A DNA stretch of 64,000 nucleotides from Waterburya sp. (GTDB taxonomy: Bacteria; Cyanobacteriota; Cyanobacteriia; Cyanobacteriales; Xenococcaceae), in the NCBI GenBank assembly GCA_965217895.1, contig CBDCJV010000002.1:3424001-3488000 (forward strand). The letters are read 5' to 3'. The notes beneath the pieces were generated by a model that was not told the origin of the DNA, did not search any database, and saw only the letters and a list, made by a program, of their open reading frames with translations. Of the stretch, positions 1-64,000 are shown one piece after another. The translations under genes and the position numbers were made by a program. How positions within the stretch are numbered: the first letter of the stretch is position 1; every line of letters begins with the position of its first letter.

Positions 1-2
1 TT

Positions 3-1178
3 TTTGAAGAGATTTCACGTCCTGAAGGTACTCAAATTCTACGCTATGCAGCACGAGCTTTGGAGTTGGCTGGAGAAGTATCAGGGATCGATCTCAAGCA
101 AGAATTTGTGCGTCGTTTAGCTAAAGCTCCTAGTAATGTTATCACTTTTGGAAATGGCGAAAAAGTATATCAGGAGCTAGTTATCCCTTCTCAAGTTAGT
201 TTGCAGCAGGTAGCTGCTCACTACGCTATTAGCTCTTTATTCACTAACTATCGGCAACAAAAACAAAAACGCATTTACTGTTATGAAGTAGAGCAGTTAG
301 ATTATCAAAAGCAAGAGCTAGGGACGCTGACTCTTTCTGTAGGACAGGTGCGTTTAACTTCGGAGATTACCTGGAAAAGCCAGCATTTTGTCTTTGCAGT
401 GCTGCATCTTGGAGGATGGGATTTTCATTGCTGCATTAATAGTTTTGATGGTCGTTTAGCTTATGCAGAATTAAAACAACAGCTATTTACTAGTATTCAA
501 CAGGCAAGTGCTGCTCAAGTGATCTTAACCATGAATCGTTTAATGGGGAATCAATCATTTAATCTCAAACATTTATTTGCTGAAGAAAGACAACGTATCA
601 TTAGACTTTTGACCACTAAAACTAAAAAACACTTAGATCAGCTATACACTCAGGTATACCGCGAAAACTATAGTATGCTGGCAGCTTTCCACAGGGAAGA
701 ATTACCTGTCCCCCAAGAATTAAAAGTGGCTGCCGATGTTGCCCTATCCTATCGTTGTCTAGAAACAGTCAAGAATTTAGAAAAAGTGATTGAAGATCCT
801 CTTGCAGTGGATAGTTGTTTGGCAGAATTAACGGCAACAGCAACGGAAGCTTACTATCTTCAATGCCAGCTAAATATTGACGAAGCTAAGAAAATTCTCG
901 AACAAACAATCTTACGCTTGCTATGGAAACTACTTTACAATGGCGATCCCGCAACTTTAGAAGCAGATATATGCAGATTAGAAAAAGCGATCGCCGTTGG
1001 TGAACAATTGAACCTTGGTTTAGCTTTAGATCGCGCTCAAGAGGTTTATTTCAACTTTTTCCATCAACGTATATTGCCCGACTGTTTGCTCAACAACCAT
1101 AGCTGTCGTTGGGAAAGCGGACAATTAAAGCCTTTGCTAAAACTCGGACAAAAACTAGCGATTAACGTTAGTGGTTGA
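3..1178 (+). CDS. DUF3536 / GH57-associated protein, 5'-partial (C-terminal part)
   Basis: Frame is open from the window start (FEEISRPEGTQILRYAARALELAGEV...). The sequence resembles the C-terminus of cyanobacterial GH57/DUF3536 proteins. Confidence 0.75.
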   Translation, partial: FEEISRPEGTQILRYAARALELAGEVSGIDLKQEFVRRLAKAPSNVITFGNGEKVYQELVIPSQVSLQQVAAHYAISSLFTNYRQQKQKRIYCYEVEQLDYQKQELGTLTLSVGQVRLTSEITWKSQHFVFAVLHLGGWDFHCCINSFDGRLAYAELKQQLFTSIQQASAAQVILTMNRLMGNQSFNLKHLFAEERQRIIRLLTTKTKKHLDQLYTQVYRENYSMLAAFHREELPVPQELKVAADVALSYRCLETVKNLEKVIEDPLAVDSCLAELTATATEAYYLQCQLNIDEAKKILEQTILRLLWKLLYNGDPATLEADICRLEKAIAVGEQLNLGLALDRAQEVYFNFFHQRILPDCLLNNHSCRWESGQLKPLLKLGQKLAINVSG

Positions 1179-1342
1179 TTGAGTTAGTGGGTAGTGGGTA
1201 GCAAGTCGCAAGTAAACAATTTAAAAATGTCAACACCGCGATTAGATAAAGGCTTGCCCCTAAATGGAAGTACCCTTTAGGGTTAGGACAAACTACAAAC
1301 AACCAACTACCTACTACGAACTTATTATTGAAGATACTTTTT

Positions 1343-2968
1343 TCAATCGGATTTAGGATAACGACTTAGCCAAATCTGTTGTTGAGGTATTGGTAAGGGC
1401 ATATCTGCTGCTTCAAAGGCATTTTTAAGCCGACGGCGAAATTCGCGAGAGATATCCCACTGTTTGAGGGGTTCGGTCTTAAACCAGATACGAATAACAA
1501 AGCCTCGCTCGGCGAAATCTTCTACACCTAACACCTGTGGCGGTTCGAGAATGTTATCGCGACATTCACAGTCTTGGTACATTTTCGTTGCCACCTGTTC
1601 AATTAAGGCGATCGCTTCATCCACATCGGCCTGATATGCTATGTGAATCTTTAAGTCAGATCTAGACCAGCCATTAGAATGGTTGGCGACAATGTTGACA
1701 CAACTATTAGGAATAGTAATCAAACGCCCTTCTCCATCCCGAAGCTGAGTAATCCGTAAATTCAAATTTTCAACTAATCCTCCTACTTCGCCGATAGTTA
1801 CCACATCACCGACGGCATATTGATCTTCAAAAATAATTAACAAACCATTGATAGTGTCTTTAATCAGGTTTTGAGAAGCAAAAGAAAAAGCTAAACCCAA
1901 AACTCCCGCACCAGCTAACAAAGGAGTGATGTTCAAACCAATAATTGTCAGGGAGATAAATAAAGCAATACCCGCCCAAAAGCAGGTGATGATGCCTCTA
2001 AACAGACGAGAAAAAGTATTTACCCTAACCTGAAGTCGGCGATTTGTGTCAGGACTTAATACATAGTTGTCAGTAAAAGCTTTACCCGTGATAATTGTAT
2101 TAATTCTAGCGATCGCAGCGAAGCTGAGGCGGATCAAAACATAACAAATCCAGACAACAACTATTAACCGCAGCGGAATCCTGAGGATGGTAACGATCCA
2201 CAGTTGAGTCAAGCGAGTGTCAGGAAATAAGCCCAAAATCAGCAAAATTCCACTAATCCAGATAGTTATCTGAGTCAGTTGTAATAGGCGGTACTGTACT
2301 TCTTTGAGGTTAAATGTTTTTCTTTGCTCTAATTGAGATGGTAAAGACTCAGCGTCTTGGCTTAAGGTAACTTTGTCTTTGGTTAGGCGTTTGCTCCAGC
2401 GCAATATAACAAAGTTGATCAGCACCATCAGCAGCAAGACAACTGCTGATAATTTGGCTTGCTTGAGCAAAAATACAGGCTGTCTTTCTGACTTGGCTTT
2501 TTCCAATCCTGTTTCGATGCGAGCGGCTATTTGCTGTGCCTGAGATTCTAAATTGACATCGCTAACAGCTATATCGCTACTATCAAGGGTCAAAACAGGA
2601 ATCTTTTTGTCGCCTACTGCCACATCAAGACTTTGCTTATTTTGATTTCCTTGAGTAAAAACGTTTAATGGGGCGTGGTTAGATTTGAGATAGACACTTT
2701 TGATATCAGCTAACTTTTCTTCTGTATATTTAATTCGTTGACTCAAATTTGCTTTTTGGTCTGATAATTTAAATACACAACGACCATCCAAATATACGCA
2801 AGCTGAAAGAGTAGTATCAGTTGAATCACTATCTAGCTTGAGAGTTTCTAAATTCAGTTTGGGCAACAGTGGTAACTGCGCCCAAATTGGACTAGCAAAA
2901 AGATTAATAAAAATAATCGTGCTGATTAATACCCATAAGAAAAAATTTTTTTTAGTCATGCTACCCAT
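1343..2968 (-). CDS. Mechanosensitive ion channel, MscS family
   Basis: 541 aa with several TM segments and the MscS core GLAFSFASQNLIKD...DQYAVGDVV...GLVENLNLRITQLRD...IPNS. Confidence 0.93.
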   Translation of the reverse strand: MGSMTKKNFFLWVLISTIIFINLFASPIWAQLPLLPKLNLETLKLDSDSTDTTLSACVYLDGRCVFKLSDQKANLSQRIKYTEEKLADIKSVYLKSNHAPLNVFTQGNQNKQSLDVAVGDKKIPVLTLDSSDIAVSDVNLESQAQQIAARIETGLEKAKSERQPVFLLKQAKLSAVVLLLMVLINFVILRWSKRLTKDKVTLSQDAESLPSQLEQRKTFNLKEVQYRLLQLTQITIWISGILLILGLFPDTRLTQLWIVTILRIPLRLIVVVWICYVLIRLSFAAIARINTIITGKAFTDNYVLSPDTNRRLQVRVNTFSRLFRGIITCFWAGIALFISLTIIGLNITPLLAGAGVLGLAFSFASQNLIKDTINGLLIIFEDQYAVGDVVTIGEVGGLVENLNLRITQLRDGEGRLITIPNSCVNIVANHSNGWSRSDLKIHIAYQADVDEAIALIEQVATKMYQDCECRDNILEPPQVLGVEDFAERGFVIRIWFKTEPLKQWDISREFRRRLKNAFEAADMPLPIPQQQIWLSRYPKSD

Positions 2969-3220
2969 AAACTAATCTGCCATCAACTAGCGATCGCCGT
3001 TAATAATGTTAATAACTTGTCTTATCTACTTGTGATTTGACCAACGGTGATAAATTACTCGGCCTGTTTAGGATAAAGTAACTATCACTCACGTTCGATT
3101 TTTAATCATTTATAACTCAACAAATATTAGGACTTACATCCATTAATTTGTTAATCTTTCATAAAGTTGTCTTAAACTTAATTTTTCACCTTAACTCAGC
3201 GTTTGTAGCAGCAACGCCTT

Positions 3221-4102
3221 ATGCCCTTGTCTCGTATAGTAAGTTCAATAGTGGCGATCGCCCTAGCTTTGGGAATGATTATTCTCGGAGGATGGTATTT
3301 TACCCTTGGTATAGGTATTTTAATTGTCCTGGCACAATTAGAATACTTTCGATTAGTTCGTGCTAAAGGTGTAGAGCCTGCTGCAAAAACTACTTTAATC
3401 GTATCTCAACTTCTGCTGATCAGCTCTACCGTTGCGCCGAGCATAACTGACGCGATGTTTTGCTTGGGAGGAACAATTATTTGTTTCTATCTGTTGTTTC
3501 AACCCAAAATGGCAACTATTGCCGACATTTCAAGCTCTATTTTAGGCTTGTTTTACACGGGTTATCTGCCTACTTTTTGGGTACGACTGCGAGTTAGCTT
3601 ACCCAATACAAACAACGGCAGTAATCTACCTTTAGACGGCTATTGGCCCGACTCTTGGCTCGATCCTAGCCAGTTTCCTACCGCTTTAACCCTGACGTTT
3701 TTAGTGATGGCCTGTATTTGGGCAGCAGATATTGGCGCCTATACTATGGGTAAAAGTTTTGGTCGTACCAGACTTTCAGATATTAGCCCGAAAAAAACCG
3801 TCGAAGGTGCTGTATTTGGGGTAATTGGTAGCTTAATAGTGGCAGAATTGGGAGCTTGGTATTTTGATTTTCCTGCATGGCAGCTCAGTGGAGTTATGCT
3901 GGGTACGCTGATTGGCGTTACTAGCTTGTTGGGGGATTTAACCGAGTCAATGATGAAGCGAGATGCTGGAGTAAAAGATTCAGGACAGTTAATTCCTGGA
4001 CATGGAGGTATTTTAGATAGAACGGATAGTTATGTTTTTACTGCTCCTTTAGTATATTATTTTTTTACTTTATTATTACCTTTGCTCTCAGCTAATGTAT
4101 AA
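3221..4102 (+). CDS. cdsA: Phosphatidate cytidylyltransferase
   Basis: ISPKKTVEG, DLTESMMKRDAGVKDSGQLIPGHGGILDRTDS signature. Confidence 0.97.
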   Translation: MPLSRIVSSIVAIALALGMIILGGWYFTLGIGILIVLAQLEYFRLVRAKGVEPAAKTTLIVSQLLLISSTVAPSITDAMFCLGGTIICFYLLFQPKMATIADISSSILGLFYTGYLPTFWVRLRVSLPNTNNGSNLPLDGYWPDSWLDPSQFPTALTLTFLVMACIWAADIGAYTMGKSFGRTRLSDISPKKTVEGAVFGVIGSLIVAELGAWYFDFPAWQLSGVMLGTLIGVTSLLGDLTESMMKRDAGVKDSGQLIPGHGGILDRTDSYVFTAPLVYYFFTLLLPLLSANV

Positions 4103-4109
4103 ACATTAC

Positions 4110-4144
4110 AAAAAAAAAGGCGGGCTTTTAATGCTCGCCTTTTT
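4110..4144. terminator. Bidirectional intrinsic terminator
   Basis: A-run + AGGCGGGC-loop-GCTCGCCT + T-run between convergent genes. Confidence 0.8.
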
Positions 4145-4165
4145 AATAATTTGATGTAATTTTAT

Positions 4166-5131
4166 TTAACCTGGTTCTTCCTCATATTCAGGAGCTTTTT
4201 CTTTTTTGGGAATATTTACGGGAGGAGGATTATAGGGTTCGGGTTTGATATCATCATCCCAAACATCCTCATTAGTAACTTCTTCATATTCGTATTCCTT
4301 AACTGGTGGCGCATCATACACTGGTGCATCATAAACTTCAGGTTCTGCATCTTGCCAATTGTTTTCTTCATATTCCTCTTCATAGGGAATCGCTTGTGCC
4401 TGTTGTCTAATTGGCTGTTGAGCAACGCGATTTTCTTGCCATTCGTCTTCATCCCATCTTTCTTCCATTACAGGTTCTCTAGAATCTACAGGGGTAGAAA
4501 TCGGTGTACGAATCGGAGTTCCTGTGCCTAGCTGGTTTTCCGCATTGATAGTTTGAGGATAATAGTCTTCGCGATCTTTTTCCCAAGGAGGACGACCAAT
4601 ACCCAAACGCTCCAAAAGACCGACTGAAATTTGTTCGATCCGTTCTTCTGAGCCTTCAAAAACAATCAAGCGATTAGGTCCACTGCTAACCACCTCTTCA
4701 ATGGATAGTTCGTAAGTACTAATGAACTGTTCGGGGATCTGCGGTATTCCCAGTGAAGCAATCACAATCGAGTTTACTGCTCCATTTTCGGCATCAAACT
4801 GAAAATCCCTAACTTTGCCTAGAGGTTCGCCAGCTTCAGTAATCACTTCGCAACTAATTAATTTACTGTAAGCCTCAATATCTATATCTTCTATTACACT
4901 TTCATCATCGACTAAAATCACGTCTCCAGTCTGACGAATACTATCAAGGTACATATACTTTGGTATTCCAGAAACCGAAAGCAAATTATCTCGCAGTCCT
5001 AAAGCCACTATTTCTCTGCGATCTATATCGACCAAAACCTCTTTTACCACCCCTAATCGTTTACCGCTGTTACGAGCGATAACCTGAGTGTTGATAAATT
5101 CAGAGCGCAGATGTATGTTTTCAGTTGTCAT
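4166..5131 (-). CDS. PRC-barrel domain protein with acidic tail
   Basis: Two PRC-barrel-like repeats (GKRLGVVKEVLVD; GEPLGKVRDFQFD) and a D/E/P-rich C-terminus. Confidence 0.88.
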   Translation of the reverse strand: MTTENIHLRSEFINTQVIARNSGKRLGVVKEVLVDIDRREIVALGLRDNLLSVSGIPKYMYLDSIRQTGDVILVDDESVIEDIDIEAYSKLISCEVITEAGEPLGKVRDFQFDAENGAVNSIVIASLGIPQIPEQFISTYELSIEEVVSSGPNRLIVFEGSEERIEQISVGLLERLGIGRPPWEKDREDYYPQTINAENQLGTGTPIRTPISTPVDSREPVMEERWDEDEWQENRVAQQPIRQQAQAIPYEEEYEENNWQDAEPEVYDAPVYDAPPVKEYEYEEVTNEDVWDDDIKPEPYNPPPVNIPKKEKAPEYEEEPG

Positions 5132-5554
5132 TTTATTGTTTGGTTAATGTAAGCTGTTGCTTGCACTTGCTATCTATATAGTAATTTTTTTAAATCGAGA
5201 CAGTGTAAGTGTTTATTTTAAAATAACGTCACAAAAGTCACTAGACTAAAATATTCTATAGGTATCTAAAGACTATTTTAGCTAATCCTGATGCGTTTGC
5301 CTTATTGGAGCATGAATAATACCTTTTGGCAAGAAAGTTTAGACATGATTGGCGATAAGACATATTAAGAATACATTCAAAATTAAGAATTAAACTTTAG
5401 ATTCAAATTGTCGTGTATATTGCCCTCAAACTGAGCTAAAACGGTATGTATAAAAAAACCAAAGCAGTTTTTATCTATTTAAGGTGTTAATCTCCAGATA
5501 TGAAATGGGTATTTTAAGATTGTGCCGTCTGATTTAAAGTAGCCCTGAGAGTGC

Positions 5555-6847
5555 ATGAATCATCAACATTCTGTAGACAACAGAAAAGATCGACAAACAT
5601 TTTTTACCGATACATTAGCTAATGTATTAGACCAAATATCTCGTCTACAAGAAAACAGTTGTTTACAAGTTGTCTATAATTCCATCACTTTTTTTATCCA
5701 TTTTAATCGTGAGGGTAGATTAGTTTATGCTACCAATTCTCTAGCTCCTTTTGAAAGATTAGAACGCCATTTGCGCCGTTTAAGCAATCAAAACCCCAAG
5801 CTTGACAATTTAGTTATCAAGCAGCCTCGCATTCAGTTTAACAACGATCTCCAATCGTATACTCAATCACCTTCAGATTATCAGGCTATTTTCTGGCTGG
5901 CTGAACAAGGTCATTTAAACTCTCAAGAAGCCACTGCTATAGTTAGAAGGATAACAAGAGAAGTATTTGAATCTTTTTTGTGTTTACAAGATGTTTCGTG
6001 TCAGTATAAGTTTGCACCAAAGTCAGAGCAAATTGAGGAGTTGTGCCAATTTGACTTAAATGTTTATCTGGCTCAATGTCGCCAAAGACTAAAAGCTTGG
6101 AATGTCTTTGCTGATAAAATTTGGTCTACTTACCAGCGTCCATATTTGGTTACAGAAAAAACTAAAGCCATTGGCGACTTAACAACCCAACAAAATCAAG
6201 CTATCTGCAAGTTATTAAAAGGATTAAATTTTCGCCAAATCAGTGCAGTGCTAGATTTGGATGAATTGGCGATCGCTAAATTATTATATCCCTCGATCCT
6301 AGATCGGGATATTGTTGTCCGAGATCCCAAGCCTCCGTTTGACAAACTACCTAAACTGCCTCAGTCAAAAAGCGACAAAGCATCATCCAATTCTAGTTGG
6401 TCAGATGATGATAACCATAGTGGGTTTAATACCAATATTAATACCAATATTTATAGCCAAGGTACGCTTCTTTCTGTTGAAAAAATTGGGAAGGTTGCCT
6501 ACGTAGACGATGATTCTGCTTTACATCAGAATTTTTTACAGTATTTAGATCATAGTGTGTTTTCTACTTTGACTATTAAAGATGCAATGAATGCTTTTAC
6601 TGAGTTAATTGAATTTGCTCCAGATTTGATTTTATTGGATGCAGATATGCCTCATCTCAATGGCTATGAATTGTGTACTTTGCTAAGAAACCATAACAAT
6701 TTCAAAACAGTTCCTATAGTTATACTGGAGGAATCACAAAAATTTGCCAATTCAACAAAGTTTAGACTGGTAGGGGCAACAGATATTTTAATTAAGCCAT
6801 TTGATCGTATTCAGTTACTTAGTGTAATTCGGCAGTATCTTCAATAA
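5555..6847 (+). CDS. PatA-family response regulator (PATAN/DUF4388 + REC)
   Basis: C-terminal receiver (YVDDD, LILLDADMP, LIKPF). N-terminal G(R)LVYAT...ERLERHL and QRPY are typical of PatA-like proteins. Confidence 0.85.
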   Translation: MNHQHSVDNRKDRQTFFTDTLANVLDQISRLQENSCLQVVYNSITFFIHFNREGRLVYATNSLAPFERLERHLRRLSNQNPKLDNLVIKQPRIQFNNDLQSYTQSPSDYQAIFWLAEQGHLNSQEATAIVRRITREVFESFLCLQDVSCQYKFAPKSEQIEELCQFDLNVYLAQCRQRLKAWNVFADKIWSTYQRPYLVTEKTKAIGDLTTQQNQAICKLLKGLNFRQISAVLDLDELAIAKLLYPSILDRDIVVRDPKPPFDKLPKLPQSKSDKASSNSSWSDDDNHSGFNTNINTNIYSQGTLLSVEKIGKVAYVDDDSALHQNFLQYLDHSVFSTLTIKDAMNAFTELIEFAPDLILLDADMPHLNGYELCTLLRNHNNFKTVPIVILEESQKFANSTKFRLVGATDILIKPFDRIQLLSVIRQYLQ

Positions 6848-6920
6848 AATAATTTCTTGATTAAGAGTTGCGATCGCAAAGCTAGCCGTAGGCATTGCCT
6901 TATTAAAAACAACATCATTA

Positions 6921-7038
6921 TAAGTAGATAGGACAAATTAATTAGAAGATAGTCTCGTTACTTGAGTAATGAGTAACAAAAATAGATCGTAATATCTTGC
7001 TTACGCTTGTTTTACATTTAATTTCACCCACTCACTTA
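6921..7038. repeat. Small inverted-repeat (MITE-like) element
   Basis: Left end TAAGTAGATAGGACAAATTAA is an imperfect inverse of the right end (revcomp TAAGTGAGTGGGTGAAATTAA). Confidence 0.45.
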
Positions 7039-7052
7039 AATGTTAATTAAAA

Positions 7053-8858
7053 CTACATTCTTTCCAAGACATTGATACCCAACAATGACAAGCCTAATTT
7101 AATCGTACGTGCTGTTAAGTTAGCCAAGATTAGACGAGATGTGCGTTGTGGTTCATCTGCATTTAAAATGTCACATTGTTCATAAAATTGATTGAATTTT
7201 TGACTTAATTCAAACAAATACAGACAAATGCGATTAGGCAATAGATTTTGTTCTACCTCTTTAAGTATTTCCTCAAGCTGTAAAATATGTTTTGCCAAAG
7301 CTAATTCTGTATCTTCAGCCAAGGCAATTTCTGTATTCTTATCTAATTGAGAAAAATCAACATTTCCCTTACGACTGACTCCCTGCACCCGCACGTAAGC
7401 ATAGAGTAAATAAGGTGCAGTATTGCCTTTGAGGTCAAGCATCTTATCGTAGTCAAACTTATAGTCAGAGGTGCGATTTTGGCTCAGATCGGCATATTTA
7501 ACGGCACTTAGTCCAACTACTTGAGAAACATGATTAACAAATTCTGTAGTTTCTTCTCTTTCTTCTTCTTTGAGTCTTATTACTAAATCTTGGCGTGAAC
7601 GTTTTATAGCTTCGTCCAACAAATCTTTAAGTTTAATTACTTCACTAGAACGAGTCTTGAATCTTTTGCCATCTTCACCCAAAACCAAACCAAAAGGCAC
7701 ATGAACTACTTTTACAGACTCAGGCAATATTCCCGCTTTTCTTGCTACTTGAAACACCCCTGCAAAGTGATTAGCCTGTCCTGAGTCTGTGACGTAAATA
7801 ACTCGTTTTGCTTTATCTTCTTGGACTCGATACTTGATAGCTGCTAAATCGGTAGTGGCATAATTGAATCCGCCATCAGTTTTCTGCACAATTAAAGGTA
7901 AAGGATCGCCATCTTTGTTAGTAAAACCATCCAGAAAGACACACATTGCACCTTCGCTTTTGGTGAGCAAACCTTCTCGATCTAATTTACTGACAATATC
8001 CGTTAAAAAAGGATTATAAAAAGATTCCCCTCTTTCTTCTATTTTGATATCAAGCCAATCATAAATGACCTGAAACTCTCGACGAGATTGATCGCATAAT
8101 AGCTTCCAAGCACGACGACTATCCTCTGCACCCTCTTGTAACTTAACCACCTCTTGTCTAGCGGTTTGTTTAAATGCTTCGTCTTCATCAAAGCGAACCT
8201 TGGCTTTCTTATACAGCGAAACCAAATCACCAATATCTAAAGCATTGGCGGTTGTTAATGCCTCGGGATAGGCTTCTCTAAGATAAGCAATTAACATTCC
8301 AAACTGAGTACCCCAATCACCTACATGATTAAGACGCAAGACATCGTAACCCCGAAATTCTAGAATACGAGCGATCGCATCACCAATAATTGTCGAACGT
8401 AAATGCCCGACGTGCATTTCTTTGGCAATGTTGGGACTAGAAAAATCGACAATAACTTTCTCTGCTGGCTCTACTTTAGAAATACCCAATCTTGTGTCGG
8501 CTTGGATTTTTTGCAGCAAGTTCCCAATGTAATTAGATTTTAGCGTAAAGTTGATAAATCCTGGTCCAGCGATTGTCGGAGTTTCGCACATATCCTCAAA
8601 CGAGACTTGCGCTTGCCGAGGCAACCTCGGCGCGCTTCCTCGTTCTAATTGAAGCCGCTCGACAATCAATTGAGCGATCGCTCTAGGATTTTGCTTGAGA
8701 GGTTTGGCTAAAGACAAAGCCACGTTGGACTGATAATCACCAAACTTAGGATTATTTGTCGGCGCAATCAAAGGATCTGTATCTGCCAATTCTGCACCAA
8801 AAGCAGCAACTAGAGCTTGGCTAACAGAATCTTGAAGCTGTTTTAAGATAGAAGTCAT
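7053..8858 (-). CDS. argS: Arginine--tRNA ligase
   Basis: [34 protein letters not shown] (HIGH), FKTRS, C-terminal LERM. Confidence 0.98.
8598..8645. repeat. 48-nt hairpin insertion, in frame within argS
   Basis: GAACGAG-GAA-GCGC-GCCGAGG-TTG-CCTCGGC-AA-GCGC-AAGT-CTCGTTT on the coding strand; translates as [16 protein letters not shown]. Confidence 0.75.
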
Positions 8859-9035
8859 GAGAGATATTTATTTACTTGAGCCAGAAGTCAGTATTAGCCG
8901 AAAGCAGCTATTTCTTAGAATAATAAATCTATCACTTATTTGGCTATTTCTCTTTATAAGTAGTTGTTTACTATAAAATTGCTTAGATAAGCAACTCAAT
9001 CAATAGAGCGTAATAGCCAAAATTATCGAATATAC

Positions 9036-9713
9036 TTATTTCAGATATTCATCATTAAGTATATAGTTTTCCACATTCTCTAATATTTCTCGTAAATAAC
9101 AATTGACTCTTTTTTGAATCACTAATAATTCATCGGCAGTAGCATCTTTACCTACTTCTTCAAAAGATTTGAAACCATGAGCCAAATAATTTCTGTTAGT
9201 TTTGACTCTCAACAAATCTCTACCATCTTGAGTCTTTTTAGCATTTGTCTTGACCTAAAAACCATATAATATAGCTGTATCTTTGATTTTTTTAGCATCA
9301 ATATTACCAGAAAACATTTTTTCTTTGTTAAAGCTAGCAGAAATAATATCTTGGGAAATCGTATTTATCTCAGATATGAGCTTTTCTGCTGAATTGTTAT
9401 TTTTAAAATTTTTGACTATTACCATTTTTAATTCATCTCTCACGTCATCAAAAGAAATATTCTTATTTTGAATTTCATCAAAAATTGATTCGATCGCATT
9501 ACGCACAGTTGATTCGACCAAATTATATAAAAGTAAAAATCCTGTTGCCTTAAGCGTTTTTTCTAAATCGGAGTCTATATTTTTGATCTTAGGATTTCGA
9601 TCATTACCCATCTTTAACTGAATCGAACTTTGCTCTAAATTTTTCAGGAATAGAAAATATTTACTTACTTCTTTAGAGCGTCGATCAAAATCTTCAAATA
9701 GCGCACTTCTCAT
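9036..9713 (-). pseudogene. MAE_28990/MAE_18760-like HEPN ribonuclease interrupted by an in-frame TAG at 9255-9257
   Basis: LLLYNLVESTV and SGNIDAKKI motifs. After the TAG the frame stays open (VKTNAKK...RNYLAHGFKSFEEVG...EYLK*) to TAA at 9036. Confidence 0.85.
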
Positions 9714-10813
9714 TAATTACTTAATAACCGATCTCGAACGTACTCTATGCGACGAGCAACTTTGCTTTTAGAACTACTAGCATCCGACTTAGTAAGATTA
9801 TCAAATTCATTAGAGCCAACAAAAGATACTGATTTTGGTTTTAAATTCTTATTTTCTCTTAGTGCTAAAGCTGTTCCTACAGTAATTGATTCAAATTTTA
9901 TTCTTGTCGTTGGCTCGTATCTATCTTTCATCTTCCGATAGATATGTAAACTATGTGGTATATGAGTTTCAATAAAACCAAAAATTTGCTTAAACTCGTT
10001 TTTCATAGCCTTAGTATCTAATGCTTGAGAGTTATTTTCTTGCTCTAAATAGAGATCTAAAAACTCATGTACTTTTTTTCCTGAATAGTTATGATAATTA
10101 TTTAAAAATGCAAAAAAACGCAAAACAAATTCTTGCGGATCTCGTTTATTTATTTCAGTTGGAGTAAAAGAACATAATTCCCTAAATTGTTCATCTTTGG
10201 ATAAATCTTCAATTAAATCAAGAAACCTACCTGGTCTAATTCCTCTCCTCTTTTCCATTTCATTTAATTCAACGCTGCCAGTATTGAGCCTCTCAAAAAT
10301 ATCTCTTCTTATTTTCTCATTTGCTTTATCTGTTAATTGAATCATTCTGATCGTGCTTCTGTTAAATCTTCGTCGGCGAGATAATGGCAGATCTTCAAAC
10401 CTAAAACCATTGAGACTTCCCAATTCCTTTAGATCAGATAATTTTAGCTCATTGTTTATAAACCTTGATAGGGTACGAATACGTTGAGTACCATCTATTA
10501 TTTCTAAACGTGCTAAGTCTTCAGATTCTGTTGTATCATCAGCAAAATCGGCAACGAATATGTAAGGTATTGGTAGACCTAATAATATTGACTCAATAAA
10601 TTTTGATTGTCTATCTTCATCCCATGCCATTTCTCGTTGATAGTCAGGAATAAATAATTCATTTTCATCTTTATCTATTCCATCTAAATATTTTTTTGCA
10701 ATTATTTCTATTGGATATTCTAATGTATTGTAATCAACTGGTTTTCTCTTATCACGTATTTCCGCTTCGGCATTTTCCTTCTTCTCATTTGAAATTTCAA
10801 CTTGAGTAACCAT
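9713..10813 (-). CDS. DUF262 (ParB/GmrS-like) domain protein
   Basis: PDYQREMAW, FIESILLGLPIP, IDGTQR and FERLNTG motifs. Its stop overlaps the HEPN start (TAATG). Confidence 0.9.
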   Translation of the reverse strand: MVTQVEISNEKKENAEAEIRDKRKPVDYNTLEYPIEIIAKKYLDGIDKDENELFIPDYQREMAWDEDRQSKFIESILLGLPIPYIFVADFADDTTESEDLARLEIIDGTQRIRTLSRFINNELKLSDLKELGSLNGFRFEDLPLSRRRRFNRSTIRMIQLTDKANEKIRRDIFERLNTGSVELNEMEKRRGIRPGRFLDLIEDLSKDEQFRELCSFTPTEINKRDPQEFVLRFFAFLNNYHNYSGKKVHEFLDLYLEQENNSQALDTKAMKNEFKQIFGFIETHIPHSLHIYRKMKDRYEPTTRIKFESITVGTALALRENKNLKPKSVSFVGSNEFDNLTKSDASSSKSKVARRIEYVRDRLLSN

Positions 10814-10977
10814 ATTTAAGATTAAAAAATGATTTTTGCTGCTTTACTGGTGCTTGATATTTATTATCATGCAACACTGTCTTTACTTTGAATGCCTTTG
10901 CTCTTCTGTAGTCAGCAGTAATAAAGAATTTATAGTTTGGCAATTAGCTATTTTATTAACTCATGTAAACTTATTAT

Positions 10978-11775
10978 CTACTTAAAACTATCCTCAGTAG
11001 ACATCAAGATCGAACCCTGATGTGCTTGAGGAGCAGATACGTCTTCAACAGTTATAGCAACTATCTTAATTGTTTTGGGTTCAAGATAGGGTTGAGGAAC
11101 CGCAATTTCTTGTCTAAAATTGCCTGATTTGTTGACTTGAAATACCGCAGTTAAAATAGCTCCTTTCTCATCCGAAGTATAGGGAACATCTTTGCCTACC
11201 ACTGTCCATAGAGCATAGGCTTTTTCTGGAGGTAAAGGCGGTAAATTATTAACGTCCAAAGTAGCATTTAGCCGATTTGGAGAGACAACTAACTTAGCTG
11301 TTGATTTTTTAGCTGCATCTTCGCCCTTTAATAAATAGGTAAGTCGATCGCTCTGTGTATCTGTCTGCGTATCTGTTGTTTGTGCGGTTTGAATAGATTG
11401 CCATAAACGATAGTTAGCAAAACCTAATGTCGTAATTGCAGCTATGGCGATCGCCGCTAAAATTTTGTTCCAGGGTAATCTAGACTTTGAGGTAACAGTA
11501 CTTTCTGAGTTGCTAGGGGTCAAAGGTGCTGTTGCTTCTACATTTGTCTGAGAACTAGCTGCTGTTAAAATGCGATCGCGAAGGGTTGCCGTCGGCGATA
11601 TTTCTGATGGAGCATAGGCTAGATCTAAAGCTTCTTGCATAGCTGTAACCTGCTCGCTTAAATCAGGATTTTCGGTTAGCATCTCTTTGAATAGTAAAGC
11701 TTCAGCAGGACTTAGGTTGCCTAATACATAGCCCGAAACTAATAACTGTTCGCATTCTGGAGGTAATGTTGACAT
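10978..11775 (-). CDS. Anti-sigma factor, RskA-like
   Basis: N-terminal GYVLGNLSPAE...LRDRIL, one TM, C-terminal LPPLPPEKAYALW...AITVE. Directly downstream of an ECF sigma factor. Confidence 0.88.
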   Translation of the reverse strand: MSTLPPECEQLLVSGYVLGNLSPAEALLFKEMLTENPDLSEQVTAMQEALDLAYAPSEISPTATLRDRILTAASSQTNVEATAPLTPSNSESTVTSKSRLPWNKILAAIAIAAITTLGFANYRLWQSIQTAQTTDTQTDTQSDRLTYLLKGEDAAKKSTAKLVVSPNRLNATLDVNNLPPLPPEKAYALWTVVGKDVPYTSDEKGAILTAVFQVNKSGNFRQEIAVPQPYLEPKTIKIVAITVEDVSAPQAHQGSILMSTEDSFK

Positions 11776-11779
11776 GATG

Positions 11780-12379
11780 TTATGATTGCCTCCTAGAATT
11801 AGCTAGAGCCTGACGCAATTTAAGTAAGCCACGACGGGTTCTCGACTTCACCGTTCCTAATGCAGTACTTAATCTTGTAGCAATTTCTGACTGGCTTAAT
11901 CCTTGATAATACGCCATTGTTAATACTTCTCGTTCTTTGGTTGATAGCTGTTCTAAAGCCTCTAAGACTTCTTGCGATCGCTCTAGTTGAGCAACCTCTT
12001 CTATGGGACTTCCAGACAACAATTGCTCACTTTCATTTGCTGCTTGATGGCGAAGTTTTTGTTGCCTCCTAGTGCGGGTTCTGAGGCGATCTAAGGCACG
12101 CGATCGCGTTAAGATGCTTAGGTAGGTGCGTAAACTTCCTCGCTGAGGATCGTAAGCAGATTTCTTCGTCAGAATGAGAAAAATATCTTGAGTCAAGTCT
12201 TCTGCTTCGGCTGTAATAGTTAATAAATGCAGTGCTATGCCGTAAACTAAGGCAGCATGGCGATCATACAAAGTAGCTAAAGCATCAGTTTCGCCATTTT
12301 GCAGTCGCAAAAACAAATCCGCATCAGTCAGATTGAGATTGTCATCCTCAGAATGATTATTAGGTGGTACAGAAGACAT
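11780..12379 (-). CDS. ECF RNA polymerase sigma factor (SigK-like)
   Basis: Region 2 (LYDRH...AEDLTQDIF...RSRALDRLR) and region 4 (AYYQGLSQSEIA...LGTVKSR). Confidence 0.93.
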   Translation of the reverse strand: MSSVPPNNHSEDDNLNLTDADLFLRLQNGETDALATLYDRHAALVYGIALHLLTITAEAEDLTQDIFLILTKKSAYDPQRGSLRTYLSILTRSRALDRLRTRTRRQQKLRHQAANESEQLLSGSPIEEVAQLERSQEVLEALEQLSTKEREVLTMAYYQGLSQSEIATRLSTALGTVKSRTRRGLLKLRQALANSRRQS

Positions 12380-12464
12380 ATATGAAGACGAAAGTATGAC
12401 ATTGCTAAATCATATCTTGGCGTTGCTTATTTAGGTAATGACGTACATAGTGATATTGTTCGTA

Positions 12465-12496
12465 GCTCTTAGCTATCAGCTATTAGCTATTAGCTT
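12465..12496. repeat. Heptamer STRR-type tandem repeat
   Basis: About 4 degenerate copies of (T/C)AGCTAT. Confidence 0.6.
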
Positions 12497-12605
12497 TTGA
12501 GTGATCTGTATTTACCAAATGAATAAGTAAAATACTGTTTCAGCATTACATATTCAGCAACGCCTATATCTTTTCTTAGCCTGCTTAAATTCGATTAGGA
12601 GAGAA

Positions 12606-13096
12606 TTACTTTTGAAGAGCGAAATATAATCCTTGAGAATCAATTACAGCATGGCGTTGATGCTCTTTAACTTTTTTAAGATCATCAACGCCGCAGATTC
12701 CTCTTTTTTTGCTAATGTTTTAACACATTGATAATCCTCGACAGTAACAATCAAGTCTACTGTTTGGCTTTGATTTTGCCCGCTCTTCGTTCGCAATCGA
12801 TCGTAAATTTCTTGCCATTTTCCCTGTCGCTGCCATTTTTGACAATAAGCATATACGGTAGTGTAAAGAGGTAAGTCATGGGGCAACATTTCCCATTGAC
12901 AACCTGTTCTTTGAACATAAAAAATGCCATTAAAAATTTCTCTCAAATCAACTGCGCTTGGATGTTCAAATTTTGATTCAATTAGTAATATCTTTAATAC
13001 CTTCCACTCGGCATCACTCACATCACTTGGATAAGCTTTTCTCGTAGGTGCTGCAACTTGAGGAAGACGGCTTACTTCTAAAAATTTATTTAACAT
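12606..13096 (-). pseudogene. IS5-family (IS1031-like) transposase remnant
   Basis: YPSDVSDAEW, REIFNGIFYVQRTGCQWEMLPHDLP. A shifted frame continues GVDDLKKVKEHQRHAVIDSQGL (a degenerate GFDGGKKVKGRKRH...D motif) and then stops, so the DDE domain is incomplete. Confidence 0.85.
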
Positions 13097-13229
13097 CGTC
13101 TAGTTTCTCGTCCCCTAATATCAACTTTTTTTTCTTTAGAATCACTTTGTAAACTAGCTATGAGTAAAAAACAAAAATGTTTTGAATTTACCCATAGCTC
13201 AACTTAAGTTAAATCAAAAATTCTGGTGT

Positions 13230-14783
13230 TTACACAAAATCAGATGCAACTATTAAATCATCTGCTTCTGAAATGGCGGTTAATCCCTGCAAATTGAGAG
13301 GATTAATCGATCCTACTTCACCAAGACTTTTGGCAGCACCACTTTCTAAATCTATCGAATATAAAGTTGTGTTAGAAACAGCAAAAGCTGTATTATCGCC
13401 TTCTACAGCAGAAACAATGTCAAATCCACCTAGAGTATCAAAATCAATTCCTAAATCCCCTACGGTGGTTAGTGTTCCATCGTTGGGCGGATCTTGCAAT
13501 ACTAAGTCGTTTAATAAAGTATCAATACCATACAGCTCAGTTGAAATAGTGCCATCAAAAGAATTTGTGTAAGCACCAGCAGTAATGTTAGGATTTACAT
13601 CTTGATTAAAATCTCCCTCATCAAAAGCCAAAGTCCCATCAACGGTTACTTCACCAGTGTCCACGTTAATCCGCAAGTCCTGGTCATTATCCCCTACTAA
13701 ACGCAGGCGATCGGCTACAGGATTAAAATCAAAACCTGATATAGTTCCTCCCTCAAACGGCGTATCCAGAGTGCTTACATAGGTAGCTTCACCACTATCA
13801 GGATCGATAGTATAAATATCATTAGCAGTGGAAATACCGTAGATAGAACCATCAGCAGGACGAGTATCGATACCAAGTAACGTACCTTCAACTCCTGTGA
13901 CATCGGTAAACTGACTTGCACCAGGATTGTTAGAATCAAAAGAAACTAATGAGTTGTGGTCGGTTAAAGCCACAAGCTGAGAAACATCTGTTGATGCTTG
14001 TGCTTGGATTTCTCCTGCTGCTACAGGTGCAGTAATGCGAAAAGCTTCACCATTACCCAGATCGATCCCTGCTGGTGCTGTTCCCATCGCAGTTGCGTCG
14101 ATCGCCTCAGAAGTTTCTGTAGGAATTGTCAAGCCATGTATAACCACTTCTCGCTCGTTTAAGGGCGTTAAATTGTTATACTGACGCAGTTGATCTGGAT
14201 CACTGAGATCGAAGGTATAGGTAGTATCTAGATTAAACTCTGTGCCTGAAGGAAACAAATCGGCTGGATTAATTTCACCTGCTGTTGCTAAATTAAGGAA
14301 ATTAGTTAGAGGTGGTGTGCCATCTGGTGCTGATTCAATCTGTTCTGAGGTTAAATTGAGAACTACTGGGCCATAATTGGGACGACCTTCAAGGAAATTA
14401 ACAAAGCCATCTCCATCAACATCGCTATTGGCTACAGTTGGCAGAATCGAATTTACGGGTTCTCCTCCCGTCCCATCAAAAAAGCTACCGTCACCTTGTT
14501 CTAAGAGAGGCTTGTCGGCATTTCCTACAAACTGTCCGTGAATATGGGAAACGTGAACTCCACCAATACCGCTAAGATCTTCTAAGCCGCTAGCGTCAAT
14601 TTGAACTCGCAGAGTACGAGTATCTTCAGTGGGTGCATCAAGGGTTAGTGTCGCCTCGCCACTGGCATCAGAACCAAATGAACTGTTGAGTGTACTTAAA
14701 TCTACTTTGTATTCCATAAAAATTAAATCTCTGGCTAATTTTTTCATAGCGAAACCTGCCCTATTTTTTAATAAATAGAACAA
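13230..14783 (-). CDS. Acidic protein with N-terminal CHRD-like domain and C-terminal DUF4394 domain
   Basis: HVSHIHG and DVDGDGFV in the N-half. GIDTRPADG, GFDFNPVADRLR and AYTNS are typical of DUF4394. The true start may be the ATG near 14717. Confidence 0.75.
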   Translation of the reverse strand: MFYLLKNRAGFAMKKLARDLIFMEYKVDLSTLNSSFGSDASGEATLTLDAPTEDTRTLRVQIDASGLEDLSGIGGVHVSHIHGQFVGNADKPLLEQGDGSFFDGTGGEPVNSILPTVANSDVDGDGFVNFLEGRPNYGPVVLNLTSEQIESAPDGTPPLTNFLNLATAGEINPADLFPSGTEFNLDTTYTFDLSDPDQLRQYNNLTPLNEREVVIHGLTIPTETSEAIDATAMGTAPAGIDLGNGEAFRITAPVAAGEIQAQASTDVSQLVALTDHNSLVSFDSNNPGASQFTDVTGVEGTLLGIDTRPADGSIYGISTANDIYTIDPDSGEATYVSTLDTPFEGGTISGFDFNPVADRLRLVGDNDQDLRINVDTGEVTVDGTLAFDEGDFNQDVNPNITAGAYTNSFDGTISTELYGIDTLLNDLVLQDPPNDGTLTTVGDLGIDFDTLGGFDIVSAVEGDNTAFAVSNTTLYSIDLESGAAKSLGEVGSINPLNLQGLTAISEADDLIVASDFV

Positions 14784-14981
14784 GCGATCGCCTTTTGCGG
14801 TCGGAAAACCCGTATGCTATCGTGGGACTCACGCTAATTGCTGTACAATCCTAAAAGGTCTAAGAGATAGATAGTATCTAGCCTGTTGGCTATTTCCTAA
14901 CTTCTATCCAACCCATTTAGCAACCTCAACTAGGATTGTTACGGCGGACAGAGATTAATTTAGCTCTGCCTGTATTACTAG

Positions 14982-15008
14982 TACGCTTATGCAAGGCAAT
15001 TGGATTCA
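14982..15008 (-). promoter_or_regulatory. Candidate ECF sigma promoter TGAATCC-N16-CGTA
   Basis: Upstream of the DUF4394 gene. The same motif and spacing recur at 18069-18095. Confidence 0.6.
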
Positions 15009-15036
15009 TCCAAACTTTAAATTAAGCAAAATTTCC

Positions 15037-16071
15037 CTACGATTTTTTATTTTGATGAAAAGAGATTTGCAAATTTACCGCTCTAAGATATTGTGCGATA
15101 TAGGAGAGTAAGGCATAGATAAAAATTACAATGCCCAACATTTCCAAAGATTCTTCAAATATAGTAAGTAGCGAGTACATAAAATTATTTTGCCCATGGA
15201 GTTCAGCATAATATGCACCAATCATTTCTATACCAATGGCACTACCAACATAGATAGTTCCTGCCATAATAAATAAATTTCTGGTTTTGGGGGGTAAGGA
15301 TTGAATAAATCGCCGAAATATCAGCAAAAAGATTGCTGTAAAGATTATTCCAGGAATTACCCACGCAAAATATAGTAATCCTTTTGCATTTAATAGGGGT
15401 CTTAGAAAATTAAATATCTCGTGAATGCTGGAGATTTCGTCTATTGCCAAGTACAAAAAGATTAATGATAATGCTTTCCAGTACCCTGCATAGGCAGAGT
15501 TTATTTCTTTTTTTAGATAACTGATTATAGCGAGCAAGATCGAACAAAATAACAAAGCCAAGCTGGAATATAAAGTAGGAAAATTGTTTTCCTCATTTAA
15601 CGTAAATAGCCTAGCAGCATAAGTAGCTGATGCAGATTGCTCTATAAATAAGGCATTAGAACTTACTATAAAGCCAGCAAAAATAAGACAGAAAACAATA
15701 ATTAACAGTAAACGACTTACCTTTTTTGAGGATAGTTCTAAGATTGGTAAATTTAAAGTTTTAGTTACTCTATCTAAAGCTTCAGGGTAGGCGTTAAATT
15801 CTGTATTTGTAGGTTCGCTAACAAAATCTTGTTGAATATTTTCTGACCGTTCTTGCTTGATAATTTTCTCAACAAAATAGTCTAGGGTTTTTTGTTTAAT
15901 ATTGCCTTGACGAACCAATATATCTCCAATTTTTTCTTTGGATATTTTTTGTTCTTCTAAAGCTTCAGATAAATTATCTTGAGTAATTAGATTAGCTTCT
16001 ATTAAATGGCTGCCTATTAATCTAGAGTTTTTTGTATTGTTTGGTAGATTATTTTTTTGAGTATTTCGCAT
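15037..16071 (-). CDS. Multi-TM membrane protein with N-terminal GSPII/MshEN-like motif
   Basis: LIGSHLIEANLITQDNLSEALEEQK...IGDILV followed by about 6 hydrophobic helices with DE..SIHE and EESLEMLG. Confidence 0.7.
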   Translation of the reverse strand: MRNTQKNNLPNNTKNSRLIGSHLIEANLITQDNLSEALEEQKISKEKIGDILVRQGNIKQKTLDYFVEKIIKQERSENIQQDFVSEPTNTEFNAYPEALDRVTKTLNLPILELSSKKVSRLLLIIVFCLIFAGFIVSSNALFIEQSASATYAARLFTLNEENNFPTLYSSLALLFCSILLAIISYLKKEINSAYAGYWKALSLIFLYLAIDEISSIHEIFNFLRPLLNAKGLLYFAWVIPGIIFTAIFLLIFRRFIQSLPPKTRNLFIMAGTIYVGSAIGIEMIGAYYAELHGQNNFMYSLLTIFEESLEMLGIVIFIYALLSYIAQYLRAVNLQISFHQNKKS

Positions 16072-16219
16072 TTATTGTGACTTTTTGGCGAAATTAAATT
16101 TTGATTAAATATTGATTAAGAATAGTTTATTTTAGTATAACTACTTTTCTAAATCAAATGGGTAAAAATGTAATTAACTATCAATATATTGTTACCTACC
16201 AAAATTAAAACTCCGTGTT

Positions 16220-16339
16220 TATAGTGTTTCTCAAATAGGTAGGGTACGCTCAACCCGCTTGTCAATTAACGATTAACGATTAACAATCAACAAAAACCAA
16301 GGTTATTGAACGTACCTTATTCAAATGAGAACCGCTATA
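16220..16339. repeat. MITE-like element with ~34-bp imperfect terminal inverted repeats and internal heptamer repeats
   Basis: TATAGTGTTTCTCAAATAGGTAGGGTACGCTCAA versus the revcomp of the right end, TATAGCGGTTCTCATTTGAATAAGGTACGTTCAA. Internal ATTAACG repeats. Confidence 0.7.
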
Positions 16340-16522
16340 GCCCTCTTATGTCAGACTCCGAAAACTTCTGTTATTTACAAATTCTAGAGTCTTTATAAAC
16401 AGAAGGATTGCTAGATTTTTTTCTAATAATAAAAACTAAAATTACCAAATGGCTGTAATTTAATCACTGTAAGGATCTATCTCAGAAAGTGACATAAGAG
16501 GGATAGAAACGCTACTCCTGAA

Positions 16523-18010
16523 CTAATGAAAATCTGCCTCCCAAACCGCTATATAGATACGATCTTTTTGATTGCGCTGAATAATACCTTTTAAGCCACG
16601 TACTGAAAAATTATAGGTAGCTTTTTGACGACGATATACGGCTTGCAATCCTTGTTCTAAGTCAGTAGTGAGTGGTTCTGCGGCCAAAAGCGAATCTAAG
16701 GCAGAGTGGACTGTTTTAAAGTTAGTTGTAGGTGGAACTGCTATTTCTGCTTGACGCAGCTTATTTGTTTGAGTATCGAACATATATCCAATGTCGATGC
16801 CCTCGGAAACAACATTTTCATAAGACCAGGCAATGCTATTTGCCCAAAAACCTGGTTTGCGCCAAACAGGTTCTCCTAAAGCCTGAAGAATTTTGCTTTC
16901 TGAAGTCCCAGGAATAAAAATTACAGCTTGAAGAGCATTATTTTTAGGTTCTGAATTCTTAGGTTTTGAATTCTCAGTTGTCTTATCTATGGGTTCAACA
17001 TCATCATCAGTTGGGAAAAGCAATTTAGCTTGAAGGGAGTCTAAAAAGTTGATCGGTGGTCGCTCATCTAGTTCGGAGGTTAGGTAATTCAAGCCTAGAC
17101 ACACCCCAGCAAGCTGGATACCGATCGCGAAATATTTTGCCCATGATTTTAAGCGAAATTTAGGCGTATTTGTCGGCGTTAAAGATGATGTTGCTTTAGA
17201 ATACTGCAACGCTGCAAGCATTTCCCTGGCAGAAATAAATCGCTGATTAGGATTGGGAGCGATCGCACGATCAATGACTGCCATTAGGTTCTGATTAGAA
17301 GCAGTGCTTTTTTGTTGTTCAAAACTGTTTTGATTTATTTCAAAATCGAAAGTTAGTGGCGATTTCCCTGTTAAAAGATGAATCGCTGTTAAACCCAGGC
17401 TATAGAGGTCGTTATTATAAGTCGTATGCCCCATTGCTTGTTCTAGGGACATATATCCTGGTGTACCAACTATAAGTTTCTGGCGACGAGCGTTAACTCT
17501 GTGGGCAACACCAAAATCAATCAGCACTGGTAAATTATCTTTTGCCCGTAAAATAATGTTGGCTGGTTTGATATCAAGATGAACAATTCCTAAGCTGTGA
17601 ATACATTCTAAAACAGGTAATAAATTTAGTAAAATGTCTCTGGTTTCATTTTCTGATAGCTTTTGTTGCTTACGTAGTTTTTGTTCCAAGGTAATTCCCT
17701 GAATCCATTCCTGCACCAAATATAAACAGTTAGAATCACTGAAGTAATCATAAAACTGGCATATTTGAGTATGTTTTCCAGCCAATTTTTTTAATATTTG
17801 GGCTTCTTCCTCAAAAATTAGCTCTCTTGTCTGCTTTTTCTGAGCAGAAGAAAAATTTAGACACAACTGTTTGATGACGCATTTTTGATGTCCGAAAACT
17901 AGATCGCTAGCCAAAAAAACTCGGCTATGGCTACTTTGAGCTATTAATTCATGAAGATAATAACGTTTATTTAATAGTTTTTCTCTCGAATCTAAGCTCA
18001 AGCTTGTCAT
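16523..18010 (-). CDS. Ser/Thr protein kinase (Pkn2-type) with TM and C-terminal domain
   Basis: CVIKQL, HLDIKPANII, IDFG, GTPGY, DLYSLG. The Gly-rich loop is degenerate. Confidence 0.88.
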   Translation of the reverse strand: MTSLSLDSREKLLNKRYYLHELIAQSSHSRVFLASDLVFGHQKCVIKQLCLNFSSAQKKQTRELIFEEEAQILKKLAGKHTQICQFYDYFSDSNCLYLVQEWIQGITLEQKLRKQQKLSENETRDILLNLLPVLECIHSLGIVHLDIKPANIILRAKDNLPVLIDFGVAHRVNARRQKLIVGTPGYMSLEQAMGHTTYNNDLYSLGLTAIHLLTGKSPLTFDFEINQNSFEQQKSTASNQNLMAVIDRAIAPNPNQRFISAREMLAALQYSKATSSLTPTNTPKFRLKSWAKYFAIGIQLAGVCLGLNYLTSELDERPPINFLDSLQAKLLFPTDDDVEPIDKTTENSKPKNSEPKNNALQAVIFIPGTSESKILQALGEPVWRKPGFWANSIAWSYENVVSEGIDIGYMFDTQTNKLRQAEIAVPPTTNFKTVHSALDSLLAAEPLTTDLEQGLQAVYRRQKATYNFSVRGLKGIIQRNQKDRIYIAVWEADFH

Positions 18011-18068
18011 TTTAACTTAATCGTCCCAGCAACTTGATTAATAAAAGCAACACCTGCATTTATATTAG

Positions 18069-18095
18069 TACGTCTAAAAACTAAAATTGGTTTCA
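18069..18095 (-). promoter_or_regulatory. Candidate ECF sigma promoter TGAAACC-N16-CGTA
   Basis: About 60 nt upstream of the kinase start; matches the motif at 14982-15008. Confidence 0.6.
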
Positions 18096-18421
18096 AGCAA
18101 AGGATTAAGAATATACAATACTTTTGGTAGACAAAAACTAGACAAAATATTTAATTTAAGCAATTTCGCGAATTTACGATGTCTTGGCTATTGGATATAT
18201 TCGGGTAAATATTAATATGACAATTTCCATGGTCGAGACATGAGTTTTGAGCAGAAATTAGACATTTACTGGCGATCGCCTTTCACTTTGATACTAGTGC
18301 CTAATTTTGTTGATAAACTAACGATAATATAAAATCAACTATGTTAACTAGCAAAACGCCTTACAGCAGATAAAGCTAATTAAAAACCAGCAGTCTCATC
18401 ATATCTAGGGATTTTAAAAAA

Positions 18422-19792
18422 TTGATTGCCAAACAAAGTTATGTTATCGCTGCCGAGGCATGGCAAGCCCTTGAATCATCTATCATTTATTATCGAGGTC
18501 GCCCTATAGGGACTTTGGCTGCTAGTGATTACAGTTCACCCTCACTAAATTACGACCAGTGTTTTGTACGCGATTTTGTTCCGGCAGCCTTGATTTTTTT
18601 AATCAGAGGTAGGTCGGAAGTCGTCCATAATTTTTTGCTGGAAACTCTAAAGCTGCAAATTAAAGAAAAACAATTAGATTTTCTCGAACCAGGCAGAGGC
18701 TTGATGCCTGCTAGTTTCAAAGTGCTGCATCAAGGAGGCGAAGAGTTTCTCAAGGCTGATTTTGGCGATCATGCTATTGGTAGAGTTACTCCTGTAGACT
18801 CTTGTTTATGGTGGATGTTTTTGTTGAGGGCTTATGTCAAAGCGACAGCCGAAAATTCTTTTGCTCATACTCCCGAAATGCAGAAAGGAATTAGACTTAT
18901 TATTGAGCTTTGTCTATCGGCAAGATTTGATATGTATCCAACTTTACTCGTTCCTGATGGGGCGTGTATGATTGACCGTCGCATGGGAATTAATGGGCAT
19001 CCTTTAGAAATCCAGGCTTTGTTTCATACAACTTTGAAATGTGCCAGAGAATTGCTTTTAGATAATCAGGAAAATGAGAAAATTCTTCAAGCAATTGATG
19101 GTCGTCTTGCAGCTTTAACCAGCCACATTCGTCACAATTATTGGCTAGATCTGGAAAAGTTAAACGTTATTTATCGTTACCACTATGAAGAGTATGGAGA
19201 AGATGCTTTAAACCAGTTTAATATTTATGCAGAGTCAATTCCCTATGCCGAATTGAGCGAATGGTTTCCCGAAGAAGGAGGTTATCTGGCTGGCAATTTA
19301 GGGCCATCCCATTTAGACTGTCGCTTTTTTGCATTAGGTAACATGATGTCAATTTTATCTTCCTTGGTCATGCGCCAACAGGGACAGATTATTATGCACA
19401 CTATCGATACGAAATGGGAAGATTTGGTCGGCTGGATGCCAATGAAAATTTGTTTTCCTGCCCTCAAGGGTAGAGATTGGCAACTACTTACAGGTTGTGA
19501 CCCCAAGAATCGTCCTTGGTCATATCATAACGGGGGCAATTGGCCAGTGTTATTGTGTTTTATGGTGGCAGCAGCAATAAAAATGGATCGTTCAGACTTA
19601 GCTAAAAAAGCGATTGAAATTGCAGCTAAACGCCTACATAAAGACGAGTGGGCAGAATATTATGATGGTAAGAACGGTCGCTTAGTCGGCAAAGAAGCCA
19701 GAAAATATCAGAATTGGACAATATCTAGCTTCTTATTGGCTCAAGATTTGGTTGATGAACCTAAATATCTTGATTGGATTTGCCATGATTAA
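18422..19792 (+). CDS. Alkaline/neutral invertase (GH100)
   Basis: NYDQCFVRDF, ADFG..AIGRV.PVDS.LWW, DGACMIDRRMG, SYHNGG.WP, EYYDG. Confidence 0.95.
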   Translation: MIAKQSYVIAAEAWQALESSIIYYRGRPIGTLAASDYSSPSLNYDQCFVRDFVPAALIFLIRGRSEVVHNFLLETLKLQIKEKQLDFLEPGRGLMPASFKVLHQGGEEFLKADFGDHAIGRVTPVDSCLWWMFLLRAYVKATAENSFAHTPEMQKGIRLIIELCLSARFDMYPTLLVPDGACMIDRRMGINGHPLEIQALFHTTLKCARELLLDNQENEKILQAIDGRLAALTSHIRHNYWLDLEKLNVIYRYHYEEYGEDALNQFNIYAESIPYAELSEWFPEEGGYLAGNLGPSHLDCRFFALGNMMSILSSLVMRQQGQIIMHTIDTKWEDLVGWMPMKICFPALKGRDWQLLTGCDPKNRPWSYHNGGNWPVLLCFMVAAAIKMDRSDLAKKAIEIAAKRLHKDEWAEYYDGKNGRLVGKEARKYQNWTISSFLLAQDLVDEPKYLDWICHD

Positions 19793-19860
19793 AGCTTTAG
19801 TCATTATTAAATTTCTGGCATAAATATTTTTTAGATATTTTTAATGTCAGTTTTTAATTC

Positions 19861-19888
19861 CTGACCTCTGACTTCTGACCTCTGACCT
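19861..19888. repeat. Heptamer STRR (CTGACCT x4)
   Basis: ctgacct ctgactt ctgacct ctgacct. Confidence 0.85.
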
Positions 19889-19941
19889 CATATTCAACCA
19901 AGATTTATGATTCGTGCAAAAGGTCTATTGCCTCTTATTCT

Positions 19942-20637
19942 TCATCCCTCCAAAAATAGCTGTCTTTCTGCTTGTCTTCTTCTAGTTAGTCCTGGCATTT
20001 GTATCAGTGCGCCTCCGACATTGGCTTTGTCCCAGCGTAAAAATTCATTGGCTGCACCAGTATAATCTTCGGCATTGATTTTTCTGATCAGGGTACTTTG
20101 GGCAATGTAATCTACGCCCACATTAAAGGAAAGTGAAGCTAATGCACTCAACTGGCGATCGCTTAACTTGACTTTGATAGCTCGATCCAACTCCTGTTGA
20201 ATTTCTTGCACCTGAGCTTTTAAGGCAGCATTAGCCTGTTCGGCAGAAACGCGATCGCCAACCTGAACTGGTTTACCCCCTATTTGCGATAAGCCATAGC
20301 CAATTACAGCCGCACCGTTAGTATCCATATAAGCCTGCCCTTTAAATCCCTCAAACTCTTTGATGAGATTAATTGCTACAGGAGAAATGGGTTTGGGAGT
20401 TGCTTTTTTTAAGCTTGTCTTTTTAGGAGTTTTCCGAGTTTCAGTTTCTAAATTTTTTAAATCAACCTCTAAGGATCGATCTAGTTTTTGTAGTTGAATT
20501 TTGTGAACTACATGAGATTGTGGATCGGGAATTTTATCTTCGGCGAATGAGAAGGTTGCTAAAGTTATTGAGCAAACACTAGTCATCATAATCGCGCTAT
20601 CTAAATATTTATTCAAAATCTGTCGCCAAAATAACAA
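19942..20637 (-). CDS. GH24 lysozyme-family protein with N-terminal extension
   Basis: EFEGF...AYMD...IGYG, ALASLSFNVG, GLTRRRQAERQLF. Confidence 0.9.
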   Translation of the reverse strand: MLFWRQILNKYLDSAIMMTSVCSITLATFSFAEDKIPDPQSHVVHKIQLQKLDRSLEVDLKNLETETRKTPKKTSLKKATPKPISPVAINLIKEFEGFKGQAYMDTNGAAVIGYGLSQIGGKPVQVGDRVSAEQANAALKAQVQEIQQELDRAIKVKLSDRQLSALASLSFNVGVDYIAQSTLIRKINAEDYTGAANEFLRWDKANVGGALIQMPGLTRRRQAERQLFLEG

Positions 20638-20764
20638 TTTTCTAAGTAAACAGTTTTAGTCGATTACCAAAAAAACAGCGACTAAATTAAGTTATTTTTG
20701 CTTGAAAATTTACATTAATTCATAACATTTGTAAAAGTTCTCAATTTCTCGTTGGTTTTTGCTT

Positions 20765-20819
20765 TAAAAATTAACTTTGACAAAGTTAATTTTTATACCC
20801 GACAATTTAAGTCGGATAT
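20765..20819. promoter_or_regulatory. Perfect palindrome followed by an Rrf2/IscR-like operator upstream of thrC-moaD
   Basis: TAAAAATTAACTTTG-A-CAAAGTTAATTTTTA (20765-20795), then ATACCCGAC-AATTTAA-GTCGGATAT (20795-20819). Confidence 0.55.
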
Positions 20820-20884
20820 GATTGACTGGTTCTTTTTACCTGTGATACTATCAAAATCACTGTTGACGAATTAAAAAATAAATC

Positions 20885-22183
20885 ATGACCCAGACACCCA
20901 TCAAAACCACCAAAGGAAGAACTTTCACCAACTTAGTATCCAAAGAAGGTGGCGTAAGATATCCTCTTAAAGCTCTCAATGTTTGCGAAGAAACATTTTC
21001 TCCTTTAGAAGTTGAATATGATTACGATGAAATTCGTCGTCAAGTCAACCGTAAAACTATCGCAGCAGGGCCTAATTCAATTTGGCGTTACAAAGCATTT
21101 TTGCCAGTTGAAAGCGAAAATCCAATTGATGTCGGTACAGGGATGACTCCTTTGGTTAAGTCCAATCGTTTAGCTCGTCGTCTGGGTCTAAAAAATCTTT
21201 ATATTAAAAATGATGCGGTTAATATGCCTACCCTCAGTTTCAAAGATAGGGTAGTATCTGTAGCCTTGACTCGTGCTAGGGAACTAGGATTTTCTACTGT
21301 TTCCTGTGCTAGTACTGGTAACTTAGCTAATTCTACAGCAGCGATCGCAGCACACGCAGGTATGGACTGTTGCGTATTTATTCCTGCGGACTTAGAAGCA
21401 GGAAAAATCATGGGTACATTAATTTATAACCCTACGGTAATGGCGGTTAAAGGCAACTACGATCAGGTCAATCGTCTTTGTTCTGAAGTTGGTAACAGCT
21501 ACGGTTGGGGTTTTGTCAACATCAATCTCCGCCCTTACTACTCTGAAGGTTCTAAAACCCTTGGTTACGAAGTAGCCGAACAGTTAGGCTGGGAACTACC
21601 CGATCATATAGTTGCACCTTTAGCTTCTGGTTCATTGTTTACCAAGATCTATAAAGGCTTTAACGAATTTGTTAAAGTCGGTTTAGTAGAAGACAAAAAA
21701 GTTCGCTTTAGTGGCGCACAGGCAGAAGGCTGTTCTCCCATTGCTCAAGCATTTAAAGAAGGTAGAGACTTTGTTACGCCTGTTAAGCCCAATACGATCG
21801 CTAAATCCATTGCGATCGGCAATCCAGCAGATGGCTATTACGCTTTAGATGTTGCTCGCAAAACCAACGGCAACATCGAATCTGTAACCGATGCTGAGAT
21901 TATCGAAGGTATGAAGCTTTTGGCTGAAACCGAAGGTATCTTTACTGAAACTGCTGGTGGAACTACTGTCGCAGTCCTTAAAAAGCTGGTAGAAGCAGGT
22001 AAAATTAATCCCAACGAGAAAACAGTTGTCTATATAACTGGCAATGGCTTGAAAACTCAAGAAGCAGTACAGGGATATATTGGTGAGCCTCTAACTATTG
22101 AACCAAAACTAGACAGCTTTGAACGTGCGCTAGAACGCTCTCGCACTTTAGAACGTTTGGAATGGCAACAAACTAGCGTTTAA
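20885..22183 (+). CDS. thrC: Threonine synthase-family PLP enzyme
   Basis: PTLSFKDR (PLP Lys), CASTGN, EGSKTLGYEVAEQLG, ITGNGLK. Confidence 0.9.
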   Translation: MTQTPIKTTKGRTFTNLVSKEGGVRYPLKALNVCEETFSPLEVEYDYDEIRRQVNRKTIAAGPNSIWRYKAFLPVESENPIDVGTGMTPLVKSNRLARRLGLKNLYIKNDAVNMPTLSFKDRVVSVALTRARELGFSTVSCASTGNLANSTAAIAAHAGMDCCVFIPADLEAGKIMGTLIYNPTVMAVKGNYDQVNRLCSEVGNSYGWGFVNINLRPYYSEGSKTLGYEVAEQLGWELPDHIVAPLASGSLFTKIYKGFNEFVKVGLVEDKKVRFSGAQAEGCSPIAQAFKEGRDFVTPVKPNTIAKSIAIGNPADGYYALDVARKTNGNIESVTDAEIIEGMKLLAETEGIFTETAGGTTVAVLKKLVEAGKINPNEKTVVYITGNGLKTQEAVQGYIGEPLTIEPKLDSFERALERSRTLERLEWQQTSV

Positions 22184-22271
22184 CATTTGACATCGATCAT
22201 TTACCATCGACCATTTTTTCTAACTAGGTAAATGGTTCAACTATCCATTATTAAATCTTTTTCTATCGATC

Positions 22272-22547
22272 ATGACCGTTAAAGTATTAGTTCCTACTCC
22301 CTTGCAAAAGTTTACCAACAATCAAGCTACTATCGAGTGTGCTGGTAGTAATATAGATGAGCTTATTAACTCTCTAGAAACTAATTGTCCTGGTATCAAG
22401 GCTCGTATTTGTGACGAAAGCGGAAAGCCCCGTCGTTTTTTAAATCTTTATGTCAACAGTGAAGATATTCGTTTCCTTGAAGGTACAGATACAACACTAA
22501 GTGATGGTGATGAAGTAAGTATAGTTCCTGCGGTTGCAGGGGGCTAA
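22272..22547 (+). CDS. MoaD/ThiS (CysO-like) sulfur-carrier protein
   Basis: 91-aa ubiquitin-like protein ending PAVAGG. Confidence 0.93.
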
Positions 22548-22581
22548 GGCTTAGATTTACAAATTTCGTAACAGTATAATT

Positions 22582-22612
22582 GGGGTTGGCGTGACTGCTA
22601 ACCTCTTTTTTT
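22582..22612 (+). terminator. Intrinsic terminator
   Basis: GGGGTTGGC-loop-GCTAACCTC followed by T7. Confidence 0.75.
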
Positions 22613-22853
22613 GTTGATTGATTACTTGAAATAAATTTAAGTGGTGTTTTTCTTCCGTTTCCAAGCAGCAATAATTTTAATGACTAGTTAGGGAATGATA
22701 AGGAAATGGATAGATATTTAGACATCTATTCATTTCTGTCAGACATTACAAAAATATTTTGGCGACCACATCTAAAAAATTTAAATTCTTTTGAGCAATA
22801 AAACAATAATTCTCAATTGTTAGCATTTACTGAGATATTTTACATACAAGACT

Positions 22854-23402
22854 ATGCAAACATCTAAAAAAAATATTGATAATTCAGAAAAGCGATCGCG
22901 CTTCTATGAAACTTTAAACTCGTTGCGATCGCATTTTACCACTTCCAAATTAAAGACAGTCTTGTTAGTCTGTCTGATTAGCTTTACATCACTATTAGTC
23001 AGACAAACCTTACGAGTTCAGCATTCTTGTAATCCTATGATTCATTGGTCTGGAGAATTTCCCGCAGAGTGTCAAGTAGCAGTAAAAAATGACTTTGACA
23101 GCTTTGATAAGTTTAGTTCTACAAGAACACGAACATCAAAGAATGAGTCCAGCAATTTTAATGATTTTAGTTCTCTAACAAAACAAGAATTAAAAACATC
23201 GAAACAACAACCTCAAATTGCTCAAAACATTTTTGAATCTCAACCTAATCAGATTACTTACGGTCTCCCATCTCCTACTCGAGAAAGCTCACAACACAAT
23301 ACAGAAACTAAGTCAAAAAATCTACTTGACGTAGTAGTAGAAGTAGTAGTGGTAATAAAGAACTTCTTATGGTGGTGGTGGGGAACCAAAAGATTTCTTT
23401 AA
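22854..23402 (+). CDS. Hypothetical protein with one N-terminal TM
   Basis: 182-aa ORF, first gene of a co-oriented cluster; low-complexity C-terminus. Confidence 0.5.
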   Translation: MQTSKKNIDNSEKRSRFYETLNSLRSHFTTSKLKTVLLVCLISFTSLLVRQTLRVQHSCNPMIHWSGEFPAECQVAVKNDFDSFDKFSSTRTRTSKNESSNFNDFSSLTKQELKTSKQQPQIAQNIFESQPNQITYGLPSPTRESSQHNTETKSKNLLDVVVEVVVVIKNFLWWWWGTKRFL

Positions 23403-23450
23403 TAACATTGTCAATCATTTTTTTATTCAACAAAGGAGTAACAAATAATC

Positions 23451-23858
23451 ATGGAAAACAACCAATCTTGCGAAATCATTTCTAACAACCAAACTCAAAA
23501 CGAGATCGCCCAAAATGAATCCCCTGAAACCGTTTTACAAACTCAACCTGTCTCTATTATCAATTCTGAAAGCAGTAATTCTTTTGAACTAAAAAAATGG
23601 ATTATTATTTGCATTGCTGGAGTTGCAGCCATAACTTGTTTTTTCCTCTTTGCTAAAGAAACCGATGTTTGCTTTCTTAGTACCTGTAATGATTACAGCG
23701 ATTCCTTAGCCATAGGTTCAACATCCGTAGGTAATGAGTTTTTAGTTTACGCTGGTAGTGCAGCAACTCTTGTAGGTCTTACTTTAATCGGCGTTCCTCT
23801 ACTTTTTGCTATTGCCGTTTCCACAGGAGTTTGGTTTCTTGTACATCTTATCCATTAA
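23451..23858 (+). CDS. Hypothetical membrane protein
   Basis: AAGGAG RBS upstream; 2-3 hydrophobic helices. Confidence 0.7.
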   Translation: MENNQSCEIISNNQTQNEIAQNESPETVLQTQPVSIINSESSNSFELKKWIIICIAGVAAITCFFLFAKETDVCFLSTCNDYSDSLAIGSTSVGNEFLVYAGSAATLVGLTLIGVPLLFAIAVSTGVWFLVHLIH

Positions 23859-23895
23859 TCAAAAACTTTTAATTAATTTGAGATAAAACAAAACA

Positions 23896-25359
23896 ATGAA
23901 CTTAATTACCTTTGATCGCATTGATAAAACTTTCAGTAAAGGATTTGGGCAAAAAACAACTATCCTCGGAGATATCAGCTTTACCATTCAACAGGGTGAA
24001 TTTGTCATCCTGCGTGGGGAAAACGGTGCGGGAAAAAGCACTATTCTTAATCTCGCTTTAGGATTGCTCAAACCCAGTAAGGGAGAAGTAAAGCTAATGG
24101 GGCGATCGCCTCAAGATAGCAATTCTAAACTTAAGGTAGGAGTCGTTTTACAAGATACTCAAGTTCCCTCTAATGCCAAAGTCACCGAACTAGTAGAATT
24201 GTGGCGCAGTTACTATCCGAACCCATTATCTACAGCAGAAATTCTCAGTAAAGTTAACCTGAATGGTAAAGAACATCTCGATGCTAGTGATTTGTCTGGA
24301 GGACAAAAACAAAGGCTTTATTTTGCCTTGGCGTTAGTTGGTAATCCCGAATTACTTATTTTAGATGAACCGACGAGAAATTTAGATGACAAAGGCTATG
24401 AAGAGTTTTGGCAGCAAATTAAATTCTGTCAGCAAGCGGGAATAACTATTTTGATGGTGACAAATAATAAATCTGACTGGCAGGAATTAGAAAGTGTAGC
24501 AACCCGCGAAATAACTCTACACAGGCATTCTGAAGCACCAGAAAAGGGACAGATTTCCGAAAAAAATCTACAGAGACAGAGTAATGCTAGTAATTCTCAC
24601 ACTAACAAGCGGGTAATAGAGACAACTTCTAATTTATTATCCGCCTTCGTCGGACAACTGCGCTTTGAAATTCAGCAAATAATTCGCACTCCTGTATTTC
24701 TCATCATGATTTTGGCTTTAGTTGCTTTTATACCATTGCTCAAAAAGTTAGGTATTCAAGGAGATGGTGCAATGGAATCGATGGTGAGTATCTGTGGGCT
24801 TGCCTTATTTACCATTGTCATCGAGCGCCTGGGTAAAAGAGTTGCTGTCGAGCGATCGGAAAAGTGGCTCAAAATGCTTAAGGTGACTTGTTTACCGTCC
24901 TATGTTCATATTGCTGCTAAGGTTGCAACTTCTCTCTTAATTTGTTCTGTAAGTATTCTCTTGGCGTTTGTTCTAGGACATTGGCAATTAGAAATCAACG
25001 CTAGTTTCGGTATGTGGGTAAATCTATTTTTAGTGTTAATAGCTGGCATAATTCCCTTTGCTATTTTAGGTCTAACTCTGGGTTATCTACTCAACCCCAA
25101 AAGTGCTGACTCCATCATAGGTTTATCCCTTATTGTTATCCCCATAGCCTGTGGTACGTTTTCTTTGCCCATACCCAATTATCTACAGGATGCCATCACT
25201 CTATCGCCCTTTTATCACTACAAAGAAGCAATTCTCTGGGCAGCAAGGTTAGACTACGATAAACAGATATTTATCCATTTAATCTGGTTGATTTGGGCAA
25301 CGGTAGTTTTTAGCGCGATCGCACTTTGGTCATATCAGCGAGAACAAGCAGTTCAGTAG
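23896..25359 (+). CDS. ABC transporter, ATP-binding domain fused to an ABC-2-type permease
   Basis: GENGAGKST, LSGGQ, ILDEPT; the C-terminal half has about 6 TM helices. Confidence 0.88.
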   Translation: MNLITFDRIDKTFSKGFGQKTTILGDISFTIQQGEFVILRGENGAGKSTILNLALGLLKPSKGEVKLMGRSPQDSNSKLKVGVVLQDTQVPSNAKVTELVELWRSYYPNPLSTAEILSKVNLNGKEHLDASDLSGGQKQRLYFALALVGNPELLILDEPTRNLDDKGYEEFWQQIKFCQQAGITILMVTNNKSDWQELESVATREITLHRHSEAPEKGQISEKNLQRQSNASNSHTNKRVIETTSNLLSAFVGQLRFEIQQIIRTPVFLIMILALVAFIPLLKKLGIQGDGAMESMVSICGLALFTIVIERLGKRVAVERSEKWLKMLKVTCLPSYVHIAAKVATSLLICSVSILLAFVLGHWQLEINASFGMWVNLFLVLIAGIIPFAILGLTLGYLLNPKSADSIIGLSLIVIPIACGTFSLPIPNYLQDAITLSPFYHYKEAILWAARLDYDKQIFIHLIWLIWATVVFSAIALWSYQREQAVQ

Positions 25360-25385
25360 AAAACACTATTTACCGATAGACAATA

Positions 25386-27632
25386 ATGCAGATTACTACA
25401 GCAGAACGAACAAAACAAATTCAAGCAATACTAGATCGACGACTTCCTTTGAGGGAAAAAATTGCTGCTGTTGAAGGTAATTTGCGATCGCTATCTCGTT
25501 TATTAGAAACCCTAGCCCAACACAGGAGTGGAATATGCTCTCTAGCCGAGAGCATTTCCTCCCGTCAAAATCGCGATCGCCTAATCTCTCAAGTTACCGA
25601 ACTAGAAGAACAAAACAGTCTACAGGAACTTAATTTCATACAGCTACAATCTCAAATTCAATCCCAGTTAGCAGGATTAGATTTACTCAAAAATCGCTTC
25701 AACCGTGACACCATCAACATTGGAGTCATCGGACGTGCGGGACAGGGAAAAAGCCAATTATTGCAGAGTTTAACGGGATTATCTAGTAACGAAATTCCGA
25801 CAGGCGATCGCGGACACTGTACGGGAGTTCGTAGCACGATTTTACATCAGCCTGGCATAGATACCTATGGAGAAATTACTTTTCACTCAGAGCCTTCTTT
25901 CCTTCAAGAAGTCATTGCACCCTATTATCAAGAGTTAGGTTTGGGTAAAGTTTCCTATAGTTTGGACGAGTTTAAAAACAATAGCTTACCTCCTTTGCCC
26001 GAAAATCTTGGTGATAGTGCCGAGGCGATCGCAAAATATGAAGATCATCTTCAGAAATACCGCGATAAATTACCTTTTTATCGTCATCTATTAGAAAAAA
26101 GAGATTCGCTCAAAGTTGCCAAAGAAAATATCAGAGAATATGTCGCTCAAGATTCTATTGACGGCAACGAGGAATATTACAATTACGTTGCCGTTAAAAG
26201 CGCAAAAATATTTTGTACTTTTCCAAAATCTGATGTAGGGCAAATTGCTCTAATTGATATGCCAGGATTAGGCGATACAGGTATAGGAGATGAAAGCAAA
26301 TTAATCGAAATTCTAGCGCAGGATGTCGATCTGGCATTATTTGTACGAATGCCTCGACCTATGAGAGATTTCTGGGCAGATGTAGATGTTAAGCTTTACG
26401 ATACAGCAAAATCTGCTTTGACTGCTTTACCTCTGAAACAGTGGTCATTTTTAATTCTTAACAATACCAAACAAAATTCACCAATCGGCGATAATTCAAT
26501 TCTCTGTCAAGATTTAGAACGCAAACGCGAAAATAAGGGATTATATTTTGCTGACTGTATCACCGCCAATTGTGCCGATCCTGACGCAGTAAACCAAAAA
26601 CTACTCGATCCTGTTTTAAGTTATCTATGCGATCGCATTACCGAACTTGATCGCGCCTATGTATCTTCCTGTCAGGAAAGTTTATTGGAGTTACAGCAAG
26701 AAGTAGCAGCAGAATTAAAAAAGGCAAGTCATGTATTAAAAGGTTTGGCTCAAAACAGTAATTATTTTCCTAAATTTATCGAATTGTTTGATGAGCTTTG
26801 GGTAGAGTTAGCCAGTGGCTTAGAAGGATTGCTACAGGATTTACGAGAAGAGAGAGACATAGAAAACTTAGAATTTAAGCAGCAGATAGAGACTGCGGTT
26901 GCTGCTTGTCGCGAAGATAACGGCATTCCTACAGAGGATGAAATTGAGAAAATGCGCCACAGCAAAGGAGGTTATCCCAATGCTTACTACGAGTATCTCA
27001 ATCAAGTTCGCGCTCACTTATCCCAACACTTTCTGCTTCTAGATGATGTTCTCAAAGAAGCAATAAACAAAGTAAAAACTCAAGTCTGTCAGATACTTAT
27101 AGAGCAAGGTAAATTAGGAAATCTAACCGAAGTCAGAGAAGCAGAATTTATTAGTGCGATCGCTGATATTATTCCCGATAATCTCAAACGTCTTAAACTA
27201 GGTTTCCAAACTTTAGCAGAATTCGATCTTTCCTATCGTGGCTTGATTCAGCACCGCATTCGCCAACATCTCGACGATCTCACCCCAGATGAAACCTCAT
27301 TACAGCTTTCTCCTTCTCCTTCTGCTGCGGAAGTATTAAGCTGCTTAAATTCCCTCCACGCCGAAGCCATTTATAAATGCGAGACGGCATTAGACGACTT
27401 ACTAGCCGAACCTAATCAAGCTGCATTTGCCATTGTAGAAGAATTTCTTGATCGCATCTTAAGAGCAAAACAAGTTAGACAAGAATGGCTCAAGTTCTTA
27501 CAAGAAATCTACGATCGCGTTTGGAGCGAAGAATTTGAAGAGTTTGGTCATAATAGCAAAATGAGTCAACAGTGGATGGCAGGAGTCGAAAGTGCGATCG
27601 CAGCCAATACAAAGGATAATTTCACGTTTTAA
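25386..27632 (+). CDS. Dynamin-like / large TRAFAC GTPase with helical C-terminus
   Basis: G1 GRAGQGKS, G2 HCTG, G3 IDMPGLGD, flanked by coiled/helical regions. Confidence 0.8.
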   Translation: MQITTAERTKQIQAILDRRLPLREKIAAVEGNLRSLSRLLETLAQHRSGICSLAESISSRQNRDRLISQVTELEEQNSLQELNFIQLQSQIQSQLAGLDLLKNRFNRDTINIGVIGRAGQGKSQLLQSLTGLSSNEIPTGDRGHCTGVRSTILHQPGIDTYGEITFHSEPSFLQEVIAPYYQELGLGKVSYSLDEFKNNSLPPLPENLGDSAEAIAKYEDHLQKYRDKLPFYRHLLEKRDSLKVAKENIREYVAQDSIDGNEEYYNYVAVKSAKIFCTFPKSDVGQIALIDMPGLGDTGIGDESKLIEILAQDVDLALFVRMPRPMRDFWADVDVKLYDTAKSALTALPLKQWSFLILNNTKQNSPIGDNSILCQDLERKRENKGLYFADCITANCADPDAVNQKLLDPVLSYLCDRITELDRAYVSSCQESLLELQQEVAAELKKASHVLKGLAQNSNYFPKFIELFDELWVELASGLEGLLQDLREERDIENLEFKQQIETAVAACREDNGIPTEDEIEKMRHSKGGYPNAYYEYLNQVRAHLSQHFLLLDDVLKEAINKVKTQVCQILIEQGKLGNLTEVREAEFISAIADIIPDNLKRLKLGFQTLAEFDLSYRGLIQHRIRQHLDDLTPDETSLQLSPSPSAAEVLSCLNSLHAEAIYKCETALDDLLAEPNQAAFAIVEEFLDRILRAKQVRQEWLKFLQEIYDRVWSEEFEEFGHNSKMSQQWMAGVESAIAANTKDNFTF

Positions 27633-27644
27633 AAGGAAATATAA

Positions 27645-28631
27645 ATGCAAGAACTCAAAATCACTATGCTGGGAGCAAGTGGAGTAGGTAAGACTACTCT
27701 TTTAACAGCCATGTACGAACAGTTTGAAACTAACATTGGCAATACTAATCTGCAACTAACTCCTGACGATGAGAGTGCTGCAATCTTACAAGATCGTTTA
27801 ATCGAGTTAAAAAGCATGGTTGATGTATTTGAAGCAAGAGGAAGAGTAGGAATTGAAGGTACAGAGGCAATGGCTGGCCCTGAGTCTCTACGTTCCTTTT
27901 CTTTCGGTTTGGGTCGAAAAGGAGAAACCCCCTCTCTTAATCTGCGTTTTTACGATTATCCAGGAGGATATCATGCAACTCAAGCAACCAAAGAGGAAAA
28001 AGATTTCGTCAAAAAGACCTTGCGAGAATCAACAGCCGTTCTAATTCCCATTGATGCTCCCTCTTTAATGGAGAAAAACGGTAAATTTCATGAAAAAATC
28101 AATCGACCCCAACAGATTAAAGCCTTGTTTAATGCAGCATATCAAAATCTAGATTCCCCTCGCTTAATAATATTTGCTCCTGTCAAATGCGAGAAATATC
28201 TGAAAAACAATAAAACTGCCAAAGAGCTATTAGAAAAAGTAAAACAAGGATATGCACCACTACTAGATCATTTCAATTCACCGAGTCTAAATCCTTGGGT
28301 TGCTAATGTAATTACTCCAGTTCAAACAGTTGGTAGCGTCATATTTTCCCGTATGGAAGTAGATAGTGAAAATAATCCTCATTTTTACTTCCGCAAGACC
28401 AGACACGATGCAGAATACTCTCCCAGTGACAGCGAACAACCCTTGCGTTATTTACTACGTTTCCTGTTGAAAATACATCTTGACTCTCGACAATGGAAAT
28501 TTTTCAATTTTCTTCGTAATTGGCTGGAGTTAGATAATCATCTGGAAAAAGCAGTTGACGAATTTTCCCGTGGTTGCAAAACTAACGGCAGTTTTGCAGT
28601 AGTTAAAGGTGAAAAGTGGCTAAATATTTAG
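27645..28631 (+). CDS. Small TRAFAC-class GTPase (conflict-system type)
   Basis: G1 GASGVGKT, G3 DYPG, G4-like PVKCE, and a conserved-looking EQPLRYLLRF. Confidence 0.78.
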   Translation: MQELKITMLGASGVGKTTLLTAMYEQFETNIGNTNLQLTPDDESAAILQDRLIELKSMVDVFEARGRVGIEGTEAMAGPESLRSFSFGLGRKGETPSLNLRFYDYPGGYHATQATKEEKDFVKKTLRESTAVLIPIDAPSLMEKNGKFHEKINRPQQIKALFNAAYQNLDSPRLIIFAPVKCEKYLKNNKTAKELLEKVKQGYAPLLDHFNSPSLNPWVANVITPVQTVGSVIFSRMEVDSENNPHFYFRKTRHDAEYSPSDSEQPLRYLLRFLLKIHLDSRQWKFFNFLRNWLELDNHLEKAVDEFSRGCKTNGSFAVVKGEKWLNI

Positions 28632-28644
28632 GAGAAAGCAAAAA

Positions 28645-29583
28645 ATGCCTATTTACGTTCAAAGTCGTGGCAAGAACCAAGACCAAGATTATCGTTGGTT
28701 GAGAATAAAATCGGCTGAATATTATCCAGAAAATCCAGATTTTTTAATGCAGTCCCTTGATAATTCCACATTAAAACCAGTTAATTTGATTGAAAGTCAA
28801 AAACAATCTATCATTCTAGTCGCAGATCGAAATAATTATTATTTATTGGTTACTGGCTTAAAAGCGAGGGAAAATAGAACTGACTTTACAGGGCGTTCTA
28901 TCCGCAATTCTATTCTTTGGATTTGCCAAAAAGATAGTGAAAATGCAAAGGTACGTTCATTATTAATTCGAGCTTTAAAAGGAAAATTAGACCAAGAAAT
29001 AGATAAAACTATTAGTGCTTGTGGTGAATATGGTTTTAAAGTTGACTACAAAAGTCTAGCAGAGTTATCTAGTTCAGTTTCAGATGTAGAAAATAATCGA
29101 AATACCGATCCAAGTTGCAAAATCGGCAGCAATTCTGAATCATTAAGACAAGAAATTGCTTTGGAGTTACAAACCAGTCTTCTCCCCGATCGCAACGGCT
29201 TATTGATCTTAGTTACCAGTATTAAATCTGCTTCTATCTTAAAAGAAGCTACCGTCTGGCGTGGTTTATCTAACAGAATTGAAGATGAAGAGTTTGAAGA
29301 ATATTCTTTTTTAGGAACTGTAAATCAACAGGCTCAAAAAAAAACAATATTCCTGGGCATAGCGATCGCAATAATCTTATTAATCGCGATCGCACTGTTG
29401 ATAATCAAACTTACCACACCACAAAAACCACAACCCGAAATTACCCCGACCCCTTCGACAATCCAAAAGAATTCGCATACTACATTAAAAGAAGAATTGA
29501 ATCAATCAGTCAATCTCATCAAAGCCAAAGAGATAAATTATTCGACATCCTTACATATGTTCCAAGAAGAATATGGGATGTAA
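28645..29583 (+). CDS. GTPase-associated (GAP1-like) protein with C-terminal TM
   Basis: N-terminal SRG...DYRW and DFTGRSIRNS; TM IFLGIAIAIILLIAIALLII immediately after an A9 run. Confidence 0.6.
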   Translation: MPIYVQSRGKNQDQDYRWLRIKSAEYYPENPDFLMQSLDNSTLKPVNLIESQKQSIILVADRNNYYLLVTGLKARENRTDFTGRSIRNSILWICQKDSENAKVRSLLIRALKGKLDQEIDKTISACGEYGFKVDYKSLAELSSSVSDVENNRNTDPSCKIGSNSESLRQEIALELQTSLLPDRNGLLILVTSIKSASILKEATVWRGLSNRIEDEEFEEYSFLGTVNQQAQKKTIFLGIAIAIILLIAIALLIIKLTTPQKPQPEITPTPSTIQKNSHTTLKEELNQSVNLIKAKEINYSTSLHMFQEEYGM

Positions 29584-29684
29584 ATAAGAGCCAAAATTTT
29601 AGTTTTACGCAATCTCTAGATATGAAACAGGTGATTTTGAATGAGATAGATTGCTTGTTTCAAGAACTTGATGATATGGATTAG
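29343..29684 (+). CDS. Alternative -1-frame C-terminus of 28645 (113 codons, reachable by slippage at A9, 29336-29344)
   Basis: Stop-free NNIPGHSDRNN...YPDPFDNPKEFAYYIKRRIESIS...LFDILTYVPRRIWD...ILNEIDCLFQELDDMD*. No ATG/GTG/TTG start until near its end. Confidence 0.55.
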   Translation, partial: NNIPGHSDRNNLINRDRTVDNQTYHTTKTTTRNYPDPFDNPKEFAYYIKRRIESISQSHQSQRDKLFDILTYVPRRIWDVNKSQNFSFTQSLDMKQVILNEIDCLFQELDDMD

Positions 29685-29790
29685 TTCAGTTTGCACTTTT
29701 ATAGAAATAAAAAAAGCTATTTTAAGAAAAATTTAGATAAAAATTTGGTAATTATAAAGGCATAAGCCTATTTCAATTCTGAAGTTGAGC

Positions 29791-30144
29791 TTAATCAAAA
29801 CTCTTCTTACCAATAACTGCTTGATAATTTTTAATATAAAAACAAGTATCTGGTTCAACAGCCTGACTCATTTGTTCATTTTTAAATGTTGTCGAACCTA
29901 ATGGTTCAAAATCAATTTCTAATTGGTCTAATAAAATTCTGACCATTTCCCCTATTATCTCTTTGTCTTTTTCATGTTCTGGTAAGGGAATCATGAATTC
30001 TAAAACTCCATTGCTGTAAGAAATTCTAGAACTGCGATGTTCGCCTAGTTCTTCCAAAATCTCTTCAAAATCTTGCCAGCTAATATCCTGTAATAATAAT
30101 TGCTGACCTGGTTTTACAACAATTTTTTCTAAAGCTACCTGCAT
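29791..30144 (-). pseudogene. Uma2-family endonuclease, C-terminally truncated
   Basis: ISWQDFE, ISYSNGVLEFM.PLPEHE, GSTTF, EPDTCFYI. It ends before the usual PDLxxE region. Confidence 0.8.
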
Positions 30145-30202
30145 AATTGAATCAATTCGCCTAACGCTAAATGTGGCTTTAAGACACCTTATTTTATTTT
30201 AC

Positions 30203-30982
30203 TTAGTTGATAAATTTTTGCGGAAATTGTTCTAAGGACAATAGCTGGATTCTGGCATCTTGTTGTGCCAAATTGCGATCGCTTTCTAGGTTATAGCCCC
30301 AGTCGGCTAAAAACAAATTTACAAAACTTAGGTCGTCTTGTTGAGCTACTTGCTGTAAAGCTTTAAGACGATCTTCAACAAAAGAAATGCTAATATTTTT
30401 CCCTGGTTTTTGATGTCGATCTCGCAAAATTCTCAGGGTTTCATATTTAGGACGTTTACTCTCTTTGCCAATAATTTGCGCCTGAGGTAGATCGATTTCC
30501 TGCTGCTGTAATAGTTGTTTTACAAAGCGTCCTTCTTTAGTCGTGACGATATATAGCTTGACGCTGGAATTGATTATTTGTTGCAGATATTTAGTTACAC
30601 CAGGATAAATACGATGTAATGCTAACCAGCTATCTAAGTTGTTTTTAATCTGGCTATCTCTAACTCCATCTAGCTTTTGCACTACCGCCGATTTATTTAA
30701 CCCTTCTGAGTTGATAATCTCTGATGCAGTCTTTTGCCAATCCTGTAAGATTTCGGATTCAGGAATACCTAAAACTAAAGCTCTTAATAAAATAGGCATT
30801 TCCCAGCCTGTTTCAATAACTGGACGTAATCGATAAAAGATTGGTGCAAAGCGATCGCTTATTTCTTCTGATTGCCATATCTGTTGATAGGCTTTTTTGG
30901 TGCTGTCAAAATATTCAATTAAACCATCACAAATTACACCATCAAAGTCAAGTGCCAGAAGATCGGGAAGTGTTGCAGACAT
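30203..30982 (-). CDS. HAD-family hydrolase
   Basis: ALDFDGVICD, IVTTK, FVEDR, LADWGYN. Confidence 0.92.
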   Translation of the reverse strand: MSATLPDLLALDFDGVICDGLIEYFDSTKKAYQQIWQSEEISDRFAPIFYRLRPVIETGWEMPILLRALVLGIPESEILQDWQKTASEIINSEGLNKSAVVQKLDGVRDSQIKNNLDSWLALHRIYPGVTKYLQQIINSSVKLYIVTTKEGRFVKQLLQQQEIDLPQAQIIGKESKRPKYETLRILRDRHQKPGKNISISFVEDRLKALQQVAQQDDLSFVNLFLADWGYNLESDRNLAQQDARIQLLSLEQFPQKFIN

Positions 30983-30998
30983 AATTAATACCTATTAG

Positions 30999-31160
30999 AT
31001 TAGGTTCGGATGAAGAGTTAAATTTAGGTAGGTAAAGTAGCAGATAGCAAGTAGCAGATAGCAGATAGCAAGTAGCAGATAGCAGATAGCAAGTTTTTTA
31101 GACCCAGTTTTAATTATTTCATGGATACATATTGTATTAAAGCAATTATCCGAACTTGAT
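30999..31160. repeat. Inverted-repeat element containing a STRR array (TAGCAGA/TAGCAAG x8, 31038-31093)
   Basis: ATTAGGTTCGGATGA ... TATCCGAACTTGAT imperfect inverted ends, with 8 heptamers inside. Confidence 0.7.
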
Positions 31161-31200
31161 ATTGCCTATTACCGACCCTTAGCGACATTAAGATTAGAGA

Positions 31201-32031
31201 TTACTCAAACTCAATCTGTGGATGTGTAAATTTAAAACCCGCATCTTTTAGTTTTTGATTATAAAGCTTCAGGTTTAGGGTACGACTTGAAGTCTGTGTG
31301 CTATCCCAAGTAATATCGGCTAGGTTATGAGCCTGGAATAATTTCTGGAAAAACTCTTTAGTAGTTAATACTTCATCACTAGTAAGATTATAGATACCCT
31401 GTAGCTGTTGTTGCTGGGCAAACGCGATCGCCCGTGCAATATCATCGACATGAACCCAATTAGTGTAATCTTTTCCCGCTCCTGGTTGAGTTGTTCCTGC
31501 TCTACCTTTGAATATTTTAATTAATTCTCTGCCTGTGCCGTAAATGCCAGATAAGCGAAAAATACAGGTGTTGAGCTTCTTTGCTGAAGCTGAAAATAAA
31601 ATTTCTTCAGTCTGGTGCAGTATTTGACCTATTTCCGTGGCAGGATTAACCGCTATAGTTTCATCTACCGTATCGCCGTTTTGATTGCCCAAAATGCCAT
31701 AGCTACTGGTATAAATAAGTTGTTTAACACTATCATTTGCCCTAAGAGCATTAACAACATTCTTGGCTGTTTCTAAATAAGCTTTGGTGTAACCTTCTGT
31801 GCTGCGTTGTTTTGCCCCAACGCTTAGTAAAACCACTTCTCGATTGGCTAATACTTGTTGTAAAGTAGCCAGATCATCTCCTGTTAATATTACAACCTTG
31901 GATGCGATCGCCTTTAATGTAGATTGTTTACTTGGGGTTGTGGTGGTTACAGTAACTTCGTTGCCAGCTTCATGCCATAGGCGAGCTACTTTACTACCAA
32001 CATAACCACAGCCGATAATTAATGCTTTCAT
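31201..32031 (-). CDS. NAD-dependent epimerase/dehydratase (atypical SDR)
   Basis: IIGCGYVG, YTSS, RLSGIYG, NWVHVDDIA. Confidence 0.92.
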   Translation of the reverse strand: MKALIIGCGYVGSKVARLWHEAGNEVTVTTTTPSKQSTLKAIASKVVILTGDDLATLQQVLANREVVLLSVGAKQRSTEGYTKAYLETAKNVVNALRANDSVKQLIYTSSYGILGNQNGDTVDETIAVNPATEIGQILHQTEEILFSASAKKLNTCIFRLSGIYGTGRELIKIFKGRAGTTQPGAGKDYTNWVHVDDIARAIAFAQQQQLQGIYNLTSDEVLTTKEFFQKLFQAHNLADITWDSTQTSSRTLNLKLYNQKLKDAGFKFTHPQIEFE

Positions 32032-32098
32032 TAAACCTCTTGTCTATATATAACGACTAACATTGATCAATGATCATTGTTCATTGATCAATGTTAAA

Positions 32099-34750
32099 TT
32101 ACTGCCAGTTGCCGACTAAAACATAAGCAGCCCAATAATAGGGGTGGGGAGGTAGTTGTTTCAGTTCGGGGTTGAGGGGATTAGCTTTTAAAGACTCAAT
32201 TAAAGATACTTGAGCTTTTTGCAGTGCATCTGCCTTATTGACGGTAGAACGTTTAAACTCTCGATAAAATTGACTCATTAATTGAGATGTGGACGCATCT
32301 TCAACAGACCACAACGAAGCTAGAGTAGTAGTTCCAGAGCGTACCGCAACTCCAGCAAAGCCTAGTACAGCCCGCTCATCTCCCGTGGCAGTATCGCAGG
32401 CACTAAGTACCAATAGTTCTGGTTTTGTGCCGTCGGCGGTTAACAGCTTACTTAAAGTATTAATACCAATCAGATGGCGATCGCCCGTTACAATAAAGGT
32501 TTGGTTGGGGTCGGAACTAAATACTCCGTGGGTCGCTAAATGAACTATGGGAAAACCATTTTGTAGCAGCTTTTCAATTCTAGCTTGAGTAAATTCTTGA
32601 TTGAGCAACTGGCGAGACTGAGGAAAAACAGACTCGATTTGATTTAATTCTCTGGGAACATTGCTTAAAGCAGGAAAAATATCTCCTTTGATTTCTACTT
32701 GCTGGCTTAACCCCGCAGCCAACACCTTGATTTGTTTTTTTGGCTTTGACTGGGTATCAAGCAATTGTAAACCAGGGGCGAGTGCCACAGCATAATTTTC
32801 TAATAAATATTGCTTGCCGTCGTAAAGTGCAGCCATCGGCACATTTTGTAAACGTCCATTAAGGACAAATACCAGAGTTTTGATTTGCTTGGCTTCTAAT
32901 TCTGTGGTCAAAGGTTCAATTAACCAACTGTAAACCTTTTCTAGAGTAGGCAACAAGGTTAAAGTATTTTCAGTTAACTCTTGAGGATTAATCGGCGTGG
33001 TGCTAAAAATATTAACGGCGGAATTATCAACGCTTTGATTGTACAAACTGTCATAGAGTAAATCCAAGGTTTGATTGACGCTTGCTTCTGGGATCGAGGT
33101 AGTAAATTTTTGTAGAGGCTGCCCCGCTATAGAAAGAATTACTTCTAAGCGATCGCTTAAAACAATCGGATAAATTACTGCTGCTTGGGAATCTAACTCA
33201 TCAATAGTGACGGTAGCATCAGCAGTTTGCGAGCAAGGATCTTGAAAGAAGTTATCTAATTCAGCTAGCTGCAAAGATTCTATGACTTGACGGGCTAACT
33301 CTAAGTTAGGATCGGGATCGTTTTTAGCATTAGTTACATTAATCGCGGTCAGAGATTTTGCCCGAGCCATATTATTGTTACTGTCTGTTTGTAAAAGTAA
33401 GTTAGCCAAGCTAAGATAAACGGGCTTTACTTCTTGGAGAAAGTCAAATTGAACTAGCTGATTGTTGGCATTTAAGTCGGTGCGTAAGGACTGAAGAGTA
33501 TTAAACGCCGAGATATAAGCCTCTGTTGCCTCTGCTGTTTTACCTTCTTGCTTTAATAGTTTTCCTAATTGAGACTGCCAAAGATACATTACTTCTCTAG
33601 CATCCCCGTTGACGTTTTGAGTTTGGGCTAAAATTAATGCCTGGTTGGTTAAAGCGATCGCTTTATTTGTCTGACCTTTTTGACCATAATATTGAGCTAG
33701 GTATCCTAAAGCATAGCTTTCACTCCGCGTATCCTGTATGGTTTGAGCCTGCTGTAAAGCTGTTTGCAAGATTGTTTCAATTTTGGCTGTATATCCTAGT
33801 TGGCTCAAACTTTTGGAATAGTTGATCAGGGCATAAATTCCTTGACGAGTTGGGGGGAGTTGTCGCCAACTGGCATCAATAGCAGCAACAAGAGTATTTT
33901 TAGCTGGATCTAGCTTTTGGTTTAGCAAAGCCGTAAAATTATTGGCTGCTTTAACTAATTCTGTCTGGTCAAGTCGTTGCCAGGATCTTAAACGGCGATT
34001 GGTTTGCTGTTGCCACCAGTTTTCGATCTTAATTAGTAAAGACAGGTGATTGAGTTGCGCCTGGACTTGAGTAATTGGTAAAGTACGCTGATTAGAGGCA
34101 GCTTGTTCGTAAGCCTGAAAAGATTCTAGATAGGGCTTGAGGGCAAGATTGGGGTCTTGACGGTCGATGATTTCGGTCATTTTATCGTAGCTCTGGCGAT
34201 CGCGAGTTTGATTACCTAAGGCTGCTTCTACATTCCCCAGAGCGAGTAAAGTTGCCCCTAATTCGGCAGGATTTGAGCTAGCAGCTTGGCTTAACTTTAA
34301 TAGTTTTTGAGAGCGAGTTAACATTCCCTTGTGCTGCAAAACGCTGCCCAAGCTACGTAAACCAATGCCTTGGGTGCTAGTCAAGCGGGATTTGGCTGAG
34401 ACGGTGACATTATCAATCAGCTTATCTATTCGTTCACCATTGCAGTCAGGATATTTGATTTCAAATGCCTCTAACAATGTTTTACAGGCTCTAGGGTAAA
34501 GTCCTAAATTTTGTAGAGCTTGAGCCTGATCGATCAAACTTGTAGTTCTGCCTAGGCGATCGCCCGACTCTTCATATACTGCTGCTGAGTTTTGCCAGGT
34601 AGTTGCTGCCTGGATCAATCTACCTGCCTGATATAGTTGTTGAGCCTGGACAGCTAACTGTAATCCACTTATTTCTTGAGACTGGGCTGGCAGACGAAAA
34701 GCGATCGCCAAGCTAGCTGAAACTATAAAAATTATAAGACGACGGTACAT
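32099..34750 (-). CDS. TPR + CHAT (caspase-like) domain protein
   Basis: VHLATHG, LVLSACDTA.GD, ASLWSV.D, HPYYWAAYVLVGNW. Confidence 0.93.
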   Translation of the reverse strand: MYRRLIIFIVSASLAIAFRLPAQSQEISGLQLAVQAQQLYQAGRLIQAATTWQNSAAVYEESGDRLGRTTSLIDQAQALQNLGLYPRACKTLLEAFEIKYPDCNGERIDKLIDNVTVSAKSRLTSTQGIGLRSLGSVLQHKGMLTRSQKLLKLSQAASSNPAELGATLLALGNVEAALGNQTRDRQSYDKMTEIIDRQDPNLALKPYLESFQAYEQAASNQRTLPITQVQAQLNHLSLLIKIENWWQQQTNRRLRSWQRLDQTELVKAANNFTALLNQKLDPAKNTLVAAIDASWRQLPPTRQGIYALINYSKSLSQLGYTAKIETILQTALQQAQTIQDTRSESYALGYLAQYYGQKGQTNKAIALTNQALILAQTQNVNGDAREVMYLWQSQLGKLLKQEGKTAEATEAYISAFNTLQSLRTDLNANNQLVQFDFLQEVKPVYLSLANLLLQTDSNNNMARAKSLTAINVTNAKNDPDPNLELARQVIESLQLAELDNFFQDPCSQTADATVTIDELDSQAAVIYPIVLSDRLEVILSIAGQPLQKFTTSIPEASVNQTLDLLYDSLYNQSVDNSAVNIFSTTPINPQELTENTLTLLPTLEKVYSWLIEPLTTELEAKQIKTLVFVLNGRLQNVPMAALYDGKQYLLENYAVALAPGLQLLDTQSKPKKQIKVLAAGLSQQVEIKGDIFPALSNVPRELNQIESVFPQSRQLLNQEFTQARIEKLLQNGFPIVHLATHGVFSSDPNQTFIVTGDRHLIGINTLSKLLTADGTKPELLVLSACDTATGDERAVLGFAGVAVRSGTTTLASLWSVEDASTSQLMSQFYREFKRSTVNKADALQKAQVSLIESLKANPLNPELKQLPPHPYYWAAYVLVGNWQ

Positions 34751-34763
34751 TTAAGTAGGTGGG

Positions 34764-34803
34764 TAGTAGGTAGTAAGTAGTAAGTAGTAAGTAGTAAGTA
34801 GTA
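34764..34803. repeat. Heptamer STRR (TAGTAAG, about 5.7 copies)
   Basis: Direct tandem repeat between tpsB and the CHAT gene. Confidence 0.85.
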
Positions 34804-34834
34804 TTCAAAAGCTTATAGCTACAAACGAAGTTTG

Positions 34835-36757
34835 TTAAAAAAGCTTATATTCTAGCTGTAGATAAACTCCATCTTCTTGCACAGTGCCACCTTTTACATC
34901 TTGATGCAGCAGAGGAATACCCCAGTCTACACGAGTCAATAATCGGTCTTCTGTTTGTAAGATTAGACCAAATCCCGTTCCCAACAAAGTATTAAACTCT
35001 GTCTTTTCCCCATCAGTGTTCCATCCCGTACCAAAATCAACAAAAGGACTAACCTGGAGCGTCGCACCAACTTTTGATAAGCGAGCAATAGGCAAACGCA
35101 ATTCTGCAGAGGCAGAAAAACCATTATCTGTCAGTAAAGCATCTTGACGATAACCTCTTACCGTTGCTGCACCACCTAAGCTAAATTGTTCCGTAGAGAT
35201 TAAAGGATCTGCTGCTAACTGTAGTTCTGAGCGTAATAAAATTGTCGAACCTATAGCAGGATCGCCTTTAGGAGTACTTAATAGCCGTAAATAGGATAGC
35301 TGTCCTCGCCAGCTAAAGAACTGACCGTCAGGTTCTTCCTGCTTAATTGTTGCGCCAAGGGCATCCACACCTAAAGTAAATTGCGAACGGGCAGCAATTA
35401 CCTGTTGGCGATTGCGCTGTAACCATTCTTGACCAAAACTGAGAGTAGAAGTATTAATTCTGCCCTTGCTATCTGCCCCTGGAGAGATACCTTCAGAAAC
35501 GCCTTGAATAGTAGTCTGACTTTCTCGTCTTGATGCTGTAAAGTTGAGTGCCAATTCTTGACTGAGCTGAGCATTAGCTTTTTGAAATATGGGTTGTCGC
35601 CAAGTTAAATCATAGTTATTAGAATTGATCTGAATATCTGCTTCATCAAAGGGAGATTCGACTATTTGGTTGTCGCCCAAACGAACATTAAAGTTGAGAG
35701 AACCATCACTAGCGTTTATAGGTAGAGTATAGCTGCCTCGGTATTCGTTACTCCCATCGGTGTTGTTGTAACCCACAAAAAAGCGATCGCCAATGCCGAA
35801 TAAGTTGGCTTCTTCTAGGTTGATACCTCGCTCAAAGCTACCAATACTAGGATTGCGATTATTATTGAGCCTGGTTGCTACACTAAAGGTATCTGCCCCC
35901 GTCACCGATACGGTCAAGGAATTAGTCCCTGGTTCAATACCCGCCGATAATTCTGCGTTCAGGCTCTCAATTAGAGGATTAAGCTGTAGTAATTGGAGAG
36001 CTTCTTGCAGTTTATTAATATTTAGGGGCGTGGCAATCTTAGAAGTTAGGCGATCGCGAATGTAGCTTTCACTCAATCTGCCCTTCAGGATATCTACCTC
36101 AATATCTGCTAAACGACCCTCCACTACCTGAATTTGCACCACTCCAGAGCTTAAATTTTGTTCGGGAACATAAGCCCCAGAGGTGATATAGCCTTTTTTA
36201 ACATATAGCTGGGTGATAGCGTTTGCTGCCTGTACTAGTTGGGCAAAGGAAATAGGTTTATCGGTAAAAGGCGCGATCGCCGCCTTTAATTCTGCCTGGC
36301 TAAATACCGTACTCCCCACAAACTTAAACTTCTCCACCACGATCGTCCCAGGAATATCTAAGACAGATCCAGGTAGAGGAGGAGCATTGAATTCGTTTAA
36401 AGGATTAGAATTTGGGGGTAAGGGTTTAGGTTGAGGCGGACGAGGGCGATCGGGAGGTAGAGGCACTATAGACTGAGCAAAAACAGCAACGGGATAACGA
36501 GCCATAGCTAACAAAAAAAACAAGCCATAAGCCAATAGTCTTGCTAGCTTTTTAATACCTCGACCTTGATACGCCACAGAAGAACCAAAGCCAAAAATTA
36601 AAGCTCGATATAGTAAAAGCTCCCATTGAGTTATCTTGAGTTGATGTTTAACCCCCACTCTAAATTCATCATGATCCAAACTAATTAGAGATTTAGGAGC
36701 TTTTTGAGGCTGATACAAATTGACTTTCGGTCTAGCCGACCGTGACTCAGCGAACAT
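34835..36757 (-). CDS. ShlB/FhaC/HecB (TpsB) two-partner secretion transporter
   Basis: POTRA (FVGSTVFS...YVKKGYITSGA) and VRGY motif in a beta-barrel ending in F. The true start is probably downstream of 36757. Confidence 0.92.
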   Translation of the reverse strand: MFAESRSARPKVNLYQPQKAPKSLISLDHDEFRVGVKHQLKITQWELLLYRALIFGFGSSVAYQGRGIKKLARLLAYGLFFLLAMARYPVAVFAQSIVPLPPDRPRPPQPKPLPPNSNPLNEFNAPPLPGSVLDIPGTIVVEKFKFVGSTVFSQAELKAAIAPFTDKPISFAQLVQAANAITQLYVKKGYITSGAYVPEQNLSSGVVQIQVVEGRLADIEVDILKGRLSESYIRDRLTSKIATPLNINKLQEALQLLQLNPLIESLNAELSAGIEPGTNSLTVSVTGADTFSVATRLNNNRNPSIGSFERGINLEEANLFGIGDRFFVGYNNTDGSNEYRGSYTLPINASDGSLNFNVRLGDNQIVESPFDEADIQINSNNYDLTWRQPIFQKANAQLSQELALNFTASRRESQTTIQGVSEGISPGADSKGRINTSTLSFGQEWLQRNRQQVIAARSQFTLGVDALGATIKQEEPDGQFFSWRGQLSYLRLLSTPKGDPAIGSTILLRSELQLAADPLISTEQFSLGGAATVRGYRQDALLTDNGFSASAELRLPIARLSKVGATLQVSPFVDFGTGWNTDGEKTEFNTLLGTGFGLILQTEDRLLTRVDWGIPLLHQDVKGGTVQEDGVYLQLEYKLF

Positions 36758-39700
36758 GACAGTCAGATGAATTAAACTGTGAATTATTAGTAGTAGCCGT
36801 AGACTGAGCAGTTAAAACTACTACCCCCTTACTGTTTACATACCAGTTGTGAGCAGGAGCAGGCAACTTACTAGAGGATTCTAGGTTTTTATTTCGATCT
36901 GTCTGAGCTTGATTTTGAGGTAGACCAACGCTGACAATAGACTCGCTACTTAGAGTGTCATTGGGACGATTGGGCAAGCCTCCTCGACCACTAATGGTAA
37001 GCTGGCTGGCATTCGGCTTTTGTTCTCCTGAGCAAGCTTGTGCTACTGCCTCTTCTGGCTGCTTTAGCTTAATGGGAACGTTGACAATTTCTAAATTGGG
37101 ATTAGGTTCTAAAGTATTAATGTTGACTATGCCATCGATACCGAGCCTAGAACTAGCACTCACAACGCATTCATCACAAATAAATAGTCCTTGAGCATCA
37201 ATATTAATATTGCCCCCTTTGCCAGTGTTGGCATCGGCAGCTAATTTACTTGCTTCTAAAACAACCAGATTTCTGCCTTTAATACTGATATTGCCACCGT
37301 CGGCATCACCAGCGGCGGTTGTAGTACTGTTTCCTTTCCAAAAAATATTGCCAGCATCAATATTAATGTTGCCTCCTTTGCCAGTGCTGGTGGCAGCAGA
37401 AATTGTCCCCCGGTCATCAAGTAAAATGGAATCTTCAACTTCAATATTTAAATTTCCTGCACTTCCAGTTCCCAAACTTTGAGCATCAATGCCTGCTCCA
37501 CCTTGAATAGTCAATTCCTTAGCAGTAAGATTAATATCACCTGAATCACCACTTGCTTCAAATTCTGGAAAAGCTGCTCTTCCAGAAGCTGCGATTAAAC
37601 CGCCTCTTTGTAGATTGCTTATAGTAGTTGCGCCAGTTAGTTCAATCGAATCTTTGGCATTAATCGTTAAATTTCCTCCATTTCCTGAACCTACAGTTGT
37701 AGCAGCTATTTCTGAACCATCGCCAAGGGACAAGTTGCCAGTAAAAATCTCAATATTACCTGCCGTACCGCTGTTAAAAGAACTGGTAAAAATGCCGCTG
37801 ACAAATCTGGGGTCGGTTGAGATACCTGCAATTTTAATTGTGTCATCCACTTGAATTAAAATATTTCCACTCTCGCCTTTAGCTGCAAGATTTAAATTTC
37901 CACCCACAAATGCTCCTGTGGTGCTGGTGACCAAAGCATCGTTGATGAATAAGTTGGCAGTTTTTAAGTTGATATCACCTCCTTTACCATCGCCAATACT
38001 GGTATTGGCATAAATTCCTGTAAATATCAGGGCGTTATCAGGGGTATTTTTTAAGTCGATCATTTCGGCTGCATTGATATTTATACCGCCAGCATTAGCA
38101 TTACCAAAAGTAGCATTACTGATTGCTCCTCCCTCTTTGATCGTTAACCGTTCTGTATCCACGGCAATATTTCCCCCTGAACCAAGATTGGAACTATTTG
38201 CCAGTGCCACACTCGATAATGCCGAACCAACTATTTCAATATCAGCAGCATTTACAGTAATATCTCCGCCATTACCACTGGCAAAGATAGGACTAAAGAC
38301 AATTGCTCCATCCGTAAGACTTAAAGAATTGGTATCAATTTGTAGATTTCCTCCCATGCCATCAGCAGCAGTGCCAATGAATATTCCTGTACCTCTAGTG
38401 CCTGGTTTTAGTGAACCATTTAAAACAGATGCTTGAAAGGCTTGTTGAAACTGCTCAAATCCTTGACCTTTAATATTAAAAGATTCGGCAATATTTAAAG
38501 AAATATCGCCTCCATTTCCTGAACCAAAGCTCGTAGTGGTAATGTAGGCGCGATCGCTTATATTTAAAGAGTTAGCAGCAATTGTAATTTCGCCCCCATC
38601 ACCAGCACCAAAGTTATCACTTTGTATTTGACTACCACTAGTTAGGTTGATTGAGTCAGCTACTTCTAGATTAATTGTGCCTCCTGTTCCTCCCTCAATC
38701 GCCGCGCTGATTCCTCCACCATTGCTTAAATTGATTGAATTGGCTTTAACGGCTAAATTGCCAGCATTTCCCGTTCCATCATTACGAACCGTTAACTGTC
38801 CACCATTCTTAACTTGCAGTTGAGGAGTGTTAATAGTTACACTGCCAGAGTTACCGCTAGGTCGATCTGGTAAACCAAGAAACTGTCGTAGTTCAGGGTC
38901 GAGGATGTTAGCTGAGGCAATAATCAAACTAGGGTTAAGAGAATCTGGAACTGTTCCCGTTACTTCAATAGAATCTGAAGCATTAATAGTTAAATTCCCT
39001 GCATTACCTGAAGCCGTAGCGGACGCATCTACTCTCCCTCCATCTTGAACTATTAAATTTTTCGTCTCCAACGAGACATTTCCTGCATTTCCCGCTCCGC
39101 CACTGCCTGCTGTTATTTGGCTAGGGGCAAAAGCAATGGGGTTAATGCCAATCAGTTTAATTGAGTCTGAGGCATTAACATTGATATTTCCTCCAGAGCC
39201 AGTACCCGAACCTCCCGTTACAGAGGCTACATTTCCTCCGCCCAAAGCTGTAAAATTTCCAGTTGTTATGTCTATTGAACCTGCATTTCCCACACCATAA
39301 GCTTGAGCCGAAACAGTGCTAAATTTATTAGGATTTATCTGAGCAAATCCGACTACTTGAAAATCATCAGCAATATTGAGTGTTAAGTTGCCTGATGCTG
39401 CTGCACCAAAACTTGAAGCAATAATACTTGCTCCCCCTGTAACTTCTAACTTAGGAGTGTTAACAGAAATTGCTCCTCCATTCCCACTAGCCAATGCTTC
39501 GGTAAACAAACCGCTACTAACAAAGCTGTCTTTACTAGTGCCATTAATGGATAAAGATTTAGCTGCATCAACCGTTAAGTTACCTGATACTCTCTCCCCT
39601 TGATTTTGAATCAATACAACAGAACCATCATTGACGTTAACTGCATCACCCTGTAGGTGAATTGAGCCACTATCTTTTCCACTAGCATCCACTAAAGCCT

Positions 39701-40487
39701 GTTGGGTTAGATTAATATCCTTAAACGCCGATACATTTTCATAGCTTAGGGAGAAATTTTGTGACCCAAAATCAAGATTAACTATTCCCTCAGCGACACT
39801 ACCTAATTCAATTCTTCCTGACTCAGAAGCTACAGCCCCACCTGTAAAGGTAATATCCCCTCCAACCAAGCCCAGAGTTTTTCCCGACTGTAATTTTAAT
39901 CCTGTTACCTCTCCTCTATTAAACGGGAAGAAGATCGGATTCTCCAAGCTGAGATTATTTCCTGTTCCCTGGACATTAATTGCCCCTGAATTTTGCCCTA
40001 GCTGTAAACCAATGGGTACACTTACTGTTAACAAAGGTGACTGGGAATCATTCGCGCTAAATACTGTGCCGTCCTCAAAAATAATGCTATTAGCAGTGCT
40101 ACCTAAAAAAGAGCCACCAATATCTAAACGAGCATTGGCTCCGAAGTTAATGCCATTAGGATTAATTAAAATTAGGTTAGAGTTTCCATTGGCTTTAATT
40201 AAGCCATCAATGTTTGAAACAGTACCACCTGTAACTCGACCAATAATATTTTTAATATTGACAGCATTATTAAAAAAAGCCGTACCTGTCGAAGTGAGGG
40301 AAAATTCTTGAAAGCTATGAAATAAATTTTCACCTTTAGTAGTTCCTCCCGTAATCTCTGAGACATTATCGGTTTGGTTAACCTCTGTGCCAACGCTGTT
40401 ATCACTTTGAACTTGAGCTTTAACAGGATTGACATAACTAAAGAACAAACATCCCAAAATACTGCTGGTAGTTAAAAAACGATTCAT
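36747..40487 (-). CDS. Filamentous haemagglutinin-family TpsA exoprotein
   Basis: Signal peptide, TPS domain (NLFHSFQEFS, NPNGI.FG.NARL.IGGSF), repeated GNAG/GNGGxI beta-helix motifs, C-terminal GRGGLP. Confidence 0.93.
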   Translation of the reverse strand: MNRFLTTSSILGCLFFSYVNPVKAQVQSDNSVGTEVNQTDNVSEITGGTTKGENLFHSFQEFSLTSTGTAFFNNAVNIKNIIGRVTGGTVSNIDGLIKANGNSNLILINPNGINFGANARLDIGGSFLGSTANSIIFEDGTVFSANDSQSPLLTVSVPIGLQLGQNSGAINVQGTGNNLSLENPIFFPFNRGEVTGLKLQSGKTLGLVGGDITFTGGAVASESGRIELGSVAEGIVNLDFGSQNFSLSYENVSAFKDINLTQQALVDASGKDSGSIHLQGDAVNVNDGSVVLIQNQGERVSGNLTVDAAKSLSINGTSKDSFVSSGLFTEALASGNGGAISVNTPKLEVTGGASIIASSFGAAASGNLTLNIADDFQVVGFAQINPNKFSTVSAQAYGVGNAGSIDITTGNFTALGGGNVASVTGGSGTGSGGNINVNASDSIKLIGINPIAFAPSQITAGSGGAGNAGNVSLETKNLIVQDGGRVDASATASGNAGNLTINASDSIEVTGTVPDSLNPSLIIASANILDPELRQFLGLPDRPSGNSGSVTINTPQLQVKNGGQLTVRNDGTGNAGNLAVKANSINLSNGGGISAAIEGGTGGTINLEVADSINLTSGSQIQSDNFGAGDGGEITIAANSLNISDRAYITTTSFGSGNGGDISLNIAESFNIKGQGFEQFQQAFQASVLNGSLKPGTRGTGIFIGTAADGMGGNLQIDTNSLSLTDGAIVFSPIFASGNGGDITVNAADIEIVGSALSSVALANSSNLGSGGNIAVDTERLTIKEGGAISNATFGNANAGGININAAEMIDLKNTPDNALIFTGIYANTSIGDGKGGDINLKTANLFINDALVTSTTGAFVGGNLNLAAKGESGNILIQVDDTIKIAGISTDPRFVSGIFTSSFNSGTAGNIEIFTGNLSLGDGSEIAATTVGSGNGGNLTINAKDSIELTGATTISNLQRGGLIAASGRAAFPEFEASGDSGDINLTAKELTIQGGAGIDAQSLGTGSAGNLNIEVEDSILLDDRGTISAATSTGKGGNINIDAGNIFWKGNSTTTAAGDADGGNISIKGRNLVVLEASKLAADANTGKGGNINIDAQGLFICDECVVSASSRLGIDGIVNINTLEPNPNLEIVNVPIKLKQPEEAVAQACSGEQKPNASQLTISGRGGLPNRPNDTLSSESIVSVGLPQNQAQTDRNKNLESSSKLPAPAHNWYVNSKGVVVLTAQSTATTNNSQFNSSDCHVR

Positions 40488-41132
40488 TTCAGGTTAAATA
40501 ATATGAACAATGGGTTTGACCGTTTATATCAAACGTGGCGGACTAATCTGTGACTAAACAACTAACTTTAGTCTCACTTAACTGATATTAAGCGATTTTG
40601 TTGGTTTGCAAAGATTAGAAAATGAGAAGCAGCAAAGACTAGATGCGAGTAAGGCTTTAGCCGCAACTAGTACCCCTTTCTTGCGTATGAAGCCTCAAGT
40701 CGCAGACCCGCAACGAACTGTTTCGCTTTTCGCACTCGTCCGCAGATTAGGGCGGTACGCTTTCCCAGTCTCAACCGATTAATTTGTTTCTTAGGAGTTA
40801 CTTAAATAATTTGCTGGACTAATTACTATTTCTATATGATTAAGTATCATTTAAAGCCAGCAAAATATACAGATGGGAGAAAAATGTAATAAATATTAGC
40901 GATGTAAACAGCAACTTCAGCAGTCTGTAACCTTTTAAATTCAATTATTGTCAAAGATGTGCTGGCAGGATTCTCAATTAAGTTACTTTAAATTAGGTTA
41001 CTTAGATTACTTTTAAAATACTTTTTTTGCTACAATCAATTACTACTTCACTGTAGTAACTAATATAATTTATTACTGCAATATCTAAAAATATTCAGTA
41101 TTTTCTAGAGTATCTTAGATAAGAAAGCAACT

Positions 41133-41654
41133 ATGAAAAATTTAAATATTTGGGCAAAGTTAGTAGCCTTTCCAACATTAGCTATAGCAGCAGTAATTTC
41201 ATTTGCGGGGCGAGGAGAAACAGCCAACACGTTAAAAGTAAGTTGCGATCGCCAAACTTCTACTCCTACAGTAGTTGCCACATTCTCTAACCAAGCTCGT
41301 TCTCAAGTCACACCGATATTATCTTTTTTACCGCAATATTTTTCACCTCAAGAAGCTTCGCTAAATTGTAATAGTACTGCTCAAAAGTTAGATGCTATTT
41401 ACAGTCAGGGTAAAATGAACTATTTAGCCAGCGATACCATTAATAAACAGCCAGTAGTCTGTGCAGTTTCTAGAAGAGGTTTAAGATGTGATAGCTACAG
41501 TAGCCAAATTCTATTTTCCCTCAGCAAGCCTGTCAGTCCTACAGAGCTTTTGTACGATATGCTGGGAAAAGATTTTAAAGGTTCACAAGTCCCTTCTTCT
41601 CGAACAGTTAGCCGTATCTATACCGATTTAAGGCAGAGTTGGTGGCCTTTTTAA
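41133..41654 (+). CDS. COP23-like secreted protein
   Basis: Signal peptide and the Cys pattern C...PT...FSPQ...C...NKQPVVC. Confidence 0.7.
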   Translation: MKNLNIWAKLVAFPTLAIAAVISFAGRGETANTLKVSCDRQTSTPTVVATFSNQARSQVTPILSFLPQYFSPQEASLNCNSTAQKLDAIYSQGKMNYLASDTINKQPVVCAVSRRGLRCDSYSSQILFSLSKPVSPTELLYDMLGKDFKGSQVPSSRTVSRIYTDLRQSWWPF

Positions 41655-41661
41655 TAAATGA

Positions 41662-43560
41662 TTAATTACACTGCCGTTGGGCTATTTTAGCTGCCTCATA
41701 GCTAGGTTGAAGTTTTATAGCTTGGTCAAAAGCAGCAACTCCAGCAGCCTCTTGCTCGGAAGCGCACAAGGTTTTACCCAGATAAAACCAAGCTTGAGCT
41801 TTATTGCTATCTTCTAATTGGCTATTGTTTAGAATAGCTCTAAATTCATTTTGAGCTTGTTGAAACTGTTGTGCTTGATTGAGGGAAATTCCTTTGCCTA
41901 GACGAGCAGGAAAATAATCTGAGGAATATTGTAGAGCGCGATTGTAGCTCTCGAAAGCTTTCTGATACTGTTTTTTTTGTCGATAGCCATTACCCAAAAA
42001 AGTTAACGCTACAGCAAATTCGCTACTTACAGCTTCTTTGCCTTCAACTGATTCTTTTTCTTCTAAAACTTGAATTGCCTTTTTGGTCACCGCCAGGGAT
42101 TCTGCTTGTTTTCCCATGGCTTTGAGAGATTCGCTTTTGTTGATTAGCAAGATAGGATCGCTAGGTGATAAAGCGATCGCCTTATTAAAAGCTACTATTG
42201 CTTCTTGCGGTCTTTTAAGATTATGTAGTGCTTCTCCTAAGCAATTCCAAGCATATACAGCCGTCGGCTTGATTATAGTTGCAGTAGAACAAGATTTCTG
42301 CATTTCTTCGTATTGCTGCATCCCTGCCAAAGCATAACCTCGATTAGTCCAAGCTTGAAAATAATTACTGTCAGTCTTGAGCAGTTCATTGTACTTTTCT
42401 AACGCTTGTTCAAAGGATTTTTGCTGTAGTAAAGCATTGCCTTGATCGAACGCCGATCTAACCGTCATACGCCTAAACATATTGTTTAAAAACACAGACA
42501 ATAGAGCAATAAAAGCTAATAAAAGCAACATATTTCTAGTTTTGGCTAATCTATTTTGCTTTTGAGCAGGTTCAGGTGACGCCACTACTAAGACTTCAGG
42601 AACAATGGTAAATGCAGATGTGTCTTGCTTGTCTAAGCTGTTTAATTTTTTTTCTATCCAAACCAGACTAAACAAAGATTGATAAATTGGGTTGGCTACG
42701 GCTAGTTTGTCTTGCTGCTTAATTACTAAACCAGTTTTTAATAGCTCTTGCTGTTCCTTACTTTCATCAGTAAATACTTTGTCTTTTAATACTTGTTGAT
42801 AAAGTCGCAGCAGACTTTTTGGCTCACACTGTTGATTATGAAGTAAGCGTTTTCTGATAGTTTCAAAATGATTAATGAGATTTTTATCTTGCAAATTATT
42901 TAATACTTTATCTTTAATTAAATAATCAATCTGCTCTTTTTCTTTGCCCTTAATAATATTTTCTTGAGATATAAATTCAAATAACCTTTGAGTTAGAGGA
43001 GAATGTCCTCCAGTCCATAAAAGTACCGCGTCTAAAGCTTTTTCTGAATAAACATCTTGATTTTCTAAATTGAGCAATCTCAGCTTAATTTTTAGAAATT
43101 CTTGGTGAACTTTTTGCGAAGAATCTAAAGAGTTAGCAAAGACTGACTGCTTAGTTGGTAAGCTAGATTTAGACTGAGAAGTAAGGTATTTTACAAAAAA
43201 ATTGACCGTTGCGGGTTTTAGCCAGCCTTTAGCGATCGCCATCTCGCCAAACTTTAGTTTAGTTTGCTGTTGCTCCTTTAAGATTTCTTGAATTTGCTGT
43301 TCGTTTAACAGCGCAGCTTGCTTTAAATATTGACCTATAGGTTGCTTTGCTTTATCTTTAGTCACAGTTGACCAGCGTTCTGCAAAAAAATCTGCCGTTT
43401 TTGGGTCAATACGTCCCTGAGAAGCCAAAATTTCGCCGATTCTTAAGTTGTTGCCAGTTTGCTTTTGTTGAATGAGAGCTGTTTTGACTTGATCATCAGA
43501 TACTAGACCAGCCTGCTGTAAAACTGCACCTAAGAGTACTTTATCTTTTGAGTGGGACAC
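41662..43560 (-). CDS. TPR-repeat membrane protein with N-terminal GSPII/MshEN-like repeats
   Basis: LGAVLQQAGLVS..Q...AL..Q and IGQYLKQAALL, WTGG.....TQRL, one TM, C-terminal TPRs. Confidence 0.8.
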   Translation of the reverse strand: MSHSKDKVLLGAVLQQAGLVSDDQVKTALIQQKQTGNNLRIGEILASQGRIDPKTADFFAERWSTVTKDKAKQPIGQYLKQAALLNEQQIQEILKEQQQTKLKFGEMAIAKGWLKPATVNFFVKYLTSQSKSSLPTKQSVFANSLDSSQKVHQEFLKIKLRLLNLENQDVYSEKALDAVLLWTGGHSPLTQRLFEFISQENIIKGKEKEQIDYLIKDKVLNNLQDKNLINHFETIRKRLLHNQQCEPKSLLRLYQQVLKDKVFTDESKEQQELLKTGLVIKQQDKLAVANPIYQSLFSLVWIEKKLNSLDKQDTSAFTIVPEVLVVASPEPAQKQNRLAKTRNMLLLLAFIALLSVFLNNMFRRMTVRSAFDQGNALLQQKSFEQALEKYNELLKTDSNYFQAWTNRGYALAGMQQYEEMQKSCSTATIIKPTAVYAWNCLGEALHNLKRPQEAIVAFNKAIALSPSDPILLINKSESLKAMGKQAESLAVTKKAIQVLEEKESVEGKEAVSSEFAVALTFLGNGYRQKKQYQKAFESYNRALQYSSDYFPARLGKGISLNQAQQFQQAQNEFRAILNNSQLEDSNKAQAWFYLGKTLCASEQEAAGVAAFDQAIKLQPSYEAAKIAQRQCN

Positions 43561-44076
43561 AATATTTTACATGAATATTAAAGATAATATTATATATACT
43601 TAATGATTTTTAGATACTATCCGATTAATCTTTTTTCTAACAGGAAATTACAATATTGATAATTAATTAACTTTAATAGTAAATTGACTATCAGAATTAG
43701 CACTGGCAGTTACTATTTCTCATAAAATACATTCAAATTATTACTTTTTCTGCCAAGATTTTTCCATATAACTTAAAGTTATATATTTGTAATTTCAAAG
43801 AAATATACAGTTAATAACTAATAACAGTTTCTTGTTTTACTACAAAATGTTCTTACTAGCAACTTAATGTAAAGCTATGTTACCAAGATGTCCTTTCTAT
43901 TGAAGATAAATTACCATGACTCAGATGTGTCTTAAATTTTGATAGCGGTGAGCATTATAAAATAACAAGTTTTCTCTTTTAAGCTCATTTTTTATGCTTG
44001 ATATTTCTATTTAATATGCTACTATATATTTTGTGGCAATTTAAGAAGTGTCTTCTGAATTCTCGAAACATTTTGT

Positions 44077-44150
44077 GGGACTGTAGTTCAGCTGGTTAGA
44101 ATGCCTGCCTGTCACGCAGGAGGTCGCGGGTTCGAGTCCCGTCAGTCCCG
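44077..44150 (+). tRNA. trnD: tRNA-Asp (GTC)
   Basis: Cloverleaf with GGGACTG/CAGTCCC acceptor stem, CCTGC-CT GTC AC-GCAGG anticodon arm and GGTTCGAGTCC T-arm. Confidence 0.97.
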
Positions 44151-44317
44151 TTCGTGCTAAATGCACTCACCTTATAGACTTCCCACCTTAACCTCCTGCG
44201 TAACAAGCAGGCATTTACTCAAAACTTACTCAAAAATGAATATAGCAGTAGGACGAGGACGAGTGCAACGAGTACTTATGTACCCCAATTTATCGAGCGG
44301 TTAGATAAGCACAAAAA

Positions 44318-44352
44318 AATGACGGGTTGCAAAATATCACAACTCCGTCATT
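44318..44352. terminator. Hairpin near the left end of the element
   Basis: AATGACGG-GTTG-loop-CAAC-TCCGTCATT. The A-run on its left gives a U-tail for minus-strand transcripts. Confidence 0.55.
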
Positions 44353-44475
44353 ATGTCAAATCTAGTATCTGAAATTTATCCTAACCTCTACTCGCACGAG
44401 AATGAGATTTAAGCTTAATGCACATCCTGTTAGGGAAGTAGTGGATTATTTCTATTTTCCCTTACCTCTATTAGT

Positions 44476-44739
44476 CTATTTTCGATCGTTTTCTAGCTTA
44501 TCTAGAATCTTATCCACCATCTTTTCTAGATAAATCAACCTTTCTTTTGACTCTTTAAAATCAAGATTATTTGATTTGTTTTCTAAGTGCTTTTTCTCCT
44601 GGTAGTCAAACCATTCTTCTATTATCAAATCTAGTGCCCTTGCATTACCTATTTTTTTGTCTATAGAAACGCCGTTTATTATTGCTCGAGCTTCTTCTGA
44701 CATCATAAATGTTCTAGGCTCAAAATTTTTCATACCCAT
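44476..44739 (-). CDS. Small putative DNA-binding protein (RHH-like), paralog of 44887
   Basis: GGAGG RBS; ARALDLIIEEW resembles SRALDVIVREW in the neighbour. Confidence 0.6.
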   Translation of the reverse strand: MGMKNFEPRTFMMSEEARAIINGVSIDKKIGNARALDLIIEEWFDYQEKKHLENKSNNLDFKESKERLIYLEKMVDKILDKLENDRK

Positions 44740-44886
44740 AAAATTCCTCCAATACGTACAATTTATTTAACTTACTTAAAATCACTCAATCTGCTCTGAT
44801 TTTTTGCTATAAGCGTTGGTTTGACGGTATCTCAAAGCCAAAAAAGTTAGTTAGTTGAGTTAGAACCAAACAATGTACAATAGAGG

Positions 44887-45195
44887 CTATATAGCCTCTT
44901 CCTCCTTAGTCTCCCAGACATTAGTGTTGATTTCTGACCTTAGATCTGAGATCTCGTCATAAAGCTCAAAAGAGCGCCTCCAAAGAGATGATACTTTTTT
45001 GAGCAATTCCTCGTCATTGAAAGTGCGGTTTTGCTCGGCGTATTTTTGTCTCTGTTCAAACTCCCTCCACTCACGTACGATTACATCTAAAGCTCTACTA
45101 TCGTTGTCCTTTTCTTCAATGGACTTTATTTTTATTGCTTCTATTGTTTCGATATCCAGCGAAAACCCTTTGTGTAGCCTATTTCTTTTTCTCAT
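44887..45195 (-). CDS. Small putative DNA-binding protein (RHH-like)
   Basis: AAGGAGG RBS; basic beta-like N-terminus followed by helices. Confidence 0.62.
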   Translation of the reverse strand: MRKRNRLHKGFSLDIETIEAIKIKSIEEKDNDSRALDVIVREWREFEQRQKYAEQNRTFNDEELLKKVSSLWRRSFELYDEISDLRSEINTNVWETKEEEAI

Positions 45196-45252
45196 GAGCC
45201 TCCTTTAGTGTTTGTATATTTCTAGAGCGTTGTACACTTCGTTGTACGTTTT

Positions 45253-45516
45253 TTACTTACGCCTACGCTTCTTACGCTTTTCCTTCTTAGTGAGTAATTT
45301 TTGAGTATCACCACCAGAATTTAAAAGACGTAGGTACGTTAACAGGTCTTCAAGCTGTTCATCGCTTAAAAGCAACCTAGAACGCTTCTCATAGCGTTTC
45401 TTGATGACAGATATGCAGGCTGTAGTAGACCAGCCTAAAATAGCTACTTCGTCATCTATCGCGTGCTTAAGTTCCCAAAAACTAACTCCGTCTAGTTTTT
45501 CTTTTTGTCTCTCCAC
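45253..45516 (-). CDS. Hypothetical protein
   Basis: LGWS...YEKRSRLLLSDEQLEDLLTYL, a pattern seen in small cyanobacterial mobile-element proteins; basic tail. Confidence 0.6.
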   Translation of the reverse strand: MERQKEKLDGVSFWELKHAIDDEVAILGWSTTACISVIKKRYEKRSRLLLSDEQLEDLLTYLRLLNSGGDTQKLLTKKEKRKKRRRK

Positions 45517-45814
45517 TTTGTATAGAGTTGATTACGCTGTGTAAATGATGCAGTTGGCATTCCCAATCTACTACTAGTTTGTGATTTATTCTTTTGTCTC
45601 CTTTGAACAAAAAATAACTATCTATTTTTTTAGCCAGCCTTACAAAATCAGTAAACTCACACATAGCACAGTACATTATGTTTTGTACTTCTAGATTTCG
45701 CCTAATTCCAGCTTCGTCTCCATCTATATATGATTCAATGAAATAGTTGGTATTGTCTATCGCTTGATTCAATGCCAGGACGACAATTTCTAGTTCCTTG
45801 TCCGTAATTCCCAT
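45482..45814 (-). CDS. Hypothetical protein
   Basis: 110 aa, AAGGGAG RBS, in an operon. Confidence 0.6.
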   Translation of the reverse strand: MGITDKELEIVVLALNQAIDNTNYFIESYIDGDEAGIRRNLEVQNIMYCAMCEFTDFVRLAKKIDSYFLFKGDKRINHKLVVDWECQLHHLHSVINSIQSGETKRKTRRS

Positions 45815-45821
45815 AATCTCC

Positions 45822-47015
45822 TTATCCTTTAGTCCATTTACCTTTTTGCAATCTCAATCCCAAATCAAGCAAACACTCTTTAGTGTCTCTTGGCTTAGGA
45901 GCTTCAAACAACCAACCTTGCTGTACCCACATATCTACTTGACCGCGTATTTGAGCTGTATAGAGTATCAGTTCCATGTTGGCGTTCAAGGCATTCTTGG
46001 TTTCAGTAGCTACAAAATCTCTAAGCAGACTACTTAACCCCGCGCTCTTTTCGGTTTCCCTTTTAAACCAAAACCAATAATCTCTCATCCTGTTAACTGC
46101 TTCCGTGTCGTCTGACCAGATACCAGTGGCAATCCCACAAGCCATCATGTCAAGGCTAATAGTTCTTTGTTGAGAACCTAGTCCTTTTACTGACTTGCTT
46201 AAAATACGCCTAGCAGTAACAAAAGTACTAGCTACGTCGATGTCCCAAAACTCATCATATAGCTTAGAGAACCCTTTCCAGCTATAAGCAGATATATCCA
46301 GTAACGCACTTTGCCAGTTATCATCGGTTATCCCTAACTCGATCTTACGATTGTCTGAAAGTTCCTCTACGCGACTACAAGGGATTACTATCAGTCGCCT
46401 CCTTAGTTCTTTAAAGCGATCGTCTAGATGCAGAGGTGAGATGCTAGAAAACACTTTAGGACAAAAGCACCTAAACTCTATATTGACTCCTGTTTCTTTA
46501 GACGAGACAACAATCTTATCTGTACTTTTGTCATACCCAAACTTAAACATATTGTACAGCTCTGGACTAGTGGTAAAGGTGTTAGCACTAACGTCATCCC
46601 AGACCATGCAGGTATTTCTTTCGACTGTCTTGTAAGGAGATTGATTTTCTCCTTCTGCTACTGGCACTTCCGCCCAGGCAGTCCTTCTTTCTTCTAAGCT
46701 GTTTCTTATGCCAGCAAAAGTATCACTACTAGAGTTAATAGGAACACCGTGTAGACAACTAGCCAGTTTAGCAAGCGTTGATTTGCCACTTCCCGATTGT
46801 CCGTTGAGGAACAAATAAGGAACAATCTTACACAAAGCAGAAGGGAGCATAAAGTAAGTAGCGATAATATCGTAAAAGTCATGAGGCAGAAATATTGTTT
46901 GCTTGAGGATGTTTAGCAAGTTTCCAGGAAGAGTCAAATTGTCACTATAAATTTCCCTCCAGGTGTCGCTTATGCCGTCCTCAGACACAAACAAGGTTGA
47001 GTAATCGTAAGCCAT
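45822..47015 (-). CDS. P-loop ATPase, probable replication helicase-like protein
   Basis: Walker A GQSGSGKST, Walker B MVWDD, FCPKVFSSI, RRR Arg-finger-like motif. Confidence 0.75.
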   Translation of the reverse strand: MAYDYSTLFVSEDGISDTWREIYSDNLTLPGNLLNILKQTIFLPHDFYDIIATYFMLPSALCKIVPYLFLNGQSGSGKSTLAKLASCLHGVPINSSSDTFAGIRNSLEERRTAWAEVPVAEGENQSPYKTVERNTCMVWDDVSANTFTTSPELYNMFKFGYDKSTDKIVVSSKETGVNIEFRCFCPKVFSSISPLHLDDRFKELRRRLIVIPCSRVEELSDNRKIELGITDDNWQSALLDISAYSWKGFSKLYDEFWDIDVASTFVTARRILSKSVKGLGSQQRTISLDMMACGIATGIWSDDTEAVNRMRDYWFWFKRETEKSAGLSSLLRDFVATETKNALNANMELILYTAQIRGQVDMWVQQGWLFEAPKPRDTKECLLDLGLRLQKGKWTKG

Positions 47016-47017
47016 AG

Positions 47018-47737
47018 TTATCTGATAATTGCCATTAACATCTCAAAGTAGATATCGGAAAAGCCTTCGCAGTCTTCGTTCTCTGTGTGAACTCGTCTTG
47101 TCAGAGTAGCCAAGGAATCTTCCTCGGTATAGCTAGTGTCTTTGATATCCGCAGTCATCTGCTTTTTAAGAAAAGCTAGTTTCTCTTCTATCGAAGCTCC
47201 TTTGCTATCCCCACCATTCTTCTTAAAACCACCGTTCGACGGTGGAGTATATTGCGGTAACTTACCGCTAAGATCGATGACCTCAGTTTTGGCGTTGGTT
47301 GCTACCAGTGCCTCCAGGCTAGCCCTGTCCATCGATGCACATATCCCGTTAGGAATAAAAGCAAGTTCTCCTTTGATACCACCAGAAGGAGGGATAAAAA
47401 AGGCTTCGTTTGTTTTGATATATTCGTACAAAGCCTTTTCAAAAACCGACGGTTGATACTTGATACCCTGCCAATTGCCGTTAGCATCTTTTTCTCTTAT
47501 TTCGTATTCTTGTCCGTAGATAGGTATGGCGCATAATCCAGGCACGAGTACTTCACTTGCTTTGAAGCTTCTGACGATGCCAGAATAACTAGTGACAAAA
47601 GCAGCGATAATGTAAGCATCATTCGTAGGGTATACTTTAGCTTCATCAAAGGTAACTTTGAAATATGTTTCTGCTTTGTCTCCTTTGAGTTTGCCATAGA
47701 GGTCGTCTTTGTAGGGGTCTAAATACTTTACTGTCAT
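47018..47737 (-). CDS. Hypothetical protein (possible ssDNA-binding/replication accessory)
   Basis: 239 aa, beta-rich N-half and Gly-rich linker; immediately upstream of the ATPase. Confidence 0.55.
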   Translation of the reverse strand: MTVKYLDPYKDDLYGKLKGDKAETYFKVTFDEAKVYPTNDAYIIAAFVTSYSGIVRSFKASEVLVPGLCAIPIYGQEYEIREKDANGNWQGIKYQPSVFEKALYEYIKTNEAFFIPPSGGIKGELAFIPNGICASMDRASLEALVATNAKTEVIDLSGKLPQYTPPSNGGFKKNGGDSKGASIEEKLAFLKKQMTADIKDTSYTEEDSLATLTRRVHTENEDCEGFSDIYFEMLMAIIR

Positions 47738-47770
47738 TACTGTTCTCGATATATGTTTGCGTTGAAATAA

Positions 47771-47992
47771 TTAGTAGATTGCCTCAGAGAGAATAGGGTA
47801 GAAAGAAGACAACTTCTTGAAATAATCTTCTTCCCCTATTTCGTGCAGCCTTTTATTTGTCACATACAACAGCTCGGCTACAAGCTGTTCTGGATTTTTG
47901 TTCTGTTCTAGTGCTAGTGTTTCAACCGCGTTTATAGCCAAGCCGATTAAAGTAACGAGTCGAACATCGTAAGGTGATTCTATTGGTGTCAT
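47771..47992 (-). CDS. Hypothetical protein
   Basis: 73 aa; ATGA overlap with the upstream nuclease gene. Confidence 0.6.
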   Translation of the reverse strand: MTPIESPYDVRLVTLIGLAINAVETLALEQNKNPEQLVAELLYVTNKRLHEIGEEDYFKKLSSFYPILSEAIY

Positions 47993-48513
47993 CGTAATAT
48001 TTTTAATTTTCCTAACTCTTTTAAGGTCAGCAGATTTTTTTTGAAGTCGGACTCAAGCAGTGTTTTAACCATCTTGTTTTCAACTGGTAGCTTTTCAGGA
48101 AAGACAATTCTAAGCCTGCGGAAAATATTAAACCGAAGTTCTTCTAAGATTCCTAAGATAAGAGCAAATTCTGTTAAGAATGCACCTTTTGCCTCTACAA
48201 AAAGCAAAGGTTTGTTAGGTTGAGAATTATCAGAAATGGCAAAATCGACTTTCCATGTTTTCCCTCTTGGATAACAATAACTAGGCTTTAGTATTGATAC
48301 TGGTAACTGTCTAATTATCCTGTTTTCGCCGTACATTCTGCATAACTCTAGATATGTTTTAAACTCATGCTGGGAATCAAACCTCCAGATATGCTCAGGG
48401 AGTTTTAGCTTGCCTTTTACTCGATATATTTCTAAATTCCTAGAGTCAAGGACAGAACAGAGTTCTGTATTCCAAAAAACAGGCACGGCTTTATATTTTG
48501 GTCTCGCTGGCAT
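47989..48513 (-). CDS. PD-(D/E)XK nuclease-family protein (DUF1064-like)
   Basis: FDSQHE, WKVDFAI, FVEAKG. Confidence 0.72.
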   Translation of the reverse strand: MPARPKYKAVPVFWNTELCSVLDSRNLEIYRVKGKLKLPEHIWRFDSQHEFKTYLELCRMYGENRIIRQLPVSILKPSYCYPRGKTWKVDFAISDNSQPNKPLLFVEAKGAFLTEFALILGILEELRFNIFRRLRIVFPEKLPVENKMVKTLLESDFKKNLLTLKELGKLKILR

Positions 48514-48824
48514 TAAGCAGATTCCTCGTAAGAGCGCCTCTTGTTGTCTAGAACCCCGTAGTAATTATCCCAAGCTTCGTCAACAAGATCTAGCACCCCT
48601 TCTTTGCCTAAAACAAAAAGTGTTTTGCAGATTCCTTTTCCTATGTAATTGATTACATATTGACGGTCGTAAATAACTTTAAACATGGTCGGTACTGGAT
48701 CGCCAATACGTCGAATACTTTTATTACACTCGTATCCAGCCTCGCTAACCATAGCGGGGTGCAAAGCTTTGATAAACTTATTACCCGTCATTTCTCGCCA
48801 GGTAATAGTCTCTATTTCAGGCAT
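48513..48824 (-). CDS. Hypothetical protein
   Basis: 103 aa; TAATG coupling to the next gene. Confidence 0.6.
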   Translation of the reverse strand: MPEIETITWREMTGNKFIKALHPAMVSEAGYECNKSIRRIGDPVPTMFKVIYDRQYVINYIGKGICKTLFVLGKEGVLDLVDEAWDNYYGVLDNKRRSYEESA

Positions 48825-49228
48825 AGTTTTCTTATTGAATTGTTAGCTAAAGCTTTAAAGGCAATCTCTCAGAGCTTTGAATCAAAGGTAAGTAGATTTG
48901 ACTTTTTAAACTTAATCTACTATCGTTTTTTTTTTGACTCGCATCAGGAAAAATACGGAAATTTTAGCTAAAAATTGGCTTATTTTTTAAATAATTAAAA
49001 ATATTGTTTTTATTGTAAATAATAATTACATAACTATTGACGTTAGTGTTTTTAAAAGCAATTATATTAATAACCCTATTCCGCTTCGCTCCAAGGGAAA
49101 TATACTAGGGGTGGGTGGGCGTAGCCACAGGGAAATAATCACTTATATAAAAACTTTACTTGTTCTCTCTTCTAAGAACATCTTCTAAAAGCGTTCAACA
49201 CATCGTTCAACGTTTTTCAGATATACAT

Positions 49229-49651
49229 CTACTCACTAGTTACCTGCTTAATAATTTTCTTAGTAGCTGATATTTCTGTTTTTATCTCTTCTGTATTTTC
49301 TACCTCTGGCAATTCCTGAATCTCTTCTATCGCTCCCTGTAATCTTCCGTACCCTTCCTGTCCTTTTAAAGACTCCTCGTAAACCTTTCTTAGCTTCTCG
49401 TAAGCCTCGTCTTTTTGCCTAATAATCTCGGCCTGACTATCTAGCTTAGCTGCTACTTCTGTAAGTTTGTTCGCACTGCTGCCAATGATTAGTTGAGTAT
49501 TCGCTACCTTTAAGCCGACTTCAGGCGCACGAGCAACTCGTATCCCCAAACAGACAATAAACACAAAAACACCCCCAGAAAGCAAATTCAAGCTTAATGG
49601 AGGCAGTCGAGTAAAACCTTTAGTAATCATTGTTTTATAAATAAATTGCAT
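49229..49651 (-). CDS. TM + coiled-coil protein, candidate lysis accessory (spanin/holin-like)
   Basis: One TM (LLSGGVFVFIVCLGI) followed by a long coiled coil; overlaps the lysozyme stop (likely start 49630). Confidence 0.55.
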   Translation of the reverse strand: MQFIYKTMITKGFTRLPPLSLNLLSGGVFVFIVCLGIRVARAPEVGLKVANTQLIIGSSANKLTEVAAKLDSQAEIIRQKDEAYEKLRKVYEESLKGQEGYGRLQGAIEEIQELPEVENTEEIKTEISATKKIIKQVTSE

Positions 49652-50253
49652 TCGTCTTTTCTGCGGTTAACCAAACCAGGCAAAAGTTTTCCTCCTGCTC
49701 TAGTCCAACGACTAAACTCATTAAACGCTCTTTGATAGTCTTTTTGATTAAGTAGTTTAAGCAAAGTAGATTCACTAAACGCATCAATACCTACGTTAAA
49801 GGTAAAGCTAACTAAGGCATCAAACTGATTCTGATTTAAAGGCACGTCTACAAGCCTGAGTACAGCTTGTTCGTAAATTCTCAAGTCCTCTATAAGAAGG
49901 TTTTCAGCTTCAAGGTGACTAATCATCTGTCCTTGCTTTACTCCCTTAGTGTGTCCATAACCAATAGTCCAGACACCAGCGGGACAAAGATAAGCATTGG
50001 TTCTTAAGCCTTCCCACTTCTTGATCAGGCTTACGCCAATCTGCGAAGTCTTATTAGGTTTAATCGTTTTTTCATCAGGCTGTGTCATCCAGCCAACATA
50101 AGGCAAAGCTCCTTTAGGTCTAGGGGGGAGGTTTAAAACTTTTCTTGCTTCGGTATCGATTAGGTAATCAACACTCAGGCATTCGTCATCAGATGTTCTA
50201 CTTGTTATCGCTGCCATCGCCCGTTCCCGCATCTCCTTGATCGACAGGTTCAT
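49627..50253 (-). CDS. Phage lysozyme (GH24 endolysin)
   Basis: WEGLRTNAYLCPAGVWTIGYGHT (E-x8-C-x5-T), QNQFDALVSFTFNVG, LPGLVNRR..E. Confidence 0.95.
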   Translation of the reverse strand: MNLSIKEMRERAMAAITSRTSDDECLSVDYLIDTEARKVLNLPPRPKGALPYVGWMTQPDEKTIKPNKTSQIGVSLIKKWEGLRTNAYLCPAGVWTIGYGHTKGVKQGQMISHLEAENLLIEDLRIYEQAVLRLVDVPLNQNQFDALVSFTFNVGIDAFSESTLLKLLNQKDYQRAFNEFSRWTRAGGKLLPGLVNRRKDECNLFIKQ

Positions 50254-50731
50254 TTATTATTACTCCTGATACTGTTATTGTTTTTTCTAGATAGATAGGT
50301 ACACAGTAAAGTGTTAACGAATTCAAGTTAGCTAATGGAGAAATTAGTACCGTATCCCCTGGAGTTAAAGTAATAAAGTTTTGGTCGATAAATTCTTTAG
50401 TAGGCAGTAGAGAGCGACAAAATACTCTCTTTTCTAGCCTCACAATTGAAAAATAACAACTTGCATAACCTGCGTTATTGGCGTCTATATCAGAAACACT
50501 AATAAAGTCATCATCAGATTCAACGTCGCTACCTGCTGCTACTACCAAGTACTCCTTGCCCAAAATATCTTTTAAGTCAAACTGGTGTTGTTTGTTTGCT
50601 TTCAAGTCATAAAACACTATCGGCGTATAGCTTTCCAACTCCTTAGCTCTGTAAACCAACCCATCTTCTTTAAATACAGCAATCGAGTCAGTGCCATTGA
50701 GAATAATATCTTTTTTAATCGAACTTTCCAT
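50198..50731 (-). CDS. Hypothetical beta-rich protein (candidate virion protein)
   Basis: 177 aa in a coupled operon upstream of the lysozyme. Confidence 0.55.
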   Translation of the reverse strand: MESSIKKDIILNGTDSIAVFKEDGLVYRAKELESYTPIVFYDLKANKQHQFDLKDILGKEYLVVAAGSDVESDDDFISVSDIDANNAGYASCYFSIVRLEKRVFCRSLLPTKEFIDQNFITLTPGDTVLISPLANLNSLTLYCVPIYLEKTITVSGVIINEPVDQGDAGTGDGSDNK

Positions 50732-51465
50732 TATAAAAACCCTAAATCTATTTGTAGTCTGCTGCCAATCACTTGTCTTAAAGCCTGTCCTTGGTCTGGT
50801 GGCAATAGCGCAGCTAATCCCTCAGCCAAGGTATATAATCCTGCGTCTGTTTGACTAATCCGAGTATTAAGCTGCGTTTCTCTAAAGTCATCAAGCTGTA
50901 TCTGGGAAGTTTCCCTCTCGCTTAGTTCCCTAAATTTATCCGTTATCAATTCCTCAATTACCGTTAGTTGTGCCTCAATCAAACCACTGGGTTGATTTGG
51001 ATCGATGCCTAGCACATTACCAATGCCGAACAAAGCATCCTCGACGAAGTTAAGCGTGTCACCTGTATATTCGTAAACCCTGATAGCCACATCTTTAAAC
51101 CAAAACGGCGGTGTATACCTAAGCCTAAACCTATCGGTACTAATGCGGTTTGTTTCGACTATCTGTAGCTTGTTAATAAACAAGCGGGTCGGAAGACTTT
51201 GAAGAACACTCGTTACGGGGCTATTACCACCAGGTACAAAATTGTAAACTTGCCTGATATCTCCTGCAAACTGCCAGCTAGGTTTGCCCGAGCCTGTTGT
51301 AGCTACGACAGCAATATAGTCAGAAAAAAGGCTAACGCCAAGGTCGATAGGAGGTATAGGGGTATGAGAATTTTCATTGATAATAGTAGCTGTTCTACTA
51401 GCATCGGCTACAATCCTCCAATCTTCAGAGTTATCAAAAAATATTAAGTCTTGTCCTGCTGGCAT
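50731..51465 (-). CDS. Hypothetical protein, beta-rich N-domain + helical C-terminus (candidate virion protein)
   Basis: 244 aa; PSWQFAG...FRLRYTPPFWFKDVAIRVYEYTG. Confidence 0.6.
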   Translation of the reverse strand: MPAGQDLIFFDNSEDWRIVADASRTATIINENSHTPIPPIDLGVSLFSDYIAVVATTGSGKPSWQFAGDIRQVYNFVPGGNSPVTSVLQSLPTRLFINKLQIVETNRISTDRFRLRYTPPFWFKDVAIRVYEYTGDTLNFVEDALFGIGNVLGIDPNQPSGLIEAQLTVIEELITDKFRELSERETSQIQLDDFRETQLNTRISQTDAGLYTLAEGLAALLPPDQGQALRQVIGSRLQIDLGFL

Positions 51466-51471
51466 AACTGG

Positions 51472-51708
51472 CTATACCAATTTCATTTCTTCTAGATTGC
51501 CTTCAATAGTTTCTAGATAGCCGTCGATGTTCACTTGAGCGGTTTCAAGTAAATCGATGTACTCCTGAAAGCTAATTTTCTGAGCCAAAAAATCGTCCTT
51601 GGCTACTTCGACTATGGCATAGGTGTCCATTAATCTGTCTAGATCACTGTCGTTCATATCCCTAGTACTACCACCAGGGATAATTAGCTCTATTGCCCTA
51701 TCAAGCAT
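51472..51708 (-). CDS. Small acidic hypothetical protein
   Basis: 78 aa, tightly spaced in the operon. Confidence 0.6.
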   Translation of the reverse strand: MLDRAIELIIPGGSTRDMNDSDLDRLMDTYAIVEVAKDDFLAQKISFQEYIDLLETAQVNIDGYLETIEGNLEEMKLV

Positions 51709-51710
51709 TT

Positions 51711-52274
51711 TTAATACTTCTCAGAATGAAAACTAGCTGAAGCAGTCGTAAGTGCTTCGACAGCAATAAGTATATCCCCTCTAACTTTGTTTTCTGCTTT
51801 TTCTGTTGCCGATGCACCATACGGGAAGGTAAAAGAATTGCCGATTCTCTTGCTGTATTTAATGCCCGTAATTTGACTAGTTGGTGATGCCGAACCTGTT
51901 CCGTAATCAAATACAGTTACCTGCGCAGGTTTAAAGCCCTGTATCTTGGTTTGACTTTCTGGGTCGTAAGTAACATGATTACAAGCACTTTGTACAGAGT
52001 CCAGAGTCGCTTTCTCATCTGCTCGTTTTGAAAGTGCTACGATTGCACCATTCGCAGGGTTTCCACCGAAGAAAAAAGGTAAAATGCCTGTTTTTAAAAT
52101 TTCACCAGGATTGCTATTATCGTCTCTGGAATAAACTAACTTAGTTTTCCCAGAAGCAAAGTCTTGAAAGTTTCTGGCAATTGTATTAGCAGGGGCATCG
52201 GGAGTGGGGGCGTTTGAGTTGGGAGTACGCAAAGTGGTCAAGGCATATTTTAATCTACTAAATCTTCTAGCCAT
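51711..52274 (-). CDS. Hypothetical protein with basic N-terminus (candidate capsid/structural protein)
   Basis: 187 aa; MARRFSRLKYAL...GFKPAQV...SQITGIKY...SFTFPYG. Confidence 0.62.
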   Translation of the reverse strand: MARRFSRLKYALTTLRTPNSNAPTPDAPANTIARNFQDFASGKTKLVYSRDDNSNPGEILKTGILPFFFGGNPANGAIVALSKRADEKATLDSVQSACNHVTYDPESQTKIQGFKPAQVTVFDYGTGSASPTSQITGIKYSKRIGNSFTFPYGASATEKAENKVRGDILIAVEALTTASASFHSEKY

Positions 52275-52391
52275 ATCTAATTATTGCTATTTTTATATAT
52301 TTACACTTTGTTTCTAACCTATCTGTCTTTGAATGAAAATGATTTGACTGGCAACTGATTAGAGAATCGACCTTTAAGGGCGCACACTTTT

Positions 52392-53210
52392 TTAAGCAAC
52401 CTCGATCGTTCTTGCTTTTGTCCCCGTTCTGTCTACTAAAATAAGCGGTTGAGTCAATCCTGGAATAAATAATTCTGCATAAGCAAATTTAACTGTGGCT
52501 ACGGGTCTTCGTTTTGGCTTCCTGACTACATCGCCCATGACTCGTACTGTTCCAGGTACATTGTAATTTTTTTTGTCTTCGTGGTATCTGAGAAAATTAT
52601 CCCAGTCTGGTTCGCTGTCATCTTGTATCCTAATTGCCTGCTCGATTATTTTCTTGGCGTCCGTTTCGTCATCTGTAGTGACGCTAAAAAAGTAACCTTT
52701 CTGTTTGTCTGCATAACTCCACAACTGTCTGCCTTTTCTGTAGAAAAAAACAGGTCTAGCAAAATCATTTAGTATTTTTAAAGCCAGTCGATTAATATTT
52801 GTTGTCGTATAATCTTCTTCTCTCCACCTAAAACTTACCTCGCTCCTAGCTGGTCTTCTTTCATTATCGGAAGCCTCATATTTGTCCTCTCTAAAGTGAA
52901 GCTTTACCTGTGGATAGTAGGTATTAGAAATCTCAAAGTCAGTGCTAGGAATACCGTAAACGTATTCATCTAATAAGTTTCCCGCTTCTACCCACCAGGT
53001 TAACATCCTGGCTAACGTAAGAGTCATTGTATCGGTGTCCTTATGTAGACAAATACGTTTAATTAGCTGTCTTGGCGCAGCCGTGCTAAGGCTAGCGTCA
53101 TCACTACCGTCAACGTCTCTAAAGTGCTTGTTTATAGCCTTGTTAAAGTAAGTTCTACAGTAACTTTGAAACATTTCAACATCTGGTTTACTCACAAGTT
53201 CGTTCCTCAC
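52392..53210 (-). CDS. Hypothetical protein (candidate structural protein)
   Basis: 272-aa ORF heading the leftward operon. Confidence 0.65.
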   Translation of the reverse strand: MRNELVSKPDVEMFQSYCRTYFNKAINKHFRDVDGSDDASLSTAAPRQLIKRICLHKDTDTMTLTLARMLTWWVEAGNLLDEYVYGIPSTDFEISNTYYPQVKLHFREDKYEASDNERRPARSEVSFRWREEDYTTTNINRLALKILNDFARPVFFYRKGRQLWSYADKQKGYFFSVTTDDETDAKKIIEQAIRIQDDSEPDWDNFLRYHEDKKNYNVPGTVRVMGDVVRKPKRRPVATVKFAYAELFIPGLTQPLILVDRTGTKARTIEVA

Positions 53211-53447
53211 CTGTTCTAATTGGTATATTCATACTAACTTTTAATTTCAGGTGTTAATATTTTGTTTAGTTTCTGTTGTTCCAATAGATGCGCACTCTAA
53301 AAACGTGATAAGAAACAGGCACGCTCTAAAAACGCGTAGGGATAACTACTGATTCTTGTTTTTAAACTTTTTATCTGTCTTTTGTTTTTTTATCTGTCTA
53401 TCTAATTGTTTCTTAAGATACTGTAGTTCGATAACAAAAGCTTTCTA

Positions 53448-53897
53448 GTGCTACCAAGAGGATGGTTACAAACCAGACTCTTTCATCATTTAAATACCAG
53501 TCAAAATAGCAACAATTTAAAAGCACCCTTGGGAGAATTAGCTAGTAACACCCGATTAGATATCCCAAACACTACACCTACTACAACCAACAAATCATCT
53601 GTACCTACTGCTAGTAATGAGTTACAAAATAATAACTTTATAGACAAATCTCTTTGCGTATTTCATAACCATTTAGACTGGTTAAGTTTTACTTTTGAGA
53701 AGCTAAGTAAAGAGGAATTTAACCAATTAATTCAACTTACTGGTAGAGGATTAACCACGTTAGAAAAAAACAAATCCTGGTCTAGTGGTGAAAGAGCTAG
53801 AAGCTATCAAAACACTATTCACTCTGCTATCAGCTTAAAAGGTGCTTATAACTGCTATCAGGTAGAAAACAAAATAAGAAAAGTCGGTTTCCGATAA
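53448..53897 (+). pseudogene. Truncated Rep_trans-like rolling-circle initiator (N-terminal fragment)
   Basis: SNT motif followed by HLDWLSFTF, typical of the N-terminus of Rep_trans-type initiators. It ends after 149 aa without the catalytic core. Confidence 0.55.
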
Positions 53898-53954
53898 ATA
53901 GGCAAAAAAAAAGAAGCCCTGTTAAACAAGACCAACTTTCTTTACACAAAGACA

Positions 53955-54263
53955 ATGATAAATCCAAACAATCAAAATAGCAACCAGTAGTTTTCACCTG
54001 CCCAAAATAGCCCTAGTAATACCCCGCTAGATATCCGTTATACTCCACCCTTTTCTACTCATAGCTTTAAGTCACTTTTACTTTCTTCCTTAGACTCCCA
54101 GAATAAAAATAATATATTAAAAAATACTATTGATTATTTAAGAATTAGTAGTAGTAAATTAAGTAAAAGGTCTTTTGGAAACTTACTAGCTAACCTAGTC
54201 TTACCTGTACCTTGCTTTGAAAACAAAATACCTTTTGTCTATGATACATTAGTACTTGTTTGA
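53955..54263 (+). pseudogene. Second Rep-like N-terminal remnant with an in-frame stop
   Basis: MINPNNQNSNQ*FSPAQNSPSNTPLDI...TIDYLRISSSKLSKRSFGNLL aligns with SQNSN...ASNTRLDI...HLDWLSFTFEKLSKEEFNQLI of 53448. Confidence 0.55.
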
Positions 54264-54300
54264 ATACTAACCTTAGTTACACCCAAAAGATATCTAAATA

Positions 54301-54609
54301 ATGACTCAAATTAACATTGCTACCGATATTCCAAGTCAAATCAATACTTTAGAACGCCTAGCTATGTGGTCGTGTATGGCATTGAGAAGAGTAAATCCAA
54401 CTTTAGCAGTCATTGAAATCGCCGACCAGACAGCCGAGAAGGTAGCGCAAACCGCTTTGGTACAGGCTGATGATGGAAAAATTAGGTTTATTGGCAGATT
54501 GAGCCTGGAAGTAGCAGCCGATTATGCAGAAGACAATACGGCAAAGCTTTGGACGAAAGCACTGGAGTTTAGCAATACTCAGCTACCCGCAGCCTACAAA
54601 GCAAACTAA
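54301..54609 (+). CDS. Hypothetical protein
   Basis: 102 aa; TAATG coupling to the 718-aa gene. Confidence 0.72.
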   Translation: MTQINIATDIPSQINTLERLAMWSCMALRRVNPTLAVIEIADQTAEKVAQTALVQADDGKIRFIGRLSLEVAADYAEDNTAKLWTKALEFSNTQLPAAYKAN

Positions 54610-56765
54610 TGGGCATTTATTCAAAATTTGTCAAAACACCTGGGGGGCAAACTAGATTTGTCGTCACGACTGAACCCCCTAGTATTTACGAAAGCTTTAG
54701 AAGTCCTATCCCCAAACCACCAAAACCACCTGTGTTGCTCAAGGGGGTAGGTAAGCTTCTAGGAATCCCTGCTTTAGTTCTTCTTGATTTTTTCTTTAAT
54801 AACAAGCCCTTGAGCGACGGAACGATCCCTCAATGGATTACGCAGATTGACGAGCAGCAAAAAATAGGCACAAAAAGCTATCCCCAGTCGCGTGACACCT
54901 ATTATCGCTTTGTTTATCGAGAAGCTAATCTTAATAACGGCGTGGTGACATGGGGTAATGACTACGTAAGGGTCAACTCAGATCGGTTTAACGGCATCCA
55001 GTCTTGGCGATTAAAGGCATTCTACAAAGGGATTGCCTCTTATCCAGCCGATAATAAATTTTTTACCTACGTTTACTATCCCAGCACAGGTAAATACGAT
55101 TCAAGACCAGCAGGTGAACGTAATGCTGATTATTATGTTGAGGTCGTTGATTTTTTAGGTGTAATAACAACTATCTACCTGGGTGGTACTAGCGGTCTAT
55201 GGGGACAAAGGTTTATTACAGTTGACAATATCCCTCAGCCCGAAATACAAGAAGATATTAAAACCAAAGCTAATAATCAGTTTGCAGCAGGATTAGCCTT
55301 AATCGATCTGCTTGGAGCTAAAGAATGGCAATTTGCAGGATTTAGTAAGCTGCCTAGCTTTGGTAATAACCAGTATCCTCAGATTGATTTTATTCCTCTA
55401 CCGACAATAAGTAATAAGCCAGGCATATTACCTACTCCTACACCTGTTCCTATACCCGACCCCGAGCCAAAGCCAGAAATAAAGCCAGAAATTAATGGTG
55501 GCACTAAAGAGATAATCGAACAAAAACAAGGACAAAAGAATGAATACCCCGATCTCGTTCCTGGCAAAAAATACATCAAGAGAATTACGACCAAGGATTC
55601 AGATGGAAAAATTATTAAGATTACTGTAAATCCTTCTGAAATATTAAACCCAACGCCTACACCAGTTCCCGACCCCAAACCAGTAAAAATTACCAAGACT
55701 CCCGACCCCGAGCCTAAAAACAATATTATTATTTTTACTCCTAATCCTGTTCCACCCCCTTCGATTAAGCAAGAAAAAATTACAGATAACGACCCTAAAC
55801 CATTCCCTCCGCCAATTATCCCCCCTGTCAAGCCACCCAATCAAACCGCGACAGATGACTGTGCTGGTTCGTGTGCAAATAGAGCTTTAGCACCAGGTTC
55901 ACCAGGGTTGCTAAATATTACAGGCTTATTAAATGGTTTGCTACTACAAGATCCTCTACTTAGAAGAATAGATACAACTACTACGACAACAAGAGACATA
56001 GTTTCTCATGCCGATTATGGTCTGTCTAAAATACAAAAATTCGCTAGTACCGCTTGGAAGGCTACCCACGGAGACAAGATCCTCAATGCGCTTACAACAG
56101 CGGTAGTTATTCATAACGGGGTAATGCTGTCTAGAGGATTGGGGAACAGTCTTGCTGACGTTGCTACCGTCACGCTTCAAGCCATGGGGCTTAAAGACTC
56201 GGAAGGTAAACCGTTTGACGTCCAACAGATAGTCAGTGAAAAACTAACTCAGATGATGCAAAGAATATTAGGTGCTGGAAACTACGAAGCACTCACTGCT
56301 AAACTGGCATCTTATAGTCGTGTCTACCAATCAGCTGCTAACTTAGCTGATTTAACCTTCAGTCTGTTTGATTCAGCTAGAAACATCGCAGAGGCTTCGG
56401 CTACTAATACAGGTAAGATAGGTAACGCTCTCAGGGAAGCTGGAGCGGTTTACGAAGATGCCTATGAAGAGATGTCCGAAAAATACAGTCCTCAGAACAG
56501 AGCAATGCGTAAGCTGTCGGGTCTGACTGAGAATGTAGAGGAGTTCACAGAAAAGGCAGACAGAATAGGCGAGGTAAGTAGTGAGGTAGTTGAAATCAGA
56601 GAGAGCTTTGCAGAGCTACAGTCAGAAAGAGAGGTGCTAAAGAATGAGGTTAACACCGCCTTAGATCTCAAGAAAGAAGAGAAAGACTTGGCTAAGGAAG
56701 ATGTTCAGACTAAAACAGATGTTAACGACATTGACTTTGACCCCGCTCTAGCTGAAGACAACTAA
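54609..56765 (+). CDS. Large hypothetical protein with Pro-rich linker and helical C-terminus (candidate spike/receptor-binding or penetration protein)
   Basis: 718 aa: hydrophobic stretch, aromatic beta-rich domain, PTPTPVP/PDPEPK repeats, CxxxC, coiled-coil C-terminus. Confidence 0.75.
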   Translation: MGIYSKFVKTPGGQTRFVVTTEPPSIYESFRSPIPKPPKPPVLLKGVGKLLGIPALVLLDFFFNNKPLSDGTIPQWITQIDEQQKIGTKSYPQSRDTYYRFVYREANLNNGVVTWGNDYVRVNSDRFNGIQSWRLKAFYKGIASYPADNKFFTYVYYPSTGKYDSRPAGERNADYYVEVVDFLGVITTIYLGGTSGLWGQRFITVDNIPQPEIQEDIKTKANNQFAAGLALIDLLGAKEWQFAGFSKLPSFGNNQYPQIDFIPLPTISNKPGILPTPTPVPIPDPEPKPEIKPEINGGTKEIIEQKQGQKNEYPDLVPGKKYIKRITTKDSDGKIIKITVNPSEILNPTPTPVPDPKPVKITKTPDPEPKNNIIIFTPNPVPPPSIKQEKITDNDPKPFPPPIIPPVKPPNQTATDDCAGSCANRALAPGSPGLLNITGLLNGLLLQDPLLRRIDTTTTTTRDIVSHADYGLSKIQKFASTAWKATHGDKILNALTTAVVIHNGVMLSRGLGNSLADVATVTLQAMGLKDSEGKPFDVQQIVSEKLTQMMQRILGAGNYEALTAKLASYSRVYQSAANLADLTFSLFDSARNIAEASATNTGKIGNALREAGAVYEDAYEEMSEKYSPQNRAMRKLSGLTENVEEFTEKADRIGEVSSEVVEIRESFAELQSEREVLKNEVNTALDLKKEEKDLAKEDVQTKTDVNDIDFDPALAEDN

Positions 56766-56848
56766 AATAACCTAAAAACACCAACGAGTTTATAGGCATT
56801 TCCAGAAAGCGTTGTACACTTCGTTGTACGTTTTTTAGATATGCCTAC

Positions 56849-57334
56849 CTACCTCTTCACCCAAACACCATCTTTTACCGCATAAGCTTCTAACTTCCGT
56901 TTGATTATTTTCCCCCTGGGTTTTTGAATACCGTGTCGCCACAGCTTGACCTTCCATTCACTTTGTCCCGTTATGGCTGCGATACGTTCATCATTCAAAT
57001 ACTTCGCATTTTCGTCTTGCTGTAAAGCCTTAATCTTGTCTAGTTCAGACTCTAAATACGCTACTTGCTCTTCTAACTCCTTTGTCCTCTCCAGTACCTG
57101 TACTGCTAGCTTATTAGCAGCCATAATGCCGTCTTCTGCTACAAGCCTCCACGCATCGAAGTCTCGATCCTCCATCAGACTCTTTGGTGTCTCGTCAATA
57201 ATCCCAGCACCTTTCTTAACCAGAGCCTCTAAAGCTTCAGATCTAGTCATCCTATGTTTGTCCGCATACTCGCTTATCAGTTCCTCTTCTGTAATATCGA
57301 AGTATCCCGCGATCGCCGTCTTATTCTCTTCCAT
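56849..57334 (-). CDS. Putative regulator (RHH-like N-terminus, coiled coil, HTH-like C-terminus)
   Basis: MTRSEALEALVKKG; DERIAAITGQSEWKVKLWRHG. Confidence 0.6.
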   Translation of the reverse strand: MEENKTAIAGYFDITEEELISEYADKHRMTRSEALEALVKKGAGIIDETPKSLMEDRDFDAWRLVAEDGIMAANKLAVQVLERTKELEEQVAYLESELDKIKALQQDENAKYLNDERIAAITGQSEWKVKLWRHGIQKPRGKIIKRKLEAYAVKDGVWVKR

Positions 57335-57759
57335 AGCTTTGTCTCTCAGCTTCTACTGTTAAGCAATTATGTACTAAGTTTACTGTTTCACCTTCTGCTT
57401 CTATTGCTCTTAAAAACAGTCACGAAACACCCTAATCAGCGATGGTTACAAAATGGCTCGAAGCCGAAGAAAGTCAAGTGCTTGACCGCAGGTTTTTGAG
57501 GTACGAGAAACACTTTACGTTCGCAGGTGAAGAGGTATAATGCCATCGCTTGCTGATTGGGTTTGACTCAATACGCTTAATCTGAGATGCTATTCTTGCA
57601 AAGAGAATAATCTTGTACTTTATTAAATTAAAGCTAACCTTGATTTGTAAGCACCTCTTTGCACCCAAAGGTGCAGACAAACAATAAAAAAGACTCCTGT
57701 TAGAGAGCCTCTTTTTGATAAGCATATTGGTTTAATATATACCTAGTCCAGTAATGCAC

Positions 57760-59169
57760 CTATAGTAGCGCAAGAATCCCTTCCTTGTCCTTCTGGTAGA
57801 CGATTGACAGTATTTTAGCTGATATCTCTTTGTCTTCAGGAGAGGCAGCGCAGAGCCTCTTAACAGAAGCTAGTGCAGTAACGAAGTCAATAGCATTCTG
57901 GTTGGAGTTAAGTAACAAATCGATAGTTGTCTGCGTTGATTGTCTTTTCTTGTAGACGGATTCATTCATCTGTACTGTATGTCCCATCGATTGCGCTCTA
58001 ACTTCTTGAGGTATCCCCGCCTGTATCCCGTTGATATTAGCCAAGTGCCGTAAAGCGTGTGTCTGGGTAAAAGGAGCATTCCACTTAAGTAGTTTTTTAT
58101 AAGCACTTTTGTTGTAATAATTTGCCTTAGCTCTATCGCTACCATTCTGTACGCCAATTTCTGGTAGCAAAGGATTTTTAATATCTAGCAAGTCTATTAG
58201 GTTAGGATAGGCAGGCGGAATATTAGGACGCGCTATTCTGTAGCCTGTTTTAGTTGTAGTTTTAGTCGCGGTGAAACCAGATACAACTATTAGGTTGTTT
58301 GTGTTAGTAGCATCTGATAAGGACGGAATTATCACGCCGTCTTCTGTTTCAAAAGGAGTATACAAGTTAGATATTGCGAATACTTCATGAATTCTTAGTC
58401 CATAGATTATCTGTGTAGAAAAAACCCACAGCCAAGCTTTTCTTACGTCTATTCGAGCATTTGAACGAAGCTTGCTGCTAACTCCAAGCACTCTGTCTTT
58501 CCATTCCAAAAAGCTTTGTAATGTTATATTCTGAAGCTTTTTGTACTCAACTTGCATTACATCTATTTCGTCTAATTGGTCGATTAACGCTCGGTTATGG
58601 GCAAGCCTACATAAACGCTTCATAGAAGAAACGACACCTTTAAAAGTTTTTGTACCTTTCTTCTGTCTATCGATGACTTTTTGAATGTCAGCTAGGTTAA
58701 GCGTTTTATGGGTTGGAAGATATTTGTAAAATCTGCCGTAGGTATCATGCCAGCTTGACTGGTCACTAGGATTATCTTTATCCCTTTTCCTTTTTGTTCT
58801 ACTAGGTCTATCCCAAAAGTCATCCTCTACCTTTTTGATCGCTTCACCAAAAGTCAGCCTGTCATCAGCTAACTGAGACTCCTGTTTAATTTCTTTGTCG
58901 TACCACTGCCAGAATTCTGCTTCGGAAGCTAAGTTTTTTAACGCCTCCGCTACTTTGTTAGATTTTTTAAGAGCCTCTACCATCCCGTCTAAGGTAAATG
59001 TACAGCCACAGGCATAAGGCTTTCTAGCTGTATTAGGAGTCTTAAACTGCAAGTAGATGTTTTGACCTTTGCGAGTCATACCTACACCTCTAGGCGTTTG
59101 CTTCTGGTATCTACTGAAGTCAGATAATAAAGTCTCGTATCCTATCTCGTCTGTGTAATCCTTACTCAT
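57760..59169 (-). CDS. Tyrosine recombinase / integrase
   Basis: Catalytic set: GLRIHE (R), TKTG (K), HALRH (HxxR), MGH (H), VYK (Y). Confidence 0.92.
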   Translation of the reverse strand: MSKDYTDEIGYETLLSDFSRYQKQTPRGVGMTRKGQNIYLQFKTPNTARKPYACGCTFTLDGMVEALKKSNKVAEALKNLASEAEFWQWYDKEIKQESQLADDRLTFGEAIKKVEDDFWDRPSRTKRKRDKDNPSDQSSWHDTYGRFYKYLPTHKTLNLADIQKVIDRQKKGTKTFKGVVSSMKRLCRLAHNRALIDQLDEIDVMQVEYKKLQNITLQSFLEWKDRVLGVSSKLRSNARIDVRKAWLWVFSTQIIYGLRIHEVFAISNLYTPFETEDGVIIPSLSDATNTNNLIVVSGFTATKTTTKTGYRIARPNIPPAYPNLIDLLDIKNPLLPEIGVQNGSDRAKANYYNKSAYKKLLKWNAPFTQTHALRHLANINGIQAGIPQEVRAQSMGHTVQMNESVYKKRQSTQTTIDLLLNSNQNAIDFVTALASVKRLCAASPEDKEISAKILSIVYQKDKEGILALL

Positions 59170-59246
59170 TTCTTACTCACTTTGCTTGCAATGGTTAACG
59201 AGTAAGCGTTTGAGAGAACGCTATTGCGCTGGTTAGTCGGTCTACT

Positions 59247-59271
59247 GGGAGTTCAAGTCTCCCTACCCCCA
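59247..59271 (+). other. tRNA 3'-end fragment (T-arm + acceptor 3' strand), candidate att site, tRNA-Leu(UAA)-like
   Basis: GGGAG-TTCAAGT-CTCCC-TACCCCC-A, 78 nt upstream of the integrase start. Confidence 0.8.
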
Positions 59272-59476
59272 CTCGACATAAAGTCTTTTGTTGAAAAGGA
59301 TTTAAGACTGTCAGGTTAGATGACATTATTTTGTTAAGACGACAAATAATTAGTGAATGTACATTTGTATCCCCTTAATTTGCTTTTTAAACGAGTTATC
59401 GTAGAATAACAAAAATGAATGGCTTGCTAGTTGCCGCTAACAAGCCAAAGACAATTAAGACCAACCTAAGTTTGTT

Positions 59477-59611
59477 TTACTTTTTCTTCTTAGGGGTGGC
59501 TTTTGATGGTGTAGAACCAGCAGTTTTTGTTGCATTACTGGAGTTTTTGTTGCCTGACGCTTTTGAAGTTGGTTGAGCAGCTTTTGCTCCAGTCTTTTTC
59601 TGTTTAGTCAT
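59477..59611 (-). CDS. 44-aa Lys/Ala/Thr/Ser-rich small basic protein
   Basis: AAGGAG RBS; MTKQKKTGAKAAQPTSKASGNKNSSNATKTAGSTPSKATPKKKK*. Confidence 0.6.
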   Translation of the reverse strand: MTKQKKTGAKAAQPTSKASGNKNSSNATKTAGSTPSKATPKKKK

Positions 59612-59751
59612 ATTAGGAAATCTCCTTAAATAATAGGTTAAGGGCGAGTAATCAACCCTCAGCTACCCATTATATCCAACGTCCTAAAAATCTAGTGTAT
59701 TTGCACCCATACCTACCTTTTATCCTTAAAAGCTATAGGCTATAAGCTTTA

Positions 59752-60450
59752 TTACTCTTGGCTCTCAGATTCCACTACTTTTCGCTTAGAGAAACCCCAG
59801 GCAAAGAATATAGCTACTACTGCTACGGTTAACCATTCTGGAATGAAGTAATCTGGTAGCCAAACTTTTAAGAGCAGACGCAAGCCAACAAAACCAACGG
59901 TAATAAAGCCTGCGTCCTCTAGGTAAGTATATTCCTGTAGCCATTTGATAAACAAGCCTGCCAAGAAGCGTAAAATAATGATGCCGATCGTTCCACCAGC
60001 AATAATCAGCCAAGTATCTTCGGTAATGGCGATCGCTGAAGTTACGCTATCTAGAGAGAAAGCTAGGTCAGTAATGGCGATAGTCGGAATTACTTGCCAA
60101 AGAGATTTTAAACCTAAGCTGCGATGTTCATCCGTATTATCTTTATCACTAAAAAAAAAGTAATTAATAACTAGCCACAGGAGATACATTGCCCCTAATA
60201 GCTCAAACTGCCAATATTTAATTACCCAAGTAGCAGCCAAAATCAGGGCAATTCTCAGTACATATGCGCCGACTAGTCCAATATCAAGAGCCTGACGCTG
60301 TTTTTGCGGATCTTGAATGCTTTTAGCGATCGCAGCTAGGGCGATCGCATTATCAGCAGACAAAACAGCCTCTAGCAAAATCAAAACCAGCAGTATTAGA
60401 TAGGTTTCAACCCCAGCATTGGTAAAATAATTAACTATGTTTGACAACAT
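59752..60450 (-). CDS. TerC-family membrane protein
   Basis: LEAVLSADNA, DLAFSLDSV, multiple TMs. Confidence 0.93.
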   Translation of the reverse strand: MLSNIVNYFTNAGVETYLILLVLILLEAVLSADNAIALAAIAKSIQDPQKQRQALDIGLVGAYVLRIALILAATWVIKYWQFELLGAMYLLWLVINYFFFSDKDNTDEHRSLGLKSLWQVIPTIAITDLAFSLDSVTSAIAITEDTWLIIAGGTIGIIILRFLAGLFIKWLQEYTYLEDAGFITVGFVGLRLLLKVWLPDYFIPEWLTVAVVAIFFAWGFSKRKVVESESQE

Positions 60451-60623
60451 TTACTATATATTTTTAAATTAAAAAACACGCCCTGCCTACCATATAAATT
60501 GCTTGTCACCCCGTGAGCTATCGATCTAAAAATCCGTAGATTTTGTAATTTTCTCCTATTTTTATCCAGTTTTTTCTTAAGTTTCCTTCTTCATTATGTT
60601 GCATCTTGTTAAGTGTAGTTTAT

Positions 60624-61274
60624 TTATTCTCCACTCAACCAAGCGATCGCACTTCTGATCCATTCTTCTACGTTATTATTTTTAAGCAACTGATTATCTT
60701 GACTAAGAGCAGTTAAAACCTGTTCGATTTCCTCATTTGTATAGCCAAGAGCCATAAGAGTCATTTCCAAGTCTTCTTTAATTTCAGGTTTGGGAGCAAA
60801 AACAGCATCGGGTTGCTGTACTTCCACGCCAGATATATTGGAAATTTTGTGCCACTCAGCAAGCTTAGTCTTTAATTCTAAAGCAATTCTTTCGGCGGTC
60901 TTTTTACCTACACCAGGGGTTTTAGTGAGAGTAGGAATATTGCTGGTAACTATTGCCCCGACTAACTCTGCTATTCCCAAAGTGTCAATTAGGGCGATCG
61001 CCAACTGCATCCCAATTCCGCTAACAGCAGTTAATTGACGAAACAAATCTCTCTCTGCTAGCGTTGGAAAACCATAAAGAATCTGTTTATCCTCTTGGAT
61101 CTGTAAATGAGTAAAAACTTGCAGCAATTCATCTTGCTCTATATCTAACTGACGAGCAAAACGAGAATAGATTTGCATTTCATAGCCAATATTATTAACC
61201 TCTAAAATCAAAAAAAGGCGATTTTGAGTATTTTTGGCAATTTCTACTTTTTTACCCTTGAGGTAACTAATCAT
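60624..61274 (-). CDS. ruvA: Holliday junction branch migration protein RuvA
   Basis: MISYLKG, LYGF, VSGIG, PGVGKKTAERIALELK, ALGY. Confidence 0.97.
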   Translation of the reverse strand: MISYLKGKKVEIAKNTQNRLFLILEVNNIGYEMQIYSRFARQLDIEQDELLQVFTHLQIQEDKQILYGFPTLAERDLFRQLTAVSGIGMQLAIALIDTLGIAELVGAIVTSNIPTLTKTPGVGKKTAERIALELKTKLAEWHKISNISGVEVQQPDAVFAPKPEIKEDLEMTLMALGYTNEEIEQVLTALSQDNQLLKNNNVEEWIRSAIAWLSGE

Positions 61275-61334
61275 TAATTTCGTAGTTTAAATAGTTATTT
61301 ATTCTTTTACATTCGTTCCTTCTAGAGTGCGTAA

Positions 61335-62048
61335 CTAACCCAAATACTCTTTTGCCGACGGACAAAGGTGAACCAGTGGGCAGACTTCACACAAAGGTTT
61401 ACGAGCTTTACAAACTGCTCTACCGTGATAGATGGTGCGAATTGAATAATTTTCCCATTCTGACTGAGGTAGCAAAGCCATCAAATCCTTTTCGATCGCA
61501 ATTGGTTTATCAGATTTAGTCAACTGCCAACGGTTACTCAGGCGTTTGACGTGGGTATCTACCGTGATACCTTGAATATTACCAAAAGCATGAGCAGAGA
61601 CGACGTTAGCAGTTTTGCGAGCTACTCCTGGCAATTTTAATAATTGCTCCATCTCACTTGGAACTTTGCCATCAAAGTCAGTAATAATCATTTGACAAGC
61701 ACCCTGGATGTTTTTGGCTTTATGGCGATAAAAGCCCGTTGAACGAATTAACGCTTCTAATCGATCGCGATCGCATCCTGCAATCGCCCTAGCGTCAGGA
61801 AATTCAGCAAATAAAGCAGGAGTAACCTTATTTACTCTTATATCGGTACATTGAGCGGAAAGAATTGTTGCGACTAAAAGCTGTACGGGAGTCTCATAAT
61901 CCAGGCTACAGGTAGCATCAGGATATATTTGGGTTAACAGCGAAAAGATAGATTGCGATCGCTGTTTGAGAGCTTTACTGGGCGATTTACACCTGTTTCT
62001 AGTTGTTCTCTTGTTCTCTGTGTTAGTAGAAGTTTTATCAATGGACAT
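61335..62048 (-). CDS. nth: Endonuclease III
   Basis: LSAQCTD, LPGVARKTANVV, VDTHV, C-x6-C-x2-C-x5-C Fe-S motif. Confidence 0.97.
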   Translation of the reverse strand: MSIDKTSTNTENKRTTRNRCKSPSKALKQRSQSIFSLLTQIYPDATCSLDYETPVQLLVATILSAQCTDIRVNKVTPALFAEFPDARAIAGCDRDRLEALIRSTGFYRHKAKNIQGACQMIITDFDGKVPSEMEQLLKLPGVARKTANVVSAHAFGNIQGITVDTHVKRLSNRWQLTKSDKPIAIEKDLMALLPQSEWENYSIRTIYHGRAVCKARKPLCEVCPLVHLCPSAKEYLG

Positions 62049-62098
62049 TGAATTTAAGTAACGAGAGAAAAATATTAGAATCAGACCTTTTAAGGTGT

Positions 62099-62439
62099 CT
62101 ATTTTTGGGTTTTATTATGTTTATTTAATTGAGCAATATATATCGCTAACCCTGGTGTTGCCGGACGATGCCAAGCAACAATCAATCCCGTGACGGCAAA
62201 AGCGATCGCTAAAACACTTTCTAGACCTACAAAATATACTACATGGAAAGTTTCAGTCAAACCAAAATGCACTAAGTAGGAATGATAATACGTTTCAGCT
62301 TCACTTTGGAGTGATTCAATCCGAGCGAAAGTATTGCCACAGGCAGCTTAGCTACAATTGCTATCAGAAAAATTAAAATCGAAAATTTTCTTGTCTGCTG
62401 AAAGTTGCTTCTTAAAGATGTAATGTTTCTGCTGATCAT
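62099..62439 (-). pseudogene. Possible frameshifted membrane-protein remnant
   Basis: The ATG frame stops after 55 codons. A second frame carries YFVGLESVLAIAFAVTGLIVAWHRP. Confidence 0.3.
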
Positions 62440-62739
62440 CGTTTTAAATCTTTTATTATTCGTAACTACCCAAAATCCTCATTTAGCAATTGCAAAGCTA
62501 GCGGTCGGCATCGATTGAAAAAAAAGTTTCTAAATTTAACTTGACATTCAAGACAATCGCTTTGCCCAGATTTAAATCGATTAATTAGTGCGTAACATTA
62601 GAATACAACAAAGTCACAGACTACTCCGTCCGTTTAGGGTGGAATAATCTGTGACCGTTGGTCAGCAGCAAGCATCATGACTAACAACTAACTAATAACA
62701 GCTTATAAGCTGAGGTTTTATAGCAACCCGTGGCATATT

Positions 62740-63831
62740 TTATTGAAATAAATTCTGAAAGAATGCCAAATTCATAGTATCTCTGACAATGATAAATACA
62801 CCTAGGCTAAGTAGCAAAACTAAACCAGTTTGCATAATGCCATCTTGCAGCTTACTAGGTAGAGGTTTTCCAGTAACTCCTTCAACGGTCAAAAAGGCTA
62901 GCTGACCGCCATCTAGGGCGGGTAAAGGCAGAATATTAATAATCGCTAAGTTAATGCTAATTAACGCTCCAAACTGGAATAAATTCCCTAAGTCATTGCG
63001 AGCAAGTTCTGCACCCACTGCCACAATAGCTACTGGACCTGCTACCTGTTGAGCATTTTCGCTAAAGTTACTAATTAATTGCCAAAAACCCTGGACTGTA
63101 AGCTGGATAATTCTTTGAAACTCATTCGCACCAGTAGTAAAAGCTTCGACGATATTTTTGGCGCGACGACGCACAATGTCGCCATTAGGAGCAAGCATCA
63201 CACCAATTCTACCTTTACCATCTTGACCAATATTTGGCTTAACATCCAAGGTAATAGTTTCAACATCTCTTTTGATTGAAAGCCGTAGAGATTTATCAGG
63301 AGAATTTTGAATTGCGGTTCTTAGATTTTCTAAAGCCTTTCCTGAATCGTCTAGCTCCAGATTATCTATTTTTAGAATAATATCCCCTGGTTTAACCCCT
63401 GCTTGGGCAGCAGCGGATTCGGCTTCGTTTAACAACTGTGGTACTAGTACCCCTGGTCTATAGCTAATGTCTTGAAAGCCAACAGTTGTCGCTTGAGCGA
63501 CCAGCAGAAAATAGGCAAAAATCAAGTTAGCAATTACACCAGCACTAATTACAATTGCTCTATCTAAAACAGGGCGATTACGTAGTAAATTAGGATCATC
63601 TGGGGGAATAGTGCTGTCAGGATCATCATCAGGAAATCCGACATAACCACCTAGAGGAATAGCTCTGATGGCATATTCCGTTTCTGAACCTTGGTATTTT
63701 AAAAGAGTAGGTCCAAATCCGATTGAGAAACGGTTAACTCTGATTTTTTGTAACCGTGCTGCTGCAAAGTGACCAAATTCATGAACTACGATGAGTAGAA
63801 GCACTACTGAAATTGCTGCCAATACTGACAT
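62740..63831 (-). CDS. rseP: RIP metalloprotease RseP
   Basis: HEFGH, AIPLGGYV, PDZ domain, NILPLPALDGG. Confidence 0.96.
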   Translation of the reverse strand: MSVLAAISVVLLLIVVHEFGHFAAARLQKIRVNRFSIGFGPTLLKYQGSETEYAIRAIPLGGYVGFPDDDPDSTIPPDDPNLLRNRPVLDRAIVISAGVIANLIFAYFLLVAQATTVGFQDISYRPGVLVPQLLNEAESAAAQAGVKPGDIILKIDNLELDDSGKALENLRTAIQNSPDKSLRLSIKRDVETITLDVKPNIGQDGKGRIGVMLAPNGDIVRRRAKNIVEAFTTGANEFQRIIQLTVQGFWQLISNFSENAQQVAGPVAIVAVGAELARNDLGNLFQFGALISINLAIINILPLPALDGGQLAFLTVEGVTGKPLPSKLQDGIMQTGLVLLLSLGVFIIVRDTMNLAFFQNLFQ

Positions 63832-63925
63832 ATTTAAAAAATATTACTTTTATTAAGTGTTTCGGTTCGATTTACTATTCTAGAACATTCTTCTACCCCT
63901 ATTGGTTAAAAAAGGGAGCTTGACC

Positions 63926-64000
63926 ATGAGCAATAATTTAATTTGGCAACAGAATAGCAGAGATCGCAATAATGGCGATAATCTAGAGGCGATCGCTAAT
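63926..64000 (+). CDS. Hypothetical protein, 3'-partial
   Basis: GGGAG RBS; MSNNLIWQQNSRDRNNGDNLEAIAN runs off the window end. Confidence 0.5.
   Translation, partial: MSNNLIWQQNSRDRNNGDNLEAIAN

Follow-up and report, generated by a model that had tools for sequence, protein, structure and literature searches.

A widespread, as yet undescribed family of small cyanobacterial elements whose conserved core proteins resemble no known virus-particle protein

What kind of mobile DNA combines an integrase and lysis genes with a core of genes that match nothing in the databases? The question is raised by 64,000 nucleotides of Waterburya sp. DNA (the whole stretch analysed, here called the window). In it a preliminary description, made from the letters alone, had delimited a virus-like element of about 15 kb and suggested an undescribed lineage of small tailless temperate cyanophages, or a satellite, with capsid proteins among the ORFs of 177-272 aa. 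Its coordinates and gene list are correct, and every ORF it named is present.

Borders, foreign origin and replication genes

The element is integrated and mobile, occupies positions 44152-59272 of the window (15.1 kb) and is bounded by tRNA-Asp on one side and on the other by a tyrosine integrase and a 26-nt fragment of the 3' end of tRNA-Leu.

44076..44151, + strand: tRNA-Asp(GTC), host side of the left junction, attL (ARAGORN; Rfam 71.3 bits)
44152..44212, + strand: 61-nt element arm (P' arm) of Asp type, read from the sequence
57760..59169, - strand: tyrosine integrase, 469 aa, pointing into the element (phrog_1, E 6.7e-8; catalytic motifs visible)
59247..59272, + strand: 26-nt copy of the tRNA-Leu(UAA) 3' end, Leu-type att core (attR), right end of the element

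The scarcity of HIP1 sites noticed earlier by eye holds up: there is one in the element, where about 18 are expected, against 58 in the remaining 48.9 kb of the window. The DNA is foreign and has inserted at the 3' end of a tRNA, with a tyrosine integrase next to it. That protein has no match in a Pfam search; it is recognised by the PHROG match, and its sequence has the Arg of box I as well as HxLRH, GH and Y motifs. Homologues 56-66% identical to it are located at element ends in relatives.

The two ends do not belong together. On the left, tRNA-Asp is also found in the homologous flank of relatives G017, G019, G020 and G023. The last 21 nt of the P' arm (44192-44212) are the reverse complement of the tRNA-Asp anticodon arm; the P' arm and this antisense copy are kept after tRNA-Asp in G022 and G058 and also on an attP-form contig of G013. 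On the right, the attR core is identical to the 3' end of the intact tRNA-Leu adjoining a second copy of the element in the same genome, which lies at tRNA-Leu(UAA) and is 99.4% identical over 13.7 kb. The window copy, with an attL of Asp type, an attR of Leu type and flanks that are not neighbours of each other in relatives, is a hybrid element; it would have arisen by recombination of an Asp-type with a Leu-type element and is probably no longer precisely excisable.

Replication and regulatory genes lie mostly in the left part.

44476..45195, - strand: pair of small paralogues (87 and 102 aa), putative regulators (ORF calls)
45253..45814, - strand: 87-aa and 110-aa ORFs, function not assigned (ORF calls)
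45822..47015, - strand: P-loop protein, 397 aa, putative replicative helicase (Walker A motif visible)
47018..48824, - strand: ORFs of 239, 73, 174 and 103 aa, early/replication block, moving together with the 397-aa gene
53448..54234, + strand: remnants of a Rep_trans rolling-circle initiator, a truncated 149-aa ORF and a second partial 5' copy (tblastn to L132)

The region of the paralogous pair is a mosaic between the two copies of the element in the genome, and neither paralogue matches a family in Pfam, PHROGs or other family searches. Small ORFs had been read as RHH/HTH-like regulators; no family match supports this, the sole related signal being a sub-threshold match of the 87-aa ORF in 45253..45814 to the C-terminal part of the slr1353 family (E 1.6e-8). 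The P-loop protein has its Walker A motif and is 60-76% identical in relatives, while its family matches are weak (P-loop Pfam families RNA_helicase and AAA, E 0.04-0.12; PHROG DNA primase, 2e-3). The adjoining block of four ORFs is syntenic in L059-L062, L081, L085, L087 and L129, and none of the four matches a family in Pfam, PHROGs or other family searches. The 174-aa ORF had been put forward as a putative PD-(D/E)XK nuclease, a label with no family match behind it.

The Rep remnants were recognised through an intact homologue. The 149-aa ORF on its own has no family match, but window positions 53893-54189 are nucleotide-homologous to the 5' end of a rep gene in a congener (L132:7873-8871), whose 332-aa product matches Rep_trans (Pfam PF02486) at 30.6 bits against a cut-off of 29.6 (E 3.1e-7). 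Positions 53902-54234 are 96% identical to C2:47364-47696, and a Rep_trans homologue adjoins the integrase in G315. These comparisons indicate that the element descends from a rolling-circle (Rep_trans) lineage, with the initiator truncated in the window copy.

The six-gene module and its relatives

The core of the element is a module of six ORFans (102, 718, 272, 187, 78 and 244 aa), usually followed by an endolysin gene and, in the window's subgroup, by a holin-like partner with one transmembrane (TM) segment.

49229..49651, - strand: holin-like lysis partner, 140 aa, one TM segment (residues 19-37) and a coiled coil
49627..50253, - strand: GH24 lysozyme (endolysin), 208 aa (PF00959, 6.2e-52; phrog_7 endolysin, 2.9e-62)
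50198..50731, - strand: 177-aa ORF, only in close (large-type) relatives
50731..51465, - strand: module gene 6, 244 aa (alignment A3)
51472..51708, - strand: module gene 5, 78-aa acidic protein, conserved in position and sequence
51711..52274, - strand: module gene 4, 187 aa, conserved basic N-terminal helix (alignment A2)
52392..53210, - strand: module gene 3, 272 aa, best-conserved module protein (alignment A1)
54301..54609, + strand: module gene 1, 102 aa, kept upstream of the long gene in L061, L063-L065, L068, L070 and L076
54609..56765, + strand: module gene 2, 718 aa (alignment A4)

The endolysin and its TM/coiled-coil partner are as first described; their genes overlap and are conserved together. 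Around the module, integrases, replication genes and endolysins are swapped. The endolysin is of the GH24 family in the window and L068, M15 in L064, M23 in L114 and phrog_3000 in L076, and the replication modules of relatives differ too, with VapE-like and DdrB-like genes, DdrB-like proteins being found in small relatives. The layout is an HTH regulator, a small integrase, the module and then a lysis enzyme that varies from relative to relative.

The same gene order had been proposed as something to look for in other cyanobacteria, and it is widespread. DNA matches occur in 28 of the 39 genomes of the genus (G000 included), and at least three module genes stand collinear in 16 of 20 neighbourhoods fetched around matches to the 244-aa protein. 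The N-terminal ~145 aa of that protein, the most widespread part of the module, is present in 40 of the 301 genomes of the order (G000 included), mostly in open frames of 125-190 aa. Across the order the module is collinear in integrase-bearing elements of 7-15 kb, and it is also found on metagenome contigs that are circular or in attP form and on two Nostocales plasmids, both classed as non-mobilizable by PLSDB; one of the two, a circle of 15.6 kb with ParAB, bears part of the module. In L086 the left end is joined to the integrase end via a tRNA fragment (attP form), G013:C117 is the Asp-type counterpart with the same two ends joined, and 3 of 45 metagenome contigs have terminal repeats. An already classified prophage was another outcome considered at the start; three IMG/VR queries returned nothing, nor did a phage collection searched with the 272-aa protein only, which speaks against it. 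None of 26 CRISPR spacers from G000 matches the family.

Within the genome of the window there is, besides the second copy, a third relative, an 8.5-kb element (L068) whose 102-aa protein is 100% identical to that of the window. In both near-identical copies all ORFs for the module, lysis, integrase and P-loop proteins are intact. At about two times the single-copy value, contig depth over the element is what two chromosomal copies predict, and neither this depth nor the contigs, the only material used, give a sign of extra episomal copies or of a circle joint. Degenerate remnants lie near other tRNAs, such as C2:46194-48016 between two tRNA-Ser genes.

What might the module proteins be? None of the element's 22 ORFs matches terminase, portal, HK97, tail or Zot families, nor any defence, conjugation or tailed-phage family, in Pfam, PHROGs, NCBIfam or PADLOC, so that the reported lack of tailed-phage and inovirus hallmarks stands. 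The module proteins have no sequence match to known virion proteins in Pfam, PHROG, PDB sequences or other family searches. The 272-aa family numbers 686 representatives at 50% identity with E<=1e-3, of which 362 reach E<=1e-30. The models of the 272-aa protein (pLDDT 82.2; similarity to 2H-phosphoesterase-like folds weak) and the 187-aa protein (pLDDT 87.7) are both mixed alpha/beta. Six proteins had been named as ones to model in a search for jelly-roll folds; the confident models of these two lend the idea of a jelly-roll capsid no support so far. To speak of capsids is to argue purely from position and conservation, since structural comparison of the two models gives no convincing neighbour and neither is jelly-roll or HK97-like. 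The 244-aa protein (no match in Pfam, PHROG or PDB sequences) and the 177-aa ORF (no family match; 25-52% identical in L059-L062) appear all-beta by eye, and going by their sequences they are the sole remaining jelly-roll candidates.

In the 718-aa protein an N-terminal TM segment (41-59) is combined with a beta-rich part that varies, a Pro-rich linker and a C-terminal part (about 400-717) that is conserved and helical and has hydrophobic stretches. An adhesin role is hinted at by tail-fibre, tail-lysin or tape-measure-like segments in the variable part in L069 and L114, by tail-fibre N-terminal motifs of downstream genes in L097 and L114, and by an InlB B-repeat domain in L097.

A covarying hairpin and the reading of the element

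The non-coding signals of the element are a three-copy repeat and a long hairpin, listed here with the gene between them.

45226..45266, no strand: repeat D1 copy 1, terminator-like, its fold not significant
49190..49230, no strand: repeat D1 copy 2, hairpin of A-run, stem and U-run (z -5.8 on the + strand, -3.3 on the - strand)
56808..56848, no strand: repeat D1 copy 3, terminator-like (z -2.4 on the + strand)
56849..57334, - strand: 161-aa putative regulator (ORF call)
57430..57565, + strand: hairpin of 135 nt whose 3' arm has -35 and -10 boxes, candidate single-stranded-DNA promoter/origin

Copy 2 of the repeat is likely a bidirectional terminator, and copy 3 is placed between the convergent genes for the 718-aa and 161-aa proteins. 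Homologues of the latter occupy the same place in L059, L061, L086 and L129. The hairpin is more conserved than its flanks and covaries: 13 of its 33 pairs have compensatory changes, 93.9% of cells are paired, none of 500 shuffles is as good, and sixteen G.U cells favour the + strand. If the + strand is single-stranded, the 161-aa gene is downstream of the hairpin promoter. Judged from this pattern it looks like a single-stranded-DNA promoter; in double-stranded DNA the boxes could also serve as a normal promoter directed rightward. In Frpo of the F plasmid, according to an excerpt of PMC9849209, a stem-loop reconstitutes -35 and -10 boxes. The features that this excerpt gives for Frpo/ssi promoters of conjugative plasmids (a non-coding stem-loop of one strand, boxes within the stem, and a gene directly downstream in the direction permitted only by the single-stranded form) are shared here, in a cyanobacterial host and an integrative virus-like carrier; the comparison is one of features.

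I propose, tentatively and with a probability of roughly 0.45, that the element is a member of a family of small (7-15 kb) temperate virus-like elements, widespread in cyanobacteria and as yet undescribed. The module would encode a particle and a host-recognition apparatus, the 272-, 187- and 244-aa proteins forming subunits with folds unlike those of known capsids and the long protein, variable towards its N terminus, serving as adhesin or penetration protein. Upon induction the integrase would excise a circle whose replication passes through a single-stranded stage; particles would then be built, and the cell lysed, by the late operon (module and lysis genes). At entry the + strand hairpin would act as a promoter from which the 161-aa regulator is expressed ahead of complementary-strand synthesis. 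The layout of regulator, integrase, module and variable lysis enzyme supports the virus-like reading, and the single-stranded stage is supported by the Rep_trans homologue, the DdrB-like proteins and a hairpin whose boxes match the excerpted description of Frpo (PMC9849209).

Of the lineage first suggested, then, the foreign, integrase-bearing, lysis-competent element of Rep_trans descent and wide synteny stands, and the jelly-roll capsid is so far without support. Several points count against the virus-like reading. No particle has been observed; the module proteins match no known virion protein by sequence, and the two confident models are neither jelly-roll nor HK97-like; contig depth shows no extra episomal copies; the element has no packaging ATPase; a single icosahedral shell is awkward, because relatives span a two-fold range of size; IMG/VR, the phage collection and the CRISPR spacers gave no match; and the organisation also fits tycheposons or PICI-like satellites, as excerpted from 10.1101/2020.12.28.424599.

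A satellite of this kind, excising and replicating itself and packaged in the capsid of a helper phage, with a module that would redirect helper assembly or supply its own adhesin, is doubtful, though to be taken seriously. The inward tRNA-specific integrase at one end and the replication block with the 397-aa P-loop protein at the other, a size of 7-15 kb with neither capsid, portal nor terminase, the remnants beside other tRNAs and the variable replication modules all suit it. Its difficulties are that the conserved core is the six-gene module rather than integrase or replication genes, that the module is also present on a ParAB plasmid, that no helper is identified and that several family members (the window element, L068, L064, L076 and L114) carry endolysins of their own, of four families; to my knowledge, satellites rarely need one.

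Rather improbable is an integrative mobilisable or plasmid-like element that moves as single-stranded DNA, by conjugation-like or other uptake, with Rep_trans as initiator or relaxase, the hairpin as leading-region promoter and the module as surface or cargo genes. Relaxases related to Rep_trans (MOB_T) exist, the Rep_trans homologue in G315 adjoins the integrase, the module sits on two plasmids (one with ParAB), and the Frpo-like hairpin would find a ready place. Single-stranded-DNA promoters and origins are, however, known from ssDNA phages too; the element's ORFs include neither a coupling protein nor a VirB4-like ATPase or another gene for transfer, PLSDB calls both plasmids non-mobilizable, and a conjugative lifestyle would not call for lysis cassettes.

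The window copy may be inert, since its rep gene is truncated and its attL and attR are of different types, and its flanks are not adjacent in relatives. That it is a decaying relic with no current activity is nonetheless improbable, given the intact ORFs in both copies, and the proposal bears on this copy alone, saying nothing on the identity of the family. Very improbable indeed is a bacteriocin-like weapon released by lysis, with the long protein as toxin or adhesin, the other module proteins as accessory or immunity factors and the integrase backbone as carrier: the architecture of the long protein and the adjoining lysis genes suit it, but five more soluble proteins in fixed order would be superfluous, no toxin or immunity family is matched, and attP or circular forms and a rolling-circle lineage indicate DNA transfer.

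Comparison with known systems

Several known systems come close to the family. No known virus-particle protein resembles its conserved core proteins. Finnlakeviridae (phage FLiP) and other small tailless phages combine a small genome, a rolling-circle Rep and a muralytic enzyme, and have no packaging ATPase or tail genes; the element shares all of this, and most genes are matchless in both. It differs from Finnlakeviridae in that the two folded proteins (272 and 187 aa) include no jelly-roll capsid protein, a search with the 272-aa protein brought up no similar phage among those deposited, and the family is temperate, 7 to 15 kb long, with tRNA-targeting integrases and, in the window copy, a broken rep.

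Inoviridae are filamentous ssDNA phages. With them the element has in common a length of 7-15 kb, flexible in both, a Rep_trans-type initiator, integration, an ssDNA-binding protein in relatives and a long adhesin-like protein with a Pro-rich linker. Unlike them it has neither a Zot/pI ATPase nor small membrane-spanning coat proteins, and the presence of endolysin and holin genes implies lysis rather than extrusion.

With tycheposons and PICI-like satellites, as far as an excerpt of 10.1101/2020.12.28.424599 describes them, the element shares a tRNA-specific tyrosine recombinase that points inward from one end, a small replication module at the opposite end, borders with partial copies of tRNAs, the range of 10-20 kb, and multiple elements or remnants by tRNAs in one genome with recombination that shuffles flanks. 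Where that description gives nutrient cargo, capsid or terS, the element has a core of six ORFans together with lysis genes.

The element and its six-gene module

The element (44152-59272 of the window, which is G000:C2:3424001-3488000) codes for 22 ORFs of 73 to 718 aa, arranged as the preliminary description had them and running leftward except for the 149-, 102-, and 718-aa ORFs. Few of them resemble anything named. The GH24 lysozyme (208 aa; PF00959, 6.2e-52) is the only one of the 22 to score above a Pfam curated cut-off, and NCBIfam and PADLOC add nothing beyond it. PHROGs recognizes the endolysin, weakly the 469-aa integrase (phrog_1, 6.7e-8), and very weakly, as a primase, the 397-aa P-loop ORF. 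The 469-aa protein finds no Pfam match even at E 1; the catalytic Arg, His-x-x-Arg, His, and Tyr motifs of a tyrosine recombinase are visible in its sequence. Transmembrane segments are confined to the 140- and 718-aa proteins, with a borderline case in the 73-aa ORF. HIP1 sites, described earlier as scarce within the element and plentiful around it, indeed number 1 inside versus 58 across the remaining 48.9 kb of the window, a scarcity that marks the DNA as foreign to the sequence style of this genome.

Rfam finds tRNA alone in the window. A 41-nt repeat lies at 45226-45266, 49190-49230, and 56808-56848, in each case at the end of an operon and in each case made up of a tandem 8-mer and a hairpin of A-run, stem, and U-run. 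Since two of the three copies fold significantly, the repeats are likely bidirectional terminators.

Six genes, encoding proteins of 102, 718, 272, 187, 78, and 244 aa, form what I call the module. When 301 genomes from across the order were sampled, 40 of them, this one included, matched the N-terminal 145 or so residues of the 244-aa protein (244N), mostly in open frames of 125-190 aa; they represent 28 of 119 genera. The preliminary description had suggested looking for the same gene order in other cyanobacteria, and it is there: 16 of 20 neighbourhoods around 244N matches contain at least three of the six module genes (one contains two, and three contain 244N alone), and in those 16 the genes (102, the C-terminal part of 718, 272, 187, 78, 244N) are collinear and on the same strand. 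The window departs from this arrangement in that its 102/718 pair faces the opposite way to the other four genes.

The distant relatives measure 7-9 kb and are built to a plan: all have an HTH_3 regulator, a tyrosine recombinase of about 190-220 aa, and the module, some have a DdrB-like protein in addition, and after the module comes a lysis enzyme, which may be GH24, M15, M23, or phrog_3000. A complete 8.5-kb element of this small type resides in the same genome (locus L068, G000:C2:3921000-3940999, about 4328-12776), with HTH, 217-aa integrase, collinear module, GH24, and holin-like gene. The 102-aa gene of L068 matches that of the window at 100% identity and the next gene at only 49%, a contrast which suggests that the co-resident elements recombined recently.

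The family is not rare. DNA matches to the element occur in 28 of 39 genomes of the genus, this one among them. When 1.84 billion cluster representatives were searched with a profile of the 272-aa family, 686 scored at E<=1e-3 and 362 at E<=1e-30; almost all of the 150 matches listed are 260-300 aa long. Every named homologue is a 'hypothetical protein', from Pleurocapsa, Hydrococcus, Chondrocystis, or unnamed cyanobacteria. No relative appeared in IMG/VR with three queries (the 244-aa protein, the 187-aa protein, and the 272-aa family profile) or in a phage collection with the 272-aa protein as sole query, and the titles and abstract openings listed for cyanobacterial tailless viruses, prophages, and ssDNA or rolling-circle elements contain no description of it. 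Such a family is easily missed, because its core has no match to virus marker genes.

Borders, copies, and tRNA arms

The ends of the window copy are these:

44076-44151, tRNA-Asp(GTC), the left border
59247-59272, 26-nt copy of the 3' end of tRNA-Leu(UAA), identical to it and just outside the integrase start

The integrase gene adjoins this 26-nt core. A second copy of the element, at the start of the same contig (C2), is 99.4% identical over window positions 45797-59489; it directly follows an intact tRNA-Leu(UAA), the core beside its integrase is repeated at its other end, and it runs into the contig start. Contig C2 itself begins (G000:C2:1-217) within sequence common to the window's right flank, and its final 600 bases are GC-rich, unlike the rest of the genome; a break or chimera in the assembly is probable at this repeat.

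The two copies differ patchwise in the leftmost 1.6 kb. They also differ in the 61 nt behind their tRNAs, and each of these stretches holds the reverse complement of part of its own tRNA: at the Asp site, 21 nt (44192-44212) antisense to the anticodon arm with 2 mismatches; at the Leu site (locus L007, copy 2, about 40-58 nt past the tRNA), 19 nt exactly antisense to the variable arm. All four Asp-type arms seen carry the antisense anticodon-arm copy (related loci L126, L127, and L128); such an arm follows tRNA-Asp in genomes G022 and G058. The antisense copy could serve as an arm site for the integrase or could pair with the tRNA precursor, and as a side result it is directly testable.

In another genome (G013:C117), an Asp-type arm with its antisense copy is joined to an integrase start, which is an attP form. 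The window copy is mixed: Asp-type at the left end, Leu-type at the right end and in its integrase. The window's two flanks sit at separate places in close relatives, and in genome G017 a related integrase lies at a tRNA-Leu(UAG) site beside TerC. My reading is that the window copy arose when two resident elements recombined, and that it probably cannot be excised precisely. The three co-resident elements of this genome illustrate how recombination shuffles the regions that flank tRNAs.

I withdraw one reading of the right border, that the 91 nt to the right of the Leu fragment are the native flank of tRNA-Leu(UAA). They contain a short repeat found at many places, and no tRNA adjoins that sequence in genomes G020 or G006. 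The repeat, with a hairpin, occupies 59279-59363; its last 48 nt or so recur widely across genomes of the order, and in G020 it borders directly on the left end of an element that has no tRNA close by. The contigs of the sequencing runs include a second variant of the TerC flank (window 59653-60430) at roughly half the depth, so the duplicated segment, or else a second strain, carries on past the element in sequence that the assembly lacks. At a loose end at 59275, a contig of one run (X2) passes the att core into sequence that resembles the Leu-type arm and is not identical to it, which could be a further att variant or a further element in the sample.

A rolling-circle remnant and a covarying hairpin

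The 149-aa ORF aligns solely to residues 7-120, the N-terminal third, of an intact 332-aa homologue in genome G315. That homologue reaches the Pfam cut-off for Rep_trans (PF02486), with the domain at 169-319; the window ORF matches neither PF02486 nor any other family at E 1. Since the alignment lies outside the catalytic domain, the window gene is a remnant of a Rep_trans member. A second partial 5' copy of rep follows it. The lineage, then, once had a rolling-circle initiator, broken in the window copy.

Elsewhere on the contig, a copy of the rep 5' remnant (53902-54234) that is 96% identical (G000:C2:47364-47696) lies between two tRNA-Ser genes, with further element fragments beside it (C2:46194-48016), which suggests that an element at a third tRNA site has decayed there. 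In G315, a minimal element (locus L132, G315:C1:4448000-4462000, at 5231-10608) pairs a homologue of the 469-aa integrase with an intact Rep_trans gene; it lies about 1.7 kb from a tRNA-Val, and tblastn found no module genes there.

Between the integrase and 161-aa genes, a region (57430-57565) is conserved far above its flanks. It folds as a 135-nt hairpin of 33 pairs, 13 of them with compensatory changes among 7 sequences, while slid controls give at most 6 compensatory pairs. Of hairpin cells, 93.9% are paired, versus 81% in shuffles, and none of 500 shuffles does as well. The wobble cells are sixteen G.U versus one C.A, an excess that identifies the + strand as the one that folds. In the 3' arm, a spacer of 16 nt separates a conserved -35-like hexamer from a -10 hexamer in an internal loop, and both boxes are kept in all 7 sequences. 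From the folded + strand, transcription is predicted to run leftward into the gene for the 161-aa regulator, and from double-stranded DNA the opposite way, in which case they could give rise to a short RNA running rightward, antisense to sequence downstream of the integrase gene.

Covariation and conserved boxes are structural marks of a single-stranded-DNA promoter of the Frpo type, and the hairpin matches the stem-loop architecture given for Frpo in PMC9849209. It is a directly testable candidate promoter of that kind, and it hints that entry as single strands is not confined to conjugative plasmids.

What the family may be

I put the probability that the family is an autonomous temperate virus-like lineage at about 0.45. 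The case for it is a fixed multi-gene core with swappable integrases, replication genes, and endolysins, a layout that goes from regulator to late operon to lysis, hints of adhesins, and free circular forms. Against it, no protein resembles a known capsid protein, there is no particle evidence and no spacer match, and the depth fits two chromosomal copies.

As for free forms, of 45 metagenome contigs three have terminal direct repeats (one of 11.5 kb, two near-identical of 8.3 kb), and one 14.5-kb locus (L086) is circularly permuted, its left end joined to the integrase end through a tRNA 3' fragment. The module also rides on two plasmids of a single Nostocales strain, one a 15.6-kb circular ParAB replicon with integrase and partial module, the other of 37 kb with an entire small-type element. 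Two sequencing runs, neither of them RNA, are listed as containing this DNA, both from one sample and as contigs: their depth over the element is about twice single-copy, and they contain no circle joint. The genome's 3 CRISPR repeat arrays yielded 26 spacers (extracted with my own script), whose matches to the family reach at most 14-18 nt, and a genus-wide DNA search gave no short, perfect, spacer-like match among the matches listed.

The adhesin hints come from the 718-aa protein. Behind its N-terminal TM segment lies a variable part, which a Pro-rich linker joins to a helical C-terminal part that is conserved. The variable part of relatives includes an InlB B-repeat and segments that tail fibres, tail lysins, or tape-measure proteins of phages also have, and genes downstream of the long gene have tail-fibre N-terminal motifs.

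As for a capsid, the preliminary description suggested looking for jelly rolls and expected capsid proteins among the 177-272 aa ORFs. The two that were folded lend that expectation no support: the models of the 272-aa (pLDDT 82.2) and 187-aa (pLDDT 87.7) proteins are mixed alpha/beta by DSSP, neither being an all-beta jelly roll, and among the folds listed by structure searches with them there was no jelly roll, no HK97 fold, and none from a tail. By eye, 244N and the 177-aa protein appear all-beta. A complex prediction for 272 with 187 aa, with alignments (score 0.03, mark 0.32), carries no weight either way. Protein Atlas places the 272-aa protein near unnamed viral clusters (0.87-0.88) and neck or tail-terminator families (0.82), and a member of the 244 family at 0.79, all below the tool's lead level; PDB sequence-profile searches with the 272-, 187-, 244-, and 718-aa families gave noise alone.

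A more specific version of the virus-like reading is less likely than not: that small temperate viruses of a new cyanobacterial lineage have particles built by the module, that the 272-, 187-, and/or 244-aa proteins have folds unlike those of known capsids, that ssDNA is packaged or delivered without a packaging ATPase, and that the hairpin promoter turns on the regulator at entry. Were it true, the element would found a new virus taxon of high rank, one widespread in cyanobacteria, whose known viruses to date are almost all tailed phages.

The family might instead be a satellite dependent on a helper, which I consider unlikely. PICI-like satellites carry a gene for a capsid protein or small terminase to hijack their helper, and neither family was matched in the element in Pfam or PHROGs. 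The layout, like that of tycheposons as 10.1101/2020.12.28.424599 describes them, and like that of PICIs, keeps the satellite reading alive. A mobilisable element transferred as ssDNA, with the hairpin in its favour and the lysis genes against it, is improbable. Slightly less probable yet is that the window copy, with its broken rep and mismatched ends, is merely an inert relic, an idea that concerns this copy and not the family. A protein weapon released by lysis is very improbable. A common family of temperate 7-15 kb elements that bring their own lysis genes and a conserved protein set with no recognized fold would reveal either an unexplored region of the cyanobacterial virosphere or a new type of satellite, and would supply a candidate, open to testing, for a capsid architecture that departs from the known folds.

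How does the element compare with known classes? Caudoviricetes are defined by an HK97-fold major capsid protein, a portal, and a large terminase, and sequence profiles from Pfam and PHROGs find none of these among the 22 ORFs, nor any tailed-phage hallmark among proteins of the relatives' neighbourhoods (127 and 85 in Pfam, 111 in PHROGs). The preliminary description saw no terminase, portal, HK97 capsid, tail, or Zot/pI protein, and family searches of the 22 ORFs bear it out. Finnlakeviridae, Corticoviridae, Tectiviridae, and the like have a single or double jelly-roll major capsid protein. An FtsK/HerA-type packaging ATPase, another mark of such viruses, is not known from FLiP; here the sole P-loop protein, the 397-aa ORF of the replication block, matches no packaging family. 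Inoviridae combine a Zot/pI morphogenesis ATPase with small TM coat proteins, and the element has no Zot match and no small, coat-like TM ORF in a free, co-oriented position. In layout the element resembles tycheposons. As described in 10.1101/2020.12.28.424599, these target a tRNA, of which a partial repeat is present, and have a site-specific integrase that faces inward from one end and a replication module at either end; the element has the inward integrase, the replication module, and the partial tRNA repeat.
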